UHGV virus genome: UHGV-1550212
Direction: 5' to 3' (one strand)
DNA length: 64,000 nucleotides
DNA from: a virus
Part shown: positions 1 through 64,000 of the stretch, in pieces
Position numbering within the stretch: position 1 is the stretch's first letter
How the letters are laid out: each line of letters starts with the position of its first letter
Translations under genes and position numbers: made by a program
The notes under the pieces: model-generated
Told to the model about the DNA's origin: nothing
Databases searched by the model: none
The model's input: only the letters and a program-made list of their open reading frames with translations

Positions 1-635
1 CGATACCAAGGGTCAATGAATGCTTTGACAACTTTGTTTTTACCAAGCCACATATGTCGTAATACATGACGTTTAATGAAGCTTAGATATGTTTCATTGC
101 ATTGCAGCCATGTCATTTTGTCATCTGTGCCATCAATGTTTGTGACAAGTCCAAGACCTGTATCTTCGCAAATCTTCTTTATGACATCAATGCTTGTCAT
201 GTCATCAAATGATTGAACCATTGTTTGCTTCAATGCATCATCGACAAACAAATGTGCAGAAATTCGAATGTTGCCATTGTCTTGTTCTGCATTATCAATC
301 AAAAAGTCGGCTTTGATGACCTTAAATTCTGTGTCAGCAGTGTTGCCAATGTAAAGCGTTGCGATGTCATGCACAAGCGGAAAGTCATTGAACATAAAGT
401 TCGCATTGTCATTAAATGACAACTCAAACTGCGGCAAAAAATCTTTGCCATATGACAGCTCAAAGTACTGAATTGACCCAAAGGGCACATTCGTGTTGCA
501 CACATACACAAGTGGCACAAGTTTACCTGCAGACTTCAGCACAGATTTTGTCGAGTCTTCATTGACAGGGTCATAGTTGACCATTATGTCTCGCACTTCA
601 TCAATCAAAGTGCCCTTCAAAACTTCTTTGAGCAT
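1..635 (-). CDS. hypothetical protein, 3' end runs off the window start
   Basis: Minus-strand ATG at 635-633; frame open with no stop down to position 1 (translated by hand: MLKEVLKGTLIDEVRDIMVNYDP...). Not in the supplied track because it is partial. Confidence 0.5.
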   Translation of the reverse strand, partial: MLKEVLKGTLIDEVRDIMVNYDPVNEDSTKSVLKSAGKLVPLVYVCNTNVPFGSIQYFELSYGKDFLPQFELSFNDNANFMFNDFPLVHDIATLYIGNTADTEFKVIKADFLIDNAEQDNGNIRISAHLFVDDALKQTMVQSFDDMTSIDVIKKICEDTGLGLVTNIDGTDDKMTWLQCNETYLSFIKRHVLRHMWLGKNKVVKAFIDPWY

Positions 636-636
636 G

Positions 637-1101
637 TCAGAAGATGATTTTGCCTGCTTGCTGATTGATAATTACATGTGATGTGCTTCGCCTGTTTGCG
701 ACAATTGATGCATTAGATGCTTGTGCTTCAACTTTGTCTGTTGTAGTTTTATTGACTGTCTGTGGAACTGTTTTTGCATCTGCATTCTGCTTGTATGTCA
801 GCACTGTTATGGCATCATATACAGAAGTCTCAGGCACAAGCAAGATGTCATTAGGCTCAAAATCAAATGGGGACTTGCGATTGTTGAATGTCATCAATTG
901 CTCAATGCCGCGTTTATGCGCGTATACGTACTCAGATAAGCCAATAGGATTTGCTGCATACACAGGATGCACAAGAGCAACACCGCCGACACCGACAGTG
1001 TCAAATTGTCTTGATTGCGTAGCTGTTATGGGTTCATCTGAGTGCAATGTAACATTGTCAAGCAATGGCATTGCAACATCATCATAATTATCTGTGACCA
1101 T
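637..1101 (-). CDS. hypothetical protein
   Basis: 154-aa ORF tightly packed in the minus-strand array; no recognisable motif. Confidence 0.5.
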   Translation of the reverse strand: MVTDNYDDVAMPLLDNVTLHSDEPITATQSRQFDTVGVGGVALVHPVYAANPIGLSEYVYAHKRGIEQLMTFNNRKSPFDFEPNDILLVPETSVYDAITVLTYKQNADAKTVPQTVNKTTTDKVEAQASNASIVANRRSTSHVIINQQAGKIIF

Positions 1102-1153
1102 GGTAGATGTGGTTTATGCTTATGAGATTGAGACATGAAATTGAACATCAATG

Positions 1154-1777
1154 TTATGCATTGGCAATTTCAGATGGCATTCTGAACTTGATGTCATTAT
1201 ACACAAATGTCAATGTGAATGTCATCACGTTCTGGTCTACACGAGTTTTGTCATATGTGAGTTCTGAAATTGCAGAAAACACGACATCAATGAAGTCGAT
1301 GCCAAACAATGGTTTCTTTGCACCGCCATATGTCGCTACAAATCTGCAGGGCTGAAAGTAGATAGTTTCGCGTTTATCGTTAGCGTATCTGAACAAACTC
1401 TCTAAGCAACAAAAATAGCTTAAACCACCATTCGTCAATCTGCATGTCACCTGGATTCGCTTATCAAGTGCTTGATGAATTGTCTTGCTGCCCTTATGAA
1501 ACTGTGTAATTGACTTCTTCATGCCACTGTCATCAAGAACTTTATTGACATTCTGAGTAACAATTGGCATCGATATGCCCATCAATGACACAGACTGAAT
1601 TGAATCATGCAACAAGTCATTGATGTCATAAATGATTTGTGTTGGTTGTTGCACAAACACTTTATTGTAAGTATCAGCAATATCTTGCGGAATCAAATCA
1701 ATTGGCAAGTCAAAGCGAAACTGGTCTGACCGTGTATCGAGAATGAGCATATTTTTGATAATTTGTTTATGTACCAT
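1154..1777 (-). CDS. hypothetical protein
   Basis: 207-aa ORF; stop abuts the start of the upstream gene; no motif recognised. Confidence 0.5.
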   Translation of the reverse strand: MVHKQIIKNMLILDTRSDQFRFDLPIDLIPQDIADTYNKVFVQQPTQIIYDINDLLHDSIQSVSLMGISMPIVTQNVNKVLDDSGMKKSITQFHKGSKTIHQALDKRIQVTCRLTNGGLSYFCCLESLFRYANDKRETIYFQPCRFVATYGGAKKPLFGIDFIDVVFSAISELTYDKTRVDQNVMTFTLTFVYNDIKFRMPSEIANA

Positions 1778-2976
1778 TAACTGTCATACGACCAGTGACC
1801 ACAGTCATACACTGGCACAAATCCAGTGTCAAGCATTTCTTGCTCAATAAAGCCATCATCAAGCAAATGTTCACCTGACTTCGTATTGACCCAATGCTTC
1901 TTAATTGTGCATTCATCAACCACAAAGGGATTAAGTGCATTGTCAGTGCAATCAATGAACACATTATTCAAATGCGCGTCAATGACATGCAGCACAATTT
2001 CTGGGTTGTGCCAATCAAATATCATAAGTGGCGTGTAGCCACATACAATTGCAAGTTGTTGCTTCCACCAATGATAGTTTGGCTGTTTTGCTTCTGCGGC
2101 ATTTCGTTTAAAGCCATACACGCTATTATGAGTATGCGTCGGGTTAACGTCAATTAGCAGATTGCCATAATACAGGTCATATGATGTTATGCCAACATCA
2201 TGTTCAAACTCAAAATGCACACCAAGATGTTCTTCAATGTATGATTGCCACCATCTGTTTGGCGCAGATATGATTTGCCCATTTGCTTGCATACATTTAT
2301 TTGTCATGCAAAACCATGGCACACCGTAACGTTCCATACAGGTTTTTGAAATTGCAGCAAGCCATTCATCTTTGTCTCTATGCGGCCATGCATAACCATA
2401 ACGCAGACGACATGTTTGTTGAGCTTTAGCAACGATTGGCGCTAAACGTTCACCGTATATTTCACGTTTAGTTGCGATGGCTTTGCGTGGATTAGTCCAT
2501 CCAGCATCACCCCATCGCTCAAGCTTCGTTTGCTGAGATTTTTCAACAATCAGTTCAAGATTCTCACCATATTTTTGACGACGAGTTTGCATTGCTGCAA
2601 CATAATCTGTAATGCATCTATGGCCATACAAACGTTCTTTTGTCGCACTATGTGCTTTATCGCCATATGAACTGCCGTAGCGTGCAACTTTAGTGGCAAT
2701 TGTTTGCTTGATGTTGCCTGCTTTAGAACCATAACGAGCTTCTTTAGTTGCTACGCATTTTTGTTTGACTTCTGCTCTGTTCCAATTATGCTCAACGCCA
2801 TGTTTACGAAGATGGCCAATTTTCATGTTGTACACGTTTTTGATATGACCATGAGATGTCTTACGTGGTGCATATCGTACAAATGGTGTTTCTGCAAGCA
2901 ACTTATCTCGTTCAGCTTCAAGCTCTTTAATTCGAGCTTCAAGAGCTTCACCAGTCAAATGCTCTACATGTTTCAT
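1777..2976 (-). CDS. tandem-repeat protein (about 8 x TK..RYG-type units) with C-terminal nuclease-like domain; possible homing-endonuclease-like gene
   Basis: N-terminal coiled-coil LTGEALEARIKELEAERDKLL, then ~17-20 aa repeats (ATKEARYGSKAG, ATKVARYGSSYG, KYGENLE, RYGYAWP, ERYGVPWF), C-terminal LLIDVNP...H block. Paralog of 55801..56967 with identical 5' nucleotide stretch. Confidence 0.55.
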   Translation of the reverse strand: MKHVEHLTGEALEARIKELEAERDKLLAETPFVRYAPRKTSHGHIKNVYNMKIGHLRKHGVEHNWNRAEVKQKCVATKEARYGSKAGNIKQTIATKVARYGSSYGDKAHSATKERLYGHRCITDYVAAMQTRRQKYGENLELIVEKSQQTKLERWGDAGWTNPRKAIATKREIYGERLAPIVAKAQQTCRLRYGYAWPHRDKDEWLAAISKTCMERYGVPWFCMTNKCMQANGQIISAPNRWWQSYIEEHLGVHFEFEHDVGITSYDLYYGNLLIDVNPTHTHNSVYGFKRNAAEAKQPNYHWWKQQLAIVCGYTPLMIFDWHNPEIVLHVIDAHLNNVFIDCTDNALNPFVVDECTIKKHWVNTKSGEHLLDDGFIEQEMLDTGFVPVYDCGHWSYDS

Positions 2977-3473
2977 TCGTGTTTGCCAGTTTGAAATAAC
3001 GAATCAATTGGGATGTGAATACCAGGTTTGGATTGAATGTTCCATCCGCGCGCCAAACCATTAAGTACGCAGCTCGTAAGGTAAGAAAACGCGTTTTGAG
3101 TTACTGTTGGGTCAAACATTTGCCACTTTGACGCCAAAATTAACATGGCTTCTGCTGCGACATCTGCTTGTAAGTCTTTGTCCCTGTAGTATAAACGTCT
3201 CTGCACATGTTTGATAAGCAACTCAAACATGTGTATAAGTTTATTTGACAGCTGTCCAGATACTTTGCATGCGCATATTTCTGCACAAAGTTCTTTGCTG
3301 TTGATGTAATAGTTTGATGGCTGACCTCGCTTCTTTGTGTTTGCAGCTTCTTCACGAAGTTGGTCTTCAAGTTGTGTCAACATGTCATCATCTGACACGT
3401 ATTGAATATGCTTGTCTTCTGGTAGTTTAGATTCTATTGGTTGTAAGTTTTGCAGTGGCATAGCAGTGAGCAT
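2973..3473 (-). CDS. hypothetical protein (start trimmed)
   Basis: Track ORF begins at 3518 but would span the promoter at 3490-3518 and approach the terminator at 3523-3550; first ATG downstream of the -10 box is 3473. ATGA overlap with the downstream gene at 2973-2976. Confidence 0.45.
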   Translation of the reverse strand: MLTAMPLQNLQPIESKLPEDKHIQYVSDDDMLTQLEDQLREEAANTKKRGQPSNYYINSKELCAEICACKVSGQLSNKLIHMFELLIKHVQRRLYYRDKDLQADVAAEAMLILASKWQMFDPTVTQNAFSYLTSCVLNGLARGWNIQSKPGIHIPIDSLFQTGKHE

Positions 3474-3489
3474 TAAAATTCCTATATAA

Positions 3490-3518
3490 ATTGTACAACG
3501 CTTTGTGCACATTTGCAA
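3490..3518 (-). promoter_or_regulatory. sigma70-like promoter (TTGCAA-N17-TACAAT on coding strand)
   Basis: Plus-strand ATTGTA at 3490-3495 and TTGCAA at 3513-3518, spacer 17; upstream of 2973..3473. Confidence 0.5.
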
Positions 3519-3522
3519 TCAT

Positions 3523-3550
3523 AAAAAAGCTCAGCCAATTACGGCTGAGC
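3523..3550 (-). terminator. intrinsic terminator
   Basis: Perfect 8-bp stem GCTCAGCC/GGCTGAGC with 6-nt loop, followed on the minus strand by UUUUUU; downstream of 3578..4867. Confidence 0.6.
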
Positions 3551-3577
3551 TTTCATTGAGATGCGTCTTGTCTGCCA

Positions 3578-4867
3578 CTATTCTTTTGGCAGAAGTTCAG
3601 CAATGCGTGACTGCAATTGCTCTTTCTGCTTCAAGTAGCTATCAAGAATTTGCTGATGAGCTGCATAGCCCTCTGATGTCGGGTCCATGCTCTGCATTGT
3701 TACTTGAACTGCAGCAATGTCTGATTCAACATTATTGAGCACTGTTTGATATGCATCAACTTGTGCAGATGCACGAATTGCAGCTTTCATTGCAGTATCA
3801 TAATGTTCACGCCACATTGACTTGATGCATTCGATTTCTGGTGTGCTTACAGAAATTGACTGCAATGCTGCAATGAGTGCAACAATGCCGCCATACACTG
3901 TAATGATGCCAGACTGAGTATCAAGCATATTGAAGTGATTGCCATCAACTGCATATACAATGATAGGCGCAGATTGCAGCTTAACTGAATTGTCGAGAAC
4001 TGCAAGCTTTGTGAACTGCTGTGCTACTGCAATGACTGCATTGCAAATTGCCTCTGCAGTCTCAAATTCGCCAGCAACTTGCATGCTAACTTGATTGAGT
4101 TGCATATAAGTCTTGACTTTCTCAGCGAATTCAAGTGCAGTCATAACTTGTGAATCAAGCTCAACTGCATCTTGGCCAACAATGCGAACATGGCCGACAA
4201 TTGTGTCAGCAAAGAATGCTTCAGTCTTTGGACAATACTGAACAAGTGATATTGCATTCATCAATGCGATAGATTCTGCTGATGGCTCAGATGTTGTAGC
4301 ATACAGCAAATTGCCATCAGACACAGTGAACCACTTGCCAACTACAGGCAGACCCATGATGTCACCTGCAATAATTGCAAGCACATGCTGGCAATCACCT
4401 GTAGCAATGATGTGTTCGGGATTTGCTGCGTAGTAGATGTCTTTTGCCTGCTTAATGAGCGACTTCACCTCAGGGTACATGTCATAATTGTCAAGCACGC
4501 CATCAACTGCAATTGCTCGAATGATTGGCTCATCAGTTGATGCAACATCTACTGCATCTTCGATTGCTGACGCAGCCCTTTGCATATTTGCAGAGCCATC
4601 ACTCATCAAATCCTCCATGACAAGTGATGCTTTGAAGCCAAAGCCATCTGCACCAATTGCTGTTTTCTGTGATTTTGCAAATGCGCGTACAGCAGCATCT
4701 TTGCTATTTGCGGCGCTTTCCAAAATCAATGCAGCTTTTCGAAGAGTCAGACCAGACTTTTTGATTTGTGCAAGTGACTCATTGACAAAGTTTGCACCGC
4801 CAAAAGTCAATGCTTTGATGCCTTTGATACCTTGAACAAATGCATCAACGTTTACAGTATGTTTCAT
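3578..4867 (-). CDS. hypothetical protein with C-terminal coiled-coil
   Basis: 429-aa ORF followed by an intrinsic terminator; C-terminal heptad-like region (QQILDSYLKQKEQLQSRIAELL). Confidence 0.55.
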   Translation of the reverse strand: MKHTVNVDAFVQGIKGIKALTFGGANFVNESLAQIKKSGLTLRKAALILESAANSKDAAVRAFAKSQKTAIGADGFGFKASLVMEDLMSDGSANMQRAASAIEDAVDVASTDEPIIRAIAVDGVLDNYDMYPEVKSLIKQAKDIYYAANPEHIIATGDCQHVLAIIAGDIMGLPVVGKWFTVSDGNLLYATTSEPSAESIALMNAISLVQYCPKTEAFFADTIVGHVRIVGQDAVELDSQVMTALEFAEKVKTYMQLNQVSMQVAGEFETAEAICNAVIAVAQQFTKLAVLDNSVKLQSAPIIVYAVDGNHFNMLDTQSGIITVYGGIVALIAALQSISVSTPEIECIKSMWREHYDTAMKAAIRASAQVDAYQTVLNNVESDIAAVQVTMQSMDPTSEGYAAHQQILDSYLKQKEQLQSRIAELLPKE

Positions 4868-4874
4868 AGTCTAC

Positions 4875-6365
4875 TTATGCCTTTTTAGATTTGCGCTTTG
4901 CGGCAACTACGACTTCTGCTACGATAGCTTCTACAGTAGCTTCAGTTACAACAGACTTGTCTGCAACTTTTACAAGAGCTGCATGCAACTTGTAGTTGCC
5001 GACTTTGCTGAAAGTGCACTTGAATTCTGTTGTTGCGTTGTATTCTGCAGGTACTGCAAAACCACTGTCAGGACCCCATACACCAGTGTCTTCAAATGTC
5101 CAAGACTGTCCTTGTGAATCTGTTGCAGCGAATGTCACATGACCATCTTCAGGTGCTTCTACAATTTCATATTGCAGCTGAACGCCATCAACACCTGCTT
5201 TACCAACGACTTCAGTTGCAAGTGTTGCATTGATTGCAACTTCTGTTGTAGGCTGAATACTTGCAGGGACATCTACAGAAATCTTGTATTCTGACACTTC
5301 AGGCTGAACTGGCTCAGCAACAACTACTGTAGACTCTGCTTCAACAACTACACTGTCATCAGCAACCTTGGCAAGAACTGCATGCAACTTGTATGCGCCT
5401 GCCTTGCTAAAGATTACAGTGAACTTTGTAGTTGCATTGTATTCTGCTGGAATGTCAAAGCCTACTGCAGGACCCCAAGTTCCATTATCGACGAATGTGT
5501 ATTCATTGCCAGTTGTGTCAGTAGCCTTGAATGTCACATGACCATCTTCAGGTGCTACGTCCACGCCATAACGGAACTGAACTTTGTCAACGCCGACGTC
5601 GCCAACAGTCTTCGTTTTGAATGTTGCATCAAGCTCAACTTCAGTGTTTTCGATTATTGTTTCAGGTGCAGACATTTCGAACTCGTACTCAGACACTGTT
5701 TGTGCAGCTTGTTCAAGTTTGATGTTCTTTGTCTTGTTTGAACTCATAGTCTCACGACCAGCATGGCTAATGTAGCCCTCTTTAGACACTTCCCATACAA
5801 TTTCTTCGCCTGACAAAACAGTCAACGAATTGCGAACTTCGCCATTCATCTTGATAACTGCATCTGCAGGTTCTACATTAATTGTCAGTGTAGCTTTGCT
5901 AAGCTTAACAAGCTCCACTACTTGAATGACATCATGATTTGTGAGCGTGATTGTGCCCTCCTGAGATTCATAGCCCTCTTTCGACACTTCCCACTTAATT
6001 GGAATGCCTGCGGGCACATTCTCAAGCATCTTTGTAGCCTCACCATTGATTTCTACATGAGCATCTTCAGGCACTGGCTGAATTGTGATGCTGAACTTGT
6101 CTTTACCAGGTTCAGGGTCTGGTCCGGGTCCTGGGTCATCACCAGTAATTGCAGGGATGATAGTGTTTTCGATGACTTTCTGAGCTTCTGCAGTTGTGCC
6201 ATAGAATTTGAGAGTTTTCTTGGCTTCTTCTACAGACATCTTCTCAAGATTATCTGCAAGATATGTCAGACCAGTGACTGCAGCAATTTTCTGCCGCATT
6301 TCTGGGCTAATGACTACACCAGTAGATTTGACTACTGGAGCAGCTTGTTTTTGTTTCTTTGCCAT
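4875..6365 (-). CDS. protein with tandem internal beta-sandwich-like (Ig-like?) repeats
   Basis: Two ~125-aa near-duplicate blocks (VAPEDGHVTFKATD...PAEYNATTKF / VEAPEDGHVTFAATD...PAEYNATTEF) plus shorter WEVSKEGY repeats; start moved to in-frame ATG (MAKKQKQ) at 6365. Confidence 0.55.
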   Translation of the reverse strand: MAKKQKQAAPVVKSTGVVISPEMRQKIAAVTGLTYLADNLEKMSVEEAKKTLKFYGTTAEAQKVIENTIIPAITGDDPGPGPDPEPGKDKFSITIQPVPEDAHVEINGEATKMLENVPAGIPIKWEVSKEGYESQEGTITLTNHDVIQVVELVKLSKATLTINVEPADAVIKMNGEVRNSLTVLSGEEIVWEVSKEGYISHAGRETMSSNKTKNIKLEQAAQTVSEYEFEMSAPETIIENTEVELDATFKTKTVGDVGVDKVQFRYGVDVAPEDGHVTFKATDTTGNEYTFVDNGTWGPAVGFDIPAEYNATTKFTVIFSKAGAYKLHAVLAKVADDSVVVEAESTVVVAEPVQPEVSEYKISVDVPASIQPTTEVAINATLATEVVGKAGVDGVQLQYEIVEAPEDGHVTFAATDSQGQSWTFEDTGVWGPDSGFAVPAEYNATTEFKCTFSKVGNYKLHAALVKVADKSVVTEATVEAIVAEVVVAAKRKSKKA

Positions 6366-6452
6366 AAGATATTGTGAATTTGGTTGTTTATTCTTAACAA
6401 AATATGTACATACAGATGCAACAGATGATATGTCAGATACACAAAGCTGCAT

Positions 6453-6494
6453 AAAATGACCAGACTTGCAAATAAATTTAAGCAAGTCTGGTCA
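6453..6494 (-). terminator. intrinsic terminator
   Basis: 13-bp stem TGACCAGACTTGC/GCAAGTCTGGTCA, 12-nt loop, U-tract on minus strand; just downstream of the polymerase C-terminal ORF. Confidence 0.6.
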
Positions 6495-6509
6495 TCAGTT
6501 TTGATTGCA

Positions 6510-7802
6510 CTACAACAATGACGGCACTCGTTGAGTTTCAAGTGGGTCGCTGACATTGATGCCTGTGTATGCAACAAGTCGTTGTATTGGGCCAAGTACG
6601 AGTTTTTCGAACATGAGTCGTTTGTTCATTGGCGGCACATCTGGCATATACTTCGGTGTCGGCATTTCGCCTGGTGCAAAGCCAAATGCATCGCAATATT
6701 GACGAGAGCCAATTGGTATATTTGACAAATCTGACTTTGCTCTGTCAACAAAGTAGTAGAACACTCGACCGCCTTCAATCAATGGGTATCGTGTTTCCAA
6801 TCCATGTGCTTTGACAAGACAGTTATGCCAACAACATGCTCTATATTGAGGCAGTACACCTTTTGCTAACTGCCATTCACCATCATAGCTTAGCACATAG
6901 TCATGATACTTGTTTGCATTGACATATGCACAAAGTTTCTCCAAGTCTTGCTCGGCTTCAAAGCGTTTCCATAATTTCTGTATGAGCTTTGGATATGTCG
7001 CAGAAGTTAATTCGCCTCTGAACATTTTCTTGAATGCATAATCAAGCATTTGTCTAACAAGCATTGACGAGCCTGTTTGAATAAGTTCGATGCCTTTGCC
7101 TTGAATGTGCTCAGTAGGGTCTTCGAATACTCGACCATCTACATATATTTGAGCCTTTAAGTACTTTTTCTTTTGGGCAAATAATGCAGTGTCAGAAATC
7201 GTTTCGAGGTCAAATAGCAAAATTGAATTGCCGTGGCGTTTTGCGAGGTCTGCTGCATATGCACCATTGAATAACTCTTCCATACGATATTTGAATATCG
7301 CAAGAATCAAGTCATACCAATTTTTGCCTATGTAGCCAATTGATTTGACAGTTGGCTCAAAGTGAATGTACAAAGAGTCTGTATCAATGTACAACACTTT
7401 GTCTTCATAAGGCTCTTGCTTTGGCGACACAGACAAATCAAAATTGCCCTTCAATTGTGGGTCATTACGCAGCTTTTCATGCAATTCATAATCACACCAC
7501 CACTTATTGTTGAGATAGTCATTTGCTACTCGTTCACCAAAGTGAATGAAGTTGCGGCCTTCAGCAGTAATTGATTCTGCAACTGCCATATTAAAGAAGT
7601 GATAGAAACGATTGCTTGTAGCGCCATATATTGAGTTTCGACAACATTTTGCTGAGACTTGCAGTCCTGCATGCTTTAGTGATTCTTGCATTGCAAAATC
7701 TCTCAATTCAAATAGACGTTCAGTAGACAACTGGCTTAAATCACCAGTCAAATCTACTCCATCTATTTCAATTTTTGACATATCTATCTGAGCTTCTGCC
7801 AT
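6510..7802 (-). CDS. family B DNA polymerase, C-terminal part (motifs B and C)
   Basis: Contains K-x3-NSxYG (KCCRNSIYGATSN), YIDTDS and KKKY motifs; has its own promoter (7824-7853) and terminator (6453-6494). Confidence 0.85.
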   Translation of the reverse strand: MAEAQIDMSKIEIDGVDLTGDLSQLSTERLFELRDFAMQESLKHAGLQVSAKCCRNSIYGATSNRFYHFFNMAVAESITAEGRNFIHFGERVANDYLNNKWWCDYELHEKLRNDPQLKGNFDLSVSPKQEPYEDKVLYIDTDSLYIHFEPTVKSIGYIGKNWYDLILAIFKYRMEELFNGAYAADLAKRHGNSILLFDLETISDTALFAQKKKYLKAQIYVDGRVFEDPTEHIQGKGIELIQTGSSMLVRQMLDYAFKKMFRGELTSATYPKLIQKLWKRFEAEQDLEKLCAYVNANKYHDYVLSYDGEWQLAKGVLPQYRACCWHNCLVKAHGLETRYPLIEGGRVFYYFVDRAKSDLSNIPIGSRQYCDAFGFAPGEMPTPKYMPDVPPMNKRLMFEKLVLGPIQRLVAYTGINVSDPLETQRVPSLL

Positions 7803-7823
7803 AAGTTGTTTATTTTTGATTAA

Positions 7824-7853
7824 ATTGTACTACACATGTTGCAATTTTTGCAA
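7824..7853 (-). promoter_or_regulatory. sigma70-like promoter (TTGCAA-N18-TACAAT)
   Basis: 22 nt upstream of the polymerase C-part ATG (7802). Confidence 0.5.
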
Positions 7854-7866
7854 TACACATGTTAAA

Positions 7867-7899
7867 CCAAAATGCAGCAGCAGATGTTCTGCTGCTGCA
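7867..7899 (-). terminator. intrinsic terminator
   Basis: 11-bp stem TGCAGCAGCAG/CTGCTGCTGCA with 5-nt loop, U-rich tail on minus strand; downstream of 7944..8771 and upstream of the polymerase C-part promoter. Confidence 0.6.
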
Positions 7900-7943
7900 T
7901 CGGCAGGTATCTTCACAATTGTTTGAGTTGATTGCAATGCGAT

Positions 7944-8771
7944 TTAGAATGGCAGGTCGCCATCATCACCTACAGCATCAAAATCAGCAGCAATGTCATA
8001 TACCAACGTCATTGCGATTCGCAAATCACGTTTCTTAGATTTCAGACGCATGATGTCATGACCTGAATTGTTTGTGATGACTGAGCATTCAAACTCTTCA
8101 TTGCCGTCGATGAATGACAGCATTGATTTGTGAATTGTGATTGGCGACAAATCTGACGGATATGACGAATCAATCACATATTCAAAGTTGTTGTTCTTGG
8201 CAATTAGGCCTCGTTCAGTTGTGCGAATCTCAATGCCGGGCAGTTCCTTGTCACCTGTATTCAATGAGCCATACGATGACATGATGCCAAAGTGATTTGA
8301 CGTCAAATCGAGCTTTCTCAGATTTGTTGTGCTATCAAACAGCATTGACATATCATTGTCAGACAGCTCAAAGTAGCCAAGTGATGGCATTGAACAAACC
8401 TGATTGATTTTGAGCTGATTGTTTGAGATTACAATGAGCTCTGCAATTGTATCTGTACCAATTTGTTTGACATAGATTTCAATCATTGCATATGAGCCAA
8501 ATGCAGCAAGTACTCGATTGTTGAATTGCGTGCCATTGTAAATAAGCGCCTTGACTGTGACATCTTTGAGTGTAGACTCATAATGTTCGCAAATGTCAAG
8601 CACATTAAGTGTCTGCGACTTTACAAAGCTACTATTGCCAGCATCAGTTCTGATTCGCTGGTCATTGAGTGAAAAGCTAAGCTTGCCATCGCATTTTAAT
8701 GATGATGCAAACAATGCTCGCAGCATATCAATGTTTGCATTGCGTAACGTAATTTTGTTCAGATTTTCCAT
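7944..8771 (-). CDS. putative replisome/ssDNA-binding protein with SSB-like acidic C-terminal tail
   Basis: Ends ...DFDAVGDDGDLPF, resembling the polymerase-interacting acidic tip of SSBs (DDDIPF). No OB-fold evidence seen by eye, so function is tentative. Confidence 0.4.
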   Translation of the reverse strand: MENLNKITLRNANIDMLRALFASSLKCDGKLSFSLNDQRIRTDAGNSSFVKSQTLNVLDICEHYESTLKDVTVKALIYNGTQFNNRVLAAFGSYAMIEIYVKQIGTDTIAELIVISNNQLKINQVCSMPSLGYFELSDNDMSMLFDSTTNLRKLDLTSNHFGIMSSYGSLNTGDKELPGIEIRTTERGLIAKNNNFEYVIDSSYPSDLSPITIHKSMLSFIDGNEEFECSVITNNSGHDIMRLKSKKRDLRIAMTLVYDIAADFDAVGDDGDLPF

Positions 8772-8805
8772 CTTGTATCTATGTTGTTGATTTTCAATTT
8801 AATAT

Positions 8806-8834
8806 ATTGAACAACATTTGTTGACATTTTGCAA
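8806..8834 (-). promoter_or_regulatory. sigma70-like promoter (TTGCAA-N17-TTCAAT)
   Basis: Upstream of 7944..8771. Confidence 0.45.
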
Positions 8835-8839
8835 CATTG

Positions 8840-9214
8840 TCATCGATTGTCGCCTGACCCATGCAATACACCTCGCAATTTTCGAGACTGCAGTTTCTGA
8901 ATGTTAAGCTGACAAATGTCAGTTAAGCTGTAGCCCAAATCATGTGCAAGAGTTGCAGCATACCACATGACATCGCTGAGCTCTTTTGCGATTTCCTTGC
9001 GAATGTCTTCATTATCAAAATCACCATTCTTGTCTCGAATGACTTTTTTGACTTTGTCTGCAACTTCGCCTGCTTCACCCGTTAAGCCAAGTGTTGGATA
9101 GATAATTGCAGCTGATTTAGGATATACTGCGCTATCAAGCGCAGCAGTCTGATATTCATCAATAGTTGAAATCCAAGTGTGGTCGATTACGCCGTGTTCA
9201 TCTCGTTTAAGCAT
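8840..9214 (-). CDS. mazG: MazG-like nucleoside triphosphate pyrophosphohydrolase
   Basis: LGLTGEAGEVADKVKK ... EIAKELSDVMWYAATLAHDLGYSLTD is the typical all-alpha NTP-PPase pattern. Confidence 0.75.
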   Translation of the reverse strand: MLKRDEHGVIDHTWISTIDEYQTAALDSAVYPKSAAIIYPTLGLTGEAGEVADKVKKVIRDKNGDFDNEDIRKEIAKELSDVMWYAATLAHDLGYSLTDICQLNIQKLQSRKLRGVLHGSGDNR

Positions 9215-9215
9215 A

Positions 9216-9707
9216 TCATTTACGTTTTTGTTTGACTCTTAATCGTTTTTGCATAAATGCTCTTGTAGCTTCACCAAAAGCCATCTCGTCTCGTTCGCCA
9301 CCACAAAGCTTTGCAAGCTTATTGAATGTGTCTTGGTCAATCATTGTGTACGTTGAGTTGTTGACCACATGCAATGCAAACTGAATCAGCGGTGCGCCTG
9401 GCTGCAAGCAGAATGGCTCTTTACCTGCATTGTACACTGCAAGATGAATCTCGCCATGATAGTCTGAATCTACAAACTCACTTGTTTTGATGATAAGATG
9501 ATTTCGTGAAATGCCCGACTTATTGTAGGCAATCAATGCATGACCGGCAGGCACAAGTGCTTTGATGCCAGATGGAATTGCAATGCCCTCACCAGGTTGC
9601 AGCATTGTTTGCACAAAATCATTGGGTATGCAAAAGTCCCATGCGCCAGATTCTGCTGTTGACTTAAAAGGACTTTCTACATTTCTGCATTTTGCAAAGA
9701 ATAACAT
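9216..9707 (-). CDS. dut: dUTP diphosphatase (dUTPase)
   Basis: dUTPase-like motifs SGAWDF, VDSDYHGEI, LIQFAL and C-terminal GGERDEMAFGEATRAF. Confidence 0.7.
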   Translation of the reverse strand: MLFFAKCRNVESPFKSTAESGAWDFCIPNDFVQTMLQPGEGIAIPSGIKALVPAGHALIAYNKSGISRNHLIIKTSEFVDSDYHGEIHLAVYNAGKEPFCLQPGAPLIQFALHVVNNSTYTMIDQDTFNKLAKLCGGERDEMAFGEATRAFMQKRLRVKQKRK

Positions 9708-9730
9708 ATTAAGTATGTGTTTGTATGTTG

Positions 9731-10081
9731 TTAGTACATTTCTCGTTTAACAAGAGCTTTGCGTTTTGAGCGTAGCCCTGCCCTATTACGTAATTCTACT
9801 GACCAATCACGAATCATTTGCCATGCAATCCCACCACGTTGAATACCACCGTGCTTGAACATTTCATTGCAAATACCTTGAATAAACACCGCATCAGACT
9901 TTGTCAATGCGTCAACAATTTGACCATGGTTGTCTTCTGTCTTGACATCATTGCAAAGCTTAAGCTCATCTACTGAAAGTTCGCCAAGCAGCTCATAGTA
10001 GTATATGAGAGCTTTGCGTGCGGCAATTGCTTTTCTTGAATTGCCAGAATAAGACAAAGTCACATGTTTGCTCATATTCAA
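9731..10081 (-). CDS. hypothetical protein
   Basis: 116-aa ORF lying inside the insert that splits the polymerase; no motif recognised. Confidence 0.45.
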   Translation of the reverse strand: MNMSKHVTLSYSGNSRKAIAARKALIYYYELLGELSVDELKLCNDVKTEDNHGQIVDALTKSDAVFIQGICNEMFKHGGIQRGGIAWQMIRDWSVELRNRAGLRSKRKALVKREMY

Positions 10082-10095
10082 TTATTGTTATGGTG

Positions 10096-11601
10096 TTACA
10101 ATTTGATTGCGCCTCTACGAGCAAGCTCTTCTTCAATCAATCGAACATGATTGTTAGCATACCAAAATTGCAATTTTTTGTGATAATTGCGAACGTTGCC
10201 AAGCTGTTCTTGAGTTTCTTTATACATTGAAGGCTCTCTGTTGTCATACAGACAATTGTTGACTGACACAAAGTAATTTGGGTCTGCTTTGTAATGCTCA
10301 ATTTCATCAGGATTTGTTAAACGTCTAATAAAGTTGTCTGGTGAAATATTCGCCGAGCGCATACTTGACGGATACAATGAGTTTGCGTCAACACAGACAA
10401 CCATACGAGCCCAATGGTTAAATGGTTGCTTAACAAAGCCGCCCTCAAATGAATGTACTACATTCTCTGGGCCACCTTGAGCACATACAACTTTGCCGCC
10501 ATATTTGTTGTATAAGTATGTCATCATGACGCCCTCAGATTGCTTAACTGGTCCTTGGCAGTGATTCATGTCAATATTTGTCATATTTGACAATGACATC
10601 ACATTTGATATCAAGTCAGTTTTTGCAGCAATCATTGCATTGACCATAGTATCGACAGCATTGTATGCAATGAATGTGCATGGATGATACAAATACAGCT
10701 CTTTAAGTGTGCAATCATAGGGCAACTTACCTACGCCGAACATACGATGTGCAATGTAGTCAAGTCGCAATGATTCCTTTTGCCACACTGAATAGTCGTA
10801 TGTGTCCATGAGCTGCATGTAGTCATCAATGTACTTGTGATATGGCATACCATTGCCCCAGACAGTTCTGCCAACTGGAGATGCCAATGCTAAATCAATA
10901 TTGTGCATTGCGCATCGATTTTTGACATAGATGTTATCGAAGTCATTGATGTTCCAGCCTGTCAATGCAGGAATGTTTTTGAAGAGCTTAGTCACCCAAA
11001 AATGCAACAATTCATGCTCATTTGCATGTTGAAAAATTTTGACAGTTGGATGTTCTTTCAAATACGCAGCAAAGCAATGTTGACCCATATACTCTTGAAT
11101 GATGCCATTGACAAACTCAAATGCATCATCCAATGTTGGGTTTTGTTTGCCGCAGCTTTTGCGCAAATCATCATCATTCAACAAGTCAACAGTAGTCTGA
11201 ATGACACAATTGCATTGTTCATCGCATGTACTTATTGCATTAATGGGCATTTCAGCTTTGTCAGGCTTTGGAAAGCCATTGCCAATTTCAGTCTCAATAT
11301 CGTAAAAGTACAACTTTGGTCTACGATAAGCAAACAATTCAGCTTTGTCAGCTTCAGGCAATTCAAATAAGAATTGCAGCAAGTCAAATTGATTGAATCG
11401 TTTTGCTGTGACTCGAGTCACTGGCAATTTACGCCAATCTTGAATATCTGCATATTGAGGCTCTACGTGGTCTGATATTTGCCACACTGGAAATTGATAT
11501 GGCTGTTCACAGACTGGGTATGTTTTGATGTCAATGCCACCTTGCTCATTAACATATGAGACTTCAATGCCATGTGACAAATATGCTACGTCAACAATCA
11601 T
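10096..11601 (-). CDS. family B DNA polymerase, N-terminal part (3'-5' exonuclease domain and motif A)
   Basis: Exo I FYDIETE, Exo II NINDFD, Exo III YNAVDT, polymerase motif A DANSLYPS; stops ~100 aa after motif A; own promoter at 11630-11658. Confidence 0.85.
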   Translation of the reverse strand: MIVDVAYLSHGIEVSYVNEQGGIDIKTYPVCEQPYQFPVWQISDHVEPQYADIQDWRKLPVTRVTAKRFNQFDLLQFLFELPEADKAELFAYRRPKLYFYDIETEIGNGFPKPDKAEMPINAISTCDEQCNCVIQTTVDLLNDDDLRKSCGKQNPTLDDAFEFVNGIIQEYMGQHCFAAYLKEHPTVKIFQHANEHELLHFWVTKLFKNIPALTGWNINDFDNIYVKNRCAMHNIDLALASPVGRTVWGNGMPYHKYIDDYMQLMDTYDYSVWQKESLRLDYIAHRMFGVGKLPYDCTLKELYLYHPCTFIAYNAVDTMVNAMIAAKTDLISNVMSLSNMTNIDMNHCQGPVKQSEGVMMTYLYNKYGGKVVCAQGGPENVVHSFEGGFVKQPFNHWARMVVCVDANSLYPSSMRSANISPDNFIRRLTNPDEIEHYKADPNYFVSVNNCLYDNREPSMYKETQEQLGNVRNYHKKLQFWYANNHVRLIEEELARRGAIKL

Positions 11602-11616
11602 ATATCATTATCTTTT

Positions 11617-12027
11617 TTAGAATAGAGATATTGTACAACAATTTGATTCAGGTTGCCATTCTACAATATGCGCATCAAAGTGTTTGTTAAGCCAATGTGC
11701 AAGTATGTGTCTATGACAAAATGCAGATAGTCTGCACCAACATAACAATACAATGTCTCGTTCGCCTGCAAGAATCTTTATGCGATGCAGCATCAAACTT
11801 ATCTGTGACAATGCAGCGTCAAGTTTTGCTGCATATTGCTCTGCATATTGTGCATTGTCAAGCAAGCCTGCTTTATGCAAACGAACAAGTGACATGTAAT
11901 CAGGCATGACGTCAGTCCATGTAAAATCTGCTATGAAGCCCTTAGGCTTTGTTGCAGACACTTGAACAAGAAATGCGTTATCAGGCAGATGCCTGCATGC
12001 ATAATATGAAGTTAAGATTCTTGTCAT
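11617..12027 (-). CDS. hypothetical protein
   Basis: 136-aa ORF with Cys/His-rich C-terminal segment (LLCWCRLSAFCHRHILAHW). Confidence 0.45.
   Translation of the reverse strand: MTRILTSYYACRHLPDNAFLVQVSATKPKGFIADFTWTDVMPDYMSLVRLHKAGLLDNAQYAEQYAAKLDAALSQISLMLHRIKILAGERDIVLLCWCRLSAFCHRHILAHWLNKHFDAHIVEWQPESNCCTISLF
11630..11658 (-). promoter_or_regulatory. sigma70-like promoter (TGGCAA-N17-TACAAT)
   Basis: 29 nt upstream of the polymerase N-part ATG (11601); lies inside the 3' end of the preceding gene. Confidence 0.5.
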
Positions 12028-12947
12028 TCTACAATAATTGTTGCAAGTTTGTTAATTGGCTGTATGAACACATCAAAACCCTTAACAGTGCCGAACGCGT
12101 TTCGTTTGACTGCATATAACATTGCAGTGTTCACATCATGCTTTGCATAACGAGTTTCAATGACTTGACTGATGTAGCCTTTTGAGTCTCGAATGTATTC
12201 TATGCTTGTAGCAATTTTGTTTGCTTTGATAGAATTTACTGTTATCAATGCATCATTCTGACCATACGCATATTGCATTGTTGCTGTAGATGGCTTTGCA
12301 GCATTTACACTTAACTGCTGAATGACTTGCATTTTGCGACCATGCGAATCATAGTAATATGTGAATGTGCATGGAAACTTGCCAACCAAACTGTTCAAAT
12401 GATGCAACTGCTCATAATGATAGCTGAACTGCACTACACTGCTATTAGATTCGCAAATGCTGCTTGGTCTATAGTAGCCATTGAAGTACCCATACTGAAT
12501 TGAGTATGTTTCAAAACGACCTCTACGATACAAACTCAACAAACTAAGCATATTCGTCGCTTCATCAATATGCAAGAACTTGATGTCTGCGCATGCATTG
12601 CTCTTGGCATAATCAGCTGCATTCCACTTATCAACGACTTTCCAAGAGTAGCATTTGATGCTTTGATTGCGCTCATTGACAAAGTGTATACCATTTGACT
12701 GCACCTTTACAATGTCATAGCAATTCAAATGCCCATTACTGTCAATGAATTTTTGCAGCCAATTTAAAGCCATGATGTTTGTTGCAAATGTCTGTGCAAA
12801 TGCAATTTGGCCATCTGCAAATGCTGCAGTGTATGTCTTGTTCTTATCGTAGATTGGCAATGTCGCATCTGCATATGATGCTGCTACAAATGCATAGCCA
12901 ATCACATTATTCTCAGAACTCAAATTAGAGTGTCTTAACTGTTCCAT
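12024..12947 (-). CDS. hypothetical protein
   Basis: 307-aa ORF; 4-nt overlap with downstream gene. Confidence 0.5.
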   Translation of the reverse strand: MEQLRHSNLSSENNVIGYAFVAASYADATLPIYDKNKTYTAAFADGQIAFAQTFATNIMALNWLQKFIDSNGHLNCYDIVKVQSNGIHFVNERNQSIKCYSWKVVDKWNAADYAKSNACADIKFLHIDEATNMLSLLSLYRRGRFETYSIQYGYFNGYYRPSSICESNSSVVQFSYHYEQLHHLNSLVGKFPCTFTYYYDSHGRKMQVIQQLSVNAAKPSTATMQYAYGQNDALITVNSIKANKIATSIEYIRDSKGYISQVIETRYAKHDVNTAMLYAVKRNAFGTVKGFDVFIQPINKLATIIVE

Positions 12948-13144
12948 GTGCCATTACGCTTACGACGTTCAATTTCTGCTTCAACGTCATCAATGTCGTG
13001 ATTTATTTGAGCAAGACGAATGTCATTGTCGTACTCTTTAAGCAATTGTTCAAACAAATCTTCTTTGAACTGCTTCAAACGTTCATTTGAAAATGCTCTT
13101 ACATTCATATCAAAGTCTACAGTCTTTTTCAAGTTTCTTGTCAT
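12935..13144 (-). CDS. hypothetical small protein
   Basis: 69-aa charged ORF in the gene array. Confidence 0.35.
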   Translation of the reverse strand: MTRNLKKTVDFDMNVRAFSNERLKQFKEDLFEQLLKEYDNDIRLAQINHDIDDVEAEIERRKRNGTWNS

Positions 13145-13679
13145 TTATGACTGCATTCAACAAATAATTGACATGCTTACATGAATGACGATACATAAAG
13201 CCTGGGCAATCACAATATGCTTGCATTGATTCAGGATATAACACAAGTACATGTGAATTGCCTCGTGAGCCAAAGACCTTGTACTTGACTGGCGCTGTTG
13301 GCATGCCAATCAAATTGTTAATGTCTTGTGAATGCCTGATATTATGCAGTTGTTTAAGTGAAACCCAGTGTTCTGCGGCTTCAGTAGCAGACATCAAATC
13401 AATGCCAAATGCTTGTTTGTATTGTTGTTTGCAAAACAATTGCCATTTGTGTGCATATACAGAGTTCTTTTGCAGCATCTCTTTATGCAACAAATACTCT
13501 TCAATGTATCTTGGCTGCCAACGAGTTGACCATGACACAAATTCAGGCACAAACTGAATGTCTTCAAGAGTTGTGCCTGCTGGTACAGAATGCCAAGCAT
13601 CACCTGTGCATGCATAAGTACCGGTCGTTGTTACAATTATTGCCGGATTACATTTGCCAATGATTTGAATCTTGTCCAT
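13110..13679 (-). CDS. SWIM zinc-finger protein
   Basis: C-terminal CDCPGFMYRHSCKH fits the C-x-C-xn-C-x-H SWIM pattern; promoter at 13723-13751. Confidence 0.5.
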   Translation of the reverse strand: MDKIQIIGKCNPAIIVTTTGTYACTGDAWHSVPAGTTLEDIQFVPEFVSWSTRWQPRYIEEYLLHKEMLQKNSVYAHKWQLFCKQQYKQAFGIDLMSATEAAEHWVSLKQLHNIRHSQDINNLIGMPTAPVKYKVFGSRGNSHVLVLYPESMQAYCDCPGFMYRHSCKHVNYLLNAVINDKKLEKDCRL

Positions 13680-13722
13680 CTTATTTATGATTTGATGTCT
13701 TGTTATATTATTATATGTTGAT

Positions 13723-13751
13723 ATTGTACAACGCTAAGTGTCATTTTGCAC
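13723..13751 (-). promoter_or_regulatory. sigma70-like promoter (GTGCAA-N17-TACAAT)
   Basis: Upstream of 13110..13679. Confidence 0.5.
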
Positions 13752-13891
13752 TATCGCCGCCAATTTTTATTGATGGCGTTGCAAACAATGCAAGCAAACA
13801 CCAGCCACTTTTAGTAACTGCACAAGCAACTGCTATTGCAGCAAAGAAGCTTGCATAAATGATTGCTGCAGCAAGCCAACTTGTTTTATCG

Positions 13892-14143
13892 CTACATTTG
13901 TTGTTCGATGAGTTCTCCATTGATAATGTCTTTTCTGATGTAAACGCCCTTTAATGTTGGATGCTGCTGTACAAATGTCATGTGACCAATAACATGCACT
14001 TTGTGATTTTTGGGCAGTACAATGCCATACTCGAATATGGCATGAGTATCTGTAAATCGTAACAGTTTTACTGGAGATGTAACACAATTGACGAAGTATA
14101 GCTTGCCAACTTGCGCATCTGCTGCTTTGATTTTGTCTTTCAT
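13892..14143 (-). CDS. hypothetical protein
   Basis: Start trimmed to ATG at 14143 (MKDKIKAAD), immediately after the upstream stop at 14146. Confidence 0.35.
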   Translation of the reverse strand: MKDKIKAADAQVGKLYFVNCVTSPVKLLRFTDTHAIFEYGIVLPKNHKVHVIGHMTFVQQHPTLKGVYIRKDIINGELIEQQM

Positions 14144-14145
14144 TG

Positions 14146-14424
14146 TTATGCAATTTGAGTGCTGGCGTATTTTACTAGCCAAGCGTACACGTCATAATGA
14201 AAAATCTTCACATAATGTGGCATGCTAAAGCATTCACCGCAGCTACAATGAGCGTCAATATTACCTGTAATGACATTGTACGTCAGCCGAACAATTTCAT
14301 ATGACTCAGAACCCATTTGACAATGCTGCTTAATGTCAATTGTTCTGCCAAATCGCTTACGAAACCATATTACAAGCTGAGCATACAACTCATCAACGTT
14401 TGATGTCATTGAGCAATCTTTCAT
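14146..14424 (-). CDS. hypothetical Cys-rich protein
   Basis: 92-aa ORF with CSCGEC motif. Confidence 0.4.
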   Translation of the reverse strand: MKDCSMTSNVDELYAQLVIWFRKRFGRTIDIKQHCQMGSESYEIVRLTYNVITGNIDAHCSCGECFSMPHYVKIFHYDVYAWLVKYASTQIA

Positions 14425-14896
14425 ATGCGCAAGGATATTCAGGATTTGTCAGTATATGTTTGATGAACTGTTTAAGCTGCATTTTGCTGTCGAATGCTTG
14501 AACTGCAGGCTTGCCAACAAATTTGAGATATTTAATTGCTTCTTTAGCAAATTTGCCTGCAGAATTGCTGTCAAGCATTATGTATGATGTCAGAGTATCA
14601 ATCATAAAAATGCTTCGCCAACTTGGTGCGCCGCAAATGACTTCTACTGCATTTCTGTTAGGAATGCGTCGTACACGCACATTAAGAATAGTCATCAAGT
14701 CATTCCAAGATGCATCTCTGCATGTACATGGCTGCAAGTTCCGCTGACGTGTCATATGACACCAATACAAAATTGTGTTTGCAGGCAATTCTGCTCGTTC
14801 AGCTTTGCTAAGCTTATGGCCATCTGCTGCATAGACTGCTTGTCTGCTAATTTGAACAGAGCTAAGCTTGCCTCGTTTGTGCGTAACTGCTACCAT
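14393..14896 (-). CDS. hypothetical protein
   Basis: 167-aa ORF. Confidence 0.45.
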   Translation of the reverse strand: MVAVTHKRGKLSSVQISRQAVYAADGHKLSKAERAELPANTILYWCHMTRQRNLQPCTCRDASWNDLMTILNVRVRRIPNRNAVEVICGAPSWRSIFMIDTLTSYIMLDSNSAGKFAKEAIKYLKFVGKPAVQAFDSKMQLKQFIKHILTNPEYPCAYERLLNDIKR

Positions 14897-15288
14897 GTCT
14901 TTGCGTAGTTAATGAGCTGCTTAATATCACAGAATACAGGATTGTCGTACGCAGACTTGTTGTAATCGAAGATGACACAAATGTTGTTGCCAAGCAATCT
15001 GCAGTTGCCATAGATTTTTGCAATCTTTGTGTTACGTTTATTGTCAACGCAAATATTGATTGCTCGTACTTTCATGACATCAAGCCACTGACCAGTACAT
15101 TCATTCTGAACTGCAGATGGTTCACAAGTTGGCAATGCAAGCACATATGTCTTACCACTGTCAAGTCGTTCAATGACTTCACCATGATATTGAGGTTCAA
15201 GAATGTTGATGCCATTGACATCAGGATTTGCTGTTCGTAATGCAACTTTCAATTCTTCTGTAGTTGCGTTGTAATTTATTCTGTACAT
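14890..15288 (-). CDS. hypothetical protein
   Basis: 132-aa ORF. Confidence 0.45.
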   Translation of the reverse strand: MYRINYNATTEELKVALRTANPDVNGINILEPQYHGEVIERLDSGKTYVLALPTCEPSAVQNECTGQWLDVMKVRAINICVDNKRNTKIAKIYGNCRLLGNNICVIFDYNKSAYDNPVFCDIKQLINYAKTW

Positions 15289-15303
15289 ATCTATTGATAT
15301 TTG

Positions 15304-15540
15304 TTATTCGAAATCCGTGTCATCTGCATTTTCATTAGGGTCATAGATAAGCCATACAAATGCTGCACAGCCAAGTATGAATAAGCCTCCGCCAATGATT
15401 GTCGTAAAAACCGAACCAATCCAATGCTTCATAATATCACCGAGCGGATTCAATGTTTCATAGCCAATCATAAATGCGACAAATACAACTATTATTGCTG
15501 CTATTGCTTTGTTTGTGGTATTTCGTTTTATTGTTGCCAT
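15304..15540 (-). CDS. small membrane protein (2 predicted TM helices)
   Basis: Track ORF trimmed to ATG at 15540 (MATIKRNT...); the longer form would run through the conserved leader element and promoter; hydrophobic segments AIAAIIVVFVAFMIGY and TTIIGGGLFILGCAAFVWLIY. Confidence 0.45.
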   Translation of the reverse strand: MATIKRNTTNKAIAAIIVVFVAFMIGYETLNPLGDIMKHWIGSVFTTIIGGGLFILGCAAFVWLIYDPNENADDTDFE

Positions 15541-15567
15541 TGTAGTAGAGGTTTGTTGTGTTCTGTA

Positions 15568-15600
15568 TATTATGTTCGAATATATGAGGACATATATTAT
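15568..15600 (-). promoter_or_regulatory. conserved structured leader element, copy 3 (core only)
   Basis: Core TTATGTTCGAATATATGAG(G/A)ACATATATTAT with inverted repeat TATGTTC/GAACATA; in the 5' leader of 15304..15540. Confidence 0.45.
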
Positions 15601-15608
15601 ATATAGAT

Positions 15609-15637
15609 ATATTACAACACGCAAATCATTTTTGCAC
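15609..15637 (-). promoter_or_regulatory. sigma70-like promoter (GTGCAA-N17-TAATAT)
   Basis: Upstream of 15304..15540; the conserved leader element lies between -10 and the ATG. Confidence 0.45.
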
Positions 15638-15663
15638 ACTTTTATAAACCAAATTTCACAAAA

Positions 15664-15969
15664 ATGCAAACACAAGAAGTTTTAGATGCAATTGACATGT
15701 CGCAGTCAGCTCGCAATTATGCGCTTGGCACTGTATGCGATGCAGAAGAGCATGAAGATGCTGTTGAAGCAGTTATCGAAGATTACATGCAAGGCGCAAG
15801 AGAAATGTACGTCAAGCTGACTACATTTGTCAATGTTAATGATGCAGTGCCTGCAAACAACTACCCAGTCATTGCAAAGCTTGCAAATGACTCATATGCA
15901 GTTGCAACGTTTGAAAATGACATGTGGTCTGTCGACAACGTAGTTGCATGGCGCAAGTTGCACATTTAA
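15664..15969 (+). CDS. hypothetical acidic protein
   Basis: One of only three plus-strand genes; followed by a bidirectional hairpin terminator. Confidence 0.5.
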   Translation: MQTQEVLDAIDMSQSARNYALGTVCDAEEHEDAVEAVIEDYMQGAREMYVKLTTFVNVNDAVPANNYPVIAKLANDSYAVATFENDMWSVDNVVAWRKLHI

Positions 15970-15981
15970 GCCCTACAGCAC

Positions 15982-16015
15982 AAAAAAAGTCCGAGCATTG
16001 CTCGGACTTTTTTTG
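15982..16015. terminator. bidirectional intrinsic terminator
   Basis: Stem GTCCGAGC/GCTCGGAC with 4-nt loop, flanked by A7 and T7; sits between convergent genes 15664..15969 (+) and 16032..19373 (-). Confidence 0.65.
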
Positions 16016-16031
16016 TTGTGCATTGATTGGC

Positions 16032-19000
16032 CTATCGAACAATCGATGTAATTGATGCTACTGGTATCGTACCAATGATTGATGTAGTTGAGCGGAAGTC
16101 TGCATAGACTTTAATGTCAAATGTGAACTCCTTGCCACCAATGTAGCATATGAAATTCATTGTTTTTGTGTATGACAGCTTATTTTGCTGAGCATTGCTA
16201 TCAATATCAGATGAACCAACTGCATCAGTCATACGAGCTTGGAACAGCAATGGTATCAACAATGCATTATTTTCGCCAGGCTTAACTACATAAGCTGCAG
16301 AATCAGTGCTATTCGAAACTTGCATTTGATTGACTGCAGTTGGATTCAACAACAAGAATGCACCACGACTATTTGCACCAACTGCATAGACATCATTGTC
16401 TGTGAATGCACATTTAGGTGCGTTTTCTGCAGTAAGTTCAAGTGGCAGAATCTGCTGATACTTTGATTTGATGACAGAATTGAACTTAGCAAGCTCTGCA
16501 AATGCTGCAGTCAATGTTGCTTTTGTTTGTTCATTCTTATTTGCTGAGTATGCAATCCATGCTGGATGCTGAACAGACATCAGATTGTATGCATCTGGTG
16601 ATACTGTCGACTTCAATGCGATTGCTTCATAATCATCGCCATTCTTATGAACGAACTTGCGATTTGCTGCTTGTGCAGAAGTATCAATGTTTTGTGTTTC
16701 TACAGTAGACGATGATGGTGTTTCTGCAGCAACGTACAGCTTTTCTGTGCCTGCTACGTTTTTCAAGCCAGCATACAATGTTTGACCCATGTATTGACGA
16801 GTGCCATACGGTGCTAAGATGTCATTGCTGTCATATGCATCGCTGTTAAGTACAACAGGTACGTCATAGACATCTGCGAAATCTTGCAGCTTGTCTGTAA
16901 TATGCTGTGACAAGTCGCCATGATATCGTGGGTACAATGAGATGTTTTCTGCACCAATGTTGTAGAACTTCAACCAATATTGTCGAGTAAGCACTTTGCC
17001 ATAGTTGTCTGCTGAAGTGATGTCAAACTTATCTGCATAAGTGCCTGCAAACAAAACATTGCTTGACCCATTCAGAATTTCTGTTTGATTGCCCTCATCA
17101 TCTACAATTGCGACTCGAAGCATTGAGCCTTGATTCAAAATGATGTCTTTGAGCTGCGCAACTTCATTGCTAAGCGACAGTAGTTTTTCATATGTAGTCA
17201 CTTTTGCAAGCTCTGATGTGAAGAAGCCTGATGCAATGTTTTGAGCATTGTGGGCGTAGTAGATGTTGTTTTCTGAGAATGCATCTGCAATATGCTTGAT
17301 AAGTCCTTTGTTCTCAAGCATATTTTCAAGAGCCACATTTTGCTTATCAATTGCAAGTTCATCTTTAAGCGTGACGAACATTGCAGAAGCTGCAAGACTT
17401 TCTGGGAACTGAATGCTGACAATGTTTGACCACTCAGACTCATTGAGCACGTTTGGATAGCCTGCTTCACCAATCGCCTTAACGCGGAACTGAACAATCT
17501 CATTAGCAGAAATTGGAATTTCAAGCTGATTGCATGAGATTGCGTCAATTGATTCTGAATTGATTGGCTCCCATTGAATGCTACCATCGACAATGATTTT
17601 GCGACGAAGTGGCGTAAATACTTCATTCCATGTGCTAAATGCTGCTGTCGTAATTGTGCCTGCTGCATTTTCGATGTCAAATGTGTCTGCCTTTGCTACT
17701 GTGCCATTCAATGATGCATATCTGTACTGCACCTTGAATTGCACAATGTTTTGTGCTGCAGTAAACCTACTGATTGCAGGGTCTTGTACCGGTAAGAAGC
17801 CTCGAACTCTGAACTTTGGATTGTACAATGCGTCATATGCAGCACCATTGATATTCAGCATCTCATCAATGATATTTGTGAGTGTTTGCAGTCGTTCTGC
17901 TCTTTGCTGAGTCAATGTAACATATTGTGTAGATGCTTTTTGACGTTCAACGTCATTCTTGAAATTATTTGTATTGAGCTTTGACATCACAGATGCGATA
18001 TCAGAGTCAAGTACCGACATTTCTTGCTGAACTGCTCGTTTTTGATTGTACAATGACAAAATTCGAGATTTGTCAGTGTTGTCAATCAAATGCGTGTTAA
18101 GTTGAATGACTTTGAATGCTTCTGCTGACAATTGTAGACGATTTGGCTTAATTGCATATTGCGATGGCGCAAGCATATCAGTAGTCAATGCTGCAATATA
18201 AGCGCCAATTGATGCGTCGCCATGTGACAACATATACGAGTTTGCATTGACAAGCTCATTTGTTGCAGTACGAATTGTAAGTGTTGCAGTGTCAATCAAA
18301 ACTGCTGGGCTGTACTGAGCTACTGTGTTGTATGCATCATGCACAGGCGACAAGAACAGCACGAATTTTTCAGAATGTCGAAGTGGCACTTCAACGACTT
18401 TTCTAACAACAGGCTCTACAAAGACGAGGTCAGTGACTTCTACATTCAATGCATTCAAGCCTGCAGTACGCTGCAGTATGCATGTTTGTGACAGTTTGTC
18501 AATTGAGACAATTTGCAGTAATACTGAACCAGTCGGGTCTGATAACGTGTCACCGACTTTCAATGTCAGTGAACCGGCAGCCTTTGCGTCAATTGCATCA
18601 TATACAATGCTGTCAAGTTTGACAGCGATTGTGCCATTGTTCGCATTTTGCTTCTTGAGAATTTTGAAGCTGCCACTTGATGCTGCTCGTCGTGGTCGCA
18701 AATTAACTGTGAAGTCTTCAAGAGTATAGTCATCATCAGTATGCCAGCCATGCGCATCAATTTCAGCAAGCAATGCAGCATGGCTCATTTCAATGCCTGT
18801 TTGTGCCACAATTTGCTGCAATGCAGCAAACATGGCGTCTGAGCATATGTACTTTGTAACTTGACATTGTTTAAGATACGATGATGCTTGACCAGTCACA
18901 TCAATTTGCACGTGCATACCAAGCGCTGTTGTGCGTTCAAGCATATCATTGCCAAGTGCGACAACATTGTTATCTTCTGCTATCGTGCCTTGCAAAGTTT

Positions 19001-19373
19001 TCAAAGTCTCAGGCTGATTCAACAAGCTCATATGCACCATTGTACGCATATTGTTGTTTGCATCTACAAGTTGTGCATACAACTGCTCGCCATTATTTAA
19101 GCCTGTCAAGACTTTCATGTTTTGCTCAATGACAGCCATGCGACGTTGAATTGACGCAAAGCTTGGTACAGTAATGCTTGTTGTGCTGCCATCGTCATTT
19201 GTCAATGTTATTGTGACTGTATCTTCTGATGATGACACTGCAGCTTGCAGCACATCAAGGTATTGCAGACTATTGTCATACAGTTGCTTAATGTCTGACA
19301 GCAATTGTTGCATTGCATTTGTTGAAACTTCTGACATATGCTTAAAATGTGGTGTTTGAATATGTACAAACAA
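16032..19373 (-). CDS. large hypothetical protein (1113 aa), possibly virion-associated
   Basis: Long uninterrupted ORF, Ser/Thr/Asn-rich with a central coiled-coil-like stretch; no P-loop or catalytic motif recognised. Confidence 0.6.
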   Translation of the reverse strand: MFVHIQTPHFKHMSEVSTNAMQQLLSDIKQLYDNSLQYLDVLQAAVSSSEDTVTITLTNDDGSTTSITVPSFASIQRRMAVIEQNMKVLTGLNNGEQLYAQLVDANNNMRTMVHMSLLNQPETLKTLQGTIAEDNNVVALGNDMLERTTALGMHVQIDVTGQASSYLKQCQVTKYICSDAMFAALQQIVAQTGIEMSHAALLAEIDAHGWHTDDDYTLEDFTVNLRPRRAASSGSFKILKKQNANNGTIAVKLDSIVYDAIDAKAAGSLTLKVGDTLSDPTGSVLLQIVSIDKLSQTCILQRTAGLNALNVEVTDLVFVEPVVRKVVEVPLRHSEKFVLFLSPVHDAYNTVAQYSPAVLIDTATLTIRTATNELVNANSYMLSHGDASIGAYIAALTTDMLAPSQYAIKPNRLQLSAEAFKVIQLNTHLIDNTDKSRILSLYNQKRAVQQEMSVLDSDIASVMSKLNTNNFKNDVERQKASTQYVTLTQQRAERLQTLTNIIDEMLNINGAAYDALYNPKFRVRGFLPVQDPAISRFTAAQNIVQFKVQYRYASLNGTVAKADTFDIENAAGTITTAAFSTWNEVFTPLRRKIIVDGSIQWEPINSESIDAISCNQLEIPISANEIVQFRVKAIGEAGYPNVLNESEWSNIVSIQFPESLAASAMFVTLKDELAIDKQNVALENMLENKGLIKHIADAFSENNIYYAHNAQNIASGFFTSELAKVTTYEKLLSLSNEVAQLKDIILNQGSMLRVAIVDDEGNQTEILNGSSNVLFAGTYADKFDITSADNYGKVLTRQYWLKFYNIGAENISLYPRYHGDLSQHITDKLQDFADVYDVPVVLNSDAYDSNDILAPYGTRQYMGQTLYAGLKNVAGTEKLYVAAETPSSSTVETQNIDTSAQAANRKFVHKNGDDYEAIALKSTVSPDAYNLMSVQHPAWIAYSANKNEQTKATLTAAFAELAKFNSVIKSKYQQILPLELTAENAPKCAFTDNDVYAVGANSRGAFLLLNPTAVNQMQVSNSTDSAAYVVKPGENNALLIPLLFQARMTDAVGSSDIDSNAQQNKLSYTKTMNFICYIGGKEFTFDIKVYADFRSTTSIIGTIPVASITSIVR

Positions 19374-19400
19374 AAAGACTGCTGCAAATTATTGCAGCAG
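19366..19400 (-). terminator. intrinsic terminator
   Basis: 11-bp stem GACTGCTGCAA/TTGCAGCAGTC with 4-nt loop, then UUUUUGUUU on the minus strand. Confidence 0.6.
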
Positions 19401-19423
19401 TCTTTGATAATTGCTTGTTTATG

Positions 19424-20317
19424 CTATGTCAATGCAATAAAGACATCACCAGATTGCTCAGCCTCAAGCTCTTTTTCAACTGTCTGTTGCATTGTTTGAC
19501 CTTTTGACGCAAGTCTATCAAAGTTAATGCGAACATTGCCGGGCAACTTGAAGTCATATGTGCCAATGATATCTGCAAGTTCTTGCATGCATTGACCAGT
19601 GCAGTATCTCAAGAAACGTCTGTCTTCATACAATGACTGCAGTGGCACTCTTACCCAACACATCAACACCAAATCAGACCCTTCATTGTCACCAAGAATG
19701 TTCAGCTTATGACTAAATCTGTTGAAGTTATACGTGATTGTTCGTTGCAAAATGCTTTCATACGTGCCAATTTCATACATTGTCACCCACAAGTCATCTG
19801 CAATTGATGCATTTTGAGAACCTGCAGGCCCAGCGTAGTTAAATGACACACCGTTTGCTTCACTGTAAAAGTTAATTGAGTTGCTAAGCAGTCGTTCAAG
19901 ATAAAAGTTTGCACGACGCATTGACAGCTTATGCTGTGATTCAAGCAACTGCACATCTGATACAGCCCAGATTTGTGGCGGCAATTTGACAATTTTGTTT
20001 GCACCATCAGTCATGTCAATATCGCGAACAACAAACCAGCGCTCTTCAAGAGCAGACTCAGAATGTTCAAAAAACCATTCTGCGCATGTTTCAATGATTT
20101 GCGGCATACGAGTCTTCGGAATTGCAAAGGGCAATGCACAGCCTCGTGTGACTTCTTGAACAAGTCGCTCAATGAATCGCAAGTCTACACTGTAGTCGTA
20201 TTTAGAATTGATATTTTCGACTTCAGGCTTATTGCACTCATTTGTTGTTGCGCCTTCGACTTTCCAAGAAGTTGCGCCGTCATTGATTGGTGGCGCTGGT
20301 TTACGTTGAACTTTCAT
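19424..20317 (-). CDS. hypothetical protein
   Basis: 297-aa ORF followed by a terminator at 19366-19400. Confidence 0.5.
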   Translation of the reverse strand: MKVQRKPAPPINDGATSWKVEGATTNECNKPEVENINSKYDYSVDLRFIERLVQEVTRGCALPFAIPKTRMPQIIETCAEWFFEHSESALEERWFVVRDIDMTDGANKIVKLPPQIWAVSDVQLLESQHKLSMRRANFYLERLLSNSINFYSEANGVSFNYAGPAGSQNASIADDLWVTMYEIGTYESILQRTITYNFNRFSHKLNILGDNEGSDLVLMCWVRVPLQSLYEDRRFLRYCTGQCMQELADIIGTYDFKLPGNVRINFDRLASKGQTMQQTVEKELEAEQSGDVFIALT

Positions 20318-20375
20318 GCTTGATAACGTTGAACTTTCATGTGTCTTGTCTATGGTCTACGGTGTGTGAAACACT

Positions 20376-20933
20376 CTACGGTATGATGTTGAAATTGACT
20401 GCAAGCAACAATGATGTGACATCTTCGCCCAATGGAAATGAACCTGTAGTAAAACCAACTGTTTTTGTTTGTGTATATTGGCTGCTCAAATCGAAGTAGT
20501 ATTGTGATGGCGACAATTCTGGTGTAGCATGCGGCTCAGTTTGACCATTTCGAACAACCATCAATCGTACTGGACCATTGAATGTTGCTTTATGATTCGG
20601 CAATGCAGAACCGTTGTAGTTAAGCGACATGTATTGCATCGTAATTCGAATCTGCTCAGCATATGATTTGCTAAGGTCAAGTTGCTGAGTGCCTTGAACA
20701 CGTAGAATACTTGATTGTCCAGATGACTGCCAATTTGCATACACAGATTGCTCGTTGGTCGTTATGATGGCATTGCCATCAATATCGAGTAGTTCAACAG
20801 TCATCTGACCTGTCAAGCTGATTCGATTGCCAAGATTGTTGCCTACTACTGCAATGCTAACTGAAACGGGCTTCAAAGACCCCCCCTGCGCCACATTTTG
20901 TGAACGATAGTGGTCTTGTGTAACTGTTGACAT
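20376..20933 (-). CDS. hypothetical protein with 5' poly-G tract (paralog 1)
   Basis: Track start is a TTG; first ATG at 20933 gives MSTVTQDHYRSQNVAQGGS; a G7 run (coding strand) at 20880-20886 encodes the Gly-Gly. Confidence 0.5.
   Translation of the reverse strand: MSTVTQDHYRSQNVAQGGSLKPVSVSIAVVGNNLGNRISLTGQMTVELLDIDGNAIITTNEQSVYANWQSSGQSSILRVQGTQQLDLSKSYAEQIRITMQYMSLNYNGSALPNHKATFNGPVRLMVVRNGQTEPHATPELSPSQYYFDLSSQYTQTKTVGFTTGSFPLGEDVTSLLLAVNFNIIP
20880..20886 (-). repeat. homopolymeric G7 tract (coding strand) in 5' coding region
   Basis: C7 on plus strand; codons for Gly-Gly at residues 16-17 of 20376..20933. Confidence 0.8.
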
Positions 20934-20980
20934 ATCATAAAGTGTTTTGCGATGATGCAATCCACTTTATGAATGCATCA

Positions 20981-21352
20981 TCAGTTAAATAATGTTTGAA
21001 TTTTTATTGTAACGTCATTGCAGCCTTTTAGCAAGTCGACTTGAATCATATCGACAAATGCTGAACGATAACTTAAACCATTGCTGTACTGAACGTAAAA
21101 GTACTTGATATGCTCCCAATCATTTACGCAAGCTTTCGTAAAGTTATCTGACAACTGAATGCTTGTTGCTGATAGAGTCGTACATGCAACGTACGAATCA
21201 ACAAATATATGCAAGTCATTTACATTGATGTAACCAACGACATCAAGTTGATTTGTAAACGTGCTCAGCGGCAATGTCAGTATGATGTGGCCTAACTTAA
21301 CAGAGCCCCCCGCGTTTTGTGAACGATAGTGGTCTTGAGTAACGTGTGACAT
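20981..21352 (-). CDS. hypothetical protein with 5' poly-G tract (paralog 2)
   Basis: ATG at 21352 gives MSHVTQDHYRSQNAGGS; G6 run at 21306-21311; 5' nucleotides near-identical to 20376..20933. Confidence 0.5.
   Translation of the reverse strand: MSHVTQDHYRSQNAGGSVKLGHIILTLPLSTFTNQLDVVGYINVNDLHIFVDSYVACTTLSATSIQLSDNFTKACVNDWEHIKYFYVQYSNGLSYRSAFVDMIQVDLLKGCNDVTIKIQTLFN
21306..21311 (-). repeat. homopolymeric G6 tract (coding strand) in 5' coding region
   Basis: C6 on plus strand; residues 15-16 of 20981..21352. Confidence 0.8.
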
Positions 21353-21383
21353 ACTGTAATGAAATTGTTTGTTTGAATATGTA

Positions 21384-21995
21384 TTATGGTGTAATAATCG
21401 GTCCACCGCCAGGCAAACTTGAACATGTTTGCATATATGTGTACAACAAGTTACCTGCATTTTGCATAATGTTTGCAAACATCAATGTGATGCCTCGCAA
21501 ATCTGCTTCGCCTTCAAATGTGTTGATGAACGCTTGCTGTGCACATGCAAACATTACTGGCACAGTCGATGCACTTGTCATTGCAATCACAGGACCGCCA
21601 GGCGACAAGGGCAACACTGGTGGCGATGCAGGCACAGTTAAGTTTGTTGGAATCCATGCTGCAACTGCTGCAGCATAAGGCTTAAAGCCATTGCCAAACT
21701 TTATTGCAATGTTCTTTGGGTCTGCTTCACCTTGAAACGTTTCTATAAGTGCTTGTCTGCCTGCTTCAAATAAAGATTGCTCAAGTGCAGCAGTTGGACC
21801 TGCAGTTATTGGACCGCCAACAGGCAATCCTGTGCAAGTTGCAATGTAGCTTGCTACGCCTGTTGCAAACAATTGACTGAACTTGTTGGCAAACTTTGTC
21901 GCAATTTGTGGTCTATCATGCTCACCTTGAAAAGTTGCAGTATATGCTTGATATGCAATAGGCTGCACAGCAGCTTGCAATGTGGCACCTGGCAT
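21384..21995 (-). CDS. protein with three tandem ~70-aa repeats
   Basis: Repeats TFQGEHDRPQIATKFANKF / TFQGEADPKNIAIKFGNGF / TFEGEADLRGITLMFANIM, each followed by a PxGGP segment; start set to the ATG abutting the upstream stop. Confidence 0.5.
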   Translation of the reverse strand: MPGATLQAAVQPIAYQAYTATFQGEHDRPQIATKFANKFSQLFATGVASYIATCTGLPVGGPITAGPTAALEQSLFEAGRQALIETFQGEADPKNIAIKFGNGFKPYAAAVAAWIPTNLTVPASPPVLPLSPGGPVIAMTSASTVPVMFACAQQAFINTFEGEADLRGITLMFANIMQNAGNLLYTYMQTCSSLPGGGPIITP

Positions 21996-21996
21996 A

Positions 21997-22281
21997 TCAA
22001 TCCAACAATTGAGCAGCAGCAATTGCGCCAAGTGCTGCAGATATAAATGATTGCACAATGTATGATAAACTCCAGCAACGTTCTATTGCATAGAGTTTTG
22101 ACAAGCCACATGCAATGATATCAAGTGCGACTGCACACAATGTAACTGCAAGCAAATGTGTTCGCAATGGCACTTCAATTGTGTCGTATGTCATTAGTGT
22201 TGTTGCAAATGCAATGAATGCGATTATTACGCAGTGCAGCAGTGCAAACATCAAGCGTTCAATGAAATGTTGACTGTTCAT
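21997..22281 (-). CDS. small membrane protein
   Basis: 94 aa, three hydrophobic helices. Confidence 0.4.
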   Translation of the reverse strand: MNSQHFIERLMFALLHCVIIAFIAFATTLMTYDTIEVPLRTHLLAVTLCAVALDIIACGLSKLYAIERCWSLSYIVQSFISAALGAIAAAQLLD

Positions 22282-22283
22282 AT

Positions 22284-23162
22284 TTAGTCTTGGCCTTTAT
22301 CAATTGTTGCGATTTTTGATAGTGTCTCAGGCAAAAAGTCTGAGTCTTTTTTGTGTGTGTTGTTTGATGGTTGCTGCACTTTTGCAGGATATGTGCCAAA
22401 TACAGGTGCAAGTGGGCTTGTGTATGGGTTGCTTTGCGCAGTTGTTTGCAATTGCTTCATGACTTTTGCAAGATTGTCAACAACTTCTTTCACGTAATCA
22501 AGAACATTTTGATGCGCAGTTTTGTTGTCATCTCCAACTACACAAGGCTGTTCTGATTTATCTGTGCTGCCAAAGCTTAAGTGACCATCAGCAGTCATAT
22601 GAATGACACCATTTTTGTCAGCGTCAGTAGTCATATGAATTGATTTATCCTTACGCAAATTGATGTCTGTGCCATTGTAGTAAATGTGCCAGCCTTGTTC
22701 AGGTGTCCACCATATGCCAAACTTACCCTCTGCACCATATCGTTCAGCGTCATCGTAGACAACAATCTTTGCTTTGGCGTTTTCATCACCAATGACATCT
22801 TTTACTATATCTGAGCGAGAATCAAGATGCATCCAAGTCATATTATAGACGCCTCGACTCAAATCAAGCATAACCCAGTCACCCACAATTGGCGCATCAT
22901 ACATGTTCATCATGCTGCTATCTGCATAGCACCATGGCAGCTTGTCTGCAGCAATTTCATTGTCAGCAAATCGAGTAAAGCCGTCAATTTGACAGCGGAT
23001 GCGACATTGCAACATGTCATCATCAACATCAACAACTTCACCAATAAGCTTAACTGGCATGCCCTCTGTCAAAGACCCAATTGATGATGCAGTTATTGAT
23101 GCATTGTATGCTGATATCTTTTCAAACAGCTCTTCTTGAGTAACAAGCAACATATCAGACAT
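22284..23162 (-). CDS. hypothetical protein
   Basis: 292-aa ORF with repeated IHMT.D segments; 1-nt overlap with upstream gene. Confidence 0.5.
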   Translation of the reverse strand: MSDMLLVTQEELFEKISAYNASITASSIGSLTEGMPVKLIGEVVDVDDDMLQCRIRCQIDGFTRFADNEIAADKLPWCYADSSMMNMYDAPIVGDWVMLDLSRGVYNMTWMHLDSRSDIVKDVIGDENAKAKIVVYDDAERYGAEGKFGIWWTPEQGWHIYYNGTDINLRKDKSIHMTTDADKNGVIHMTADGHLSFGSTDKSEQPCVVGDDNKTAHQNVLDYVKEVVDNLAKVMKQLQTTAQSNPYTSPLAPVFGTYPAKVQQPSNNTHKKDSDFLPETLSKIATIDKGQD

Positions 23163-24592
23163 TACATTGAATCTTCATACACATTGATACGACCAAGCTT
23201 TGGCGACTTTTCTTGGTCAGGCTCATACACAGGATTTGCAAGTGCTTTCTGTGATAAGCTGTCATCATATTTTGCTACTGCAGACCCTTTGAGCAATTGC
23301 TTTGCTCTTGAATATGCAAACTGTGGATTTGTCAATGCTGCAATTTCAACAGCATTCAAGCCATAGACATTGCCAACAGTCTTGCCAACAAGTATTCGAC
23401 TTGCTTGCATATTAATTTCAGCCAACGCATTTGCTGCAGTTGACAATGCAAACTCTTTTGCATACTCAAGCGCTTCTTTAGCGGCTTTGTTGACTGCGTC
23501 TTTGAGTAGCTGTTTGACTGACTGGCCTTTCATTGTCGACACAACTTGCTGTGTAATCTTGCCATACTTGCTATCTTTTGCAAGCTTGACAAATTGCTGG
23601 CCATATGTCTCTTTCTTTTTCTCAACTGTTTCTGATGTGTCAGTGTCACTAAGAATTTTTTGAGACTGCACTACAAGACCCTTATGACTGTCTTTCATTG
23701 CTGCAAATGCAGACGAAATTGACAATGTGCCATATGACACTTTGATGTTGTTTGTCGCCATTGTAGGCTCAGCAGTGTTATCTATGTCTTGCACAAAGTT
23801 TGCACCAGAATCGGGCATAAATGCGCATTGACCAAAATTGAAGAGCACATACTGACCAGCGTTAATTACGACTGCGATGTCATCTGGTCTTGCCATTTGA
23901 GTTGATGATGACACGCCTTCTATACGTGCTTGCTGAATTGCTTTGATGTCTTCACCGTAGTTTGCAACTTCTGTTCTCGTATCACCAAAACTGTGCTCTG
24001 ACATACCAAGCATTTGCTCAACTTCATTGTCAAGTTTTAATGACTTGTCATCTGCAAGCTCTTCTTGGAATATGCGAACTTCTGTTACATACACAAACAT
24101 GTTGAAGCGTTGCAAGTTCAGTGGTAGCACATAGACCATGCGGTCGTAGTCATATAACACTTGCTTGAGCAGCGTGTTAATTGTCGCAAATCGCCAGTCA
24201 ACGCTTTCTGTCACAGTAAGCCCAATGGTTTTGTCATTCAAAATGACTTCTTTCATTGTTCGCTTATACGCATCAGCAAGCCCTTGAATGCCTGTAAAGC
24301 AATGAAACGCAGAGTCCTGAATTGCTTGCAGCATCTTTATGACAATTTCAAGCTGTGCATATCGCGTGTCATCACCAATTCGCTTCAAATATGCCAATGC
24401 GCTGTTCTTAAACTTAGCATCTGCAAGTAAACCCATTTCAGAGTCAAAGTTAAAGAACACTCTAAATGTCAAATACGTTGGGTCTTGATATGCATTGCAC
24501 AACACACCATTTATGACCTCTGGGTCAAGTGACATGAATTGGTATACACCATTGAACATGTCTATGCGTGAAGTTGCGTGATTTGATGGCAT
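23162..24592 (-). CDS. hypothetical protein
   Basis: 476-aa ORF with Lys-rich coiled-coil-like C-terminal region. Confidence 0.5.
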   Translation of the reverse strand: MPSNHATSRIDMFNGVYQFMSLDPEVINGVLCNAYQDPTYLTFRVFFNFDSEMGLLADAKFKNSALAYLKRIGDDTRYAQLEIVIKMLQAIQDSAFHCFTGIQGLADAYKRTMKEVILNDKTIGLTVTESVDWRFATINTLLKQVLYDYDRMVYVLPLNLQRFNMFVYVTEVRIFQEELADDKSLKLDNEVEQMLGMSEHSFGDTRTEVANYGEDIKAIQQARIEGVSSSTQMARPDDIAVVINAGQYVLFNFGQCAFMPDSGANFVQDIDNTAEPTMATNNIKVSYGTLSISSAFAAMKDSHKGLVVQSQKILSDTDTSETVEKKKETYGQQFVKLAKDSKYGKITQQVVSTMKGQSVKQLLKDAVNKAAKEALEYAKEFALSTAANALAEINMQASRILVGKTVGNVYGLNAVEIAALTNPQFAYSRAKQLLKGSAVAKYDDSLSQKALANPVYEPDQEKSPKLGRINVYEDSM

Positions 24593-24648
24593 ATTGTGTG
24601 TAGTTTGCTTTCTTAATTTTTGGATATATACACATACTCAAACAGCAC

Positions 24649-24681
24649 AAAAAAACTTCGCATCAATAACTTGATGCGAAG
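24649..24681 (-). terminator. intrinsic terminator
   Basis: 11-bp stem CTTCGCATCAA/TTGATGCGAAG, loop TAAC, U7 on minus strand; downstream of the secreted-protein gene. Confidence 0.65.
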
Positions 24682-24699
24682 TGTACTCAATACAATATG

Positions 24700-26361
24700 C
24701 TAACGACCGTAGCTGTATGCATTCGCCTTATCAGCATTTGCTTTGCGTGCATTGTTTCGTTGAGTTTGACTACGAATTGCTTTCTTATTGCCAGACGCTT
24801 CAAGTGCAGTATTGTACTGCTTAACTGCTGCATTGAGCTCATTCACAAATTGCTGTGTATTGCATTGTTCAAGCAGCAGCATGTTAGATGTCAATTGAGC
24901 AGACTCAGTATTGTCATTGAGCTGCTCCAAATCACGACAATTGTAATATGTGGTGACGTCATCATCTGTAATGCTGACACAAGTTGATGCAAATGCCACT
25001 GTAGGCTTAGCAATGTTGCATTCATATTCATAGTATTTGACGTCTTGATAGTCATATCCACCACTCAAGCGCTTAACTTTGACATTATTGCGAACTTTTT
25101 CTACTTTCTGAATGTTTGCTATCTGTGCAAGCTGTGCATACTTAGACGCATCAATGGTTGCAACTCCAAGCGATTCAGATGCTTTAATGTCTTCAAGCAA
25201 TTCATAAATTGCTGCAGCAATGTTTGACTTGATGCCTACATAATTTGCTGTTAGCTGCTGAGGCGTACGAGCTTGTTCAACAATCTTTACATTTTGACGA
25301 AGCTTAGCAAAGTTGTCAGTGCTTGTTAGCAATGCATTGTAGAGCAAAGTGTCATTTGCAGGCTCACCACCGTATTTGGCGCATAATGCATCATTAGGCT
25401 TGCCAAAAATGTCTTCAATGCGCTTTGCATAGATACCAGTTGGAATTCGTGCAACACTTCTGTTTGTCACATAGATTTCATTACCAGCTTCATCACAAAT
25501 TGCTAAATACTGGTTGTCTTCTGTGTACACTCTGTAAGTTTTGCCTTTGATGTTTTTGAGCTTGTATTTGCGATTGCTATTGTCAAACCACACACTATCG
25601 CTTTTGATGACATTGCCATCGGTGTCATAGTTTGCAAACCACTGAAAAGTTTTAGAATTGAAACTCTTAGACTGCACTGCATCGTTAGGTTCCCAAGTTG
25701 CATTTGGCAGCTGACGAGCATGCGTAGTCAATTCATATCGTCCATCGTCAGCATTCCATGTTTTTGTAATGATATGCGCCTTTGTTTTGTCTGTCCATAC
25801 AGTGCAAGTGCCATCAGATGTTCGCTCAGAATACATTTCACCAATAGGACTGATTTCCCAAAAGATGTCACCAGTTTTGCCAGCAGTCTGTACAAACTTG
25901 CGATTGTCTTCACCAGTGATTCTATCGATGCGACCAACAAGTTCATATTTGCTTACAGTGTATTCATAGCCATTGTCGTCATATGCAATAGTGTGTTTGA
26001 GTCTGCACTGATATTTGCCATTGTCGGTATACAACTCCTGATAAACTTCACGGCCTTTGCTGTCATATGACCACTTGCCTAACAGTTGACCAAGTGAATT
26101 GTATTCAAGCCAAGTGCCTGACTGCTTGCCATCATTGTCCCAAGTTCGAATCATAGCAAGTTGAGCGTTATCGAACCACTGTTCGTCTTTAATGACAACG
26201 CCTGCAGCATTCGTAGTAGTTCTACTACGCAAGCATTTGTCTACAAGACTTCCGTCTTTAAGTGTTTGCCAATGCGTCGTCGTGACTTTTTGTGCGTCTG
26301 CGTTTACATGCATAAGCACACTTGCCGCTAATACAAGCAGCAACATTTTTAGTGTTTTCAT
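24700..26361 (-). CDS. secreted repeat protein (MORN/YD-like repeats) with N-terminal signal peptide
   Basis: Signal-peptide-like MKTLKMLLLVLAASVLMHVNADAQ; repeated W/Y-x-x-Y-D/N-x-x-G-K units; terminator at 24649-24681. Confidence 0.6.
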   Translation of the reverse strand: MKTLKMLLLVLAASVLMHVNADAQKVTTTHWQTLKDGSLVDKCLRSRTTTNAAGVVIKDEQWFDNAQLAMIRTWDNDGKQSGTWLEYNSLGQLLGKWSYDSKGREVYQELYTDNGKYQCRLKHTIAYDDNGYEYTVSKYELVGRIDRITGEDNRKFVQTAGKTGDIFWEISPIGEMYSERTSDGTCTVWTDKTKAHIITKTWNADDGRYELTTHARQLPNATWEPNDAVQSKSFNSKTFQWFANYDTDGNVIKSDSVWFDNSNRKYKLKNIKGKTYRVYTEDNQYLAICDEAGNEIYVTNRSVARIPTGIYAKRIEDIFGKPNDALCAKYGGEPANDTLLYNALLTSTDNFAKLRQNVKIVEQARTPQQLTANYVGIKSNIAAAIYELLEDIKASESLGVATIDASKYAQLAQIANIQKVEKVRNNVKVKRLSGGYDYQDVKYYEYECNIAKPTVAFASTCVSITDDDVTTYYNCRDLEQLNDNTESAQLTSNMLLLEQCNTQQFVNELNAAVKQYNTALEASGNKKAIRSQTQRNNARKANADKANAYSYGR

Positions 26362-26668
26362 TGTTTGTTGTTATTTGAGATGGTTTTGGACAATTAGCAA
26401 AGAATGGATTGCATTTGTAGTTGTTCAGTCGCAAATCATCATACTGTGACTTGTCAATGTATTGCACTGTGACTTTGTTAAACGCTAGTTTAACGCCAAA
26501 TCGAGCAGCACATTGACCATACAACATATAACGATAATTGACGTTCTTACGAGATATGCTGCTGTCCTTATTAAAGGCTATTTTTCGTGTGCTTATGTAT
26601 GCAAATGTAACATCGCCATCAAGACATGTAAACTTGCGTGCATACACATATACTCGAACAGTTTTCAT
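26258..26668 (-). CDS. hypothetical protein (uncertain)
   Basis: Fills an otherwise non-coding 310 bp; start trimmed to the ATG after the upstream stop; 3' end overlaps the 5' end of 24700..26361 by ~100 nt in another frame. Confidence 0.3.
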   Translation of the reverse strand: MKTVRVYVYARKFTCLDGDVTFAYISTRKIAFNKDSSISRKNVNYRYMLYGQCAARFGVKLAFNKVTVQYIDKSQYDDLRLNNYKCNPFFANCPKPSQITTNNENTKNVAACISGKCAYACKRRRTKSHDDALANT

Positions 26669-26672
26669 AGCA

Positions 26673-27938
26673 TTACCGATATTTGATGTGCCATGGCCGC
26701 ATAAATGCACATACATTGATGCGGTTTGCATACACATATCGAAGCATTGCAACTGCATTGCTGACATCACTTACTGCAGCAGGTTCATAATTTGCATGCC
26801 CGCCAATCTTGGCATTCAAAGCATCACGAGTAACTGGCGTAAGACTGCCATTTCTGAGTTCAGGCCATAATTGTGCTGCAAGTGATGCATTGTTTACAAT
26901 GGCTTGCTTATGAAAGATTGCGTTTTCTCGTGCGTTCTTTTTGCAATTTGACTGCCACATGCCATATACGAAGTATGGCTGATGCATAACCACACAATTG
27001 CCAGATAACTGCAAAATTGCATGTACAAAGTCGATTGCAGTATCTGCGTCAAGACCCTTTGTTTTGCAGTCATTGTAGTCAATATTGTACAGCTTCAGCC
27101 ACTCTGCATCGAACAACTCATACGGGTCATTGATGTAAATGTGCTTGAACCACAGCAGCTCTGCATCAGAAGACATCACTGCAATATCTACTTGTGCAAT
27201 ACGCTGCCAGTCATTGTCAAATATGCTGCTTGGGATGTTGTCATGCTTTGCGCCACTGTAGCATGTCATTGCTGCTGTACAATGCAGCATTGGCCAAACT
27301 TGAAGTCGCTTGCAACATTCAGCAAAGACATCTGCACATGCATTGACATCAGCAAGAGCATCATGAGCGGATTCAAAGTCATGACCAAACAAGCCTCGAT
27401 ATGCATCTACAAGTTTTGCAGACCCATTGCTCAAATGCTTTGCAAAGCCTTTGTACAGAAACTTCGTGTCAATGACGGGGTATTGAGTCATAAAGTTTGC
27501 AGTTTTGCAACGCTGACATTCATAATCAAGAATCGTCAAGTCATACGGCGCATTGTGTGCAATGAGATGTGTTACGCCAAAACGTTCCAAGTCAAGTCTG
27601 AACTGGTCAAGCACTTTTTGCATGGGCTCTCCATGTTCATACAACTGCTCCATAGTATGACCATGCACAGCAAGAGCTTCTGCTGGCATATCATCAAAAC
27701 TGCTGTTGAATCTGCCAAGTGGCATTACAAGCATGTTGTTTCGATGCAGTTCTATAATGTTGCCCGCATAGTCAAGTCTGAAGATTTTGTATGCAAGCTG
27801 AACTACAAATGACATCTCTCGCAAGTCAATGACATCTTGCTTGTGATAATAGTCAACTGCTAAGCCTGTTGACTCAGTATCTATGCATGCGCATATCAGC
27901 TCTGTGATATGCTCTTTACTTTTATTGATATGTTCCAT
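26673..27938 (-). CDS. DEDDh-type 3'-5' exonuclease domain protein (DnaQ-like) with extra C-terminal domain
   Basis: Exo I CIDTESTGL, Exo II HNAPYDL, Exo III HDALADV. Confidence 0.7.
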   Translation of the reverse strand: MEHINKSKEHITELICACIDTESTGLAVDYYHKQDVIDLREMSFVVQLAYKIFRLDYAGNIIELHRNNMLVMPLGRFNSSFDDMPAEALAVHGHTMEQLYEHGEPMQKVLDQFRLDLERFGVTHLIAHNAPYDLTILDYECQRCKTANFMTQYPVIDTKFLYKGFAKHLSNGSAKLVDAYRGLFGHDFESAHDALADVNACADVFAECCKRLQVWPMLHCTAAMTCYSGAKHDNIPSSIFDNDWQRIAQVDIAVMSSDAELLWFKHIYINDPYELFDAEWLKLYNIDYNDCKTKGLDADTAIDFVHAILQLSGNCVVMHQPYFVYGMWQSNCKKNARENAIFHKQAIVNNASLAAQLWPELRNGSLTPVTRDALNAKIGGHANYEPAAVSDVSNAVAMLRYVYANRINVCAFMRPWHIKYR

Positions 27939-27940
27939 GC

Positions 27941-28606
27941 TTATGAGATTTTTTCTGCAATCAAGCCAGATGTAAAATCAGGATGGAACTGCAGAGGCCC
28001 ATTATCAATGACATTGATTTCAATATGGTTGCCATCGATGTCTATGACAGATGCTTTGTCAAAGCCTACAGGGCTATTGTAGATGTATGCAGTGCCTGAT
28101 TTGTCAATGACAATGTCACCATGAACAAAGTACTCACGTTCAGTTACTGCAAAGCCTCCGCAAGTTGCAGCATTGTTTGAATCTTGTTCGACATCGTAGT
28201 CAGCTTTCAATGCTTGTGCAAGTATAATGACATTTTTGTTGTACTTTCTGCGGCCAATAGGTGTGTCAATCATATTGATGAGCGACACAATCTTATCTTG
28301 CGGCGACATGTTCATAGCAGCATATTGCAATGCAGACACATAATACAACAATGTTTCAGTGCCATCATTGTCAATGCGAATTTGACAAATATCGCCAATT
28401 GCGATGTCATCAATATTGATGCAGACAACATGTTTAACATTGAATGTTTCATTACGATGCATTGACTTGACTACAATTTTCGTAATTACATTGTCATAAT
28501 CTCTTTCGATATGTGCTACTGTACAAATGTACATATCGTCATGCTCTGTAAAGCGATATTGTTTACTCATATGTGTAAGTGTGAAGTTGTTCAAAAACGT
28601 CTTCAA
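27941..28606 (-). CDS. hypothetical protein
   Basis: 221-aa ORF. Confidence 0.5.
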   Translation of the reverse strand: MKTFLNNFTLTHMSKQYRFTEHDDMYICTVAHIERDYDNVITKIVVKSMHRNETFNVKHVVCINIDDIAIGDICQIRIDNDGTETLLYYVSALQYAAMNMSPQDKIVSLINMIDTPIGRRKYNKNVIILAQALKADYDVEQDSNNAATCGGFAVTEREYFVHGDIVIDKSGTAYIYNSPVGFDKASVIDIDGNHIEINVIDNGPLQFHPDFTSGLIAEKIS

Positions 28607-28784
28607 TCAAGTTTGTTTCAAATGCAAACTCATTTTTTGATATGCAAGTGACCATATAAATGCCATCAATGTTTACGATGCTGCAATCATGACCATCTGG
28701 ACTAAATTTTCTGTCTTTGTACAGAATTTCAGCCATGATGAGTCGTTGATTAAGCATAAGTGGATTGCTATAGAATCGTTTCAT
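28563..28784 (-). CDS. hypothetical small protein
   Basis: 73-aa ORF; overlaps the downstream gene by 44 nt, so the start is uncertain. Confidence 0.35.
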   Translation of the reverse strand: MKRFYSNPLMLNQRLIMAEILYKDRKFSPDGHDCSIVNIDGIYMVTCISKNEFAFETNLIEDVFEQLHTYTYE

Positions 28785-28788
28785 ATCA

Positions 28789-29010
28789 TTAAGCTTCTTT
28801 GAAATTCAAGCAATTATTGAACCAGAGTTCTTCTGAAATCGTAAGCTCCAATTCAAAGCAGTTATTCTTGATGAAGTCGGTCGGGTCATAATTGAAATAC
28901 ACATATTCACCTGAATAGTGAAAAGGCTGTTCCATAGCAATCAATGCGAACATTAAACGGTCAATGTCCTTTTTATTGCCGTATGCTACGTAAACTTTAA
29001 TCTGTTTCAT
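28789..29010 (-). CDS. hypothetical small protein
   Basis: 73-aa ORF with promoter at 29040-29068 and the shared AAAACCTCTACAACA-ATG initiation context. Confidence 0.4.
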   Translation of the reverse strand: MKQIKVYVAYGNKKDIDRLMFALIAMEQPFHYSGEYVYFNYDPTDFIKNNCFELELTISEELWFNNCLNFKEA

Positions 29011-29039
29011 TGTTGTAGAGGTTTTATATTATATATTAA

Positions 29040-29068
29040 TATATTACAACATTTGTTGTCAATTTGCA
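29040..29068 (-). promoter_or_regulatory. sigma70-like promoter (GTGCAA-N17-TAATAT)
   Basis: Upstream of 28789..29010. Confidence 0.45.
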
Positions 29069-29100
29069 CAATTGTTGTTAACAAAATGCATTACATTGAC

Positions 29101-29135
29101 AAAAAAATAAAGGCTCAGTTTGTATAACTGAGCCT
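29101..29135 (-). terminator. intrinsic terminator
   Basis: 8-bp stem AGGCTCAG/CTGAGCCT with 9-nt loop, U-rich tail; downstream of thyA. Confidence 0.55.
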
Positions 29136-29155
29136 CTTGAAATGACACGAACTTA

Positions 29156-30214
29156 TTACTGCTTCAAGCCTGTGAACAGTTCATACTTGAATGCAGGCCC
29201 TGCTGTGTAAGCCTCAAAGTAGAAGTCACCAATATTGATGCTTGCAATAGCGTCATCGACAGCTTTCTTGTAGCCTACACGTTCAATTGTCTGCTTATCG
29301 CATTTACGCCAATATGTGCTGTGCATCATAAGCGTGGGTGATGCAGCATAGTCTACTGCAAGCTGTTGTTTTGCAGTGTCAATGTGATGTTCATAGATGT
29401 GCACATCATTGCCAGTCCAAATGAACTCTCTTGCCACACAGTTAGTCAATGTTGCAACAATATGTGTAAGCAATGCATATGATGCGATATTGATGGGCAC
29501 ACCAAGACACATGTCACAGCTACGCTGAGTAAGCGCACAGTCAAGCCACATGCTTGGTACTTGAGCAGAATCAAGGCATTCTGCAGAACCATCATGCACA
29601 AGCATGCTATCATTAGCAATCTGAATTCGTTCTTCAAGAGTCATTGGCTGACAATTGAACTGAAACAGCATATGACATGGCGGCAATGCCATCTGAGACA
29701 TTTGCGCAGGATTCCATGCAGACACGACTTTGTAGCGGCCAGTTGGATTGATGACAATGTCTTTAATGCAAGTTGCAAGTTGGTCAAATCCACTGTCATT
29801 GAAGTTGCGCCACTGATACCCATAGATAGGTCCGCAATCACCATACTCAGGTTTGCTGAATTTTGTGTTGTGCAGTTCTGTGCACCAAGTGTCAAAGTCG
29901 ACATCTTCACCTGGATGCAGCTTTTGCCAATGACGATATGCATCCTGATGCCAGAACTTTGTAATGCCAAGCGTGTCAAGCGTTTTGACATTAGTGTCAC
30001 CTGACATAAACCACAGAAGTTCTCCAATGACGCCTTTGACAAACATTCTCTTGGATGTCAACAGTGGAAAGCCTTTACGCAAATCAAATCGCATTGATTC
30101 TACAAACAATGACTTTGTGCGAGGCATGTTTTCACGAGCAGGTTCCTTAAATCTGCCATGCTCAATAACATTATTAAGTACTCTCAAGTACTCAGTGTCG
30201 TGTTTGATATTCAT
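29156..30214 (-). CDS. thyA: thymidylate synthase (ThyA family, dUMP-specific type)
   Basis: ThyA blocks GELLWFMSGDTN, GPIYGYQWR, SAWNPAQMSQMALPPCH, QRSCDMCLGVPINIASYALL (Asn retained), WTGNDVHIY; ~60-aa C-terminal extension. Confidence 0.85.
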   Translation of the reverse strand: MNIKHDTEYLRVLNNVIEHGRFKEPARENMPRTKSLFVESMRFDLRKGFPLLTSKRMFVKGVIGELLWFMSGDTNVKTLDTLGITKFWHQDAYRHWQKLHPGEDVDFDTWCTELHNTKFSKPEYGDCGPIYGYQWRNFNDSGFDQLATCIKDIVINPTGRYKVVSAWNPAQMSQMALPPCHMLFQFNCQPMTLEERIQIANDSMLVHDGSAECLDSAQVPSMWLDCALTQRSCDMCLGVPINIASYALLTHIVATLTNCVAREFIWTGNDVHIYEHHIDTAKQQLAVDYAASPTLMMHSTYWRKCDKQTIERVGYKKAVDDAIASINIGDFYFEAYTAGPAFKYELFTGLKQ

Positions 30215-30875
30215 GAATGGGATGTTTATGAGTGTCTAATGATATGTCTGAGAATTCATATGCATACTTTGATATTGCAACACCATTTGCGTCTTCAAAT
30301 GCTTCTGTAAAGTTGCTGTCAATCCATCGTTTGACAGACTTAACTCCGCCTAAATGACATGCTGCAAGCAATGATGCTTCGGTTATTATAAATGCGCTAT
30401 CATTGTATGTCGCTTTACGCCCAATTGCGTCATAGCAATTGTAGTGCTGCAGCAATTCTTGTTGACGTTCAAGTAGCATATGCTGTGCCGCAATCTGCTT
30501 TGTAGAATCTTTGGCAATTTCTTGCAGTGACCAAGTCAATCCTTTGTATCGTACCAAGTCATCATGAGCAATCTTTGTTAGCTGCCATCGCCCTGTTGCG
30601 CCAAATCGATTTGTGATATGCCAACGATTACGAGATTCAAGATAGCCCAGCTTGTCTAAGTATTCTGCAAAGCTGCAAGTTTCTGGTTCAGTGACGTCTA
30701 ACAAGACGTGTACATTTGACAAATTTGCGACTGGCGCATATGTGACATGTTTTGTTGCAGTGCAATCACATAATGTCGGCCATGCAATGATAAAAGCAAC
30801 ACCAATTTTGATGAGCGATTCACATAATCTTATCATTTGTTTGAAATTAGTGAAGAGCACTTGCAGGCAGCTCAA
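30192..30875 (-). CDS. membrane-anchored lytic transglycosylase-like (SLT domain) protein
   Basis: YLESRNRWHITNRFGATGRWQL resembles the SLT motif ES..N..A.S..GA.GLMQ; N-terminal hydrophobic anchor. Confidence 0.5.
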   Translation of the reverse strand: MSCLQVLFTNFKQMIRLCESLIKIGVAFIIAWPTLCDCTATKHVTYAPVANLSNVHVLLDVTEPETCSFAEYLDKLGYLESRNRWHITNRFGATGRWQLTKIAHDDLVRYKGLTWSLQEIAKDSTKQIAAQHMLLERQQELLQHYNCYDAIGRKATYNDSAFIITEASLLAACHLGGVKSVKRWIDSNFTEAFEDANGVAISKYAYEFSDISLDTHKHPIHEYQTRH

Positions 30876-30901
30876 TCTCCTGACAGTACACTGTCATGCA
30901 A

Positions 30902-32779
30902 TCAAAAGCCTGCAAAGAAATCAGCATCAGCAGCATCTTGCTGAGGTGTCGACTCTTGTTCAATCACAAATCGACTGTGCAACTTTTGATTATGTTTTAT
31001 GTATGGCATAATGCGCCGGATTGATTCGTCAATGACAAATGTTTCACACCAGTCATTTGCATGTCGAATGCCTCGACCAACTGACTGTACGAAGCTTTGA
31101 TAGCACTTGTTGCGATACCAGCTTTCGTGATTTGCAGCCTTTGTTTTTACTACGATATCACCAAGTGACTGCCAAGGTAATTTTGCAACAATTTGACATC
31201 TACAACGATTGTCTGGTAAGTCAACGCCTTCAGTAATGCTAAAGCCTACAAGTACGTAGTTAGTGCCATCAGCAAGCATTGCAAGTTTATTTTGTTTGTC
31301 TTCAGCATTGACATATGTCAGCATTCTGCGTTTGTGCTTGCTGTTGTTGATGATATAGTTTGCAATGTCTCGTGTTGATGTGTGTATGATACAGTTGCAG
31401 TCATGTGTATCAAGAATGCTGTCAATCTTCTCAACAAGTCGAGGCATATTTGCTGCTTTATTCTTGTAGCTCAATGACAACGCAGGTTTGCACAGTACAA
31501 TGGGCGATTTGCTAAAATCCCAATCAGGCTCCATGTAGAATGCTACATAGTTTTTGATGCCATTGAGCGTAGCAAATGTATCAATGTCACCAATTGTCGC
31601 TGACATCCACAATTGTGCATGCGTAGCATCACTATGATGCACCAGTGTATTTGCAAGAAGCTCATCATTGACACATTTGAATTGCAAGCTGTTTGTTGCA
31701 GCATCAAGTACTACAAGCATGTCACCAGGTGATTGTTCAGTTGCATCAAGCATTGTAATGATTGAATATGACAACGTATCACAGCTGGCAACAAAGCGAA
31801 TGAACGCTTTCTCAAATTGACCAAGCATTTTGCCTGAATCCTGAAGTTCACGTAGCTTTTCATATGCAGTATGCAAAAAGTCTACAAGTTCTGACAACTG
31901 CTGTGCAAGCACTCTTGCTTCTGCTCGCATTGTTGCAATGTCATATTGTGTTGTTGCAAGCTTAATGACTGCTTTGACTTGTGCAAACACATTGTTGCGA
32001 AGTTCTACATATTTGTTCTGATTTTCAAGAGTCATGATACCTGCAATCAGTGACTCGGCCTTTGTGCAATTCTGAATGAATCGAGGACCAATTGACGTGT
32101 CAAGAAAGCCTGACAAAATGTCATCAATCTTATGGCACTCATCGAATATCGTCAATTCACGAGGCCCAAACAAGTTTTTGACGCAATTAACTTGTATCAA
32201 CCAGTACGCATAGTTAAGCACTGTGCAATTTGCTGCGGCAGCCTTTTGACGAGTCTGCAAATATGCGCATTTAGGTCCACATGGCAATGCAAGAGCTTTC
32301 TTTGATGACAACCCGTCTTGTTGGCATTTGCCCATACTGAATGGCAGACCATTGACATGACAAATGTAATTGTCTCGACCTTTGAGCATTACACAACTTC
32401 TGAATGCTGAAGTAGTTGTGTCTGCTTTAGCATTGTTGTCGTACAAATATTGTTGAATGAACTTGTCATACTGGTCTTGCAGCAGTTTATCAGAAGTCAG
32501 CACATACGACTTGAAGAATGTTGCGCAAAACATCGCAACCACAGATTTTCCCGTTCCAGTCGCTCCCTGCAATATGACATGTTGCCCATTTGCAATTGCT
32601 CGAATAATGTCGATGATTAGATGACGCTGAGTTGCATCAAAACGCGCTTGGTCCCACTTGCATGTCTTTGATTGCGCAAGATATGCTGAGAATTTATCAA
32701 TATGTGCTACAATAAGCTCATCAAGTTCTTGCTGAGATTGCTCTTCTGTCTTATGTTCTGCTGGTGTTAGTCTACCCAT
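30902..32779 (-). CDS. Rad3/XPD/DinG-like SF2 DNA helicase (Fe-S type)
   Basis: Walker A GATGTGKS, DECH box, four-Cys cluster between motifs (CHVNG...C...C...C), motif VI QSVGRGIRH; preceded by promoter and conserved leader element. Confidence 0.75.
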   Translation of the reverse strand: MGRLTPAEHKTEEQSQQELDELIVAHIDKFSAYLAQSKTCKWDQARFDATQRHLIIDIIRAIANGQHVILQGATGTGKSVVAMFCATFFKSYVLTSDKLLQDQYDKFIQQYLYDNNAKADTTTSAFRSCVMLKGRDNYICHVNGLPFSMGKCQQDGLSSKKALALPCGPKCAYLQTRQKAAAANCTVLNYAYWLIQVNCVKNLFGPRELTIFDECHKIDDILSGFLDTSIGPRFIQNCTKAESLIAGIMTLENQNKYVELRNNVFAQVKAVIKLATTQYDIATMRAEARVLAQQLSELVDFLHTAYEKLRELQDSGKMLGQFEKAFIRFVASCDTLSYSIITMLDATEQSPGDMLVVLDAATNSLQFKCVNDELLANTLVHHSDATHAQLWMSATIGDIDTFATLNGIKNYVAFYMEPDWDFSKSPIVLCKPALSLSYKNKAANMPRLVEKIDSILDTHDCNCIIHTSTRDIANYIINNSKHKRRMLTYVNAEDKQNKLAMLADGTNYVLVGFSITEGVDLPDNRCRCQIVAKLPWQSLGDIVVKTKAANHESWYRNKCYQSFVQSVGRGIRHANDWCETFVIDESIRRIMPYIKHNQKLHSRFVIEQESTPQQDAADADFFAGF

Positions 32780-32827
32780 TCTAAATGAGATTTAGATTAT
32801 GTTCGAATATATGAGAACATATATTAT
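32779..32827 (-). promoter_or_regulatory. conserved structured leader element, copy 1
   Basis: ~48-bp element with two inverted repeats (ATGTTC-N10-GAACAT and CTAAAT-CTC-ATTTAG) ending at the ATG of the Rad3/DinG-like helicase. Confidence 0.5.
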
Positions 32828-32837
32828 TTGTAAAAAT

Positions 32838-32866
32838 ATAATACTACAATCAGCATACATTTGCAC
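32838..32866 (-). promoter_or_regulatory. sigma70-like promoter (GTGCAA-N17-TATTAT)
   Basis: Upstream of the Rad3/DinG-like helicase; leader contains the conserved element. Confidence 0.45.
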
Positions 32867-33018
32867 TTTGACATAACTGATTGATACTCAATCAGTTATG
32901 AGTTTATAAAAGTTTTCAAAAGTAGGGTGTTGTTGTTTGAGTAGAGTGTTGCTGATTCTGTCAGCTGTCTTGTTTGCGTTATCGATTGCTTGCAAACTGT
33001 CAGCTGTCATAGAACATC

Positions 33019-33056
33019 ACAAAAGCAAGCAGACTACAATTGCAGTCTGCTTGCTT
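33019..33056 (-). terminator. intrinsic terminator
   Basis: 13-bp stem AAGCAAGCAGACT/AGTCTGCTTGCTT, then UUUUG; near-identical palindrome recurs at 49383-49410. Confidence 0.55.
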
Positions 33057-33077
33057 TGACATAGTTGTAATGTGAGT

Positions 33078-33434
33078 CTACTTGCGCATAAACAATGCAG
33101 CAAGCCAATTCACTGGCTTGTCAATAAGCTGCTTCCACATAGTCCAATTGTACATGCCATGCGCAAACATTGTAAGAGCAAACAACAGCATGCACATTGA
33201 TACAAGCCAATCAGCAAATGGCATATTGCCCCATCGAATGTACTCGAAAATGCCAACTTTAACAAGCTGAGCAAACAAAATGAGCATTACAGCCATTGCA
33301 AGTCGCATCCAGACTACATATTGCTGAGTCTTATCTACAAACTTTGCAATCAATGCTGGCACAAAGTACATAATGTACGCAAACAGCAACAAGCAAAAGC
33401 CTGCATACAGCAGATTAGAAATAAAAGCTCCCAT
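33078..33434 (-). CDS. multi-pass membrane protein (holin-like?)
   Basis: 118 aa, 3-4 hydrophobic helices; terminator at 33019-33056. Confidence 0.5.
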   Translation of the reverse strand: MGAFISNLLYAGFCLLLFAYIMYFVPALIAKFVDKTQQYVVWMRLAMAVMLILFAQLVKVGIFEYIRWGNMPFADWLVSMCMLLFALTMFAHGMYNWTMWKQLIDKPVNWLAALFMRK

Positions 33435-33437
33435 ATT

Positions 33438-34319
33438 TTATCGTTTGAATTTGATGAAGTGTTCAGCATCAAGGCCCTCAAATATGTACGGGTCAAGAGT
33501 TTCCCAGAAGTTTGAGTATGTCGTTGTCTTTGCAATACTTGTCTGCTTTGACAAGTTCATGTTTGGATAGCCAAGCATTGCATAGTGTCGCTCATATATG
33601 TGCATTGACGTTGCATTATGCATATAAGCGCCAAGCTTAAGACCAAGTTCATTTGCGACAAGTTCTTGCAACAAAGTGAATGCAAACTGGTCGTTACAGA
33701 AGCCCCAAATGACATCATTGCTTCGCATATATGTTGTCAAGTACAGCTTATCACCACGAACATTGAAAACAAGATTCAATGTGCACGGCATATCTTTGCC
33801 AGTGTAGTTTGCATATTGCGGCTCATAAATGCTAATAACTGCTCGTCTTGTGCATTCATGATTTCGCAAACGTTCAATGACATCTGCAATCTGCTTGTGC
33901 CAAATTGCGCCATACTGTGAATTGACATTGACGCCATCATCACTGAACTGCTTCCAACGAGGCAAATAACGTTCAATGCATTCAACTGCAGGATTGGCTG
34001 TCATATACCATGCAAATTCTGCAGCAGCATTGAGCTTTTTCCATGGTCGTACATCAATCTTGATTTGTCGCTGTGAAGGGTCCTGAATAACTACAGACAC
34101 ATTCAGCAATTCTTTTGTTCGAGTCACTGTTTGTGCATTGTTGCCCTTTGATTCTACAAACTCACCTCTACAATGAAGTTCATACAAAATTGAGCGAAAT
34201 GCTTCTGTTGCAGTGTTTTCAACGATTGTCGTCTGTTGATAGCATAAATTTGACGACAATGCTTCAGCATCATTGTACTTTATGCTGTCATTGTCATAAG
34301 GTGAATTTTTTGTGTGCAT
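33438..34319 (-). CDS. ThyA-family pyrimidine hydroxymethylase/methylase, cytosine-specific type (dCMP hydroxymethylase-like)
   Basis: ThyA-like blocks EFAWYMTANP, YGAIWHKQ, TRRAVISIYEP, DMPCT (catalytic Cys), YMRSNDVIWGFCNDQFAF where the ThyA Asn aligns with Asp; start trimmed to 34319 to avoid a 116-nt overlap. Confidence 0.55.
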   Translation of the reverse strand: MHTKNSPYDNDSIKYNDAEALSSNLCYQQTTIVENTATEAFRSILYELHCRGEFVESKGNNAQTVTRTKELLNVSVVIQDPSQRQIKIDVRPWKKLNAAAEFAWYMTANPAVECIERYLPRWKQFSDDGVNVNSQYGAIWHKQIADVIERLRNHECTRRAVISIYEPQYANYTGKDMPCTLNLVFNVRGDKLYLTTYMRSNDVIWGFCNDQFAFTLLQELVANELGLKLGAYMHNATSMHIYERHYAMLGYPNMNLSKQTSIAKTTTYSNFWETLDPYIFEGLDAEHFIKFKR

Positions 34320-34344
34320 ATTTTGGGATGTTTGTTTTTTATTA

Positions 34345-35439
34345 TCATACAACGATAGTATCTCGTTTGCAATCTGTTTTGTCAAATATTGAACAACAAT
34401 ACGATGCAGATTGTTCTTTGATTTCAAGAGCTTCATCATTATCAAGTGATGAAATGCCATCTATGTATGCTTTTGCATTGCCAGCAATGTCATCATTTGT
34501 TAACAACGCTGCACGACGTTCAGTGCCAAAGAAGCCAAAGCACAATTGATGTTGCAGTGCTTCACGAGAAGTCTTGTCATCAAACTCTGATTTCATGTGT
34601 TGCATAAATTCGACAATATCATCAATGTCGCATTGAGTAAAGTCAATGCACAATTTATGCATGTACTTGAATCGTTTGTAGTCTGTTGCAAGAATTTCTG
34701 GGTGCACAATGAACAACGTCTTTTTGCTGTCTATTGGATTTGCAATGACTGATGCTTGAACATAATCGACAAGCATACCAGATTCACGAAGTTGCTCAAT
34801 TGTTTTGCCAAACACATGCCCAAGCGTGTCATCAAACCACTTCAAGTATGCTTCACTGTCTTCATCTTTTGACGCGCCAACAATGTAAATCTCATTGACT
34901 CCAAGTGCTTTGAGACGAGTATCAGACAACATAGTATTCAATTGATGCTGCACGTACAGCATTGGGCTGCTATGCAAAACCGTTTTAACAATCTCACAAG
35001 CAATGTCCATATATGCATAGTCAAGCTTTGCAGATTTTGACACATACACTGCACGTTGCTGCAATGGCTCAATTGCCGAGCATGTAGTTACAAAGTTGCC
35101 AACACATTCTGCTACTGCAATGTCATGCAAGTCATCTGCAATGTACACAATACTTGACAAGTCATCAAATGTTTGAACAAGTTGCTGAAGCTTTGTTTTG
35201 TAATTGCAGAGCATCAATGACTTGATGTTGCAATTACTTAGCATTGTCTTGATGAGTCGTTGACCTGCTTCAGTGCTGTCACCAGAAATGACATGCACAT
35301 CGCAGTCAAACCAGTTCAGCATGTCAATTGCATGCCGAACACCATATTGCATTTGTTTTGCAAACTTACCAGATTCATTGAACAGCATTTCACCTGACAT
35401 AATGCCGTCAAAGTCACATACGATTTGAAGTCTGTCCAT
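34345..35439 (-). CDS. HAD-superfamily (KdsC-like) sugar-phosphate phosphatase domain protein with unknown C-terminal domain
   Basis: IVCDFDGIMSGEMLFNESGKF (DxDG motif I), VHVISGDS, YIADDLHDIAV (motif IV), resembling KdsC/YrbI-type phosphatases. Confidence 0.5.
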   Translation of the reverse strand: MDRLQIVCDFDGIMSGEMLFNESGKFAKQMQYGVRHAIDMLNWFDCDVHVISGDSTEAGQRLIKTMLSNCNIKSLMLCNYKTKLQQLVQTFDDLSSIVYIADDLHDIAVAECVGNFVTTCSAIEPLQQRAVYVSKSAKLDYAYMDIACEIVKTVLHSSPMLYVQHQLNTMLSDTRLKALGVNEIYIVGASKDEDSEAYLKWFDDTLGHVFGKTIEQLRESGMLVDYVQASVIANPIDSKKTLFIVHPEILATDYKRFKYMHKLCIDFTQCDIDDIVEFMQHMKSEFDDKTSREALQHQLCFGFFGTERRAALLTNDDIAGNAKAYIDGISSLDNDEALEIKEQSASYCCSIFDKTDCKRDTIVV

Positions 35440-35443
35440 GCTG

Positions 35444-35749
35444 CTACAATTTTGAAGTTAAGTCAATTCGAATTTTGTCTGCATTGCTTTGGTCTACAAA
35501 TCTGTCATCAAAGAAACATTCAACTACGACAAGCTTCTTTGAATTCACAAATTCAATTAGCGATTTTTGCATTGCATCAAGCTGTTTCATGCATTTGCAA
35601 AAACTGCTGTATGACATGATTTGCTTTGGTGACATATCAAATGCATCCGCAATTCGCTGATGAGCAATCTTTTTTGATGTTGCAATAATGACATCTGCTT
35701 TGTTATCATTTGCATGATTGCCAAATATCGCAATATGATAAACTTTCAT
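35444..35749 (-). CDS. hypothetical protein
   Basis: Start set to ATG at 35749 (MKVYHIAIFG...); alternative start at 35776. Confidence 0.4.
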   Translation of the reverse strand: MKVYHIAIFGNHANDNKADVIIATSKKIAHQRIADAFDMSPKQIMSYSSFCKCMKQLDAMQKSLIEFVNSKKLVVVECFFDDRFVDQSNADKIRIDLTSKL

Positions 35750-35803
35750 TGTATGAGTGATTTTACTGTTATACATTTATGTTATATATGCACATTGTGC
35801 CAG

Positions 35804-38800
35804 TTAACAAATTGATGATGTGCCATCAGTGTTTGCTACAACTGTCAATGCGCTATCAAACTCATCTTGCTGTAACACATGGTCAACTATGAGTGTTTTG
35901 CGAATTGCAGAAAGCTTAGTAAGCAACTGCATCAACACTTGCTGATAATTGATGGTGTTGACGTCATGCTCAGCGCCAACAATCTGCCCGTTGCTAAGCT
36001 TGCCGCTAATTTCATCAATGAGCAAGATGTTGCCAACTTTGTTTAAGCGTTGAGTCAAAATGAGATGCACGATTGCAAGACCTGCGAAAGTCCCTTCCAT
36101 ACCAGACATTTGACTTACACTTCGAATTGACTTCGAGCCCATCAAGTCAATCATCTTTAGCACATTGTTGTCATTGATGTCAAAGAACACTCGGTAGTTC
36201 AATGAATCAAGCAAATCATTGAGCTGTGCATTCAGTGATGTTGCAATTGCTGCAAAGACATATGAAACTAAGCCTCGTTTGCTTGTGCACTGCTTATATG
36301 CATTGTACACCAAGTTTGCAATGTTCCACTTTTTCGAAGCTTGCAAATCTTTCTTGAGAGCTTCAATTCGCACATTGTTTGCTGACAAGTCTGCTTGCAT
36401 TGTTGCAATTTCTGCATTGATGCTTAGCAGTTTTGAGTTTGCTTCAGTTTCATGCTGCTTAGCATCATCAATGTCGACTTGCAATGCAGCGTTTGCCACA
36501 ATATGCTGCTGAGTTTGCTGTGCATGTTCAAGTGCAAATGCTGCAGCAGTCTTGTCAATCTCAAGTTGTTTAAGAGTAGACTCATATGATGCTTTCTTAT
36601 CATATTCTGCTTGAGCAATTTCAAGTTCAGCATTTATTGCAGCCAGTTCTGATTCTACTGCAGATTTTGATTGCAATACATCTTGCTTTGCTTGTTCAGC
36701 TTTACGTTTGATGTCTGCAAGTTGATTTGTGATATCTGCAATTTGCGTTTTGACTGCTTCAACTTCAAGCAATGTTGCTGCAGTAGCCATTGGCTGTGCA
36801 ATGAATGCATCCAAGTCTCTTTGCGCATTGACTACAGTTCTTTGCAAGTCATTAAGCTTTTCTGCATGCATATCATATGCAGCTTTATGTGCTGTATTCA
36901 GTGCAGCAATTATTGCATTTGAATCTGTGACATCAATGATTGCTGCTTGCAATTGCTCAATCTCATACTTCAAATTGCCAATTTTGACAACATTCTCATT
37001 GAATTGCTCTGTCTTTTGCGCGTATTCTTGACGCAACTTAGCAAGCTCAGTTGACAACCACAGCTTGTATGCTTGCCCTGTGCCAGATGTCAAATCATTT
37101 GTGCACACAGGACATTTATCATTTTCAAGTTGCTTTTGCTTGTCTATAACATTGTCGATGTTTGTTTTTGCAGCAGATACTTCTGTTCTAAGTGCATTTT
37201 GAACAGTGTTGATGTCTTCAATTTGCTTTTGCAAAGCATCTATTTTTGCCCGAGTGTCTGCATTATATGACTTGCCAAGATTTACCAGCACAGAATCAAT
37301 GCGCTGCTTTGCTGCATCATATGCAAGCTTTGATTCATCAAGCTTTGTTCTGTACAATGATTCTGCATGCGCAACTTCTTTCTGCACTTTTGCAGATAGC
37401 TCATTCTGTTTTGTAAGCAGCTCAGCATATGTATTGTGCAGCTGTGAGCCAGATGCTATGACATTTGTGTATGCTGCATTAGCTTCATTGTCAATATTAG
37501 TGAGTTGTTGCTCAATCTGCGCTTTTACTGTTTGCAATTTAGACATGTCTTGCAATGCAAGTGCAGCAATGTCAAGCTCAACTTTGCGAATCTTTGCAAC
37601 GATGCTATCGACATTTGCTGTTGCATCTTCTACAGTTAAAATATCTGCAGGAATTTGATGCAGTCTTTTTGAGAGCTCTTCTACTTTTGCACGTGCTTTT
37701 GTAAGTTTTGCAGACCATTCCCTTTGATTATCTTGTCGTAACTGCAAAGAGTCATTGAGTTCATTGCAAGTTGTATTGAGAGACTCAAGTTCTGCTTTTA
37801 TTGCGACATCAGTCAATGCGGGCTTACTAAGGCCATCAAACAATGCGGCCTTTGCAGCATCATTAGAATTGCCCAGTTGCACGAATGTGTTGATGCCAAG
37901 AGTATCAAGCAACCAGTCATTCAATGAATTTGAATCCATTGCAATGATTTGGTCAAGTAATGTCTGATTGATGCAGACATATCGCGACAATTCCCAGATA
38001 GAACCAAAGATTGCGTATAGCGTGTCTTTGATTTCATGCTGTGGCACTACGTAGTCATCTGACAATCTTACAAGCTGCACAGTCTCATTGACTGCTGACA
38101 CGTTATCTCGCCATGAGCCATCTGCATTTATTCGAGAGCCCCGTTTGAATCTACGTTCAAGTGTTCGAGTTAATTTGTAGTGAACATTTTGACCAGCTAC
38201 TACATGTACAAATACACAAGATGCTTCAAGCTTATCATATGACTCATTGTCAATCAATTTGTCATTGAAGTATGTCAAAGCGTTCTGCTTTGTTGCTGCA
38301 GAAGACTGTCCAGCGTCAATAAAGCCAGTCAGCAGCCATTTAATGAGTCTGAAGATTGTTGTTTTGCCATTGCCGTTGTTGCCTCTAACTTGTGTAAGCT
38401 GTGCAAGATTGTCAAAGCTGACATCGACATCTTTCAATGCCATGAACTGATTTGCTTTGACATTTTGAATGACGTATTTTGCAACTTCAGTGTCAAAAGA
38501 CAATTTATCAATTTGCTCATCAATCAATGACTTGAACATGTCAACAAACTGCTGAGCGTCTTCAGTAGCAACTATAGCATTGCGTTCAATGTACGCATTG
38601 ACCCAGTCAAGTGCAGCATCTTTAAGCCATTCAGCAGTTTGAACTTTTTGCAGCAAATTGTCGCCATTTGCATCTACAGCATTGATTGAATCAATGACAG
38701 CAGAATCATACAGAATGTCAATTGCGGCAACAACGTATGAACTTACAAGATTCTGTGCAATGCGCTCAACAATGCCAGACAGTTCGGGCTTTGTGACCTT

Positions 38801-39730
38801 TGACTTGATTTTGATTTTGTTGATGCGACCAGGATTGATGAGTGCAATCTTATCTGTTTTGATGTCATTGTCAATTGTGATTGTATGATAATGCACAAGC
38901 TGCTCAAGCGAATGCCACTCTACTACAATTCGCTTGTTGTCAATATCGATGTCAAGCAAGTTGTAGCCATGTTCTGCAGTGCCCTGTTGCGTTGCAGTGT
39001 CATTCAACAAATAGTCGCCTTCACCAAAATCTCTGACAATTGGCGAGCCGCAGTATGTCAATGTCTTGGTGCCAGAAGTCCATATTGCATGTTTGTGAAT
39101 ATCACCCATTGCAACAAAGTTGCTGTGAAACTGTGTTGCATCTATACGACTGTCATTGTCACCACGAACAATGCAGTCATCAAAGTTGACGCAATTCTTT
39201 ACAGGGTCATGGAACAGCTCAATAACACACATTGATGACAATGCAGCAATCTGCGATTCGTCAAGTGATGCCCAAGGCGAATATGTGCCACCAGACCACT
39301 TCTCATTTTGAGCCCATACTGCAGCAGCAAAACCAGGTGCAAGCAGTTCAACTCTTGAACTGTTGATATACTTGATTCGCTTGTCATCAATTGCAGTTAC
39401 AAGCTTGTCAATGCTATCTGTCCACTGCATTTGTGAACCATCACCAGCATCAAATGTGTTATCACGTTGCTTCAAATCATGATTGCCAGCAGTAATGACA
39501 ATTTGAAGCTTGTCATTGACTTCAAGCATGCCTTTGAGCAGCTTAACAAACAGCGACTCTTCAAGTGAATTGCTGTTCCACTGCTCAAACACATCGCCAA
39601 CAATAAACACAAACTCAACCGACTTTGCTTTGTCAATTAGTTGTTTGTTGATGTGCTCATATTCTACGAAACGTCGTAAATGCCCTTGTCGAACATTATA
39701 TTGAATGTCTGCTATGTGAAGTGCTTTCAT
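35804..39730 (-). CDS. fused SbcD-SbcC (Mre11-Rad50-like) nuclease/ATPase
   Basis: N-terminal calcineurin-like phosphoesterase motifs (HIADIQ, IVGDVFE, TAGNHD, GDIHKH); Walker A GNNGNGKTT; long coiled coil with CPVC zinc hook; C-terminal LLIDE Walker B. Confidence 0.8.
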   Translation of the reverse strand: MKALHIADIQYNVRQGHLRRFVEYEHINKQLIDKAKSVEFVFIVGDVFEQWNSNSLEESLFVKLLKGMLEVNDKLQIVITAGNHDLKQRDNTFDAGDGSQMQWTDSIDKLVTAIDDKRIKYINSSRVELLAPGFAAAVWAQNEKWSGGTYSPWASLDESQIAALSSMCVIELFHDPVKNCVNFDDCIVRGDNDSRIDATQFHSNFVAMGDIHKHAIWTSGTKTLTYCGSPIVRDFGEGDYLLNDTATQQGTAEHGYNLLDIDIDNKRIVVEWHSLEQLVHYHTITIDNDIKTDKIALINPGRINKIKIKSKVTKPELSGIVERIAQNLVSSYVVAAIDILYDSAVIDSINAVDANGDNLLQKVQTAEWLKDAALDWVNAYIERNAIVATEDAQQFVDMFKSLIDEQIDKLSFDTEVAKYVIQNVKANQFMALKDVDVSFDNLAQLTQVRGNNGNGKTTIFRLIKWLLTGFIDAGQSSAATKQNALTYFNDKLIDNESYDKLEASCVFVHVVAGQNVHYKLTRTLERRFKRGSRINADGSWRDNVSAVNETVQLVRLSDDYVVPQHEIKDTLYAIFGSIWELSRYVCINQTLLDQIIAMDSNSLNDWLLDTLGINTFVQLGNSNDAAKAALFDGLSKPALTDVAIKAELESLNTTCNELNDSLQLRQDNQREWSAKLTKARAKVEELSKRLHQIPADILTVEDATANVDSIVAKIRKVELDIAALALQDMSKLQTVKAQIEQQLTNIDNEANAAYTNVIASGSQLHNTYAELLTKQNELSAKVQKEVAHAESLYRTKLDESKLAYDAAKQRIDSVLVNLGKSYNADTRAKIDALQKQIEDINTVQNALRTEVSAAKTNIDNVIDKQKQLENDKCPVCTNDLTSGTGQAYKLWLSTELAKLRQEYAQKTEQFNENVVKIGNLKYEIEQLQAAIIDVTDSNAIIAALNTAHKAAYDMHAEKLNDLQRTVVNAQRDLDAFIAQPMATAATLLEVEAVKTQIADITNQLADIKRKAEQAKQDVLQSKSAVESELAAINAELEIAQAEYDKKASYESTLKQLEIDKTAAAFALEHAQQTQQHIVANAALQVDIDDAKQHETEANSKLLSINAEIATMQADLSANNVRIEALKKDLQASKKWNIANLVYNAYKQCTSKRGLVSYVFAAIATSLNAQLNDLLDSLNYRVFFDINDNNVLKMIDLMGSKSIRSVSQMSGMEGTFAGLAIVHLILTQRLNKVGNILLIDEISGKLSNGQIVGAEHDVNTINYQQVLMQLLTKLSAIRKTLIVDHVLQQDEFDSALTVVANTDGTSSIC

Positions 39731-39731
39731 A

Positions 39732-39781
39732 TTCTAAATGAGATTTAGATTATGTTCGAAATATATGAGAACATATATTAT
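39732..39781 (-). promoter_or_regulatory. conserved structured leader element, copy 2
   Basis: Near-identical to the 32779-32827 copy (one A insertion); immediately upstream of the SbcD-SbcC ATG. Confidence 0.5.
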
Positions 39782-39789
39782 ATGTTGAT

Positions 39790-39818
39790 ATTGTACAACA
39801 TATGTTATCATTTTGCAA
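39790..39818 (-). promoter_or_regulatory. sigma70-like promoter (TTGCAA-N17-TACAAT)
   Basis: Upstream of the SbcD-SbcC gene; leader contains the conserved element. Confidence 0.55.
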
Positions 39819-40155
39819 GCATTTTGATGATTGCATCTATCACAGTTTCACTGAGCAAGTAGTAGACAACGCTTATCAGCAATGATATCAGTACTGCAGC
39901 TGTGATAAATTGCAACGCATTCACAATTGCACGCACAAATGTTATCTGCGTGTTGTATGCAAGCACTATGCAGCATAGCACAATAATGACACACCAGACT
40001 ACAATTGCATATGCAGGCATCAATGAATTTGTCCATATGCAGTACAATACAGTAATTAGCATCAAAAATGCTATTGCTCTGATAACTGACACAATGATGT
40101 CTATGTAAGGCTTCATTGCACGCAAATGAACTCTTGGTTTATGTTGCTTCATCAT
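39808..40155 (-). CDS. multi-pass membrane protein
   Basis: 115 aa, highly hydrophobic. Confidence 0.5.
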   Translation of the reverse strand: MMKQHKPRVHLRAMKPYIDIIVSVIRAIAFLMLITVLYCIWTNSLMPAYAIVVWCVIIVLCCIVLAYNTQITFVRAIVNALQFITAAVLISLLISVVYYLLSETVIDAIIKMLAK

Positions 40156-41390
40156 GACTTTATGTACAATTCTGCAAGTTGTCTGGTGTACAGTCGTGGA
40201 TTATGATATGCTTTCCAATACGCAGTAGACTTTATTGCAGCAAGAATTTCATCATAATGTTTGACTGCTTCTGCTACAACTTCATCAAGCACGCTCAAAT
40301 CTTCTACACTGACAAGCAACCATTTTTCTACAATATCAATGAACTCCTGATTGCAATTGAAGCCATACTTGTAGTTGCAAGTATCAAGTACAAGTGGAAT
40401 GCAATCATTTGTCAATGCTTCAAAAAATCTACGAAGACTGAAACAATTCTCATCATATGATGGAATGCTCAATGTAAACTTGGCAGTCTTGATGAGTTGC
40501 AAATACTCTTCGTATGGAATCAGAGGACCATTGTGCTTCCATTGATTATTGTGTCGTCTTGTCGTGTACTTGAACAAAAACTTTGAATTGTCAAGTTCAC
40601 AAAGATGGTCCATGCGTAAAATGTAGTTATAGCGGTCTCTTCTGTCAGGCCAACTGTCAGTCATCGCAAACACAAAGTCTCTTTGCTTGTCACATTTTGC
40701 TGACATACCTCTATGCTGACACATGCAATACCAATATTGCTGCGATGGGCTGAACTCAAACTTTGAATGATGCTCACTTCCATCTTTGCATTGCTGAACA
40801 TAAATGTTGTCAGGCACAAAGTGAAAATAAAAGTGTCGAATTTGCAAGTCATTGATGTAGTCAAGCTTATGCTGCAATGGGTCTTCACAGAAATTGTAAC
40901 ACTGAATATGCTTTGCTGCTGCGTACTCAGCAACTATGAACGTGCACATCCATTGCAATGCAATATCTTCACTCTTCAAAAAGTTTACAAGCGGCTCATT
41001 TGGATGCGCTTTGCATTCATTGAACATTTTGTACCACTTGCATTGCTCCATATCGTACTTTGATACTGTATTGCCATTAAAGAACGACACAGTGTCAATT
41101 TTGAATGCATCAAGTTGTTTATGCACAATGTCAAGTGCTTGTGCGTATGTGATTGTCTCATCAGACATTATCTGCGCAAACTTGATTGGATGCGCATGCA
41201 AATTTGCGATAGTGTCTGCCGACATTTTACGCTGTGTGTGATAATCGACATACAAAAACTGACACTTGTCTGTAAGCAATTCAAGCATTGCTACAGATTT
41301 CCATCGAATTGCTTGAAAGAAATTGAAGTGTGCAGTTTGAAAGATGAGATGCGTAGGTTTATCAGAATGAGTCAAAGTTTGCATGGACAA
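40152..41390 (-). CDS. putative glycosyltransferase-like protein (cassette copy A1)
   Basis: Paralog of 44432..45988 (shared EDPLQHKL, PSQQYWY, FTLSIPSYDENCFSLRRFFEAL...CIPLV); the last block resembles a GT-B C-terminal motif. Confidence 0.4.
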   Translation of the reverse strand: MSMQTLTHSDKPTHLIFQTAHFNFFQAIRWKSVAMLELLTDKCQFLYVDYHTQRKMSADTIANLHAHPIKFAQIMSDETITYAQALDIVHKQLDAFKIDTVSFFNGNTVSKYDMEQCKWYKMFNECKAHPNEPLVNFLKSEDIALQWMCTFIVAEYAAAKHIQCYNFCEDPLQHKLDYINDLQIRHFYFHFVPDNIYVQQCKDGSEHHSKFEFSPSQQYWYCMCQHRGMSAKCDKQRDFVFAMTDSWPDRRDRYNYILRMDHLCELDNSKFLFKYTTRRHNNQWKHNGPLIPYEEYLQLIKTAKFTLSIPSYDENCFSLRRFFEALTNDCIPLVLDTCNYKYGFNCNQEFIDIVEKWLLVSVEDLSVLDEVVAEAVKHYDEILAAIKSTAYWKAYHNPRLYTRQLAELYIKS

Positions 41391-42547
41391 ATGTCGCAGT
41401 TATGTTGATGTTTGTGTTTATTTATGAAGTCATATGTCACTGCAAAAAAGTGCTTTGCAATGTCATATCGAGTTTTCAAATATGCTGCTTGGCGTTCACA
41501 AAACGCTGCATAAATGTCTGGGTGTCGTTTGAATGCAGCAATGCGTTGCTGTACTTGTTCTGCAGAATGTACATATGACACTTTGCTCAAATATGCATCA
41601 TCTGCAAATAATCGTCTGTCTTTGTCAACTGCGCAATCAACAAAAGTTGCAATTCGTGCAACAATGGCTTCACCAACACGATTTGGCATCAACCCATATT
41701 GCTCATATTGTTGGTCACCGATAGCAATGTGCGCTGCTGCATATGACATTGCATATGGCACACTATAAAATGGCACACTAAAATCAAATGAGCAATTTGA
41801 CTGTAGTAGTTGCGTTTGTGCATCAGACAATCTACTTGTCAAGTTGCCTGTATGTTTGTGCTCACCAAGAAAACTTGAGCGACAACCTGAATCTACATAG
41901 TATCGAATGACTTTGTTTATGCGACTGTCAGATAGCATATGCCAATCTCTTGTAGCATATATCAAGTCTACTGTTTTTGCACCAATATGACGAGGCTCTA
42001 TCGCAACATTGCTGTATGTTGGCAGCATGAACAATGGCAGCCATTTGACATTGTTGAACACTGAATGTTCATTTGACAAATTCATGCACTGGCTAAGTTC
42101 AAGTACTGGCTCATCATACACGCCATGCAGTTCAACTCTGCCTGCATGCACAAAGTTGACACGCTTAAATGGAAATCGCATATCAGTGCAAACCGTCATT
42201 CTTGCTGCAGTAGACATTCGCCACATAGCATGCAGCTTAACAACTGCTTCGGCTTGAGGTCGAGGCAGCATATTTAGCAAATCAATCCAGCCACCCCACA
42301 AAATCCAAACATCATTTGAACAGATGTTGAATTGCAAACTCAATATGTCTTCTACTGTTGCAGCAATGATGTCATGCCCATTGATGCTTGCAAGGTGCTT
42401 TCGTTGATTTGCAATAAGAATGACTTGACTGAACGGAGACTCTGGAAATGACACAAGCGCCTTTGCAAACAACACGGGTTCTTGTGATACCAAGTTGTTT
42501 GAGTATGGGTCGATTATGCAATCAAGCTTGTGTATGAAAAGTCTCAT
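41372..42547 (-). CDS. hypothetical enzyme-like protein (cassette copy B1)
   Basis: Paralog of 45985..47151 (shared N-terminus LFI.K.D, TDxRF.F, L.PNR). Confidence 0.45.
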   Translation of the reverse strand: MRLFIHKLDCIIDPYSNNLVSQEPVLFAKALVSFPESPFSQVILIANQRKHLASINGHDIIAATVEDILSLQFNICSNDVWILWGGWIDLLNMLPRPQAEAVVKLHAMWRMSTAARMTVCTDMRFPFKRVNFVHAGRVELHGVYDEPVLELSQCMNLSNEHSVFNNVKWLPLFMLPTYSNVAIEPRHIGAKTVDLIYATRDWHMLSDSRINKVIRYYVDSGCRSSFLGEHKHTGNLTSRLSDAQTQLLQSNCSFDFSVPFYSVPYAMSYAAAHIAIGDQQYEQYGLMPNRVGEAIVARIATFVDCAVDKDRRLFADDAYLSKVSYVHSAEQVQQRIAAFKRHPDIYAAFCERQAAYLKTRYDIAKHFFAVTYDFINKHKHQHNCDICPCKL

Positions 42548-43278
42548 TTTGCAGACGATTCAAAAAATTTGTAGACATCACAGTTAGCAATGTGGTCATT
42601 CCAAGCATCTTCAGAGTCTGCAACAAAGCCACAATGACAGCGTTTTGGCTGCCAAACTGGTTCAACTACTGCAGGCATTGCTTCTTCAATAGTGTTTGCA
42701 GGTTCATTATCTGCTGGCAATACTTCAACGTCTTCAACTTGTGCTGCATCTTGTTGTGCACGCTGCTCAATGACATTGCCCTCAAAGTCAAACTGAATGC
42801 CAGCTTGTTCTGCTTTTGTACGATTGTTACGAGCTACGAACAAATACGCAAAGATGAATTCGACAAGCGCTATGGCAAGTGACTTCAGTGCATTGACAAG
42901 AAGCATGATGCCCGTTGACAAGTGGCCGTCAAAGCTCAAAAATACGAACACGCATGTAAAGCATGACATAAACACTGCAATCAGTGGAATGTTCTTGTAT
43001 TTTGGCAACAAATCAGAGTTGACTGATGTAAGCAACACAACGAATTGATAACCTATTGCAAGCCAATAGTCGCCAAACACTGCATAGATATGCGTAGTGA
43101 TGCCAATAAGAAATGTGATAGTCACAATCATAATGAGCAACACACTTGTCAGAAAGTCTGCAATAGAATTGCTGAGCTTGTCATACCAGTGTTTGTTGAC
43201 AATTGATGTGTTGGCTACGCGCACTTTACTAAGTGCATCTATGCCGCTTTTGATATTTGATTGTGCTTTCATACACAT
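42544..43278 (-). CDS. membrane protein with cytoplasmic acidic C-terminal domain
   Basis: 244 aa, about four TM helices, then Cys/His-containing tail (CHCGF...HIANCD). Confidence 0.5.
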   Translation of the reverse strand: MCMKAQSNIKSGIDALSKVRVANTSIVNKHWYDKLSNSIADFLTSVLLIMIVTITFLIGITTHIYAVFGDYWLAIGYQFVVLLTSVNSDLLPKYKNIPLIAVFMSCFTCVFVFLSFDGHLSTGIMLLVNALKSLAIALVEFIFAYLFVARNNRTKAEQAGIQFDFEGNVIEQRAQQDAAQVEDVEVLPADNEPANTIEEAMPAVVEPVWQPKRCHCGFVADSEDAWNDHIANCDVYKFFESSAK

Positions 43279-43284
43279 ATAATG

Positions 43285-43422
43285 TTATATCATATCTACA
43301 CACAAAGCAAATGCTACTGCAAGTGCAGCCATAATTGCATATACGACTATCGATGCAATATAATCTGATTCAGGATTCCACTTATCAGGTGTGTTAAGCT
43401 TGTGATACTTGTCTCGTCTCAT
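43285..43422 (-). CDS. possible small membrane protein (45 aa)
   Basis: Hand-translated MRRDKYHKLNTPDKWNPESDYIASIVVYAIMAALAVAFALCVDMI; sits just downstream of a terminator-like hairpin; below the track length cutoff. Confidence 0.25.
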   Translation of the reverse strand: MRRDKYHKLNTPDKWNPESDYIASIVVYAIMAALAVAFALCVDMI

Positions 43423-43430
43423 CTTGAGTC

Positions 43431-43481
43431 AAAAAATGATGGCTGCTGCTACATTTTGTGAAATCATGTGCAGCAGCCATC
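43431..43481 (-). terminator. terminator-like hairpin (possible attenuator or sRNA 3' end)
   Basis: 12-bp perfect stem GATGGCTGCTGC/GCAGCAGCCATC with 20-nt loop, followed by UUUUUU on the minus strand; lies ~55 nt downstream of a promoter. Confidence 0.5.
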
Positions 43482-43530
43482 TGGCAGGTTTCTTGCTTTG
43501 TAAAGCTTGGATAGAGGATGGATTTTATAT
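43431..43530 (-). ncRNA. candidate ~100-nt small RNA or transcription attenuator (speculative)
   Basis: Defined only by promoter (-10 at 43537-43542) upstream and a strong hairpin/U6 terminator at its 3' end; no sequence family recognised. Confidence 0.2.
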
Positions 43531-43536
43531 GTTGAT

Positions 43537-43565
43537 ATTGTACAACATGCAAAATGCATTTGCAT
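43537..43565 (-). promoter_or_regulatory. sigma70-like promoter (ATGCAA-N17-TACAAT) with adjacent 17-bp tandem repeats
   Basis: Followed ~55 nt downstream by the terminator-like hairpin 43438-43481. Confidence 0.4.
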
Positions 43566-43594
43566 TTTGATACAACATGCATTTTGATACAACA
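43561..43594. repeat. perfect 17-bp tandem direct repeat x2 (TGCATTTTGATACAACA)
   Basis: Read directly; overlaps the -35 region of promoter 43537-43565, next to an AAAATGCA-TT-TGCATTTT palindrome. Confidence 0.7.
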
Positions 43595-43601
43595 TATATT
43601 G

Positions 43602-43817
43602 TCATTTTGCACAGTCTGAGGCAATCAAATCTTTGTCAAAGCATTCATCTATAATGTCTTCAATAAGATACGCTTCGACATTGTTAAGCTTCAAGATATC
43701 TACGAGTTTTGCTTTGATATCGCAAGCTAATGCAGATTCAACTGTATGCAATATGACTGATGATGCGACATGCTTGTCTGTCATCATTTGTAATTGCTGT
43801 GGTGTTACTCTACTCAT
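43602..43817 (-). CDS. hypothetical small protein
   Basis: 71-aa ORF with 4-nt overlap to the upstream kinase gene. Confidence 0.35.
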   Translation of the reverse strand: MSRVTPQQLQMMTDKHVASSVILHTVESALACDIKAKLVDILKLNNVEAYLIEDIIDECFDKDLIASDCAK

Positions 43818-44386
43818 GCGCCAAGTTCAGCTAAGCATTTTAGCACATTGTCTTGCAGACTTACATTGTTGTCGATTTCGACAATATGCAATGGTGAGTT
43901 CTTTCGCCACTCATCATATGCAGCAATCATTTTATTGCGTTTGTTGACATCAATGTTGACATCGCCACAAAAGTTATCAACAAAATCTGGTGCAACATCA
44001 CGCTTGCATAAGAACACTATATGCGGCAATGTTGCAAGCTTCTTTTCATATGCTTCAAAGAATGCTTGATGCTTATCAGTGTGCAACTCTTTGTAAAGCG
44101 TTGTGTTAAAGATTTGATGTGTGATGAACGAACGGTCACACAAAAATGTTGCTTTGCCAAAGCCTTTAGAGTCATTTCCAATGAACTCTAAGAAGAAGCG
44201 CCAATCATAAAAGAACGCTTCATTGAGGTCCCAAGGTTCGGGCATTGGGTCATCACCTGACTCATGCTGTTGCCACCAAGAACGAGATGTTCGTTTGCAA
44301 TTGATAAACCATGGGCGCCACTTCATCAATTCATTGATGAGTGTTGTTTTGCCTGAAGCTTCTACACCTTCAAATATCGCTATCAT
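43814..44386 (-). CDS. P-loop deoxynucleoside monophosphate kinase-like protein
   Basis: Walker A IFEGVEASGKTT and a CDRSF (DRY/DRS-like) motif as in thymidylate/dNMP kinases. Confidence 0.6.
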   Translation of the reverse strand: MIAIFEGVEASGKTTLINELMKWRPWFINCKRTSRSWWQQHESGDDPMPEPWDLNEAFFYDWRFFLEFIGNDSKGFGKATFLCDRSFITHQIFNTTLYKELHTDKHQAFFEAYEKKLATLPHIVFLCKRDVAPDFVDNFCGDVNIDVNKRNKMIAAYDEWRKNSPLHIVEIDNNVSLQDNVLKCLAELGA

Positions 44387-44411
44387 TGTGTATTATGTTT
44401 GATTTTTGATT

Positions 44412-44440
44412 ACAGTACAACGTAGTTATGCTCATTGCAC
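44412..44440 (-). promoter_or_regulatory. weak sigma70-like promoter (GTGCAA-N17-TACTGT)
   Basis: Upstream of the dNMP kinase gene; -10 is a poor match. Confidence 0.3.
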
Positions 44441-45988
44441 TTCTACGAATGGCTCTTTCAACACAAAGCTGTCACCATTGCAACATGCGGCTGAGCCATC
44501 GTCTGCATCAAGTGCACATGACATATCAGACTTGCAGAACTTGCAATATAAACATGACCATGCATGACTCATGAAGTTGTTTGCTTCACAAATTGCGCAA
44601 CGCTCATGCATAAGTGCATTGTCGCAATTATCACAAGACTTCTTGATTGGCACAGTTTTGTTGATGTATGCAAGATGCAATGCAATATCATACACAAAGT
44701 CACCCGTATATTGCTGAATGAAATCAGTATGCCACAACTCTTTTAACAATTGTGCATGTCTATATGGCTGAACAATGTCTTCAAGATGCTGCAAGTCATC
44801 ATCGCTAACCATGAGCTTCTTAATGACAAATTGTTTGAACTGTGGCCATCTGTCAAACATATAGAGTTTGCATGAGTTGTGCACAAGTGGAACACAGCCA
44901 AGCACAATGCTTTCACAGAATCTACGCAAACTAAAACAGTTTGCATCATATGACGGCACAATCAATGTGAATCTGCTATGCTTGATGAGTTCAAGGTATG
45001 TGTCATATGGCAGTAGCTTATCTGACAATTGCTGTTGTTGTTTGTCTCTGCTGAAAAATCTGAACACAATACCCTTGTCAATTGCATCTTGATTGTGCAG
45101 ATGCATGAGTTTGTTGATGAGTTCTGTGCGTTCAGTTTTGTCTCGCCAAGTATTCGTCAATGCAAATGCAAAATTCAGTCGCTTGTCATCAAACGTCGCT
45201 TCAATATCATTCCAAGTTTTGTCATGCAAATACCAGTATTGCTGTGATGGGCACCATCCATAATATGCAATAGCATCTTGTTCTGCTGTAACGTCATACA
45301 CATATGCAGAATTGTATTCAAGGCCAAGCCTTTTGACGTTGTTGCAGTCATGAAAGTACCAATGCTGCACTTTGAATATCTTTGATGCACTGAATGCGCT
45401 TTCATATGGCCCTGAATAGCGATAGTCAATGTAATTGAGCTTGTGCTGCAATGGGTCTTCGACAAAGTTGTTTATGACTGTGCCTTGTTGTTTGCCCTTA
45501 GTCTTGCGAGCATTCAATGCAACATTGTATTGCATGATGACTGACAGCATCTCATACACTACATACATGAGTGCTTTGTAGACTGAGCCTGCTGCGTCAA
45601 TTAGTGGCAAATCACGTTTGACTGATGTAGCGCCAAATGTCTTGCAATATGCAGAAAATGTGTCAAGTTCTGCTTGCTGAAATGAATTGCATGCACCATT
45701 GAATATGTTGAATGTTGCAATGTAGCTCATATTGCAAGATGTCATTGACATATCAAGACGCTTCATAATGTCGACAATGCGACATTGAGCAAAATCTGAC
45801 ACATCAACATATTTGACATGATGGCCTGATGTAGTCAAGCCATCTGCGACATCTTTCATCTGTGGCACAAAGCCTACAACAATGAATAAGTCATCTTTGT
45901 TTGCTCGTTCAAACATTGCTGCACTTTTCCAAGTCAATGAATTGAAAAAGTCTATGTAGCCAGTTTGAGTGATTATATGCGTTCTCAT
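44432..45988 (-). CDS. putative glycosyltransferase-like protein (cassette copy A2) with Cys-rich C-terminal extension
   Basis: Paralog of 40152..41390 (EDPLQHKLNY, PSQQYWY, FTLIVPSYDANCFSLRRFCESIVLGCVPLV); extra CDNCDN...C cluster. Confidence 0.4.
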   Translation of the reverse strand: MRTHIITQTGYIDFFNSLTWKSAAMFERANKDDLFIVVGFVPQMKDVADGLTTSGHHVKYVDVSDFAQCRIVDIMKRLDMSMTSCNMSYIATFNIFNGACNSFQQAELDTFSAYCKTFGATSVKRDLPLIDAAGSVYKALMYVVYEMLSVIMQYNVALNARKTKGKQQGTVINNFVEDPLQHKLNYIDYRYSGPYESAFSASKIFKVQHWYFHDCNNVKRLGLEYNSAYVYDVTAEQDAIAYYGWCPSQQYWYLHDKTWNDIEATFDDKRLNFAFALTNTWRDKTERTELINKLMHLHNQDAIDKGIVFRFFSRDKQQQQLSDKLLPYDTYLELIKHSRFTLIVPSYDANCFSLRRFCESIVLGCVPLVHNSCKLYMFDRWPQFKQFVIKKLMVSDDDLQHLEDIVQPYRHAQLLKELWHTDFIQQYTGDFVYDIALHLAYINKTVPIKKSCDNCDNALMHERCAICEANNFMSHAWSCLYCKFCKSDMSCALDADDGSAACCNGDSFVLKEPFVEVQ

Positions 45989-47151
45989 GATTTGAATGTT
46001 TGTTCAAGAATTGTATAGCACTGTGCAATCATTGTTGCAAGAGCTTTTTGCTGAAGCTGTTTGCAATTTGAAGATATTGTGTATTGCTGACGCTCAGTTG
46101 TAGTACTGCTTAATGTCGCAAATTGCAGGTACTCATCTTCTGACATGATATCAGCAAACAATGCAGACAATTCATAATCTACAATGACATTTGAGCAGTT
46201 TGCAAGTACGCCTTCAACCCATCGATTTGGCAACAAACATGCTTGCACATACAATGAATCGCCGACTACAAGATTGCACATTGACTGCGACATTACATAC
46301 GTCATCATGTCATATGGCACTTTGTACTTAAGTGTGAAGTTTTGTGCTGCTGACTTAATTGCTTGCAGAATTGTGTCATCAAGATATGATGTTATAAGGC
46401 AAGTATTGTATGCCTGCATAATGTAACGCTCAATCACGCTTCTACGATACTCGTCAAGATATGTGAAACCTGCACAACTTGCACAACATGCATATTGCTG
46501 CTTTATGTCAGCAAAGCTACACACATGCGCTTCAATTGCATTTTGCATTGTTGCTTGTCGTTTGAGCAATCTTGGCTCTTTAATGCATTGAAGCTTCAAT
46601 GCATTGACTGCTGCAATGATTTGCAATGGCACAAACACGCATTGAGACTCATCAAGCCAAGCATACTTGAGATTTTTATGTTGACACAGATGCGTAATGT
46701 TGTCTTTTTGTGATTCTAAGTACTCTTTGTAATTATGCAATCGCTTTGTCAATGTGCACTCTTTGTCAAAATCAAATCGCAAATCAGTTGTTAGTGTAAA
46801 TTTGCGAACATTTGACAAGCACCATGCTTTGAATGCATTCCACAGAACATCTTGCTGAAATTCTGAACAATGTTCAAGAGCAGCCTTTGAGCCCTGCCAG
46901 AATATTGCGCAATCATCTGATTTTGCACACTTCAGCATATCTTGCCATGCATGTATGCTATTGATGATATGCACTTTATTATGCACAAGCTCATTAAGTG
47001 TTGCATGCTTGTTCTCAGGGTCGCCAAACACGTATACTGTATCAAACATTGTTTGAACAAACCCTGCAAATGCAATGGGTTCTGTATGTTTAAGATGCTG
47101 TATGTCTGAACGCACACATGTGTCAAATTTCAAAATGAAGAGTTTGCTCAT
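45985..47151 (-). CDS. hypothetical enzyme-like protein (cassette copy B2)
   Basis: Paralog of 41372..42547; promoter at 47181-47210. Confidence 0.45.
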   Translation of the reverse strand: MSKLFILKFDTCVRSDIQHLKHTEPIAFAGFVQTMFDTVYVFGDPENKHATLNELVHNKVHIINSIHAWQDMLKCAKSDDCAIFWQGSKAALEHCSEFQQDVLWNAFKAWCLSNVRKFTLTTDLRFDFDKECTLTKRLHNYKEYLESQKDNITHLCQHKNLKYAWLDESQCVFVPLQIIAAVNALKLQCIKEPRLLKRQATMQNAIEAHVCSFADIKQQYACCASCAGFTYLDEYRRSVIERYIMQAYNTCLITSYLDDTILQAIKSAAQNFTLKYKVPYDMMTYVMSQSMCNLVVGDSLYVQACLLPNRWVEGVLANCSNVIVDYELSALFADIMSEDEYLQFATLSSTTTERQQYTISSNCKQLQQKALATMIAQCYTILEQTFKS

Positions 47152-47848
47152 ATGCTTTGCAATTATCTATTACATGTTGATATTGTACTTCATCTATGAT
47201 GTGATTTGCAATGACACCATATGACGTGTCATACATTGGCATCTTCTCATATGACAATGCTGCGTCAAGATTGCATATCACATAATTGCAATGCACAATG
47301 TCATCTACATTGTCACTAACTGCTACGATATTGACGCAATTTGCAAGAAATGCATCATCAAAGTCTACTTGATTGCATGCAACCTCATAATCTGCAGCAC
47401 TTCTTGGGTACCAATATAACTCAATGCCGGCACTACTAAGTAGTCGCAAGCCATCTATGTGATGATACAAGTCAACAAAATGCACTTGCTTAACGCCTGC
47501 TTGCAAAATAAGCTTTGCGCAATCAATGCATGGACTATATGTTACATATAGCACTGCGTCATTTGCAGTCGCATTGCCATATTTGCACAGCTTCATCAAT
47601 GCATTTGATTCTGCATGCAAAACTTCTTTGTTGGTTTTGATGCCTGCTGATGTTGCATGTTCACAACAATTTGACATGCCAGTTGGCATGCCATTGTAGC
47701 CATCTGAAATTATGCAGCCATCTTTTACAAGCAATGCGCCGACTTTTGCTCGCTGAGCATGTGAATTTAATGACCAGAGCTCAGCCATTTTAAGATATAT
47801 GAGATTTCGTTGAAACCACTTTGTTTCAGACCAAGTTAGCCATTTCAT
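47123..47848 (-). CDS. dCMP deaminase (zinc-dependent cytidine/deoxycytidylate deaminase family)
   Basis: HAESNAL and YSPCIDCAKLI zinc-binding motifs; ~90-aa C-terminal extension. Confidence 0.8.
   Translation of the reverse strand: MKWLTWSETKWFQRNLIYLKMAELWSLNSHAQRAKVGALLVKDGCIISDGYNGMPTGMSNCCEHATSAGIKTNKEVLHAESNALMKLCKYGNATANDAVLYVTYSPCIDCAKLILQAGVKQVHFVDLYHHIDGLRLLSSAGIELYWYPRSAADYEVACNQVDFDDAFLANCVNIVAVSDNVDDIVHCNYVICNLDAALSYEKMPMYDTSYGVIANHIIDEVQYQHVIDNCKAYEQTLHFEI
47181..47210 (-). promoter_or_regulatory. sigma70-like promoter (TTGCAA-N18-TACAAT)
   Basis: Upstream of 45985..47151, inside the 3' end of the dCMP deaminase gene. Confidence 0.45.
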
Positions 47849-47852
47849 ATGC

Positions 47853-49235
47853 TTATAGTGAATTTATGATTTTGCTGAAGTCTGTTACAATGTTTGAATG
47901 CAACTCAATGAGATAGTTGTCTTGCAATGTCATAAGCTCATCAAGTTCATCTACACTTAATGACTTGAAGACTTCTGCACAATGCTTGGCATTTTTGATG
48001 TGTGCGACTTTATGATACTTGATAAAGTCAGGACACACACAATTATTCACGTACATACAAGGCAAGCCTGCAAGCATTGATTCAGTTGCTCTGAATGTAA
48101 TTGCGTTGCATTGTTTCATATTCTCTTCACACACAATGTATGCAAAATCGAACTGTGACAAGTATGTTAACATGTCAAAATACTTGATTGTGCCATCATA
48201 GACATGTGGCATATCAATGTCAATATTGCCGACAACATGAGTTTCGATGTCTGCGCAGCCAAGCAAATCAATGACTTCTTGTTTGCGTTCAGCACACATG
48301 TCATTCCAAGCCACCATCGGCATTGCAGTAGTCAACTTGCCTGATTGCAATTTTGCTAAACGTTTTTCATTATGTGATGCATACAATGGAATGCCTTCAA
48401 GTCTTGCATGCTGAATTGCGTTGACATTGATTTCTGTCAACATTGACAACGCATTATGTATGTTCTGCGCTTGTGTGACAACTGTCATCTTTTTGCAGTG
48501 CAATCTAAAGTTTGCAATGTGTGGCACGAGTCGTAAATCATACCATAGCCATACAATGTCGCCCTTCCATGATTCAATGAGCTGCTTGTGCTGTTTGTAG
48601 ATGACTGACTGACTCATCGAGTCATTCATTGCTGAGCATACAATGTACAACACACCATATTTGTCAATTGAGTGCTGCACATAGTCAGCTGAGCAGCATA
48701 GCACATCTTTGTCGAAAAGTTTTGGGTCATGCACTTCTGCATCATCTACAATAAGATGCGCCTTGTATTGATGCCGCTTTGTTACATCAATGATGCGAGC
48801 AATTGCGAAACATTCTCTGCTTTGAATGTCTGTCTTGTCTTGTCGCAGCTGGTCTTGTGTTCGTACTGGATACGCAGGTTTCAGTATTACAGGCACAAAA
48901 TGTGTTTTTGCAGAATATGGTGCATCTACTGCAGCAAACTCCGCGTTGCATCGTTGTGAATGCAGATGTCGTGCATATGATTGCAACAATTCATGAATCA
49001 TTGCAATATACTCTTCCAATTCAAACAGCTCGTGTTCAGTTGCGTTTGTTATGTCAACTACGACAGTTTGTCGCACAATTGGATACACACAAATAACGTA
49101 ATCATTATATGGCAGTGGAATGCCTATAAATGTTGAGCATCTGTTTCGAAGCCATGCAATGCAATCAACATCAAACACAATTTCATATTGCTGCTGCAAA
49201 GCATTTAATTGCGCTATAATCAAATCATTGTGCAT
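47853..49235 (-). CDS. putative GT-B fold glycosyltransferase
   Basis: C-terminal ...YIVCEENMKQCNAITFRATESMLAGLPCMYVN resembles the E-x7-E / G.P donor-binding motif of GT1/GT4 enzymes; two tandem promoters upstream. Confidence 0.45.
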   Translation of the reverse strand: MHNDLIIAQLNALQQQYEIVFDVDCIAWLRNRCSTFIGIPLPYNDYVICVYPIVRQTVVVDITNATEHELFELEEYIAMIHELLQSYARHLHSQRCNAEFAAVDAPYSAKTHFVPVILKPAYPVRTQDQLRQDKTDIQSRECFAIARIIDVTKRHQYKAHLIVDDAEVHDPKLFDKDVLCCSADYVQHSIDKYGVLYIVCSAMNDSMSQSVIYKQHKQLIESWKGDIVWLWYDLRLVPHIANFRLHCKKMTVVTQAQNIHNALSMLTEINVNAIQHARLEGIPLYASHNEKRLAKLQSGKLTTAMPMVAWNDMCAERKQEVIDLLGCADIETHVVGNIDIDMPHVYDGTIKYFDMLTYLSQFDFAYIVCEENMKQCNAITFRATESMLAGLPCMYVNNCVCPDFIKYHKVAHIKNAKHCAEVFKSLSVDELDELMTLQDNYLIELHSNIVTDFSKIINSL

Positions 49236-49264
49236 GTTCGTATTGTTTTATCATATATGAATAT

Positions 49265-49293
49265 ATTGTACAACATGTATTGAGCTTTTGCAC
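49265..49293 (-). promoter_or_regulatory. sigma70-like promoter, proximal of a tandem pair (GTGCAA-N17-TACAAT)
   Basis: 29 nt upstream of the GT-B gene ATG (49235). Confidence 0.5.
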
Positions 49294-49317
49294 AACACTT
49301 GTTGTTAAAATATCGTC

Positions 49318-49346
49318 ATTGTACAACATAAAGTGCATACTTGCAC
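49318..49346 (-). promoter_or_regulatory. sigma70-like promoter, distal of a tandem pair (GTGCAA-N17-TACAAT)
   Basis: ~53 bp upstream of the first copy; a third, degenerate unit overlaps the terminator palindrome. Confidence 0.45.
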
Positions 49347-49374
49347 TTTGTGTTGCTAAAAATATCGTTATTGT

Positions 49375-49410
49375 ACATAAAACAAGCAGACTGCAATTGC
49401 AGTCTGCTTG
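49375..49410 (-). terminator. intrinsic terminator
   Basis: 28-bp perfect palindrome CAAGCAGACTGCAATTGCAGTCTGCTTG followed by UUUUAUG on the minus strand; downstream of 49456..50001. Confidence 0.55.
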
Positions 49411-49455
49411 CACTTTACTAACCCTTAAAATCAATGACACTATGTCAATGTCATT

Positions 49456-50001
49456 TTAATTTGCGTCTGCTTCCTGCAATTCAGCTTCAGCAGTCTTTTC
49501 AGCAAGTTCGGCTTGCTTACGCTTGTCGATTTCCTGCAAACATGCGTCAAGTGCAGTGGCGTTTTCACGATACTGCTCATCGAACTTCTGTACTTCTGCT
49601 GCAGGTGCCTCAAGCAGATTGTTGAGTGAATCAAGTGCTGCAGCAACCTGAGCACCCTTGAACTTCGTCGTCGATACAGCACGAACAATGTACTTGAACT
49701 CGAAGATGCCCATGGTGCTTCGTCCTTTTGCAGCGCCCGTAGCCCATGCAGCAAATGCGACAACATCACGCATAAGTTGCATATCAAACTCAAGCTGCGG
49801 CAAAACAAGTTCGCACACATTACGTGCAACAGACTTGAGCAATTCGCCATCAGTCGTGACAATCATCTGCATTGACTGCGATTTGTCTTCGAGTTCTTTT
49901 CGAGCTTCACTGAGCGACTTTTTGAGTGCTTCCAGTTGCTCCATTGTCATGTCTTTGAGTTCAGTTGCAGGCTTTGCTGCAACAGCATTTTTCTTTGCCA
50001 T
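49456..50001 (-). CDS. hypothetical Lys/Ala/Glu-rich protein
   Basis: Start set to ATG at 50001 (MAKKNAVAAKP...); coiled-coil-like; locally GC-richer coding sequence. Confidence 0.45.
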   Translation of the reverse strand: MAKKNAVAAKPATELKDMTMEQLEALKKSLSEARKELEDKSQSMQMIVTTDGELLKSVARNVCELVLPQLEFDMQLMRDVVAFAAWATGAAKGRSTMGIFEFKYIVRAVSTTKFKGAQVAAALDSLNNLLEAPAAEVQKFDEQYRENATALDACLQEIDKRKQAELAEKTAEAELQEADAN

Positions 50002-50015
50002 ATGAATAAATTGTG

Positions 50016-50576
50016 TTATGAGATGATTTTGATGATTGCTAATGCTAATGCTGCTAAGCACAATGCACTTAACAGAATCTTCCATATTGCAGCGGAACAT
50101 CTTAACAATCGTAAGGGCTGTTCTTCTGCATATGCAAGATATTCAAGTTCAGCAACATTTGACATCACAGTTCTAATGATGCCATTACCAGTGTAGTTAT
50201 GTCGAAGCGTTACGACATCAAGCAGATTGTTTTGCACAAGTTGATTGAAGACAGGTTCCATGCGTTCATGCATGATGTGCTCAACAATTGCAACTGAGTC
50301 AAGTGCTTCAAATTCTGTACCTTGTATTGTTGCAATGACTTCAGCAGGGAGCTGCGTATGCACAATGAGACATCGTTGTTCATTGAACAATGCAAATCCA
50401 CTGTTCTTCAAAAATGTCAAAAAGTACTCATGCTCAGGGTCATTAAGATAGTCAAGCAGATATTGATGCCACTTGTTAGCTTCTGCATCAAGCTTGTTTA
50501 GACGTCGAATGACACCAAATGGCCATAAAGCCAATTTGACGTTGTGGAGGATGGTTTTATATTTCATATGCATCAA
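50016..50576 (-). CDS. hypothetical protein with C-terminal membrane anchor
   Basis: 186 aa ending in hydrophobic LSALCLAALALAIIKIIS. Confidence 0.45.
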   Translation of the reverse strand: MMHMKYKTILHNVKLALWPFGVIRRLNKLDAEANKWHQYLLDYLNDPEHEYFLTFLKNSGFALFNEQRCLIVHTQLPAEVIATIQGTEFEALDSVAIVEHIMHERMEPVFNQLVQNNLLDVVTLRHNYTGNGIIRTVMSNVAELEYLAYAEEQPLRLLRCSAAIWKILLSALCLAALALAIIKIIS

Positions 50577-51571
50577 TGTTCAAGATGACATGCGCCATTC
50601 TGACAGCCTGTATTGCCATCTGACACGCTTGCAAGATTTGCATTGTTGCTGCCGCCAGCAGCTTGACCAGCATTGCCAGATGAGCCTACAATGCTTATGA
50701 GTCTGCTATCAGACATTGCAGAGCCTACATTAGCTGAACCTGATTTGCTTGGCAATGATATTCTGGCTTCATCATAGTTGCCACCAAATGTGATGTTCAA
50801 ATCAAGTGTAGAATCATCACCATCAATGTCAATGTCGTGCTCGTAGTCTGTAATGATGTCATCGCCAGCCCATATATTATCGCCAGAATTAATTGCAGGA
50901 TATTGCAAGTGTAATGTCAATGGAAGCTTGATGACTGCATCAATGTCTTCTTTGCCATGCGCAATTGTATGCTGAGCATCCATAGAAGACACATCAAATT
51001 CATATGATGCGCCATGCATGGTGCCTGCCCAGACAAAGCCATACATGTTCAACTGATACAGCTTGCTAAGCAAATACTCGTAAGTCTCAAGCGCAGTTAG
51101 CCAATCTGTTGAAAACACTTGAGCATTGATTGCAAAGTCTACTGGTATTCGTCTCATTGTGCTATACAATGCAACAGGCACGCCGTCAATTGTAGCAATC
51201 AAACGAATCTGTGTATCTTGCATGCCAAGTGCTTGTTTGTTGATTCGATGCGACTCTACTTCAACAACACATCGTGGCACAGTTTGAACAAAGTTCTTCG
51301 CGTCAACTAATGCATTTTCAAGTGAATTTGTTGGTGTATTGCCAACTGGGCTTGAGCCTTTACCAACAAGTTCACCTGACCAATATCGTTGGTCGCCAGT
51401 GCTCAGCATGTATGTTGGCATATTCAGACGAGCATACAAATCAGACAGCAGACCAATAAATGCATTACGAAAGAAGTGCTGAAATGTCACGTCTTTTGCA
51501 TTGACTTGCTGTTTGATTGCAGCTTGAGCTGATTTCAGCTCAGCTGAGCCTCTGTTCAGTGAATCTTTCAT
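50573..51571 (-). CDS. hypothetical protein with Gly/Ser/Asn-rich C-terminus
   Basis: 332-aa ORF; 4-nt overlap with upstream gene. Confidence 0.5.
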   Translation of the reverse strand: MKDSLNRGSAELKSAQAAIKQQVNAKDVTFQHFFRNAFIGLLSDLYARLNMPTYMLSTGDQRYWSGELVGKGSSPVGNTPTNSLENALVDAKNFVQTVPRCVVEVESHRINKQALGMQDTQIRLIATIDGVPVALYSTMRRIPVDFAINAQVFSTDWLTALETYEYLLSKLYQLNMYGFVWAGTMHGASYEFDVSSMDAQHTIAHGKEDIDAVIKLPLTLHLQYPAINSGDNIWAGDDIITDYEHDIDIDGDDSTLDLNITFGGNYDEARISLPSKSGSANVGSAMSDSRLISIVGSSGNAGQAAGGSNNANLASVSDGNTGCQNGACHLEH

Positions 51572-52002
51572 TGGTCAAGCATGTCATTAGCTGCTTTTTG
51601 CTGCATAACAAGTTTTAGCAAAGCGTCATTACCCTGTGATTCAAGCATGTCTTTAGCTATGATGAGCTTGTTTGTGTATGACAACTGGTCCCAACAAAGC
51701 TTTGTGTCAAGCTCATAGTATGTGTTGATTGCATCAAACACATCAATAAGCTGCAAAGCATTTCTTGTTAACGCAGCGCATTTTGCGATGCACTCATTGT
51801 ATTTTGTAGGCTCAATGAACTTGTATTTGCGAAGTCTTATTCTAATGTACCTGTGATACGAAGACTTTTGCAAAAACTGTTCTATTGTAGATGTTGCTGA
51901 TGCTACTACAGTGTCGTCATTGATTGAAAGCTTGTCGTATTTGATTTCAAACCGCTCAAGTTCCGTAGATAGCCATTCATTGTCAAATATCGACTTGCCC
52001 AT
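51568..52002 (-). CDS. hypothetical protein
   Basis: 144-aa ORF. Confidence 0.45.
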   Translation of the reverse strand: MGKSIFDNEWLSTELERFEIKYDKLSINDDTVVASATSTIEQFLQKSSYHRYIRIRLRKYKFIEPTKYNECIAKCAALTRNALQLIDVFDAINTYYELDTKLCWDQLSYTNKLIIAKDMLESQGNDALLKLVMQQKAANDMLDQ

Positions 52003-52026
52003 AGCGTATGAACTGCTTATAGTGTG

Positions 52027-52344
52027 TTATTGCATATTGTCGACAATCAGCTGTTCAAGTGCAATAGCTGACAATGCACCAGTAGCACGACCAACTTCAA
52101 TGCAATCACGAAAGACAATTGTCGTTGGCACTGAACGAACATTGTGAGTGCTATCAAGTTCATCGCACTCTTCAACATTCACTTCAGCAAATGTCACCTT
52201 GCCATTGAATTTCTTTTCAGTTGACTCGAAAATTGGCGCATAGCCTTGACAAGGCACGCACCATGGCGCACTGAACTTCACTACAACGAGCGGATTGTTT
52301 GCAAGCGCTCGAGCCATTTCGGCTTTATGTTTGAGTTGCAACAT
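52027..52344 (-). CDS. thioredoxin
   Basis: Active-site WCVPC within a thioredoxin-like context (VVVKFSAPWCVPCQGYAPIFE). Confidence 0.8.
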   Translation of the reverse strand: MLQLKHKAEMARALANNPLVVVKFSAPWCVPCQGYAPIFESTEKKFNGKVTFAEVNVEECDELDSTHNVRSVPTTIVFRDCIEVGRATGALSAIALEQLIVDNMQ

Positions 52345-52384
52345 ATCTTTGTATTTTTGTTATTGCAGTTATATTTATACGCAA

Positions 52385-52825
52385 TCATGCATTGTCTTCT
52401 ACAGCAAGAACAACTTCAAGCAATCTTGCGGTGCTTTTGCTAATGTTCTTATCTTTGACGTTGGTGAGCTTTTTAAGGTCATACTGCATGATACGCTCAA
52501 GCTTCTTTGCAGACTTGACTATGTCAACATCTTCAGCACGCATTGCTTTTGCAATTTGTGCTGCAAAGATGCGCTTATAGATATCAAGTTCTACGAAATC
52601 TACTGCTTTGATGCCCTGTTCTTTGTACAGCTCAGTCAATGCTAAGCCAAACTGATTTGACGCTCTGTCAAAATCAACTTTTGTTGCGGGCTGTTGTGTT
52701 GCATTTGCTGCAGCTTGAATTCGCTTTGTGACAAGCAAATAAGTGTCAAACACACCTTTGAGGTCTCGCTGCTCAACTATAGGCCGCAGCATTTCTTTGA
52801 TTTCAGTAGAAGTGTATGGTTGCAT
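52385..52825 (-). CDS. hypothetical protein
   Basis: 146-aa ORF with promoter at 52845-52873. Confidence 0.45.
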   Translation of the reverse strand: MQPYTSTEIKEMLRPIVEQRDLKGVFDTYLLVTKRIQAAANATQQPATKVDFDRASNQFGLALTELYKEQGIKAVDFVELDIYKRIFAAQIAKAMRAEDVDIVKSAKKLERIMQYDLKKLTNVKDKNISKSTARLLEVVLAVEDNA

Positions 52826-52844
52826 ATTGTTTTGTTATATGATT

Positions 52845-52873
52845 AATGTACTACGTAGCATCAACTTTTGCAC
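52845..52873 (-). promoter_or_regulatory. sigma70-like promoter (GTGCAA-N17-TACATT)
   Basis: Upstream of 52385..52825. Confidence 0.45.
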
Positions 52874-52878
52874 AAATG

Positions 52879-54474
52879 TCAAAGCTTGAATTTTTGCACT
52901 TTTGCATCTACTGGCATCTTTTCAGCGTCATAGATTCGTTTTCGAGCAGCAAAGTGTTGCATGTCATAATTGCAGTAGCAATAGCCTTTGCGAAGCTTGA
53001 CAAGCATATCACTGTGAATTGTAAGCTTATGTGCAATATCAATAATGATTGCTTTCTGCTTAAGTGGATGCTTACGCAACAGTCGCCCAATTGACTGCAA
53101 TGTTACGTTGTCAGATTTGCCAATCATCAAGAATGCAGCATAAAACCAAGCATGCACAGATACGCCTGTAGATAATGTACCAGTTGTTGCAATCATGATG
53201 TGTCTGTCAGGCTCTGCTTCCATCATTGCAAGCATGTCTTTGCGTTCATGCAAGGGTACATCACCTCTAATGATGTGAACAACCTTGTCAACACCAGACT
53301 GCTGTATGAATGTTTGACAAGCATCATAGATGTTCTGCACATGGTCTCGTCGTTTGCAAAGTACAAGAGCATTTTTGTCAAGCGAACAAATGATTTTTGC
53401 AATGAGCTTGTTAGCATCGACATAGTTCATGCAATGATGTTGTTCTGCTGGAAGCAGTCTTGCAGTGTTATCAAACACTTCAGGATGCTCTTCAAGATAC
53501 TGCACAAATGGCGCATCATATTCTGCTGAATGCTCAATGACTACTCGTTTGATTTCAAAGTCAGACACAATGTTCTTTTCAAGTGCTTGAGCTACGCCAA
53601 ATGTGCCCAATATTGGCCCAATGTATGATTCAATTGTCAAACGAGCTGCAGTATGCTCAAGTGGCAATGAACCAGACACTCCAAGACGATAATGAGCTTT
53701 TGTGCAATGACTGAAGATTTCACGAATTGATGCTGCAGGTGCACCATGAGCTTCATCAGTTACAATGAAGTCAAACTGTTCGAAAAAGTCTGCTGGCATA
53801 TTGACAAGACTTTGATATGTGCCGACAACCATATCTGCATCTTGCATCTTGTACTCATTGCGAACACCTGAATGGATTTTGTAGAGTTTGTAATTCTTGT
53901 TTGCTAAATCTGACTCATTTTGTTGATAGCTGACAACAATATCGTCAAACGCTTGTGACACGAGATGCACCGAGGGCACAATCATAAGTGTTTTGCCATT
54001 GATTCTCTTGCTGTCTTTTAAGAAGCGACTAATTACATAAACAAGAGCTGTTTTGCCATAAGAAGTCGCAAGGCGCAAACAACATTTCTTGAATTTGCAA
54101 GCAGTCAAAATGAATTTGAGCTGGTCATCACGCATGTCAAATGGCATATCAAGACATTCTGACCATTGCTCAAGCTCTTCAAGTGACACAATGCGGTCAA
54201 AGTTGTCAATGAGGCCCTCAATCTTGACTTCATATGGAATTGGCTTACGCAATTGTAGGTCCCAGATACGCTTCCATAAGCCAAATGGCAGGTATACGCC
54301 ATTGAACACATAGCAAATTTGCCCATTCCAATCTGTTTTGCGTCCTTTGCGCTTATTGACTGCTGCTGCAACAAAGTTTGGCACTTCTGCAGTAGCTTCA
54401 GCATACAATTGCTTGACTTCCAAATCATTTGCTTCGACAATCTGAAGCAAATCGCCTATGACTTTAAGTCTCAT
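52879..54474 (-). CDS. SF2 DEAH-box helicase (UvsW-like)
   Basis: Motif I LATSYGKTA, motif II IVTDEAHGA, motif VI QSIGRLLR; start trimmed to the ATG at 54474 downstream of the terminator hairpin at 54491-54528. Confidence 0.75.
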   Translation of the reverse strand: MRLKVIGDLLQIVEANDLEVKQLYAEATAEVPNFVAAAVNKRKGRKTDWNGQICYVFNGVYLPFGLWKRIWDLQLRKPIPYEVKIEGLIDNFDRIVSLEELEQWSECLDMPFDMRDDQLKFILTACKFKKCCLRLATSYGKTALVYVISRFLKDSKRINGKTLMIVPSVHLVSQAFDDIVVSYQQNESDLANKNYKLYKIHSGVRNEYKMQDADMVVGTYQSLVNMPADFFEQFDFIVTDEAHGAPAASIREIFSHCTKAHYRLGVSGSLPLEHTAARLTIESYIGPILGTFGVAQALEKNIVSDFEIKRVVIEHSAEYDAPFVQYLEEHPEVFDNTARLLPAEQHHCMNYVDANKLIAKIICSLDKNALVLCKRRDHVQNIYDACQTFIQQSGVDKVVHIIRGDVPLHERKDMLAMMEAEPDRHIMIATTGTLSTGVSVHAWFYAAFLMIGKSDNVTLQSIGRLLRKHPLKQKAIIIDIAHKLTIHSDMLVKLRKGYCYCNYDMQHFAARKRIYDAEKMPVDAKVQKFKL

Positions 54475-54490
54475 GACATGACTTGTTATG

Positions 54491-54528
54491 AAAAAGAGGC
54501 TCAGACAGACATTGTTTGTCTGAGCCTC
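54491..54528 (-). terminator. intrinsic terminator
   Basis: 11-bp stem GAGGCTCAGAC/GTCTGAGCCTC, U5 on the minus strand; downstream of 54554..55684. Confidence 0.6.
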
Positions 54529-54553
54529 GAGCATCTTTGATGCGTTTGTGCTA

Positions 54554-55684
54554 CTACTTGAGCCCGTTGATGAATGCTTCAGTTTCAGCATCCATCGTTG
54601 CTGCTGCAGGTGCTGCTGCCGGAGCTGCTGCAGGTGCAGGTTCTGGTGCAGGCGCTAAAGCTGCTGCAAACGGGTCAATGGCTGTCTGAGCTGCTGGTGC
54701 AGTAGCAGGCGCAGCTGCCTGAGCTGTTGCAGGTGCAGGCTGAGTAGTCTGTGCCTGCTGAGCTGCTGACGAATTGATGACAATGTCAGGCCAGATATCC
54801 GACACATCCTTGTAGTTAGCAAGGCGCATCTTAACCTGACGCTTGATGTCATCAGAAGCTTCGTGGTAGCCCCACTCCTTTTCGACATTCGGGTACTCCT
54901 TGAGCATGTCGACAATCTGCTGCATAATTTGCTGCTTGTATGCAGGGTCAGTGTCATACTTCGCCTGGTCAACAAGCGTGCCATCTGCAAGCAGCATCGA
55001 CGATACGTTGGGCGAAATCGTCGAAGTCTCGTAGTCACGCATTTCAACGCCATTGACGTCTTTCAGCGTAATCTTCAAGAGAATGTCGTGGCCCTTAACG
55101 GGATGGAACATGTCCATAGGCTGAGCACCCATCTGGATGTCTTCGTCGGTAGGCTTCATTGCAGACATGCAACGCTTGTAGATGGCTGCAGGGAGTCGAT
55201 ATGGGAGTACTTTCCCAACGTTCTCAGGGTGCACTGAATCAGCCTTGATTTGCACGAGGCAAGTGTACTGACTCTGCATGCTGAACTCTCGCTTTGCAAG
55301 CGCTTCCTGCTGAGCATCCTTGGTATTGATGAGTTCCCAGTAGAATGCCGAAATGGGACACCATCCATAGGGCTTCATCAAATTTTCAGGATTTTCAGGA
55401 TGCGGATTCGGCGAGCTCGGCGAATTGTAGCGGAAGCCCTGATTAGCGCCAGTGCCAAACCAGTAGTAACGGACGATTGAAATCGGCACCGCGGGGTCAT
55501 TCAAGTTCGGCAGAATTCGAATGACTGCTCGATAGATTCGGTCCTTACTTTCGGAAGGCTTAGGATTAAAAAACTCAGGTCCTGCAGAACGTTCCGGCTT
55601 AGCAAAGCTTGCTACATTGTCCGGCTGGACATCAAAGATTGACAGCGGCTGATTACCGGTCTGCCCATTTTCAATTTGTGACAT
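54554..55684 (-). CDS. hypothetical protein with Ala/Pro-rich low-complexity C-terminal region
   Basis: 376 aa; visibly GC-richer codon usage than neighbours; C-terminal (AP/AAP)n linker then a short conserved-looking tip; possible abundant DNA-binding protein. Confidence 0.5.
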   Translation of the reverse strand: MSQIENGQTGNQPLSIFDVQPDNVASFAKPERSAGPEFFNPKPSESKDRIYRAVIRILPNLNDPAVPISIVRYYWFGTGANQGFRYNSPSSPNPHPENPENLMKPYGWCPISAFYWELINTKDAQQEALAKREFSMQSQYTCLVQIKADSVHPENVGKVLPYRLPAAIYKRCMSAMKPTDEDIQMGAQPMDMFHPVKGHDILLKITLKDVNGVEMRDYETSTISPNVSSMLLADGTLVDQAKYDTDPAYKQQIMQQIVDMLKEYPNVEKEWGYHEASDDIKRQVKMRLANYKDVSDIWPDIVINSSAAQQAQTTQPAPATAQAAAPATAPAAQTAIDPFAAALAPAPEPAPAAAPAAAPAAATMDAETEAFINGLK

Positions 55685-55771
55685 CGCAATAAAATTTTAG
55701 AAAGTTTAACAAAAAGTTTGAAATGAACTCTTCAGAAAAGCTTCAGAAGTTTATTTGTTATTTGTATATGT

Positions 55772-55800
55772 ATTGTATAACATGCAAAGTACTTTTGCAC
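55772..55800 (-). promoter_or_regulatory. sigma70-like promoter (GTGCAA-N17-TACAAT)
   Basis: Upstream of 54554..55684 with ~87-nt leader. Confidence 0.5.
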
Positions 55801-56967
55801 TTATCTTGCATGACCACAGTCATCTGCAAGCAGTTTAGCATGACCGCAGTCATATACTGCAACATAACCGACGTCAATCATCTCTTGTTCATCTTGACCG
55901 ATATCTTCAATATGTTCTTTTGTCTTCAAATGACACCAGTGCTTATGAATGGTTGACTTGTCATCTGACAACTGCGGGTTGAGCGCGAAGTCAGCTGAGT
56001 CTACTTGTTCACCTGCAAGATGCTTTCTAATGGCGTCAATGACTTCGTTGTCATCCATCCATTCGAATATTGTAATGCAAGTGTAGCCATGCTTAAGAGC
56101 AAGTTGAGTTTTGTCGAAGTGGTAGAATTTGCCAACTGGCTTATTGTGTTTTGTGCGCCCAGTTAAATATGCAAAGCCATATGTTGCATTGTGTGACCAA
56201 AGAGGATTAACTTCAATCAAAAGTTTGCAGTATTCATTACAATAGTCAAGGTCATATGACCATCGCCCAAGATTGACATTATCAAGCCCGCAATCAATAC
56301 CAAGTTCTTGCAGCAATTTGTCGTGCCACCAATGGTTTGCTCGTGATTTTACATGACCTTGAGCATCACGGCATTTAGTAGTCATACAAAACCATGGCAC
56401 ACCATGTCGTTCCATATTGACTTCTTGAACGCGTTCAAGATTGCCGCTCTTATTGCCATAACGTTGCTGTTTTGTTTGCAATGCAGCATCAATATTGCCC
56501 CATGCATTGCCATATCGTTTTACAACAGTTTGTTTGCGTTTTTCAACATCACAGCACTTATTGCCATATTTACGCAATTTAGTGTCAAATGCTTTTTGTG
56601 TATTGCCTATGCCACGTTTGCCCCATTTGCGCTCTTTGCCTTGTTGACATCGTTCTTGGTCACCCCATGTGCTGCCATATCGTTCTAAATTTGTTTGTCT
56701 ACGTTTTTCAACATTGCCTGCTTTGCATCCATGTCGTGCTAAATTTGTTTGTTGTTGTTTAGCTACGCAATCTTTGTTACGTGCAGGAAATTCAACGCCT
56801 AATGAACGTAGACAGCCAATTCTACGATTATAATTACGTTTAATATTGCCGTGTGATGTTTTACAAGGCCCATATCTTACAAACTCAGTTGTTCTCAACA
56901 ACTCATCTCGCTCTTGCTCAAGCTCTGCAATGCGCTTCTCAAGAGCTTCACCAGTTAGTGGCGTCAT
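55801..56967 (-). CDS. tandem-repeat protein (RYG/KYG units) with C-terminal nuclease-like domain; paralog of 1777..2976
   Basis: Same architecture: LTGEALEKRIAELEQERDELL coiled coil, repeats (ARHGCKAG, ERYGSTWG, KYGNKCC, RYGNAWG, RYGNKSG), C-terminal LLIEVNP...H. Confidence 0.55.
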   Translation of the reverse strand: MTPLTGEALEKRIAELEQERDELLRTTEFVRYGPCKTSHGNIKRNYNRRIGCLRSLGVEFPARNKDCVAKQQQTNLARHGCKAGNVEKRRQTNLERYGSTWGDQERCQQGKERKWGKRGIGNTQKAFDTKLRKYGNKCCDVEKRKQTVVKRYGNAWGNIDAALQTKQQRYGNKSGNLERVQEVNMERHGVPWFCMTTKCRDAQGHVKSRANHWWHDKLLQELGIDCGLDNVNLGRWSYDLDYCNEYCKLLIEVNPLWSHNATYGFAYLTGRTKHNKPVGKFYHFDKTQLALKHGYTCITIFEWMDDNEVIDAIRKHLAGEQVDSADFALNPQLSDDKSTIHKHWCHLKTKEHIEDIGQDEQEMIDVGYVAVYDCGHAKLLADDCGHAR

Positions 56968-57719
56968 TTCACTTCAGGTTTTGCTTGCTTGGCCAACTCA
57001 GCTTCAGCATTGAACTCTTTGCCCTCAGCTTTCATTGTTTCAGCATAAGTCTTTTCATCAGTGTAACGTTCTACGCCATCACCAAGCAGTTTTGCAACTT
57101 CATCATCTGCTTCAAACAATGGCTGTGGATTGTCATCATTGTCATCTTTGAGTTGCTCAAATGTGCTGTTATGCTTTTCTGCAATTTTGATGAGGTCAAC
57201 GATTGAACGAGTTACGAGTTCACCATTGATGCCTGACTGTTGTTCAGATTGACCAGTGCCTTGTTGCAATTCTGCTTGAGTTGCTCGAACATTATTATTG
57301 AGTGATGCAAGTACATTGGGAAGAGTTCGACAATATGATATATATTGCTGAACCAACGACATTGCATCATTCTGCAGTTTGATGAGAAACGCAAACTCAC
57401 CCATGCCTCCGCCTTGTGCATCAATGCGCTCGAATACTGAATCAAGTGCATGCATTGCATAGAACACTTGTTTGCAAAGTAAATTGATGTTTGTCTTCTC
57501 CATCTCAATTGATGCATCGATAAATGGCGACTTAACATCTGCTGCTATGCACAATTTGCGAACTTCATCAACGTATTTTGAACACTTGTCAAGTGTCTTG
57601 TCAAGTTTGCTTCGGTCAAACTGCTTGTAAACTTCTAACGCATCGCTTACTTCTGCAGCATCCAATATTGCATTTGCTGCAGCCAATTCTGATTCTCTGC
57701 TCATCTCAAAATGGTCCAA
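56964..57719 (-). CDS. hypothetical acidic protein
   Basis: 251-aa ORF with ATGA overlap to the upstream gene. Confidence 0.45.
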   Translation of the reverse strand: MDHFEMSRESELAAANAILDAAEVSDALEVYKQFDRSKLDKTLDKCSKYVDEVRKLCIAADVKSPFIDASIEMEKTNINLLCKQVFYAMHALDSVFERIDAQGGGMGEFAFLIKLQNDAMSLVQQYISYCRTLPNVLASLNNNVRATQAELQQGTGQSEQQSGINGELVTRSIVDLIKIAEKHNSTFEQLKDDNDDNPQPLFEADDEVAKLLGDGVERYTDEKTYAETMKAEGKEFNAEAELAKQAKPEVK

Positions 57720-58315
57720 GCTTCAATAATTGCTGAAAAATCTTCAAATGACATCGTAGTATAGCCTGCGTCGCCCCAAGATACACCCCAGCTATTCTTG
57801 ATGATGAATGCGTCTTTTGTGTAGCCCACAATTGACACTGCATGACCACCAAAATTACCATCGCCTTTCCAGAAATGCTCAGCTTCAATGTCTTTTACGA
57901 GCATGCCAACAAATACAGGCCCATTTGCCACAACAGCAGATTTGACTTCATCAATTGTGTAACAACGTCTATATGCAGTTATTGGCAATTGCTCTGAGCC
58001 CTTTGACATCTTGATTGGCTGCGCTTTGAGCAACTTAAAGACGTCACGTGGAATCATGCCCTCTTGAGGCGCATTTGAACGACGCTCATACAATGCTTTG
58101 ATGTCAAGCTTGCCTTGCATAGACAGCACAGAAGACCACCAGTCAATCATTGTTGCTGCTGTGTAAGCTGCACACATTGATGTACTGCCTTGGTCTTCTA
58201 CTTGAAGTTGAGCCAACTTGTACACAAGTGGCAAATCAGTTTTTGCATCAAAACGCAAGTCTCTGTCATCTTTAGGTGACTGGATGTAGCCCAGTCCATA
58301 TGTTGTATGTTTCAT
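57701..58315 (-). CDS. papain-like (C1 family) cysteine peptidase
   Basis: Catalytic-triad contexts QGSTSMCAAY (Cys), GGHAVSIVGY (His), IKNSWGVSWGDAGY (Asn-Ser-Trp). Confidence 0.65.
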   Translation of the reverse strand: MKHTTYGLGYIQSPKDDRDLRFDAKTDLPLVYKLAQLQVEDQGSTSMCAAYTAATMIDWWSSVLSMQGKLDIKALYERRSNAPQEGMIPRDVFKLLKAQPIKMSKGSEQLPITAYRRCYTIDEVKSAVVANGPVFVGMLVKDIEAEHFWKGDGNFGGHAVSIVGYTKDAFIIKNSWGVSWGDAGYTTMSFEDFSAIIEAWTILR

Positions 58316-58330
58316 ATCAGATAATGTATC

Positions 58331-58603
58331 TCATTGCTCATGCCAGTGCCTTGTCAAGTCAAACATTGCTTCACGTTGCGCCTTTGTGCATTTCGTAGTA
58401 CCTTCCACAGCTGTAATATCGAATGTAGCATAATTGCTCAAGTTCTGCAACTGGGTCATATGCAAGACTAATTGGCATATTGTATGCGTCAACAACTCTG
58501 GTTTGAGCTTTTGCAACAATATGTCAGCAGTTTTGCTATGTTCAGCAAAGTCACAGTAGGTGACTTGGCCTGATGGGCTTAACCAGCAAGATTGCATTGT
58601 CAT
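58331..58603 (-). CDS. hypothetical small protein
   Basis: 90-aa ORF. Confidence 0.35.
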   Translation of the reverse strand: MTMQSCWLSPSGQVTYCDFAEHSKTADILLQKLKPELLTHTICQLVLHMTQLQNLSNYATFDITAVEGTTKCTKAQREAMFDLTRHWHEQ

Positions 58604-58974
58604 TCATTTGGTTGAGGCTCAATTCGCATAACTACACGCACAGAATCTCTGTAAGGATACACTGATGCGACAATCAAATACCAACGTTTGTTGTCAACTT
58701 TGCCATTTGACTTAATGTATGGCGCTGAAGTAGTAATGTATCGAGCATGTTTGAATGTCGTATCTACTCTTGCAACAAGACAGGTAGAATCAGTCACTTG
58801 AGCATGCCACACATCAATTTCTGGTAAATACGTGTTATGAGCATTGCATACACTATCAACAAATTCTCGTGGTTGCAAAGTGACAGTTGACACATATGTT
58901 GGCTTAACTGCAGCGCATGCAATGCATACAATTGCAATGAACAACAATGTAAATCGTTTCATATTCTTAGACAT
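58600..58974 (-). CDS. putative lipoprotein
   Basis: N-terminal MKRFTLLFIAIVCIACAA signal with lipobox-like Cys. Confidence 0.45.
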   Translation of the reverse strand: MSKNMKRFTLLFIAIVCIACAAVKPTYVSTVTLQPREFVDSVCNAHNTYLPEIDVWHAQVTDSTCLVARVDTTFKHARYITTSAPYIKSNGKVDNKRWYLIVASVYPYRDSVRVVMRIEPQPNE

Positions 58975-59236
58975 TTTGTAGTTCTACAATATCATATCGC
59001 TTATGCAATTCAGACCAGTCATGAACGTAGCCTGTCATAAAGACGTGCAACATGTGTGGCTTGTTGTCAGCATACTTGACTGCACCTGCAGCATCTTTGA
59101 TTTGCTTGGCTGTTAGCCAAACTTCTGCATTGTTGTTTGCATACACGCAACGATACACCGGTTCTGATAATTCAGTCACTGTGATTTTCTTGCCATTGCG
59201 AAGTATGCATCGTACTTGTTTGTCCATTGCTTGCAA
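58967..59236 (-). CDS. hypothetical small protein
   Basis: 89 aa; shares a C-terminal GYV..W.EL...Y pattern with 59551..59745. Confidence 0.4.
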   Translation of the reverse strand: MQAMDKQVRCILRNGKKITVTELSEPVYRCVYANNNAEVWLTAKQIKDAAGAVKYADNKPHMLHVFMTGYVHDWSELHKRYDIVELQNV

Positions 59237-59257
59237 TTTATGATATTGTTAAGATAT

Positions 59258-59554
59258 CTACAAAAAGCAATACACCATAAAACCCAAGAACATAATTATT
59301 GCAGGCTGCATGATGCAATACATAAAGAAGTGTGCAGCAATCGGCAATTCACTGAACTTGTTAAATGCGTCATGATTCTTGAACAATGTCAGTACAAATG
59401 ATATCCCAATTGCATGCTTAAGCGATAACGCAGTCAATGCGGGCCACACAGGCATCACAAACCACTCCCAGAAGTTCATAATAATGCAGCCATTCAGAAT
59501 GTAGCCTAACAGCATGAACATAATGCATGCAACAGTTGTCAGAAAGTTTTTCAT
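59258..59554 (-). CDS. membrane protein
   Basis: 98 aa, three hydrophobic helices. Confidence 0.4.
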   Translation of the reverse strand: MKNFLTTVACIMFMLLGYILNGCIIMNFWEWFVMPVWPALTALSLKHAIGISFVLTLFKNHDAFNKFSELPIAAHFFMYCIMQPAIIMFLGFMVYCFL

Positions 59555-59745
59555 ATACGCTCAAGTTTTATGATGTCAGTTCTTAATGATTTGTATACAG
59601 CAAATAATTCAGTCCAGCCTCGTACATAACCAACGCCGATTACATGCAATGCGTGTGCATCTGGTTTTGTATGGCAATGTCTTGCATGAGGCTGCTGTTC
59701 AAGTTCTGCTTGTGTAAGATAAACCTTTGATGTGTCATCATACAC
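59551..59745 (-). CDS. hypothetical small protein
   Basis: 64-aa ORF; track start is GTG, true start uncertain; weak paralog of 58967..59236. Confidence 0.3.
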   Translation of the reverse strand: MYDDTSKVYLTQAELEQQPHARHCHTKPDAHALHVIGVGYVRGWTELFAVYKSLRTDIIKLERI

Positions 59746-59972
59746 AAAGCATGGAAATACTGGCTATGCAAGTTCTGTTATGTCAATGTCTTGGCCATTA
59801 GATAGCCTTGCAAGATATAATGTGTTAGTTTGCATATTACATTGAGATATTAAGAATTCGCTTGACTACAGAATCGATATCATTGTTTACAGAATTGCGC
59901 AGTTACATGTGAACATTAGAATCAATGAACAAGTTATGAAACGTTGACGCAGCTTGAACAACTTGTTCGATT

Positions 59973-60263
59973 TTATGCTCGTACGAGTTTGATGACACAG
60001 TGCCGACAAGCTGCAAAAGTACTCAATATTGTTTCTACTTTGACACTGTACTGCACGTCAATGACACGATATGTGCCACACAATGCAGACATTTCTTGAC
60101 GACGTTCTGCAGGTACATTGACACTGTCTGTCAAATTGATGATTGCGCCAATCTGCATAGATGACATGACTGCAAATTGTTCGGGACCTACTTCTGCTTT
60201 GCGATATGCGACTTGTTTGTTGTTTTCGCAAATGCTGAATGCTACTATATAATCTGGTGTCAT
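59973..60263 (-). CDS. hypothetical small protein
   Basis: 96-aa ORF. Confidence 0.35.
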   Translation of the reverse strand: MTPDYIVAFSICENNKQVAYRKAEVGPEQFAVMSSMQIGAIINLTDSVNVPAERRQEMSALCGTYRVIDVQYSVKVETILSTFAACRHCVIKLVRA

Positions 60264-60275
60264 GATAGTCGCGTT

Positions 60276-60755
60276 TTATTCATTATCGTCATCATATCCT
60301 ATGCAATCTTCAAGACTTGCAAAGTCATCATCAAAGTCATCGAATTCAGGCTCTTTATTGCACCATTTGTAAGGTGGATTGTTGAGCAATTCAAGCTCTA
60401 TTGCATTTGACTGTGCAGAAATCGGAACATATTCGAATGCTTTGACTGACATGTTAAATTTGATACAATGCAGCCACGGAAACATATCAGTGTCCTCATG
60501 CACAATTGGCTGACGAACGTAGTCTTTCATTGCAATGAACTTGCTGCTGTCGTCCCAGTCTTCAATAGGTATTTCAAACTGCGATATGACAGTATGACAG
60601 CTTTCAAAGAAATTGCAGGATACACCTACAATAACATGAGAGTCTGTACGTTGGCGTTCTATTGCAAGAAAGTCATATTTCTTAGAAAGACGAACTTCTC
60701 CATGCTTCTCTAAGAAGATTTTAAGAAGCTCTTTGTTAATGTCGTTGATGTTCAT
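60276..60755 (-). CDS. hypothetical protein with strongly acidic C-terminus
   Basis: 159 aa ending EFDDFDDDFASLEDCIGYDDDNE. Confidence 0.45.
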   Translation of the reverse strand: MNINDINKELLKIFLEKHGEVRLSKKYDFLAIERQRTDSHVIVGVSCNFFESCHTVISQFEIPIEDWDDSSKFIAMKDYVRQPIVHEDTDMFPWLHCIKFNMSVKAFEYVPISAQSNAIELELLNNPPYKWCNKEPEFDDFDDDFASLEDCIGYDDDNE

Positions 60756-60777
60756 TGTTGTAGAGATTTTAAGTTGT

Positions 60778-61089
60778 TTAATGCCGAGTTTTTGCAGATA
60801 TAGCTACTTTAATTGTTGCTTTAATTTGTTCGATTGCATCTTGTGAGAACAATTCTGACACTGCTAAATAGTGATACCATGATGTTGGCGCTGCCTGCAT
60901 ATCAGTTCGTTTAATTGCGAACCGAAGTTCTTTTGGTGAACCAAGGCAACCCATATATTGGCAGCTTATTAGCTTAACTTGCACATTGTTAATGCTGCTA
61001 TGAATAGCAAGATGAGACAGATTTATTCTGTCATAGAATTTTAGATGCTTGAGTTGTTTTTCAATTGCTTTGAATGTGTTTGTGTTCAT
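60778..61089 (-). CDS. hypothetical protein
   Basis: 103-aa ORF with promoter at 61128-61156 and the shared initiation context. Confidence 0.4.
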   Translation of the reverse strand: MNTNTFKAIEKQLKHLKFYDRINLSHLAIHSSINNVQVKLISCQYMGCLGSPKELRFAIKRTDMQAAPTSWYHYLAVSELFSQDAIEQIKATIKVAISAKTRH

Positions 61090-61127
61090 TGTTGTAGAGG
61101 TTTTATATCATATATTGATATATGATA

Positions 61128-61156
61128 ATTATACTACAACAATCATAAATTTGCAC
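61128..61156 (-). promoter_or_regulatory. sigma70-like promoter (GTGCAA-N17-TATAAT)
   Basis: Consensus -10; upstream of 60778..61089, in the divergent region shared with the plus-strand genes. Confidence 0.5.
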
Positions 61157-61255
61157 TAATTTAATATATATAATATGTCAATAAATTTCACATACAAAAG
61201 TCTTTTCGCTTATGAAAACTACTCAACTCTGGTTTGAACGCCAGCAGTCAATCGC

Positions 61256-61262
61256 GGGGGGG
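61256..61262 (+). repeat. homopolymeric G7 tract separating upstream ATG from the main ORF
   Basis: ATG at 61212 and ORF 61280..61912 are in different frames across this tract. Confidence 0.8.
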
Positions 61263-61279
61263 CTCTTCGTGACACAGGC

Positions 61280-61912
61280 GTGCACATATATGTGCGTGAC
61301 AATGCTGATAACATTGTTAATGGGTTAGCTTGCTATTTACACTGTATTGAAACAGGGCGAACACTTCAAAGAGGCTTGTATACAAGCAATAATGGTGATG
61401 GCGTCACATTTTACATAACTGGTGATGACTATAAGCAATTAGTCGGTTCAACAAAAGATGCACAGTTTTATCTTATTGACACACCTGATGCTGCAAATAT
61501 GTCTTGGTTATCTGTAGCATTTACACTTAGATATGGCGCAGATATTGCTAACAACACACTAAATGTCAATATTGAAGCGTTCAAATCATGCGAAGTAACA
61601 ATAACTAACAGTGGCAATACATGCAGTTGCACCGCAATGCTTGAATGCAAGTTGCCAGCGGCAATTAAACTGTCAACAATTTGCAATACATCAGTAGCAT
61701 CTAATGTCAATGTGTCAGTTAATATAACAGCAAATAGCTTGGCTGCTAATTTTAGAGTTGGCAATAGCTTATCTGCAAAATTGACACATGTCGGCATATG
61801 GTCTATTGCTAATGCTTCTTATGTTTCACCAATATATGAGGGCGCTATAATTGTAAGAACACTGTCTGACATATTTCATGTGTTCATAACAGATAATACA
61901 ACACTTGCCTAA
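61280..61912 (+). CDS. hypothetical protein; likely phase-variable (5' ATG at 61212 is out of frame across a G7 tract)
   Basis: Track ORF starts at a GTG; an upstream ATG (61212) reads MKTTQLWFERQQSIAGG through the G7 run at 61256-61262 and stops at 61328; one extra G would fuse it to this ORF. Confidence 0.4.
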   Translation: MHIYVRDNADNIVNGLACYLHCIETGRTLQRGLYTSNNGDGVTFYITGDDYKQLVGSTKDAQFYLIDTPDAANMSWLSVAFTLRYGADIANNTLNVNIEAFKSCEVTITNSGNTCSCTAMLECKLPAAIKLSTICNTSVASNVNVSVNITANSLAANFRVGNSLSAKLTHVGIWSIANASYVSPIYEGAIIVRTLSDIFHVFITDNTTLA

Positions 61913-61937
61913 GTTTTTAACATAAACTCCTCAAATC

Positions 61938-62435
61938 ATGAACATTACAATGAACTGGGGGGGCTCTAAATTAGTCTACCTGCAGCTTGTTATTGGTGAT
62001 GCTTCATTGTACAACTTTGGCACTACTGAAACAATGGCGATACAAGGTACAATATCGCTTGACAATGTGGCAGTTAACATACCAACGTCAGGCTTTCCTA
62101 TCAAAATGATGGAATGCCGCGGTGGTGAAACTTACGCCATTGGTGCGTTAATGATGCCAAAAGCTTATGACTACTCAAACTTTGCTGCAAAAATTGGCTT
62201 TGGCTGTTATGCAGCAGATGGCCGTGGCACCGGCAATATTTACAACATCAATGCGTATGCCAACATCAACAGCACAAGCCCTGGTGGCAATCCTATACTG
62301 TTAACTTCTATGGCATGGCAGTATCCATTGGGTGTTGGTGATAAGTTTACATTGCCAATGTCAAACCCATCTGTCAAAGTTAACAATGGAGATATCGTGT
62401 CAATCATACTTAAGAATGCAAAGAAAGTCAGCTAA
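61938..62435 (+). CDS. hypothetical protein with 5' poly-G tract (in frame)
   Basis: MNITMNWGGS...; G7 run at 61957-61963 in codons 7-9; followed by a plus-strand terminator. Confidence 0.5.
   Translation: MNITMNWGGSKLVYLQLVIGDASLYNFGTTETMAIQGTISLDNVAVNIPTSGFPIKMMECRGGETYAIGALMMPKAYDYSNFAAKIGFGCYAADGRGTGNIYNINAYANINSTSPGGNPILLTSMAWQYPLGVGDKFTLPMSNPSVKVNNGDIVSIILKNAKKVS
61957..61963 (+). repeat. homopolymeric G7 tract in 5' coding region
   Basis: Codons 7-9 (W-G-G) of 61938..62435. Confidence 0.8.
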
Positions 62436-62461
62436 CTGACAAACGCATCACATATAAGCAA

Positions 62462-62495
62462 TGCACCACTGAGATTTCTCAGTGGTGCATTTTTA
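62462..62495 (+). terminator. intrinsic terminator
   Basis: 13-bp stem TGCACCACTGAGA/TCTCAGTGGTGCA with 2-nt loop, followed by TTTTT; downstream of 61938..62435. Confidence 0.65.
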
Positions 62496-62500
62496 TGTTA

Positions 62501-62552
62501 TTTGCAAGTGGAGTTGTCACCCACCTCAGCACAATTTGGCGACCTCATTGAT
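62501..62552. repeat. 52-bp direct repeat, copy 1
   Basis: TTTGCAAGTGGAGTTGTCACCCACCTCAGCACAATTTGGCGACCTCATTGAT; identical except one base to 62586-62637. Confidence 0.75.
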
Positions 62553-62585
62553 GTTAATAAACATCATTCAGTGGTTGATGACTTG

Positions 62586-62637
62586 TTTGCATGTGGAGTT
62601 GTCACCCACCTCAGCACAATTTGGCGACCTCATTGAT
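62586..62637. repeat. 52-bp direct repeat, copy 2
   Basis: TTTGCATGTGGAGTTGTCACCCACCTCAGCACAATTTGGCGACCTCATTGAT; period 85 bp; in the convergent intergenic region 62496-62737. Confidence 0.75.
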
Positions 62638-62737
62638 AGTGCGTTGATGGCGAATTTTACACGACATCTATATACTTTAATGTACCAACCTAAGCATACG
62701 ATGATCTATATGCAAAAGTAAGAATTTTAAGTATTTA

Positions 62738-62771
62738 TACAATAAAAGCGACCCAAATCATTAGGTCGCTT
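62738..62771 (-). terminator. intrinsic terminator
   Basis: 8-bp stem AAGCGACC/GGTCGCTT with 10-nt loop and U-rich tail on the minus strand; downstream of the BNR lipoprotein gene. Confidence 0.5.
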
Positions 62772-62797
62772 CTTATATATTCCACCATTAAAACTGG

Positions 62798-63799
62798 CTA
62801 TTTTGCTGGCACAGCAATTATTCCACTTGGAACAGTTGTTATAATGCCTCCATTTTCATCTTTAACTATTTCTGTGGGTGTCCATGTTTCACCATCTATT
62901 GATGTTGTTATCATATTAACATATTTGGAATAACTATTATTCCAAGAACGGCCGACAGCAATAAACATTTCACCATTATATATGACATCCATCCAATTAC
63001 CATTAACATCTGTGGTGAATTTTGTCCAAGTTTGTCCATCATTGGATGTAAAAATATGCCCGTTAGAACTACTACATACGAATTTACCATTGCCAAACGC
63101 CATTCCATATCCTATAAGCATACTCGACGGTACTGCATATTTTGACCAAGTTGTACCATCAGTAGACACTCCAATATATGTACTACCATTGCCCATTGTA
63201 ACAAACCTGCCATTGCCATACGCAATTGACAACAAACCGTGACTTGAATCAAACCATTTCGGCGTTGTCCAACTTGTCCCATTGGCGGAGGTTGATATAC
63301 GGCCACTACTACCAACCACTACGAATTTACTATTACCGTATGCAATATCAGCCCAATTATATGTAGCAGAGGAATCTACTTTATAAGTTGTCCAATTTGT
63401 ACCATCAGTGGATACTGCGATATAACTATATTGGCCACAGACAACAAATTTTCCATTCGCATATATAATTCCATTCCATGTATAAGAAGAACCTGCTATT
63501 TGTTTCGGCGTTGTCCAATTCACGCCATCGGTTGACGTTGTTACATATCCATTCGCACCAACAGCTACGTATTTTCCATTACCATATGCAATGGCATTCC
63601 AACCATTTGTACCAACTACTGCCATAATGTTTTCTTCGATTTTAATTGTTCTTAAATCTTCGGTCAACGGCGGAGTAGTCGGTTCTTCCGGCTTTTCAAT
63701 AGGTGGTTCTACCGGCTCATCAAATCCCCCCCCGTCATTTTTCTCGCAGGATGCACACATCCAAGCACATACCGCAATGCAAATCATCTTTTTAATCAT
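62798..63799 (-). CDS. BNR/Asp-box repeat (beta-propeller-like) lipoprotein with 5' poly-G tract
   Basis: Lipoprotein-type signal MIKKMICIAVCAWMCASC; six repeats each with S-x-D-G-x-x-W-T (STDGVNWT, STDGTNWT, VSTDGTTWS...); G8 run at 63726-63733 encodes NDGGGF. Confidence 0.6.
   Translation of the reverse strand: MIKKMICIAVCAWMCASCEKNDGGGFDEPVEPPIEKPEEPTTPPLTEDLRTIKIEENIMAVVGTNGWNAIAYGNGKYVAVGANGYVTTSTDGVNWTTPKQIAGSSYTWNGIIYANGKFVVCGQYSYIAVSTDGTNWTTYKVDSSATYNWADIAYGNSKFVVVGSSGRISTSANGTSWTTPKWFDSSHGLLSIAYGNGRFVTMGNGSTYIGVSTDGTTWSKYAVPSSMLIGYGMAFGNGKFVCSSSNGHIFTSNDGQTWTKFTTDVNGNWMDVIYNGEMFIAVGRSWNNSYSKYVNMITTSIDGETWTPTEIVKDENGGIITTVPSGIIAVPAK
63726..63733 (-). repeat. homopolymeric G8 tract (coding strand) in 5' coding region
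   Basis: C8 on plus strand; encodes GGG just after the lipoprotein signal peptide of 62798..63799. Confidence 0.8.
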
Positions 63800-64000
63800 A
63801 ACTGCGTTTTTTAAGGTTTGTATAAATCGACATTAAAAGTAGTCATTTCAGATGATATTGCAAAATCGGAATTTCAGCAATCATTTCGGTTGTACGGTCG
63901 TTTTTACAATCGTGCCCTTTGTTCCGACAATAATTACATCCACAGTTTTTTTCGTCTTGGCTGCATTCTGTGCCCAATACCAAAGTGTCGTTACATTCAT

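Follow-up and report, generated by a model that had tools for sequence, protein, structure and literature searches.

Translation initiation independent of a Shine–Dalgarno (SD) sequence is already known in the Bacteroidia, whose A-rich translation-initiation regions (TIRs) have been studied in the Flavobacterium johnsoniae model (Baez et al. 2019, PMC6847099; Jha et al. 2020, PMC7797042). In that bacterium, A at positions −3, −6, −12 and −13 was measured to be a positive determinant of initiation (PMC6847099). A second precedent is furnished by the PeSL (promoter-early stem-loop) cassettes of T4-like phages (Arbiol et al. 2010, PMC2839356; Comeau et al. 2014, PMC4122927), which end in a ribosome-binding site and the start codon of ORFans (PMC2839356). 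Here we describe a 15-nt leader that directly precedes the start codons of four small ORFan genes in UHGV-1550212, analyzed over a stretch of 64,000 nucleotides (hereafter the window). The PeSL cassette is its closest analogue. The 18-mer formed by the leader and the start codon is probably the ribosome-loading end of a 5′ leader, namely an SD-less TIR of the Bacteroidia type that has been copied to four ORFans.

We inspected about 74 kb of DNA from a genome of ~176 kb, the likely source of which is a T4-like phage from human-gut metagenomes. Its T4-like assignment comes from the presence of gp32, gp13, gp2 and Portal_T4 domains, and the contigs originate from human-gut metagenomes. Homologs of an encoded 1113-aa protein are found in phages of Chryseobacterium, Tenacibaculum, Flavobacterium and Prevotella, and an adjacent IS1595 transposase is closest to versions from Alistipes (79%) and other Bacteroidota; the sequence thus places the host, as we infer, in the phylum Bacteroidota. 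A megablast search with 12 kb against the GenBank phages returned zero matches.

The leader repeat and its four copies

On the minus (coding) strand, the leader AAAACCTCTACAACA-ATG abuts the ATG of four ORFs exactly, with 0, 0, 1 and 2 mismatches at the copies designated B, D, C and A, respectively (Table 1). On the plus strand the 18-mer reads CATTGTTGTAGAGGTTTT, and the CAT of each match corresponds to the start codon of an ORF on the minus strand (4/4); a search of both strands of the window with up to three mismatches yielded no further match. The earlier note had described the sequence as recurring at four gene starts: all four are real, and "recurs" is slightly generous in that just two are exact. 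The span 15541–61107 merely brackets the four sites, with nothing continuous filling it. An Rfam scan of the whole window gave zero families at the gathering score, nor did a conserved structure emerge.

Table 1. Coordinates of the leader copies and of the elements found upstream of them.
Feature	Sequence	Position	Strand	Remark
Leader copy A	CAAACCTCTACTACA+ATG	15538..15555	minus	2 mismatches; starts 78-aa ORFan 15304–15540
Leader copy B	AAAACCTCTACAACA+ATG	29008..29025	minus	exact match; starts 73-aa ORFan 28789–29010
Leader copy C	AAAATCTCTACAACA+ATG	60753..60770	minus	1 mismatch; starts 159-aa ORFan 60276–60755
Leader copy D	AAAACCTCTACAACA+ATG	61087..61104	minus	exact match; starts 103-aa ORFan 60778–61089
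Promoter-like motif of copy A	TGCAAA-N16-TAATAT	15609..15636	minus	68 nt before ATG
Promoter-like motif of copy B	TGCAAA-N16-TAATAT	29041..29068	minus	30 nt before ATG
Promoter-like motif of copy D	TGCAAA-N16-TATAAT	61128..61155	minus	38 nt before ATG
Intrinsic-terminator-like hairpin	12 pairs + T run	29109..29137	minus	ends thymidylate synthase gene
AT-rich palindromic block at B		29026..29040	minus	promoter hexamer to leader B; forms inner hairpin
AT-rich block at D		61105–61127		like that of B
Extra hairpin module	AATATATG-TCCT-CATATATT, then CGAACATAAT	15569..15600	minus	between promoter A and leader A

All leaders of the window are A/C-rich, and the motif also turns up elsewhere: a metagenome scan with the 17-mer returned 120 rows, among which homology is confined to L027, L033 and L115, the remaining ~117 being unrelated contigs that match by chance, and an IMG/VR scan with the exact 18-mer found one true relative and three chance matches. 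The four copies might accordingly be ascribed to chance, or to convergence under selection for a favorable A/C-rich leader without any copying. We regard this as exceedingly improbable. First, the four observed matches to CATTGTTGTAGAGGTTTT stand against 0.19 expected by chance, and at least four were reached in 0/100 window shuffles. Second, when the 15 nt before the ATG were compared across the 57 genes of the window (1596 pairwise comparisons), the six pairs among leaders A–D proved to be the six best, with 12–15 of the 15 positions identical versus 11/15 for the runner-up. The observed identity was never attained in a column-permutation control of 300 runs, which gave a mean of 0.35 pairs with at least 12 identical positions, a maximum of four such pairs, and never more than 13/15. 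Third, the likeness of leaders B and D extends over 44 nt at 91% identity, from the AT-rich block into the first codons, and thus runs into the promoter-proximal block. The identity of the leaders exceeds what TIR composition allows, which therefore marks them as copied sequence.

Initiation context and variation between strains

An SD core 4-mer is present in 2/57 window leaders, compared to 4.9% of random 17-mers, and so lies at background. A is abundant and G scarce in all window leaders, with A peaking at −12 to −14. The missing SD is hence a property of the whole window, which fits a phage of Bacteroidota as the source. The earlier note's description of a shared, A-rich leader with CCUCU and without an SD is borne out: the leader runs right up to the start codon, and CCUCU shares the sense of the anti-SD core CCUCC, which precludes pairing with the anti-SD. 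The distinct mechanism that it proposed for these genes is not supported, the SD being absent window-wide and the A-rich context being general and known in Bacteroidia.

The similarity to the Bacteroidia TIRs encompasses the absence of an SD, the A residues at −3, −6, −12 and −13 (in all four copies versus 6/53 of the other genes), an A-run at about −15 to −12, and little predicted structure near the AUG, with the rest of the window sharing the same profile. On a profile trained on the remaining 53 genes, the copies rank 4, 5, 7 and 10 of 57, with copy D in the tenth place by PWM. In the predicted MFE folds, no base of the motif is paired at A, C or D; at B, weak pairing involves its 3′ end and the AUG. 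The in silico stability of none of the four leader folds is above shuffles. Two differences set the phage leader apart: a single 15-nt, phage-encoded version is near-exactly repeated at four genes, and its CCUCU tract lies outside the general profile. The CCTCT core is likewise unaccounted for by the TIR profile of the window. Judged by the comparison of all gene starts that the earlier note had called for, the exact motif is no general start-codon context: it is found at 4/57 genes, and CCTCT shows no enrichment among the remaining 53. The leader may give efficient translation. It is a strong yet ordinary case of the host's SD-free start signal, and nothing indicates a new initiation mechanism.

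The CCUCU tract nevertheless raises the question of whether the leader is a dedicated cis-element, be it the operator of a phage regulator or an enhancer read by the SD-blind Bacteroidia ribosome or bS1; we deem this unlikely. T4-like phages encode RegA, which binds A/U-rich TIRs, and the RegA operators of T4 are A/U-rich, overlap the start codons of certain early genes, and subject them to joint post-transcriptional control. Taken as the operator for a phage RNA-binding regulator, e.g., a RegA-like translational repressor, the leader would co-regulate a few ORFans, and its identity beyond TIR composition would be explained; yet a PHROGs scan of 30 small proteins from the window found no RegA-like family, and the leader drifts between strains. 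In a relative with 95% identity to the window, the core CCTCTAC (TCTCTAC at C) is constant at 4/4 sites, leader B is unchanged, and at site A the motif still abuts the ATG although a 6-nt indel directly follows, all of which would suit an operator. Against this, the four sites together show five changes in 72 nt, a value not below the ~5–6% divergence of the aligned regions, and site C varies among strains at −3 (A/G/T) and −8. Further, in relatives with 49–56% protein identity, no leader copy occurs within four mismatches on the coding strand. The regulator is, therefore, a rather unlikely explanation. L027, L033 and L115 were picked by the exact motif and therefore cannot speak for conservation at sites B and D, and contig L013 (81% identity) stops before the site A orthologue, and is uninformative there.

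Promoter-like motif and cassette organization

Upstream of the leader at A, B and D, at 30–68 nt before the ATG, lies a promoter-like motif, TGCAAA-N16/17-TAHWWT; its 14 matches in the window, where 1.97 were expected, all lie on the minus (coding) strand. Relatives with ~50% protein identity also have its core in front of genes. Judged by its consensus, the motif may be a promoter, from which the leader would be transcribed. The motif is unlike the host-type Bacteroidetes −7 element TAHHTTTG, which is itself not enriched (15 on the coding strand versus ~16 expected, mostly intragenic); it is therefore not of the host sigma-A type. A tblastn search of the window and its flanks with the MA9V-1 sigma factor found no phage sigma factor. 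In generic sigma-70 and terminator scans, the promoter-like matches were not above shuffles, and these scans are useful only for individual terminators. The T4-type late promoter TATAAATA, considered as a candidate, is absent at the leader sites and upstream of the structural genes.

Other elements accompany the promoter-like motif to a varying extent. A clear terminator hairpin is found upstream at B alone among the four copies, just upstream of promoter B; at A and D, which are divergent intergenic regions, a terminator stem-loop is absent. Folding identified inner AT-rich palindromes downstream of the −10-like hexamer, and the extra hairpin module at A is common to the leaders of the genes starting at 39730 and 32779. 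Copy C lies inside the 22-nt gap after the stop codon of gene D and lacks a separate promoter-like motif. Based on these arrangements, we propose that at A, B and D the leader would form the 3′ terminus of a larger, modular cassette for expression, with the order: optional terminator, promoter-like TGCAAA-N16-TAHWWT, AT-rich palindromic block, leader and ATG. At C, only the leader and the first codons would have been copied, before the second gene of the D–C pair.

Two further readings involve the promoter region. The leader motif could act in DNA, either as an inverted second promoter core, to which a dimeric transcription factor would bind, or by belonging to the promoter or the initially transcribed region, with transcription rather than translation being co-regulated. 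Indeed, the reverse complement of the leader, ATTGTTGTAG, equals the 10-mer directly upstream of the −10-like hexamer at D; dyad symmetries abound in the promoter regions, e.g., TTGTACAA and GTGCAAA...TTTGCAC in the relative L008; and ATAAAAC, a part of the leader motif, is also present in a fifth promoter-proximal leader, that of gene 49235. However, the spacing of motif and ATG is unchanged at the promoterless copy C, and the promoter-to-ATG distance varies (30, 38 and 68 nt), whereas the motif-to-ATG distance is always zero. The motif is in a fixed register with the start codon, and a role at the RNA level, in translation, is therefore favored; action in DNA is distinctly unlikely.

In T4, the start codons of genes e, soc and I-TevI are sequestered in read-through transcripts. 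The leader might similarly constitute the 3′ arm of a hairpin with its 5′ arm, TTGTTGTAG, in the promoter, such that read-through RNA hides the start codon and translation proceeds only from promoter-initiated transcripts. Promoter-region RNA folds contain a stem of ATTGTTGTAG with CTACAACAAT at D (10 pairs, z = −2.15, equaled in 2/200 shuffles) and one of TGTTGTA with TACAACA at B (7 pairs), but the fold at B does not stand out from shuffles (z = −1.09), at A the leader remains free and the 5′ arm has another partner, and at the promoterless C the pairing is absent. Moreover, in L006 and L033 the 5′ arm TTGTTGTAG is changed to AATTTGTAG or TTTTTGTAG without compensation, bringing the stem down to 6 pairs, and the promoter consensus GTTGTA together with an ACAAC-rich leader yields an inverted repeat automatically. 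We hence consider such sequestration very unlikely as a whole, and retain the copied, SD-less TIR as the preferred interpretation.

ORFans downstream and the spread of the cassette

The four downstream genes have no Pfam or PHROG families. The product of gene A is predicted to be a two-helix membrane protein of 78 aa, and this gene differs from its counterpart in the relative by 13 synonymous and 4 non-synonymous codons. The similarity among the four loci ends at the ATG or within the first few codons, and the leader fronts four mutually unrelated genes with an A/C-rich, unstructured TIR lacking an SD. Paralogy of the four proteins was considered, and none was detected (best pairwise BLASTP E-value 0.22). 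ORFans A and B, along with the genes next in line, are absent from the ~50%-identity relatives, and are situated between syntenic core genes, namely those for ThyA, an RNase T-like protein, the 1113-aa protein, a 189-aa protein and the exonuclease part of PolB, which keep their order around them.

These features parallel the PeSLs in several ways: both are short, repeated intergenic cassettes in a T4-like genome, the PeSLs combining a terminator stem-loop with a promoter; the 3′ end of the cassette is the ribosome-binding site and start codon, mainly on ORFans inserted among core genes; and a consensus promoter-like motif, here a predicted promoter at A, B and D and not at C, is repeated in the orientation of the genes. 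There are also clear differences. The promoter-like consensus of this phage is TGCAAA-N16-TACAAT, an SD-less leader stands in place of the SD, and the terminator stem-loop is found at only 1/4 copies, with one copy being promoterless. Further, PeSL-type recombination (cassette indels or mini-circles) was not seen at the leader sites. Between the window and the 95%-identity relative there are four rearrangements, at 20318–21383, ~59955 (at an 8-bp direct repeat within a gene), ~10092 and beyond 62494, and 0/4 are at a leader copy. By analogy with the PeSLs of T4-like phages, the copies may have arisen through recombination or cassette spread.

The leader raises no new question on translation initiation. 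As a compact leader of natural origin, accompanied by a candidate family of phage promoters, it may support strong expression without an SD in gut Bacteroidota, for which good expression parts are scarce, although its practical value is modest. If it were a dedicated cis-element after all, this T4-like phage of gut Bacteroidota would jointly control the translation of a small ORFan regulon, possibly one for host takeover. More generally, T4-like phages of Bacteroidota may fit new ORFans with ready-made expression modules, as their coliphage relatives do with PeSLs, the modules suggested here having the SD exchanged for the A-rich leader required by Bacteroidota hosts.

The repeated leader and the genes behind it

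The plus-strand sequence CATTGTTGTAGAGGTTTT is exact at 29008 and 61087, has one mismatch at 60753 and two at 15538, and no further match with up to three mismatches was found on either strand of the window. Dinucleotide-preserving shuffles gave a chance expectation of 0.19 matches, four being reached in 0 of 100. Read on the minus strand, which carries nearly all of the long ORFs, it becomes AAAACCTCTACAACA-ATG, with the ATG being the ORF start in all four copies (A–D). When the 15 nt upstream of the ATG were compared pairwise across 57 ATG-started genes (1596 pairs), the top six pairs were the six among genes A–D, at 12–15 of 15 positions identical. Thus, the recurrent leader at four gene starts that the earlier note described is borne out.

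Coordinates of the leader-headed ORFs and of other features in the window and in related contigs
Feature	Coordinates	Strand	Remarks
ORF A	15304-15540	minus	78 aa, opened by ATG of leader copy A
ORF B	28789-29010	minus	73 aa, opened by ATG of leader copy B
ORF C	60276-60755	minus	159 aa, opened by ATG of leader copy C
ORF D	60778-61089	minus	103 aa, opened by ATG of leader copy D
PolB exonuclease-domain gene	10096-11601	minus	
PolB polymerase-domain gene	6510-7802	minus	
388-aa gene	55801-56967		weak DUF7487 match
gp32-like ssDNA-binding protein gene	54554-55684	minus	Ala/Pro-rich repeat at 54575-54739
775-nt segment missing from the window	about 59955	minus	L006 10804-11579 in the relative
ORF	around 59973-60263		apparent remnant in decay
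Bidirectional terminator	62460-62491		
IS1595-family transposase	L014 669-1589		just past window end
Promoter-like family	3490-61155	minus	diverged extra copies near 8806-8833 and 43583-43614
Perfect TAHHTTTG	61146, 55790, 32856	plus	reverse complement of TGCAAA box
Plus-strand gene islands	15664-15969, about 61216-62435	plus	adjoin leader copies A and D
Promoter copy without adjacent ORF start	43537-43564	minus	
Hairpin region	about 43425-43564	minus	
45-aa ORF	43285-43422		
Second common leader	39731-39775, 32780-32825	minus	ATATGTTCTCATATATTCGAACATAATCTAAATCTCATTTAGA-ATG
Its hairpin/dyad part in ORFan A leader	15569-15600		
Tandem-unit leaders in relatives	L008 4800-4845, 8820-8893, 1960-2005; L009 4430-4483; L012 7890-7924		

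None of genes A–D matched Pfam or PHROGs, and no paralogy was detectable among their proteins. Gene A, which codes for a two-helix membrane protein, has 13 synonymous versus four non-synonymous codon differences from the 95%-identity relative (IMGVR_UViG_3300045988_149023), and genes B, C and D show relaxed evolution. The ~50%-identity relatives keep the core order of ThyA, RNase T-like protein, 1113-aa protein, 189-aa protein and the exonuclease part of the family-B DNA polymerase (PolB), and lack ORFans A and B along with the small genes behind them; thus, the leader-headed genes are lineage-specific insertions between core genes.

The phage codes for a T4-like replication set (gp32-like protein, split PolB, two helicases, SbcC/D-like nuclease and thymidylate synthases), with T4 gp2, gp13 and T4-type portal domains in the window flanks; a nucleotide search of GenBank phages with 12 kb found no match. 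Homologs of the 1113-aa protein (23–31% identical) occur in phages of Chryseobacterium, Tenacibaculum, Flavobacterium and Prevotella (Lak phages) and in Sphingomonas phage PAU. Human-gut metagenome assemblies contain identical or near-identical contigs of about 176 kb, and the IS1595 transposase beside the right end of the window is closest to those of Alistipes (79%), Dysgonomonas, Myroides and Prevotella. Therefore, the host is most likely a gut member of Bacteroidota.

Several side observations concern the genome itself. Between the two PolB parts lie dUTPase-like, MazG-like and unknown genes; after the exonuclease part, the 95%-identity relative has an extra ~1.2 kb insertion, 290 nt of which are similar to the 388-aa gene of the window, and in a ~50%-identity relative that position is occupied by a TnsA-like endonuclease gene. 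The low-complexity stretch of the gp32-like gene consists of GCTGCTGCAGG-type 12–18-nt repeats. The 775-nt segment present in the relative is flanked by an 8-bp direct repeat, GTTCAAGC, and the window has a stop codon in place of a sense codon of the relative. Collinearity with this relative ends at the bidirectional terminator; beyond 62494 the present strain has a BNR-like 333-aa gene followed by the transposase.

Initiation without a Shine-Dalgarno sequence

Any four-nucleotide Shine-Dalgarno (SD) core between −20 and −4 is found in just two of the 57 leaders, equal to the 4.9% of random 17-mers. A makes up 44% of the leaders and G 12%, and in the profile of the 53 genes other than A–D, A reaches a frequency of 0.56–0.63 at −12 to −14, with G depleted at all positions. 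Ribosome profiling and reporter mutagenesis in Flavobacterium johnsoniae showed A at −3, −6, −12 and −13, plus low structure, to be positive determinants (PMC6847099), and in Bacteroidota the ribosome keeps its anti-SD sequestered (PMC7797042). Each of these four positions is an A in the repeated leader, whose copies score 4th, 5th, 7th and 10th of 57 on a log-odds profile derived from the other 53 genes and fall in the top 1.3% among all ATGs of the strand. Predicted folds leave the motif unpaired at copies A, C and D (at B, the 3′ end and AUG are weakly paired), with stability beyond that of shuffles at none. As a translation signal, the motif agrees in every testable respect with a Bacteroidia-type SD-independent translation-initiation region (TIR).

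The CCUCU core is unable to pair with the anti-SD core CCUCC because both have the same sense, in keeping with the earlier note's reading of the shared leader as SD-less. As one of two options beside a common RNA-binding regulator, that note had also suggested a distinct initiation mechanism, which does not hold up against random-level SD cores and a window-wide A-rich profile. Judged from these leaders, the lack of an SD extends across the whole window and matches the SD-independent initiation of Bacteroidia; it follows that the "distinct" mechanism would be the ordinary one of this host group, with the four leaders as apparently good examples of it.

TIR composition is, nevertheless, insufficient to account for their near-identity. 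When each alignment column was permuted among genes, keeping the TIR profile exactly, a mean of 0.35 pairs (maximum 4) reached at least 12/15 identity and none exceeded 13/15, versus six observed pairs and a best identity of 15/15. Likeness between the leader-headed loci ends at the ATG or inside the first four codons. Taken with the non-paralogous proteins, this indicates that the leader was copied independently of the genes.

The promoter-like motif and the larger module

The motif TGCAAA-N16/17-TAHWWT, recovered by repeat finding and pattern search (usual form ...GTTGTACAATAT), matches 14 times, always on the coding strand, versus 1.97 expected on both strands; 13 of these sites are intergenic. 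It lies 68, 30 and 38 nt upstream of the ATG of leader copies A, B and D, respectively, and is missing at C, which sits in a 22-nt gap behind gene D. B and D have 44 nt in common at 91% identity (family D6), from an AT-rich palindromic block after the hexamer to the first codons, and a strong terminator hairpin closing the thymidylate synthase gene precedes the motif of B. Copy A has an extra hairpin module between motif and leader, which the SbcC-like and helicase genes also have in their leaders (family D16), and C–D likeness extends from −16 to about +12. The motif core recurs upstream of genes in relatives with a 49–56% identical 1113-aa protein, and is therefore a putative regulatory element conserved across the clade. 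It does not fit the host-type −7 element TAHHTTTG, itself not enriched on the coding strand, and the family differs from the Bacteroidetes sigma-A consensus TTTG/TAnnTTTG. The distant relative MA9V-1 encodes a sigma factor (PMC10537231), of which no homolog was found in the ~74 kb inspected.

An action of the leader at the DNA level is disfavoured, as its register is fixed to the ATG rather than to the promoter-like motif, which copy C lacks altogether. In T4, there is an arrangement whereby the start site is hidden in read-through transcripts. Here, the promoter arm would pair with the leader: with the whole promoter region of D folded as RNA, TTGTTGTAG pairs with CTACAACAA over 10 pairs (z = −2.15), and weaker pairing is predicted at B. 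However, neither A nor C shows such pairing, and other strains have mutations in the 5′ arm of the hairpin without compensation, leaving this reading with a low probability.

In the promoter-like family (TGCAAA-N16/17-TA(C)AAT), GTTG usually precedes the hexamer and an AT-rich palindrome follows. Some regions with a plus-strand TAHHTTTG may be divergent promoters; the window has only two plus-strand gene islands. The promoter copy without an adjacent ORF start is followed by ~85 nt ending in a long hairpin, GATGGCTGCTGCA...TGTAGCAGCAGCCATC plus ATTTTTTG. This region, without an Rfam match and with a 5′ part, AAAATCCATCCTCTATCC, similar to the leader motif, is a candidate for a small RNA or an attenuator preceding the 45-aa ORF. 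The second common leader, which heads the SbcC-like nuclease (1308 aa) and helicase (625 aa) genes, could be an operator or RNA hairpin. In ~50%-identity relatives, leaders downstream of the promoter motif often hold two to three tandem 13–22-nt units (e.g., ATGTCAACAACATCATTATAAC twice), which could be regulator binding sites.

Conservation and relation to known elements

The 95%-identity relative has each of the four copies at the orthologous position, with 3, 0, 1 and 1 changes; the total of 5/72 nt is no better than the ~5–6% divergence over aligned regions. At copy A, a 6-nt in-frame indel directly follows the ATG, with the motif still adjoining it, and copy C varies in three further strains at −3 (A, G or T) or −8. 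The 49–56%-identity relatives have no copy at up to four mismatches (coding strand, 12–23 kb each), their leaders being different sequences, often in tandem repeats. A metagenome scan for the 17-mer gave mostly chance matches and three true relatives, which, being selected by the motif, are uninformative on conservation at B and D. This pattern fits a leader that is useful yet replaceable better than an operator under strict recognition. For the reading as an operator of a RegA-like protein, a search of 30 small window proteins gave no candidate. The probability that the CCUCU core is a dedicated regulatory site is small. An Rfam scan for known RNA families gives no match.

As a genomic element, the leader works like the promoter-early stem-loop (PeSL) cassettes of T4-like coliphages and vibriophages, whose terminator/promoter modules recur and end with the ribosome-binding site and the start codon of variable-region ORFans (PMC2839356, PMC4122927). 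It is not a clear PeSL member because only one of four copies has a stem-loop, one lacks a promoter, the promoter consensus is unlike that of PeSLs, and no indel between close relatives maps to any copy. The repeat is real, and it has an ordinary explanation: a near-optimal leader without an SD was copied, with or without a promoter, before four ORFans specific to this lineage, in a T4-like phage that most likely infects gut Bacteroidota.

Follow-up and report, generated by a model that had tools for sequence, protein, structure and literature searches.

What is the short sequence that precedes three genes of the virus genome UHGV-1550212, which belongs to an uncultured phage of the human gut, and is it read as DNA, as RNA or not at all? 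We analysed a window of 64,000 nucleotides of this genome, together with about 13 conspecific genomes from gut metagenomes (94-96% nucleotide identity). This phage appears to be lytic rather than temperate and to belong to the large myoviruses. Its host is probably a member of Bacteroidia: the phage genes show Bacteroidia-type translation signals, and Shine-Dalgarno sequences were found at none of the 71 genes here.

Copies and anatomy of element E

The sequence-only reading had reported three near-identical elements, and all three are real (Table 1). The 29-nt core pattern with at most three mismatches has two ungapped matches in the window, against 0.00 expected from 100 shuffles; the third copy escaped this ungapped search by a 1-nt insertion. 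In window coordinates both the genes and the element, here named E, are read on the minus strand. The consensus on this strand is ATATGTTCTCATATATT(T)CGAACATAAT (27 or 28 nt), and ATAAT directly precedes every copy. The three copies in the window all stand at operon starts; they share one orientation and are placed alike with respect to a single promoter family. As proposed from the sequence, each lies between the -10 box of the promoter and the start codon (at 15540, 32779 or 39730), about 18-33 nt from the latter. The proposed gene identities were confirmed by domain matches and hydrophobicity (Table 1).

E contains three overlapping dyads. The one retained in all variants is a perfect 8-bp dyad, AATATATG-N4-CATATATT, followed by the invariant 10-nt tail CGAACATAAT. 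A conserved inverted repeat thus does exist, but it is not the obvious ATGTTC/GAACAT, which is broken in every site-A variant. The second inverted repeat, which had been placed 2-3 nt before each start codon, is found at the helicase gene (0 nt) and the SbcCD gene (2 nt), but not at site A. It corresponds to a 17-nt hairpin, TCTAAATCTCATTTAGA, with a 7-bp stem and a CUC loop, named here the H module.

Table 1. Features of the three leaders and of the genes behind them (window coordinates)
Feature	Coordinates	Strand	Remarks
Small membrane protein, 78 aa	15304..15540	-	two hydrophobic stretches; first gene of operon A
E copy A	15569..15595	-	27 nt, ATATGTCCTCATATATTCGAACATAAT; ATG of the 78-aa membrane protein 28 nt downstream; without H module
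Dyad at site A, AATATATG-TCCT-CATATATT	15579..15598	-	perfect; arms invariant, centre TCCT/TCTT/TTTT/CCCC
Promoter upstream of E copy A	15609..15636	-	TGCAAA 15631-15636; -10-type TAATAT 15609-15614; 1/42 variable sites
DinG/Rad3-type helicase, 625 aa	30902..32779	-	Helicase_C_2/DEAD_2
H module, helicase	32780..32796	-	ends 0 nt before ATG (32777-32779)
E copy B	32796..32822	-	27 nt; helicase leader
Dyad at site B, AATATATG-TTCT-CATATATT	32806..32825	-	iso-energetic with overlapping TATGTTC-N10-GAACATA hairpin
Promoter upstream of E copy B	32841..32865	-	TGCAAA 32860-32865; TAGTAT 32841-32846
SbcD-SbcC fusion nuclease, 1308 aa	35804..39730	-	Metallophos + AAA_23
H module, SbcCD	39733..39749	-	ends 2 nt before ATG (39728-39730)
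E copy C	39749..39776	-	28 nt, one extra T (locus-specific); SbcD-SbcC leader
Dyad at site C, AATATATG-TTCT-CATATATT	39760..39779	-	centre TTCT as at site B
Promoter upstream of E copy C	39790..39818	-	TTGCAA-17-TACAAT; core ATATGTTGTACAATATCAACATATAAT resembles E
ATAAT flanks before E copies	15596-15600, 32823-32827, 39777-39781	-	copies A, B and C, respectively

The promoter family, TGCAAA-N11-13-GT(T/A)GTA(C/A/T)AAT, has at least 13 copies in the window. Every E copy is downstream of one family promoter, and E was never found without one. The gap from the -10-type box to the start of E is 13, 13 and 18 nt in the window, and 40 nt in one conspecific SbcCD allele (allele 5). In other family members this box is merely 16-21 nt from the ATG, and by analogy with them E is probably transcribed. 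The -35/-10 scheme is borrowed from sigma-70, whose rules may not apply in a host that is probably a member of Bacteroidia. The window also contains terminator and promoter composites; repeated terminator hairpins (33022-33054 and 49379-49411) lie beside a multi-copy sigma-70-like promoter family.

Conservation and turnover within the species

Outside the 4-nt centre of the dyad, E has no variable sites in the conspecific genomes, against 10-17% in the flanking DNA. With five lineages at each locus, 0/27 positions vary in the helicase copy and 0/28 in the SbcCD copy, compared to about 10% in the adjacent coding sequences. At site A the counts are 0/23 in E outside the centre, 5/28 in the next leader stretch and 37/234 in the coding sequence. 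Altogether none of the 78 E positions outside the centre varies in lineages whose flanking DNA has diverged by 4-6%. At the centre all four positions vary at site A, as opposed to the TTCT of sites B and C. Both 8-nt arms are invariant in the 8 distinct sequences, with no G.U-type changes. The unpaired tail is invariant too, even at site A despite a mutated partner arm. E is under purifying selection, and hence some function in cis is likely. A recent sweep of leader haplotypes by recombination could account for part of the invariance.

The element is real, promoter-proximal and constrained, but as a common control site it is not indispensable: E is missing at each locus in some conspecific genomes, and it is absent from the 63% and 43-47% relatives. 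The junctions are precise at ATAAT. At the helicase locus E is precisely lost in L020 and L021, at the SbcCD locus in L003, L030, L027, L031, L034 and L033, and at site A it is largely lost in L270. Since L020 is nested among E-bearing helicase haplotypes, parsimony points to deletion of E there, that is, to loss and not gain. In such losses the stretch between the flanking ATAAT repeats would be deleted precisely.

Among the 13 conspecific genomes, variation at these loci consists of leader-module indels, and gene order is unchanged. The indels move modules of 16-28 nt at microhomologies of 3-5 nt, and all leader modules end in AAT. Seven modular alleles of the SbcCD leader occur, two of them with neither E nor H. 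Allele 5 has the layout [promoter core-H-X][E-H'], in which E is 27 nt further from the promoter and still adjoins the ATG and H', a variant of H. HX and E are both 27 nt long and weakly similar. Three structural alleles with diverged backgrounds have the extra T of the SbcCD copy in common, which means that E is not recent at this locus.

The global alignment of E with the promoter core has z = 4.2, a score reached by 0 of 2000 shuffles. Taken together with the layout of allele 5 and with tandem promoter duplications, which are common in this phage's family, this similarity suggests that E probably arose by local duplication and later divergence of the -10/start-site core of the promoter itself.

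The promoter-early stem-loop (PeSL) cassettes of T4-type phages are units of a terminator and a promoter, and recombination at them swaps whole genes (PMC2839356, PMC4122927). As in that case, short near-identical regulatory cassettes are repeated in intergenic regions of a large lytic phage, and close relatives differ by indels and module shuffling. However, E is neither a terminator nor a promoter but part of the leader, downstream of the promoter, and here small leader modules move instead of genes.

Possible roles as a duplex DNA site or an RNA leader

Our preferred, tentative reading is that E regulates in cis: it would be a module restricted to this species, functional though dispensable, which is read as duplex DNA and resembles an operator. 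E would then lie at about +5 to +35 of the promoter, in the first transcribed stretch of the three operons. A dimeric, repressor-type factor would bind the duplex sequence-specifically and thereby control the helicase, SbcCD and small-protein operons jointly at the level of transcription. Invariant arms around a free centre are what such a protein predicts. In a stem acting as RNA only, transitions would be expected to be tolerated, as they are in the H' form of H, whereas the arms of E have none. RNA-hairpin-binding proteins usually read the loop. The position just past a -10-type box is the classical one for an operator, and the regulon would be small, with two or three copies per genome of about 175 kb, all at operon starts. 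Predicted start-codon accessibility, which is the same with and without E, also favours this reading.

The sites bound by dimeric phage repressors of the lambda, 434 and P22 type are short dyads with conserved outer arms and a free centre, situated at the -10 box and start site or just after them, in a few copies per genome. The dyad of E has the same conserved arms and variable centre. It differs by the additional invariant tail, by a promoter distance that is not fixed (allele 5) and by being dispensable in conspecific genomes; moreover, no repressor was observed among the scanned proteins, and the phage looks lytic. The spacing in allele 5 fits a role in RNA or in the leader better than promoter occlusion, and palindromes arise easily in AT-rich sequence. 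About 30 neighbouring window proteins were compared with Pfam or PHROGs, and these yielded neither a regulator match nor an HTH or any other DNA-binding domain. Any regulation by E is non-essential, given its loss in several lineages and the two SbcCD alleles with neither E nor H. E therefore looks like an accessory site of regulation and not like an essential one.

A close rival, possible although doubtful, is that E acts as RNA. It would form a 5'-proximal stem-loop, an 8-bp stem under a pyrimidine tetraloop, either to stabilise the three transcripts or as the target of an RNA-binding protein; in the helicase and SbcCD leaders it may be part of a bistable two-hairpin switch overlapping an upstream ORF. 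The probable transcription of E agrees with this. Folding of the three leaders had been proposed as a check for conserved hairpins. Those at sites C (z = -3.6) and B (z = -2.1) do fold more stably than shuffled sequences, but at site A z is only -1.0, and covariation in the E stem is absent: 8/8 pairs never vary, and the alternative helix is broken in 4 cases. Lacking covariation, the stem neither favours nor disfavours RNA pairing. Two mutually exclusive hairpins are iso-energetic at sites B and C (-4.9 versus -5.2 and -5.1 kcal/mol). The order E-H-ATG is kept in allele 5 though the promoter distance changes, every variable position is in the predicted loop or immediately 3' of the stem, and pairing in H' survives via two G.U wobbles, on the sense strand only. 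On the other hand, neither compensatory substitutions nor wobbles occur in the stem of E, nothing varies in the unpaired tail, the hairpins have little stability (about -5 kcal/mol), and E does not alter predicted access to the AUG. Hairpins at the 5' end are not general among members of the promoter family. The leader has no Rfam matches at the gathering threshold, and E thus resembles a structured RNA neither by curated family nor by covariation.

The 5'-terminal stem-loop of E. coli ompA stabilises the mRNA. As RNA, E would likewise be a small hairpin that lies only a few nucleotides from the predicted 5' end and acts independently of the ribosome-binding region. In contrast to it, the E stem is weak (-4.9 kcal/mol) and its sequence itself is invariant; at the helicase site it would start about 8 nt from the predicted 5' end.

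The upstream ORF at the helicase and SbcCD sites has 7-9 codons (ATG TTC TCA TAT ATT CGA ACA TAA) and overlaps the hairpins. In Bacteroidia, which lack Shine-Dalgarno sequences, structure tunes translation and stray AUGs near start codons are avoided (PMC6847099), and therefore the upstream AUG could matter. However, the peptide varies (MFSYIRT, MSSYIRT, MPPYIRT, MFSYISNII).

Translational control of the kind exerted by RegA or gp32, originally suggested for the element, is not indicated for E, as predicted accessibility of the AUG does not depend on it; contact with the ATG is made by another module, the hairpin H. The translational operators of T4 comprise the RegA sites, the gp43 hairpin operator and the gp32 leader (reviewed in PMC3014915). 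Here too a leader sequence is common to DNA-metabolism genes, and the H hairpin at the AUG is much like the gp43 operator. RegA sites, however, are AU-rich, overlap start codons in many early mRNAs and number dozens, whereas E has two or three sites away from the AUG, and Bacteroidia-type translation offers no Shine-Dalgarno box to occlude. No RegA-like protein was found among the same 30 or so window proteins. Hairpin operators of the gp43/MS2 type include or adjoin the ribosome-binding site or AUG and are bound by a phage protein. It is H, and not E, that abuts the AUG at two genes, and at SbcCD H with the flanking CAUA/UAUG is predicted to sequester the start codon. H is the better candidate for translational tuning or for a translational operator.

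Less likely readings of E

It is unlikely that E, as a paralogue of the promoter core, is itself active in initiation, either as a second, downstream promoter (-10-like TATATT and start region) or as a sigma-dependent pause element. Apart from its similarity to the core, E is also similar to the TACATATTCAAACA motif preceding two other genes (19353, 21370), and E-H-ATG forms a self-contained unit. A sigma-70 scan found TTTACA-17-TATATT (10/12) inside E at the helicase gene and TCAACA-17-TATATT (9/12) at SbcCD. However, these matches are not above the shuffled expectation (1.7 per region), site A has none, allele 5 loses the -35-like hexamer, and a family promoter is always present upstream; sigma-70 rules, moreover, may not hold in a Bacteroidia-type host. 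The sigma-70-dependent promoter-proximal pause at lambda PR' is caused by a -10-like sequence in the initially transcribed region, at about +1 to +25. E resembles the -10 region of its own promoter within the overall core similarity, but the family-defining GTnGTA is replaced by TTCTCA, and neither an antiterminator nor a downstream terminator is evident.

That E has no function of its own is also improbable. It would then be a by-product of local duplication or quasi-palindrome formation, or a tiny selfish repeat spreading to TAAT sites, its invariance reflecting recency. The precise ATAAT/TAAT junctions at all loci, the AAT ends of all modules, the seven SbcCD alleles, the similarity of HX to E and the lack of E in more distant relatives are consistent with this. 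REP, BIME and MITE-type repeats are small, palindromic and dispersed, with target-site duplications and an associated transposase. E has comparable size (about 27 nt), palindromy, intergenic location, presence/absence polymorphism and short flanking repeats, but the ATAAT flank is explained equally well by slippage deletion as by target-site duplication, and no transposase or RAYT was found among the scanned proteins. Nor is E a scattered generic repeat: it has three copies at one type of site, a related 175-kb genome has two and none elsewhere, and none was found in 185,579 species genomes or in JGI metagenomes. Its constancy against diverged flanks, the shared extra T at SbcCD and the loss at the helicase locus also contradict recent spread.

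Least probable of all is that E serves as a ribosome-sensing leader switch for translation without Shine-Dalgarno boxes, in which the upstream ORF, exactly spanning the two exclusive hairpins, selects the fold by being translated. If this were true, the choice of fold would set transcript fate or downstream initiation in three DNA-metabolism operons, and natural populations would tune expression via gain and loss of 27-nt hairpin-plus-tail modules.

Modules E and H in the leaders

The minus strand carries nearly all genes of the window, and it is also the strand on which the palindromic leader module E (ATATGTTCTCATATATTCGAACATAAT) must be read. The sequence-only reading had proposed a leader element shared by three gene starts. 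This element is real, and all three copies were located, upstream of genes for a small membrane protein (site A), a helicase (site B) and SbcCD (site C). A 29-nt core pattern with at most three mismatches matched both ungapped copies; the expectation from shuffles is 0.00. Each of the three copies is directly preceded by ATAAT. The helicase and SbcCD leaders have a second common module, the hairpin H (TCTAAATCTCATTTAGA). Thus the second inverted repeat described near the start codon is present at these two genes, but it ends 0 nt (helicase) and 2 nt (SbcCD) before the ATG, not 2-3 nt.

Coordinates of the leader modules, promoters and other features
Feature	Position	Strand	Description
E_A	15569-15595	minus	27 nt, single substitution (TCCT for TTCT); precedes gene for 78-aa protein with two hydrophobic stretches
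E_B	32796-32822	minus	27 nt; precedes DinG/Rad3-type helicase gene
E_C	39749-39776	minus	28 nt, one additional T; precedes gene for 1308-aa SbcD-SbcC fusion
Promoter family (examples)	3517, 7852, 8833, 13750, 15636, 29068, 32865, 39818, 43564, 43614, 49292, 49345, 52875, 55799, 61155	minus	
Terminator hairpins	33022-33054, 49379-49411		94% identical pair
Tandem promoters	~49292-49400		three, after second terminator copy
Leader cassette	15541-15557, 29011-29030, 61090-61110	minus	AAACCTCTAC(A/T)ACAATG
Homopolymer tract	15655-15663		upstream of plus-strand gene at 15664
14-mer	19353-19366, 21370-21383	minus	TACATATTCAAACA
Inverted repeat	32872-32900		perfect, 13 bp, CATAACTGATTGA-GTA-TCAATCAGTTATG
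Inverted repeat	62460-62491		perfect, 15 bp
Direct repeat	62498-62552, 62583-62637		55 nt, 96% identical
GCTGC-rich repeat	54575-54740		12-nt period
Thymidylate-synthase-like paralogues and glycosyltransferase-like genes	29156-30214, 33438-34460, 40152-42547		

E is under strong constraint. Approximately 13 conspecific genomes were recovered by exact-protein look-ups; the nucleotide identity of their SbcCD genes is 94-96%, with L028 matching the window at 100%. Among five lineages, variable sites number 0/27 in E at the helicase locus and 0/28 at the SbcCD locus, compared to about 10% in the adjacent coding regions. At site A, E without its centre has 0/23 variable sites, the leader directly after it 5/28, and the coding region 37/234. 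All four central nucleotides at this site are variable (TCCT, TCTT, TTTT, CCCC). An origin of the variable centre by a DGR-type mechanism or loop inversion was set aside, as there are only T/C transitions and no inverted loop.

In RNA folding of the E leaders the preferred hairpin is AAUAUAUG-UUCU-CAUAUAUU with an 8-bp stem, not the ATGTTC/GAACAT repeat. Eight distinct sequences, representing three loci and several lineages, all have the eight stem pairs in unchanged form. All four site-A variants carry mutations in the left arm of the ATGTTC...GAACAT hairpin, and this hairpin was rejected as the conserved structure. Hence the dyad conserved in these leaders is a different one. The two hairpins exclude each other and, at sites B and C, are iso-energetic (-4.9 vs -5.2 and -5.1 kcal/mol). 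No covariation was observed in the E stem among the eight sequences, and thus RNA pairing as such is unsupported either way. A search of known RNA families and tRNAs gave no match; E falls outside all curated RNA families.

Two other leader features were observed. The cassette AAACCTCTAC(A/T)ACAATG is found ahead of three small genes that are unrelated to each other, and contains CCTC, which is anti-SD-like, not SD-like. The homopolymer tract near site A is a leader tract of variable length: the window has 5 nt, the conspecific genome L267 about 20 nt.

Leader alleles and distribution of E

The helicase site without E reads ...ACAAATAAT|CTAAATCTC... in two genomes, L020 and L021. Since L020 is nested among E-bearing helicase haplotypes, the empty site represents a loss. 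In L270, most of E is gone at site A. E is therefore dispensable.

The SbcCD leader occurs in the conspecific genomes as seven modular alleles. With P denoting the promoter, PP a tandem promoter pair, H' a variant of H, and X and X2 further short leader modules, E is present in alleles 1 (P-E-H), 3 (P-E-H') and 5 (P-H-X-E-H'). It is absent from alleles 2 (PP-H) and 4 (P-H-X-X2), and both E and H are absent from allele 6 (P-X2) and from allele 7, a further variant. Every module junction is marked by (A/T)AAT. The additional T is found in all E-bearing SbcCD alleles and never at the helicase locus; given this locus specificity, E copies are not being homogenised between loci.

The phage is uncultured; identical or near-identical contigs, some of 123-176 kb, come from human gut metagenomes. 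Samples that carry it include those of the cohorts behind ERZ27261301, ERZ7982160 and ERR1137001. No match for the region was found by megablast among cultured phages. Helicases of Chryseobacterium, Tenacibaculum and Sphingomonas jumbo phages share about 30% identity with the one encoded here. A search for more copies of E in a 175-kb IMG/VR relative found E, and likewise H, at these loci only, and so E is not a generic scattered repeat. E had no match in JGI metagenomes or 185,579 species genomes, and when viral contigs were scanned with loose patterns of the dyad and of H, only chance AT-rich matches appeared, besides one related contig. The more distant relatives L019 (63% helicase identity), L273 and L274 (43-47%) retain the promoter type with its -10-type box; their leaders are unrelated, and no element is common to their helicase and SbcCD leaders. 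In the collections searched, E is confined to one uncultured phage species, which limits its wider importance.

Promoters, translation signals and neighbouring repeats

The promoter family TGCAAA-N11-13-GT(T/A)GTA(C/A/T)AAT has at least 13 copies in the window. It looks sigma-70-like, yet the genes carry Bacteroidia-type translation signals. Indeed, the Shine-Dalgarno core was found at 0 of 71 gene starts, and the leaders are depleted in G and enriched in A at -12 to -14, a combination that, judged from the sequence, is a Bacteroidia-type signature; absence of Shine-Dalgarno boxes has been described for Bacteroidetes (PMC6847099). The canonical Bacteroidetes promoter (TTTG...TAnnTTTG) is not enriched in intergenic DNA.

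E starts 13 nt (sites A and C) or 18 nt (site B) after the -10-type box, the downstream part of the promoter. In other members of the family this box is separated from the ATG by 16-21 nt. Transcription should thus start only a few nucleotides from the box, so that E is probably transcribed. The idea that family members generally have a 5' hairpin was rejected, as significant palindromes occur only at the E-bearing copies and at 61155.

The terminator hairpin GCAAGCAGACTrCAATTGCAGTCTGCTTGC occurs twice, each time followed by at least one family promoter. By its arrangement, this is a PeSL-like composite cassette.

Several other repeats were observed. The 13-bp inverted repeat lies just upstream of the TGCAAA box of the helicase promoter; in conspecific genomes its loop is changed, and one arm change retains pairing as G.U. 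The two identical 14-mers TACATATTCAAACA each precede a gene start by 16-18 nt, in one case directly behind a strong terminator. Of their 14 positions, 11 agree with the right half of E, and they may represent a second promoter or leader class. Three 20-nt tandem repeats of TGTTGTGTCATTTGCAATC in a promoter -35 region of L274 (about 2700-2790; 47% relative) show that pieces of promoters are commonly duplicated in tandem in this group of phages. The 55-nt direct repeat and the 15-bp inverted repeat share a 362-nt intergenic region, which may encode a small RNA or be regulatory. The GCTGC-rich repeat is inside a coding region, raises the local GC content and encodes a low-complexity Ala/Gly/Pro-type protein segment. 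Two thymidylate-synthase-like paralogues are present, one in the helicase operon and one in the SbcCD operon; together with glycosyltransferase-like genes nearby they suggest a modified pyrimidine in the phage DNA.

Possible function and origin of E

Our best guess, a tentative one, is that E is operator-like, spanning roughly +5 to +35 at three promoters, with a dimeric factor that would recognise the dyad sequence-specifically on DNA. Such a factor fits the invariant arms, the free 4-nt centre and the invariant unpaired tail; the tail is invariant even where the alternative partner arm is mutated. Two results count against it. Pfam and PHROGs gave no DNA- or RNA-binding match for about 30 proteins encoded in or next to the three operons. 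In allele 5, E is 27 nt farther from the promoter, with E-H'-ATG unbroken.

A close rival, somewhat doubtful, is that E acts as RNA: a 5' stem-loop, a bistable switch, or an uORF of 7-9 codons exactly spanning E, whose peptide is not conserved. A purely structural hairpin fits E less well, because a stem of that kind would be expected to tolerate G.U-type transitions. H tolerates them: H' carries two transitions, both wobble-compatible on the sense strand. Masking of the start codon by E was rejected, as at none of the three loci does the presence of E alter predicted AUG accessibility. The analogy of E to RegA and gp32 sites drawn in the sequence-only reading fails in position, copy number and effect on the AUG. 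By analogy with gp43-type start-site hairpins, which it resembles, H is a better candidate for translational tuning.

It is improbable that E keeps a residual promoter or pause function. In favour of this reading, a sigma-70 consensus scan, whose rules may not apply in a Bacteroidia-type host, found TTTACA-17-TATATT inside E, but this candidate is no better than shuffled expectation. Transcripts would start after CATATATT if E is a promoter, and about 7 nt after the -10-type box if it lies in the leader. A functionless or selfish repeat is equally improbable; the constraint measured in E, its low and fixed number of copies and the change inferred to run towards loss all speak against it.

E aligns with the promoter core ATATGTTGTACAATATCAACATATAAT (z = 4.2; 0 of 2000 shuffles reach the score). 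Allele 5 has a layout of the tandem duplication type, [core-H-X][E-H'], where H-X is also 27 nt long and weakly similar to E, and promoters duplicated in tandem are often seen in the phage and its relatives. Together these point to a local origin, and E is best seen as a diverged duplicate of a promoter -10/start region. The duplicate would later have come to occupy three promoters, and deletion between flanking ATAAT repeats would remove it.

The nearest described phenomenon is the PeSL cassettes of T4-type phages (PMC2839356, PMC4122927), and the phage has comparable terminator-plus-promoter repeats. However, E is a leader module, and the pieces shuffled here are 16-28 nt rather than genes. 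The regulatory leaders evolve here by gain and loss of modules of about 27 nt at TAAT microhomologies, which parallels PeSL-mediated shuffling on a finer scale.

In sum, E is genuine, constrained and specific to its species, and is best described as an accessory regulatory module. It belongs to the familiar class of promoter-proximal dyad or leader elements, and is not a new kind of system. To our knowledge, almost nothing is known about gene regulation in large gut phages with Bacteroidia-type translation signals. This case supplies a defined promoter family, a short, clearly constrained operator-like module and a natural allelic series, with seven leader alleles and with versions of the same genes that carry or lack E. 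If E is an operator, its binding factor would define a small replication and repair regulon; with an RNA role, E would exemplify leader control in a system lacking Shine-Dalgarno boxes.

Follow-up and report, generated by a model that had tools for sequence, protein, structure and literature searches.

Homopolymer phase variation is a classic bacterial strategy, and bacterial contingency loci include the poly-G tracts in surface genes of Campylobacter, Neisseria and Haemophilus as well as the CTCTT repeats in the signal-peptide region of the Neisseria opa genes. In phages, to our knowledge, it has so far been shown experimentally in Campylobacter phages and, in a recent preprint, in T-even phages. 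In the Fletchervirus and Firehammervirus phages studied by Sorensen and co-workers in 2021, tract length reportedly toggles the gene product, with several tracts per genome, and the production of mixed progeny is said to have been proposed. A different type of system is represented by the T4 internal-protein (IP) cassettes, which, by the account of Repoila and colleagues in 1994, are said to carry an N-terminal capsid targeting sequence. The tracts of the Campylobacter phages are described as hypermutable poly-G tracts (Sorensen et al. 2021, Cell Rep 35:109214), at least as that study is cited in PMC12823448 and PMC10877375. The contingency loci of phages T2 and T4 are homopolymers of at least 6 nt with raised rates of reversible frameshifting, for which bet-hedging was proposed; there are 168-191 repeats per genome, the characterised ones being A runs, and they are found at every position and in every class of gene (Gomez, Barrick and Waters, bioRxiv 10.1101/2025.10.21.683753).

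We analysed a stretch of 64,000 nucleotides (the window) of the UHGV virus genome UHGV-1550212. The source is a human-gut jumbo phage with a genome of about 175 kb, whose distant relatives, matched via a neighbouring 1113-aa protein and uninformative in their annotation, are Chryseobacterium MA9V, Sphingomonas PAU, Tenacibaculum PTm1 and the Lak phages, and these relatives suggest a host of the Bacteroidota type. In our judgement, what the window probably shows is a family of cassette genes, in a gut jumbo phage with such a host, that undergo phase variation by slipped-strand mispairing. Two adjacent genes, A and B, are members of this family, which comprises at least ten (about ten) small cassette genes in the same phage. 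The features of the A/B region are as follows.

19424-20317, minus strand: right flank, conserved gene for a T4 gp13-like neck / head-tail adaptor protein (PHROG 211, E 4e-9; PF26809).
20376-20933, minus strand: gene A, 185 aa, starting MSTVTQDHYRSQNVAQGGSLKP, with the leader MSTVTQDHYRSQN, then VAQ-GG-S and an all-beta body; in frame (ON).
20880-20886, minus strand: poly-G tract of gene A, C7 on the plus strand and G7 in the sense, CAG GGG GGG TCT, codons 16-18.
20895-20933, minus strand: leader module of gene A, codons 1-13, MSTVTQDHYRSQN.
20934-20980, minus strand: intergenic spacer between B and A, with a perfect 9-bp inverted repeat (GATGATGCA...TGCATCATC).
20981-21352, minus strand: gene B, 123 aa, starting MSHVTQDHYRSQNAGGSVKL, with the leader MSHVTQDHYRSQN, then A-GG-S and a body unlike that of A in sequence; in frame (ON).
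21306-21311, minus strand: poly-G tract of gene B, C6 on the plus strand and G6 in the sense, GCG GGG GGC TCT, codons 14-16.
21314-21352, minus strand: leader module of gene B, codons 1-13.
21384-21995, minus strand: left flank, conserved gene for a 203-aa protein with three internal repeats (FQGE.D...IA.KFAN...GGP).

A first-pass annotation had described A and B as a paralog pair with near-identical 5' ends, each carrying a G7 or G6 run within the first 20 codons. The shared ends and the runs were confirmed by coordinates and sequence, but the word paralog applies to the first ~19 codons (~60 nt) and not to the bodies, as BLASTP aligned residues 1-51 only, driven by the leader, and a self-BLAST of the A/B region returned the leader duplication alone. 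What the two genes have in common is thus a ~60-nt 5' module, composed of the leader MS(T/H)VTQDHYRSQN, the tract and Ser-x-Lys. The 29-nt core of this leader, GTTACNCAAGACCACTATCGTTCACAAAA, is present in exactly two copies in the window, compared to none in 100 shuffles. Gene B has homologs (P0005-P0007), and P0007 combines an identical 16-aa leader with a body that is just 40% identical. The AlphaFold2 model of gene B is weak (pLDDT 74, reached by one of five models), and the fold of gene A gave only generic beta-sandwich matches. When the frames of gene A were followed in silico, the main ATG was in frame with the body at G7 or G10, and G6 and G8 led to products of 28-34 aa. The spacer, which is 100% identical in the related assemblies L011 and L012, contains an alternative ATG (ATGATATG) 5 nt upstream of the A start, with which the body is in frame at G8. 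The ON/OFF distinction is therefore imperfect for A at G8, as it is for another gene of the family, locus 3, at G6, where another start codon is also brought into frame.

Three further loci of the window carry such tracts.

61212-61912, plus strand: locus 3, ATG at 61212, leader MKTTQLWFERQQSIAGG, tract and a body of 216 codons read in the -1 frame; OFF (out of frame) as sequenced.
61256-61262, plus strand: poly-G tract of locus 3, G7.
61938-62435, plus strand: locus 4, 165 aa, leader MNITMNWGG followed by the body; in frame (ON).
61957-61963, plus strand: poly-G tract of locus 4, G7.
62798-63799, minus strand: locus 5, a putative lipoprotein of 333 aa (MIKKMICIAVCAWMCASC-EKND-GGG-FDE...), in frame (ON), whose body is repeated and resembles a beta-propeller.
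63726-63733, minus strand: poly-G tract of locus 5, G8, codons 23-25, directly after the lipobox Cys.

The full-length product of locus 3 (233 aa) requires G8, and this ON form was found in L030, which has G8 and encodes P0043 (233 aa). In other strains, the body of locus 4 is preceded by a locus-3-like leader, MKTPQFWFERQQGLAGG, which leaves it out of frame at G7 or G8; this combination was OFF in all five of the assemblies examined. The lipobox of locus 5 was judged by eye from the sequence, and the body gave weak matches to BNR_2 and DUF6242, under the Pfam cut-offs. With the locus 5 tract at G6 or G9, the in silico frames predict a form without the signal peptide, made from an ATG that lies 5 nt before the tract; the tract is also G8 in L006.

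We then considered the five tracts against the base composition of the window. A census of G/C runs over the whole window found five of at least 6 nt (20880-20886, 21306-21311, 61256-61262 (G7), 61957-61963 (G7) and 63726-63733 (C8)), where a first-order Markov model predicts ~0.37 analytically, so that these loci are, as had been claimed, the sole G/C homopolymers of this length; the Poisson probability of the five is ~4e-5 by our own arithmetic from the Markov figures. There are three runs of G4 and fourteen of C4, none of exactly five, and A/T runs are depleted too. The window, previously called AT-rich, is only moderately so, with a GC content of 40.4%. In each of the five cases the sense strand is the poly-G strand, and the repeat lies inside the reading frame, as G6-G8 within codons 7-25 of the five genes (codons 16-18 in A, 14-16 in B, 15-17 in locus 3, 7-9 in locus 4 and 23-25 in locus 5). 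None of the five hence lies beyond codon 25 of its gene, and the placing of the homopolymers in 5' coding regions stands as regards position, with the qualification that locus 3 (61256) is, as sequenced, out of frame with its own ATG. GGG is the rarest Gly codon (6%), and among the 37 Gly-Gly pairs in 60 ORFs, GGG-GGN is confined to the tract genes; elsewhere in the genome, Gly-Gly is encoded by GGC or GGT. The first-pass annotation had proposed a genome-wide scan for such runs; the half of the source genome that was scanned in full (87.6 kb) gave no others of at least 6 nt, and a search of the other half with the locus-3 leader revealed four more tracts, again at leader-body junctions. Outside the window, the source genome thus holds at least four additional tracts (G6-G10), together with one interrupted tract.

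Other properties of the tracts were also considered. The tracts of the clade are not all 5'-proximal: one relative has a G6 run close to the 3' end of an ORF for a small membrane protein. The motif CTCT follows three of the five tracts and fails as a common post-tract motif in the wider set. A double-glycine leader or cleavage site as the reason for Gly-Gly is unsupported, because a G run gives Gly-Gly in any frame, the C-type cassettes do without it and GGC or GGT is used elsewhere. No frameshift-stimulating RNA structure was found downstream of the five tracts, the z-scores being +0.4 to +1.8 compared to shuffles, with ~77 nt folded for each.

The tract lengths were compared among related assemblies, all of which are metagenome consensus sequences that give the majority state only. 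The lengths range from G5 to G10, with interrupted forms in addition, and both in-frame and out-of-frame alleles are present. The clearest cases are near-identical sequences from different samples: L006 differs from the window over 12,064 nt by one SNP and a sole indel, which is a 1-nt change in the locus 3 tract, and L031 (G7) differs from L032 and L033 (G8), in a cassette homologous to locus 4, by no SNP over 2,183 nt, the tract again being the sole indel. The locus 3 tract is G7 in the window, L007 and L008, G6 in L006 and L009 and G8 in L030. For the A type, GGGGAGG is in frame (L005 and L011), GGGGGAGG (L012) and G6 (L034) are out of frame, and L013 has G7 on a distant A-type body, also out of frame. 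For the B type, G6 (L010) and G3TG5 (L011) are in frame and G5 (L012) and G8 (L003) out of frame, and the NW-type tracts, named after a third leader, exist as G7, G9, G10, G5TG4 and G5AG4. For locus 3, A and B, the assemblies therefore include ON as well as OFF alleles. From the leader ATG, an out-of-frame allele gives no more than a peptide of 18-56 aa, with the body intact, and the dN/dS of the body is 0.31 for locus 3 (compared to a sister genome) and 0.10 for locus 4, values that mark these two bodies as being under purifying selection. Within near-identical assemblies of the window strain, tract length was constant (five assemblies for A, at least two for B, four for locus 4 and two for locus 5). 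The signature of slipped-strand phase variation that had been read from the window alone is hence supported by the G5-G10 variation, the 1-nt sole indels in two near-identical pairs and the intact OFF bodies.

Homopolymers are error-prone on some platforms, and with metagenome consensus data throughout, in which the G9-G10 calls are the least reliable, the lengths could be errors of sequencing or assembly, with no biology behind the frame differences. We hold this to be highly improbable, as the tract sites are identical across projects and assemblers (JGI, ENA and Logan), and L032 and L033, from separate samples and pipelines, concur on G10, G9 and G8. Moreover, GGGGAGG, G3TG5 and G5TG4 are substitutions rather than length miscalls. 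A related practical point concerns gene callers, which truncate or miss the tract genes: the A and locus-4 clusters include truncated calls of 166 aa and 133 aa, and, if the phase variation is confirmed, annotation pipelines would need specific handling for them.

The variable lengths could also matter little for expression, if the shift of frame were made at a fixed genotype by ribosomal frameshifting on G GGG GGG or by slippage of the RNA polymerase, so that the "OFF" alleles would be expressed, as full-length protein or as two products. In locus 3, the 0-frame GC-G GGG GGG is a formal X XXY YYZ heptamer and the body is in the -1 frame; several cassettes are "OFF" in all of the assemblies seen, and polymerase slippage is known to occur on long homopolymers. 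The shift that would be needed, however, varies, being -1 for locus 3, Y, Z and the B of L012, and +1 for the A' of L013, the A of L012, the interrupted cassette near the portal gene and, where its tract is G7, the locus-4 body. As the DNA tract lengths vary themselves and in-frame genotypes exist, we find it quite unlikely that such recoding replaces a switch at the DNA level.

Slipped-strand switching would account for the tracts, and a second aspect of the family concerns the sequences on either side of them. Three leader types were seen, namely MS.VTQDHYRSQN, MKT.Q.WFERQQ..A and ....NW. The first, that of A and B, precedes at least four bodies that are unrelated to one another (A, B, C and D), and the locus-3 leader sits on the bodies L3, Y and Z and, in a variant form, on that of locus 4. 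A BLASTP comparison of the bodies of A, B, locus 3, locus 4 and locus 5 found nothing beyond the leaders, so that paralogy of the bodies was set aside. At the DNA level, Arg10 of the leader is encoded by AGA, AGG, CGC or CGT across 10 copies, and four synonymous changes separate the leader variants in the WFERQQ stretch; despite this synonymous change, the leader is conserved as a peptide. The tract is exactly where homology between strains is lost: BLAST alignments to L010, L013 and L022 stop at window position 21306, in the gene B tract, where the homology to four related strains ends or alters its character, and alignments between strains resume at 20317, the start codon of the gp13-like gene. 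Leaders and bodies are shuffled, and in L005 and L018 the slot has one cassette or none. The alternative of cassette-like 5' modules, which had been offered beside phase variation, is borne out by the leader on at least four unrelated bodies, its conservation at the peptide level and the end of homology at the tract, and the two readings are parts of one system.

The cassette bodies also differ from their surroundings in the way they diverge. The flanking genes have a dS of 0.28-0.34 and a dN/dS of 0.03-0.05, while in the same genome pairs the bodies of A and B have a dS of 0.015-0.045, ~10x below the flanks, and a dN/dS of 1.8-9.5. The substitutions in the cassette region are mostly transitions, in both directions. 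A diversity-generating retroelement target was considered and rejected, a self-BLAST against the window having found only the leader duplicate and no template repeat, with no adenine-specific pattern.

A dN/dS above 1 in A and B could partly mean relaxed constraint, and it raises the question of whether the tracts are mutational hot spots in dispensable, decaying genes rather than selected switches, with cassette turnover being gene loss and gain. Damaged copies do exist: the A of L011 has a nonsense codon (TAA), as does the leader of the C-type cassette in the sister genome, the B cassette of L003 is a remnant, and the X cassettes are degenerate, with an ORF of 39 aa only; the empty or single-cassette slots of L005 and L018 would fit the same picture. 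We nevertheless consider decay an unlikely explanation. It leaves unexplained why, in a genome that avoids G/C runs of at least 6 nt, the only ones are all on the sense strand and no further than codon 25, and why the rarest Gly codon is used in them. The OFF alleles keep full-length bodies, with the low dN/dS of loci 3 and 4 given above, and near-identical genomes carry the same allele in its ON and in its OFF form. In addition, body B differs from that of L011 by one synonymous and 32 nonsynonymous substitutions, a count above the neutral ratio (P ~0.004, our own binomial estimate).

Phase-variable cassettes, as the preferred explanation, can be placed in their genomic context. A and B have a baseplate-hub-like gene on one side and the gp13-like neck gene on the other, and the 203-aa left-flank protein, which has no match in Pfam, precedes the cassette slot in every relative. 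The interrupted cassette is near the portal gene. Other cassettes adjoin BACON-domain and tail-fibre-like genes; from this, from the position of A and B and from the lipoprotein signal of one product, we infer that the surface of the virion or of the host may be where the cassette products work. Among 50,697 phage records, the A/B region had no megablast match and gene A no tblastn match at E up to 0.01, and A, B, locus 3, locus 4, C, D and Y had no match in PHROGs or Pfam. A HMMER search of 1.84 billion representatives with gene A yielded two real relatives and a weak match to an Ig-like repeat protein. Leader scans returned only the source contig in IMG/VR and, in metagenomes, one true relative and two chance matches.

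In the mechanism that we propose, a cassette would consist of a leader of 8-17 codons, a sense-strand poly-G tract of 6-10 nt and a variable, mostly beta-rich body. Slipped-strand mispairing during replication would cause the tract to gain or lose a G, by which the body would enter or leave the frame of the leader ATG, and with about ten independent tracts many ON/OFF combinations could arise per burst. The phage probably makes mixed progeny in this way as a bet-hedging strategy; switching may be frequent and reversible within a population, and it may be adaptive. The leader and tract would also serve as a portable 5' module, with strains swapping bodies by recombination with the left breakpoint at the tract and with bodies A and B diversifying fast after exchange. 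The leader could be a docking or targeting peptide. More tentatively, and with some doubt, we suggest that leader and poly-G do three jobs at once, as a docking or targeting peptide that brings unrelated beta-rich proteins to one virion site or export/assembly route, as a stochastic ON/OFF switch and as a recombination joint for the capture and exchange of bodies. On this tentative reading, one jumbo phage genotype with about ten independent switches could give rise to up to ~2^10 combinations of surface or accessory proteins, a viral counterpart of the bacterial phase-variable adhesin families.

If phase variation of this kind is confirmed, the cassettes would be candidate receptor-binding or anti-defence proteins. 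A single gut phage "genome" would then be a cloud of expression states, which would bear on host-range prediction, on the coexistence of phages and hosts in the Bacteroidota and on the design of phage therapy.

The likeness to the known systems differs from case to case. The T4 IP cassettes resemble the present family in that a leader of ~10-15 aa is common to unrelated small proteins at polymorphic loci, which provides an analogy for the role of the leader, whereas the T4 IP genes are not known to have a homopolymer switch, and the leaders here do not visibly end in an L/I-x-E cleavage motif of the T4 type. In comparison with T2 and T4, where contingency loci are spread among many repeats, homopolymers are generally depleted in the present phage, and a few specialised G runs are found at one defined position in a dedicated gene family. 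With bacterial contingency loci, the family shares a 5' coding repeat, ON/OFF control by frameshift, a multi-gene family of putatively surface-type proteins, over-representation of the repeat and diversifying selection; an in-frame repeat, its over-representation, length polymorphism with identical flanks and the occurrence of both frame states in nature, by which such loci are recognised, are all seen here. The difference is that the genes are encoded by a virus, and switching would happen in replication by the phage's own family B polymerase. As in the case of the Campylobacter phages, there are several poly-G tracts per genome, in protein-coding genes, with ON and OFF states set by length. 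Unlike in those phages, to which no sequence kinship was found (tblastn of A, 50,697 phage records), the probable host is of another phylum, the phage is a jumbo phage of 40% GC, and the tract is fixed at the junction of a conserved leader peptide and a swappable body, in a gene family with shuffled leaders and bodies. Poly-G switching is already known in Campylobacter phages; here, a jumbo phage of the human gut that is uncultured seems to have made homopolymer switching the basis of a dedicated gene family, with a conserved leader, a G-tract at a fixed junction and swappable bodies, of which those of A and B, the two assessed in this respect, are evolving fast.

The poly-G tracts of the window, and the conserved genes that flank the slot of genes A and B, are as follows.

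20376..20933, - strand: gene A, 185 aa, start MSTVTQDHYRSQNVAQGGSLKP; tract C7 on the + strand, 20880-20886, Gly-Gly codons in CAG GGG GGG TCT
20981..21352, - strand: gene B, 123 aa, start MSHVTQDHYRSQNAGGSVKL; tract C6 on the + strand, 21306-21311, Gly-Gly codons in GCG GGG GGC TCT
61212..61912, + strand: locus 3; tract G7, 61256-61262
61938..62435, + strand: locus 4; tract G7, 61957-61963
62798..63799, - strand: locus 5; tract C8 on the + strand, 63726-63733
19424..20317, - strand: gp13-like gene, flank of the A/B slot
21384..21995, - strand: 203-aa gene, flank of the A/B slot

On direct reading, the coordinates and codons of the early G7 and G6 tracts in A and B agree with the first-pass annotation, and a homopolymer census bears out its claim that the window holds no G/C runs of 6 or more beyond these five, all in 5′ coding regions. 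Its description of A and B as a paralog pair stands for the leader (the conserved N-terminal start), the tract and a Ser-x-Lys, together ~60 nt, but not for the bodies past that point, where BLASTP finds no meaningful similarity. The 29-nt leader core occurs in two exact copies in the window, compared to none in 100 shuffles. G/C run lengths are bimodal (G4, n=3; C4, n=14; length 5, n=0; length 6-8, n=5), compared to a first-order Markov expectation for the window of ~2.9 runs of exactly 5 and ~0.37 runs of 6 or more. Since A and T runs are likewise fewer than expected in the window, the genome avoids homopolymers generally. Read on the sense strand, each of the five long runs is poly-G and falls at codons 7-25 of its gene. 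GGG accounts for 6% of Gly codons, the lowest share, and, among the 37 Gly-Gly pairs in 60 ORFs, GGG-GGN is restricted to tract genes, which argues that the G run is not a by-product of a Gly-Gly requirement.

Tract states were read from consensus assemblies, comparing independent assemblies of one phage or of near-identical ones. At locus 3, which is out of frame in the window, the ATG at 61212 opens MKTTQLWFERQQSIAGG... and meets a stop after 38 codons; the body of 216 codons lies in the -1 frame, and G8 would join it to the leader. The tract is G7 in the window and L008, G6 in L006 and L009, and G8 in L030, where the full-length 233-aa protein (P0043) results, matching the prediction. Over 12,064 aligned bases, L006 and the window differ by one substitution and the locus 3 tract indel, with no other difference. 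In another strain, the locus-4 body of L031 (a 181-kb contig) differs from that of L032 and L033 (other samples) solely by G7 versus G8. Both in-frame and out-of-frame states are also found at the A/B locus.

Tract states at the A/B locus, compared in relatives at 84-94% identity
B-type, in frame: G6 (window, L010); G3TG5 (L011)
B-type, out of frame: G5, stop after 20 codons (L012); G8 (L003)
A-type, in frame: G7 (window, 5 assemblies); GGGGAGG (L005, L011)
A-type, out of frame: GGGGGAGG (L012); G6 (L034)
A-type, other context, in frame: G6 (L003, L004)
Distant A-type body, out of frame: G7 (L013)

Some tracts are unchanged across the near-identical assemblies at hand. N-terminally truncated gene calls are numerous in the 90% clusters of A and locus 4 (166 aa with a MKPVSV start; 133 aa starting at Met33), and such short calls are the gene-caller output expected from an out-of-frame leader. 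Judged from sequence, the tracts are quite probably hypermutable frame switches. The sole tract seen away from a leader-body junction is a G6 in L010 (17509-17514, versus window ~13760), close to the 3′ end of an ORF for a small membrane protein; its window counterpart, GGCGGC, is one base shorter and gives a different protein C-terminus.

The out-of-frame alleles, as far as their sequences tell, are not simply dead: they retain their bodies as full-length ORFs, and dN/dS is 0.31 for the locus-3 body (out of frame in both genomes compared) and 0.10 for the locus-4 body (out of frame in the sister genome). Some cassettes are plainly degenerate. The frame-restoring shift differs among the out-of-frame alleles (-1 in some, +1 in others), no stable RNA structure was found after any of the tracts (z-scores +0.4 to +1.8), and the DNA itself varies, which favours slipped-strand change over programmed ribosomal frameshifting. 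Transcriptional slippage on the tracts is a possible alternative to such slipped-strand change. Gene A also has ATGs in another frame by its tract, ATGATATG at its start (20934-20941) and AAATGTGG 10 nt before the tract (20887-20896), either of which would yield the full-length A body at G8; at locus 5, an ATGAC 5 nt before the tract (63734-63738) would, at G6 or G9, give the lipoprotein without its signal peptide. Hence, some tract states may alter the N-terminus instead of switching the gene off.

The slot between the 203-aa gene and the gp13-like gene holds different cassettes in different strains.

Contents of the A/B slot
Window, L011 and L012: B then A
L005: A only
L010: B' then C
L013: A' then C'
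L022: D then C
Sister genome: C only, with TAA in the C leader

The 16-aa leader of B' (L010) is identical to that of B, on a body 40% identical to B; C (L010, 159 aa) has the same leader without a tract, and D (L022) is a new 169-aa body, in frame with G7. One leader is thus common to at least four unrelated bodies. Across 10 leader copies the amino acids are kept and the codons changed (Arg10 is AGA, AGG, CGC or CGT, with synonymous variants also at Val4, Thr5, His8 and Asn13), so the leader is constrained as a peptide. In BLAST comparisons of the window with L010, L013 and L022, all alignments stop at 21306, in the B tract, and restart at the gp13-like start codon (20317). With L011 and L012 the picture is reversed but the joint is the same: the B leader has flank-like divergence (5 differences in 39 nt), and the first ~57 nt past the B tract are identical. 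Where the first-pass annotation had offered slipped-strand phase variation or cassette-like 5′ modules, the former is upheld by tract lengths that vary in assemblies, with in- and out-of-frame alleles both present, and the latter by a shared leader on unrelated bodies, with homology breaking at the tract.

In the sister genome (L018, ~9410-9560), three copies of a short direct repeat, CA.AAGTTGATAGATA.A, lie between the 203-aa gene and the C cassette, the position of cassette B in the source genome. The 203-aa protein, encoded just upstream of the slot and conserved in all relatives, has three internal repeats (..FQGE.D...IA.KFAN.F...GGP..) and no known family match; that it is a candidate partner of the leader peptide is pure speculation.

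Between the window and L011 or L012, dS is 0.28-0.34 and dN/dS 0.03-0.05 for the flanking genes, versus 0.015-0.045 and 1.8-9.5 for bodies A and B. B differs from L011 by 1 synonymous and 32 nonsynonymous changes, and A from L005 by 6.5 and 50.5. The low dS of the bodies implies recent cassette exchange between diverged backbones, and the nonsynonymous excess implies diversifying selection or, at minimum, strongly relaxed constraint. The window has no template-like repeat, and most of the substitutions are transitions running both ways, which makes a diversity-generating retroelement unlikely.

Tracts also lie outside the window. The accessory locus of the sister contig (175,564 bp, ~95% identical, same metagenome as the source) has four G7 tracts: in the locus-3 gene, in the locus-4 body with a locus-3-like leader MKTPQFWFERQQGLAGG, in a new 259-aa body, Y, carrying the exact locus-3 promoter and leader (99% over 111 nt), and after the leader MTFKLNWGG. 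Searching IMG/VR with the locus-3 leader revealed more cassettes of the source genome beyond the window: Y (locus-3 leader, G6, out of frame from the ATG), an NW-type (MQIPRNWGG, G9, in frame, 118 aa) and X (MTFKLNWGGG, G10, a 39-aa ORF only). Beside the portal gene, the tract of an NW-type cassette is interrupted (G5TG4), and this cassette is out of frame by one base. The fully scanned 87.6 kb of the source genome hold no further G/C runs of 6 or more, the other half being covered by a leader-pattern search. This brings the source genome to at least nine tracts and an interrupted one, each at a leader-body junction.

The ~39-aa ORF of X (L037 525-644, - strand; L021 4381-4497; MTFKLNWGG(G) with G7 or G10) ends ~18 nt short of the start ATG of a 135-aa gene whose N-terminus, MAVQTRSVLKTYFETGDKPTSAQFGDL.DS, is tail-fibre-like; the X tract may control this gene via translational coupling. 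The stretch between the convergent locus-4 and lipoprotein genes contains two ~55-bp direct repeats, GCAAGTGGAGTTGTCACCCACCTCAGCACAATTTGGCGACCTCATTGAT... (62498-62552 and 62583-62637). A 25-nt motif, CATGTTGTACAATATCAACATATAA (~13705-13730, ~39790-39817 and 43525-43549 (-)), recurs between genes, upstream of - strand ones, and is a possible phage promoter or regulatory element.

The predicted fold of A is a confident beta-sandwich with a disordered leader, matching generic sandwich domains only, and the family libraries gave no match for A, B, C, D, locus 3, locus 4 or Y. On the genome, A and B fall between a baseplate-hub-like gene (PF04717 weak, PHROG 37871) and the gp13-like neck gene (PHROG 211, PF26809), the accessory-locus cassettes adjoin BACON-domain proteins and a gene with a tail-fibre-like N-terminus, and locus 5 is a predicted lipoprotein. 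This context suggests virion or surface roles, and we tentatively propose that the products could act at the virion or host surface. At 57701-58315 (- strand), a gene for a papain-like cysteine peptidase matches PF00112, with a faint Peptidase_C39_2 listing in a relative; it is mentioned only since C39 peptidases cleave after Gly-Gly leaders.

The window makes up the final 64 kb of a viral contig (174,628 bp) in a JGI metagenome, and the relatives were taken from human metagenome assemblies (ENA, Logan). Several jumbo phages (Chryseobacterium phages MA9V-1 and MA9V-2, Sphingomonas phage PAU, Tenacibaculum phages and Lak megaphages) have proteins that share 23-31% identity with a neighbouring 1113-aa protein. 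Together with the human origin of the metagenomes, a BACON-domain protein encoded in the sister genome and the lipoprotein-type signal at locus 5, this likeness fits a Bacteroidota host. L006 is a 176-kb assembly of this phage in which an IS1595-family transposase gene (PF12762, PF12760; 12111-13031) lies directly past window position 64000, the source-contig end; its presence could account for the end of the JGI contig at that point. L010 has a ~1-kb insertion (2832-3737), absent at window ~27896-27942, encoding a protein with a Tn7 TnsA-like N-terminal endonuclease domain, probably a mobile or homing endonuclease gene; similar domains are found elsewhere in the source genome.

In the proposed mechanism, slipped-strand mispairing at the poly-G tract would toggle translation of the body that follows a shared leader, at each of ~10 loci independently, so that progeny would be mixed, while leader and tract would double as the conserved arm and joint in cassette exchange. 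No homology to phage records was found in the collection searched. Poly-G phase variation of phage genes is established in Campylobacter phages (Sorensen et al. 2021, as cited in PMC12823448 and PMC10877375), and homopolymer contingency loci have newly been reported in T2/T4, with 168-191 repeats per genome over all gene classes, those characterised being A runs (bioRxiv 10.1101/2025.10.21.683753). The genome studied here differs in that it avoids homopolymers and has few G runs, at one defined gene position; these belong to a dedicated, recombining and fast-evolving gene family of an uncultured gut jumbo phage.
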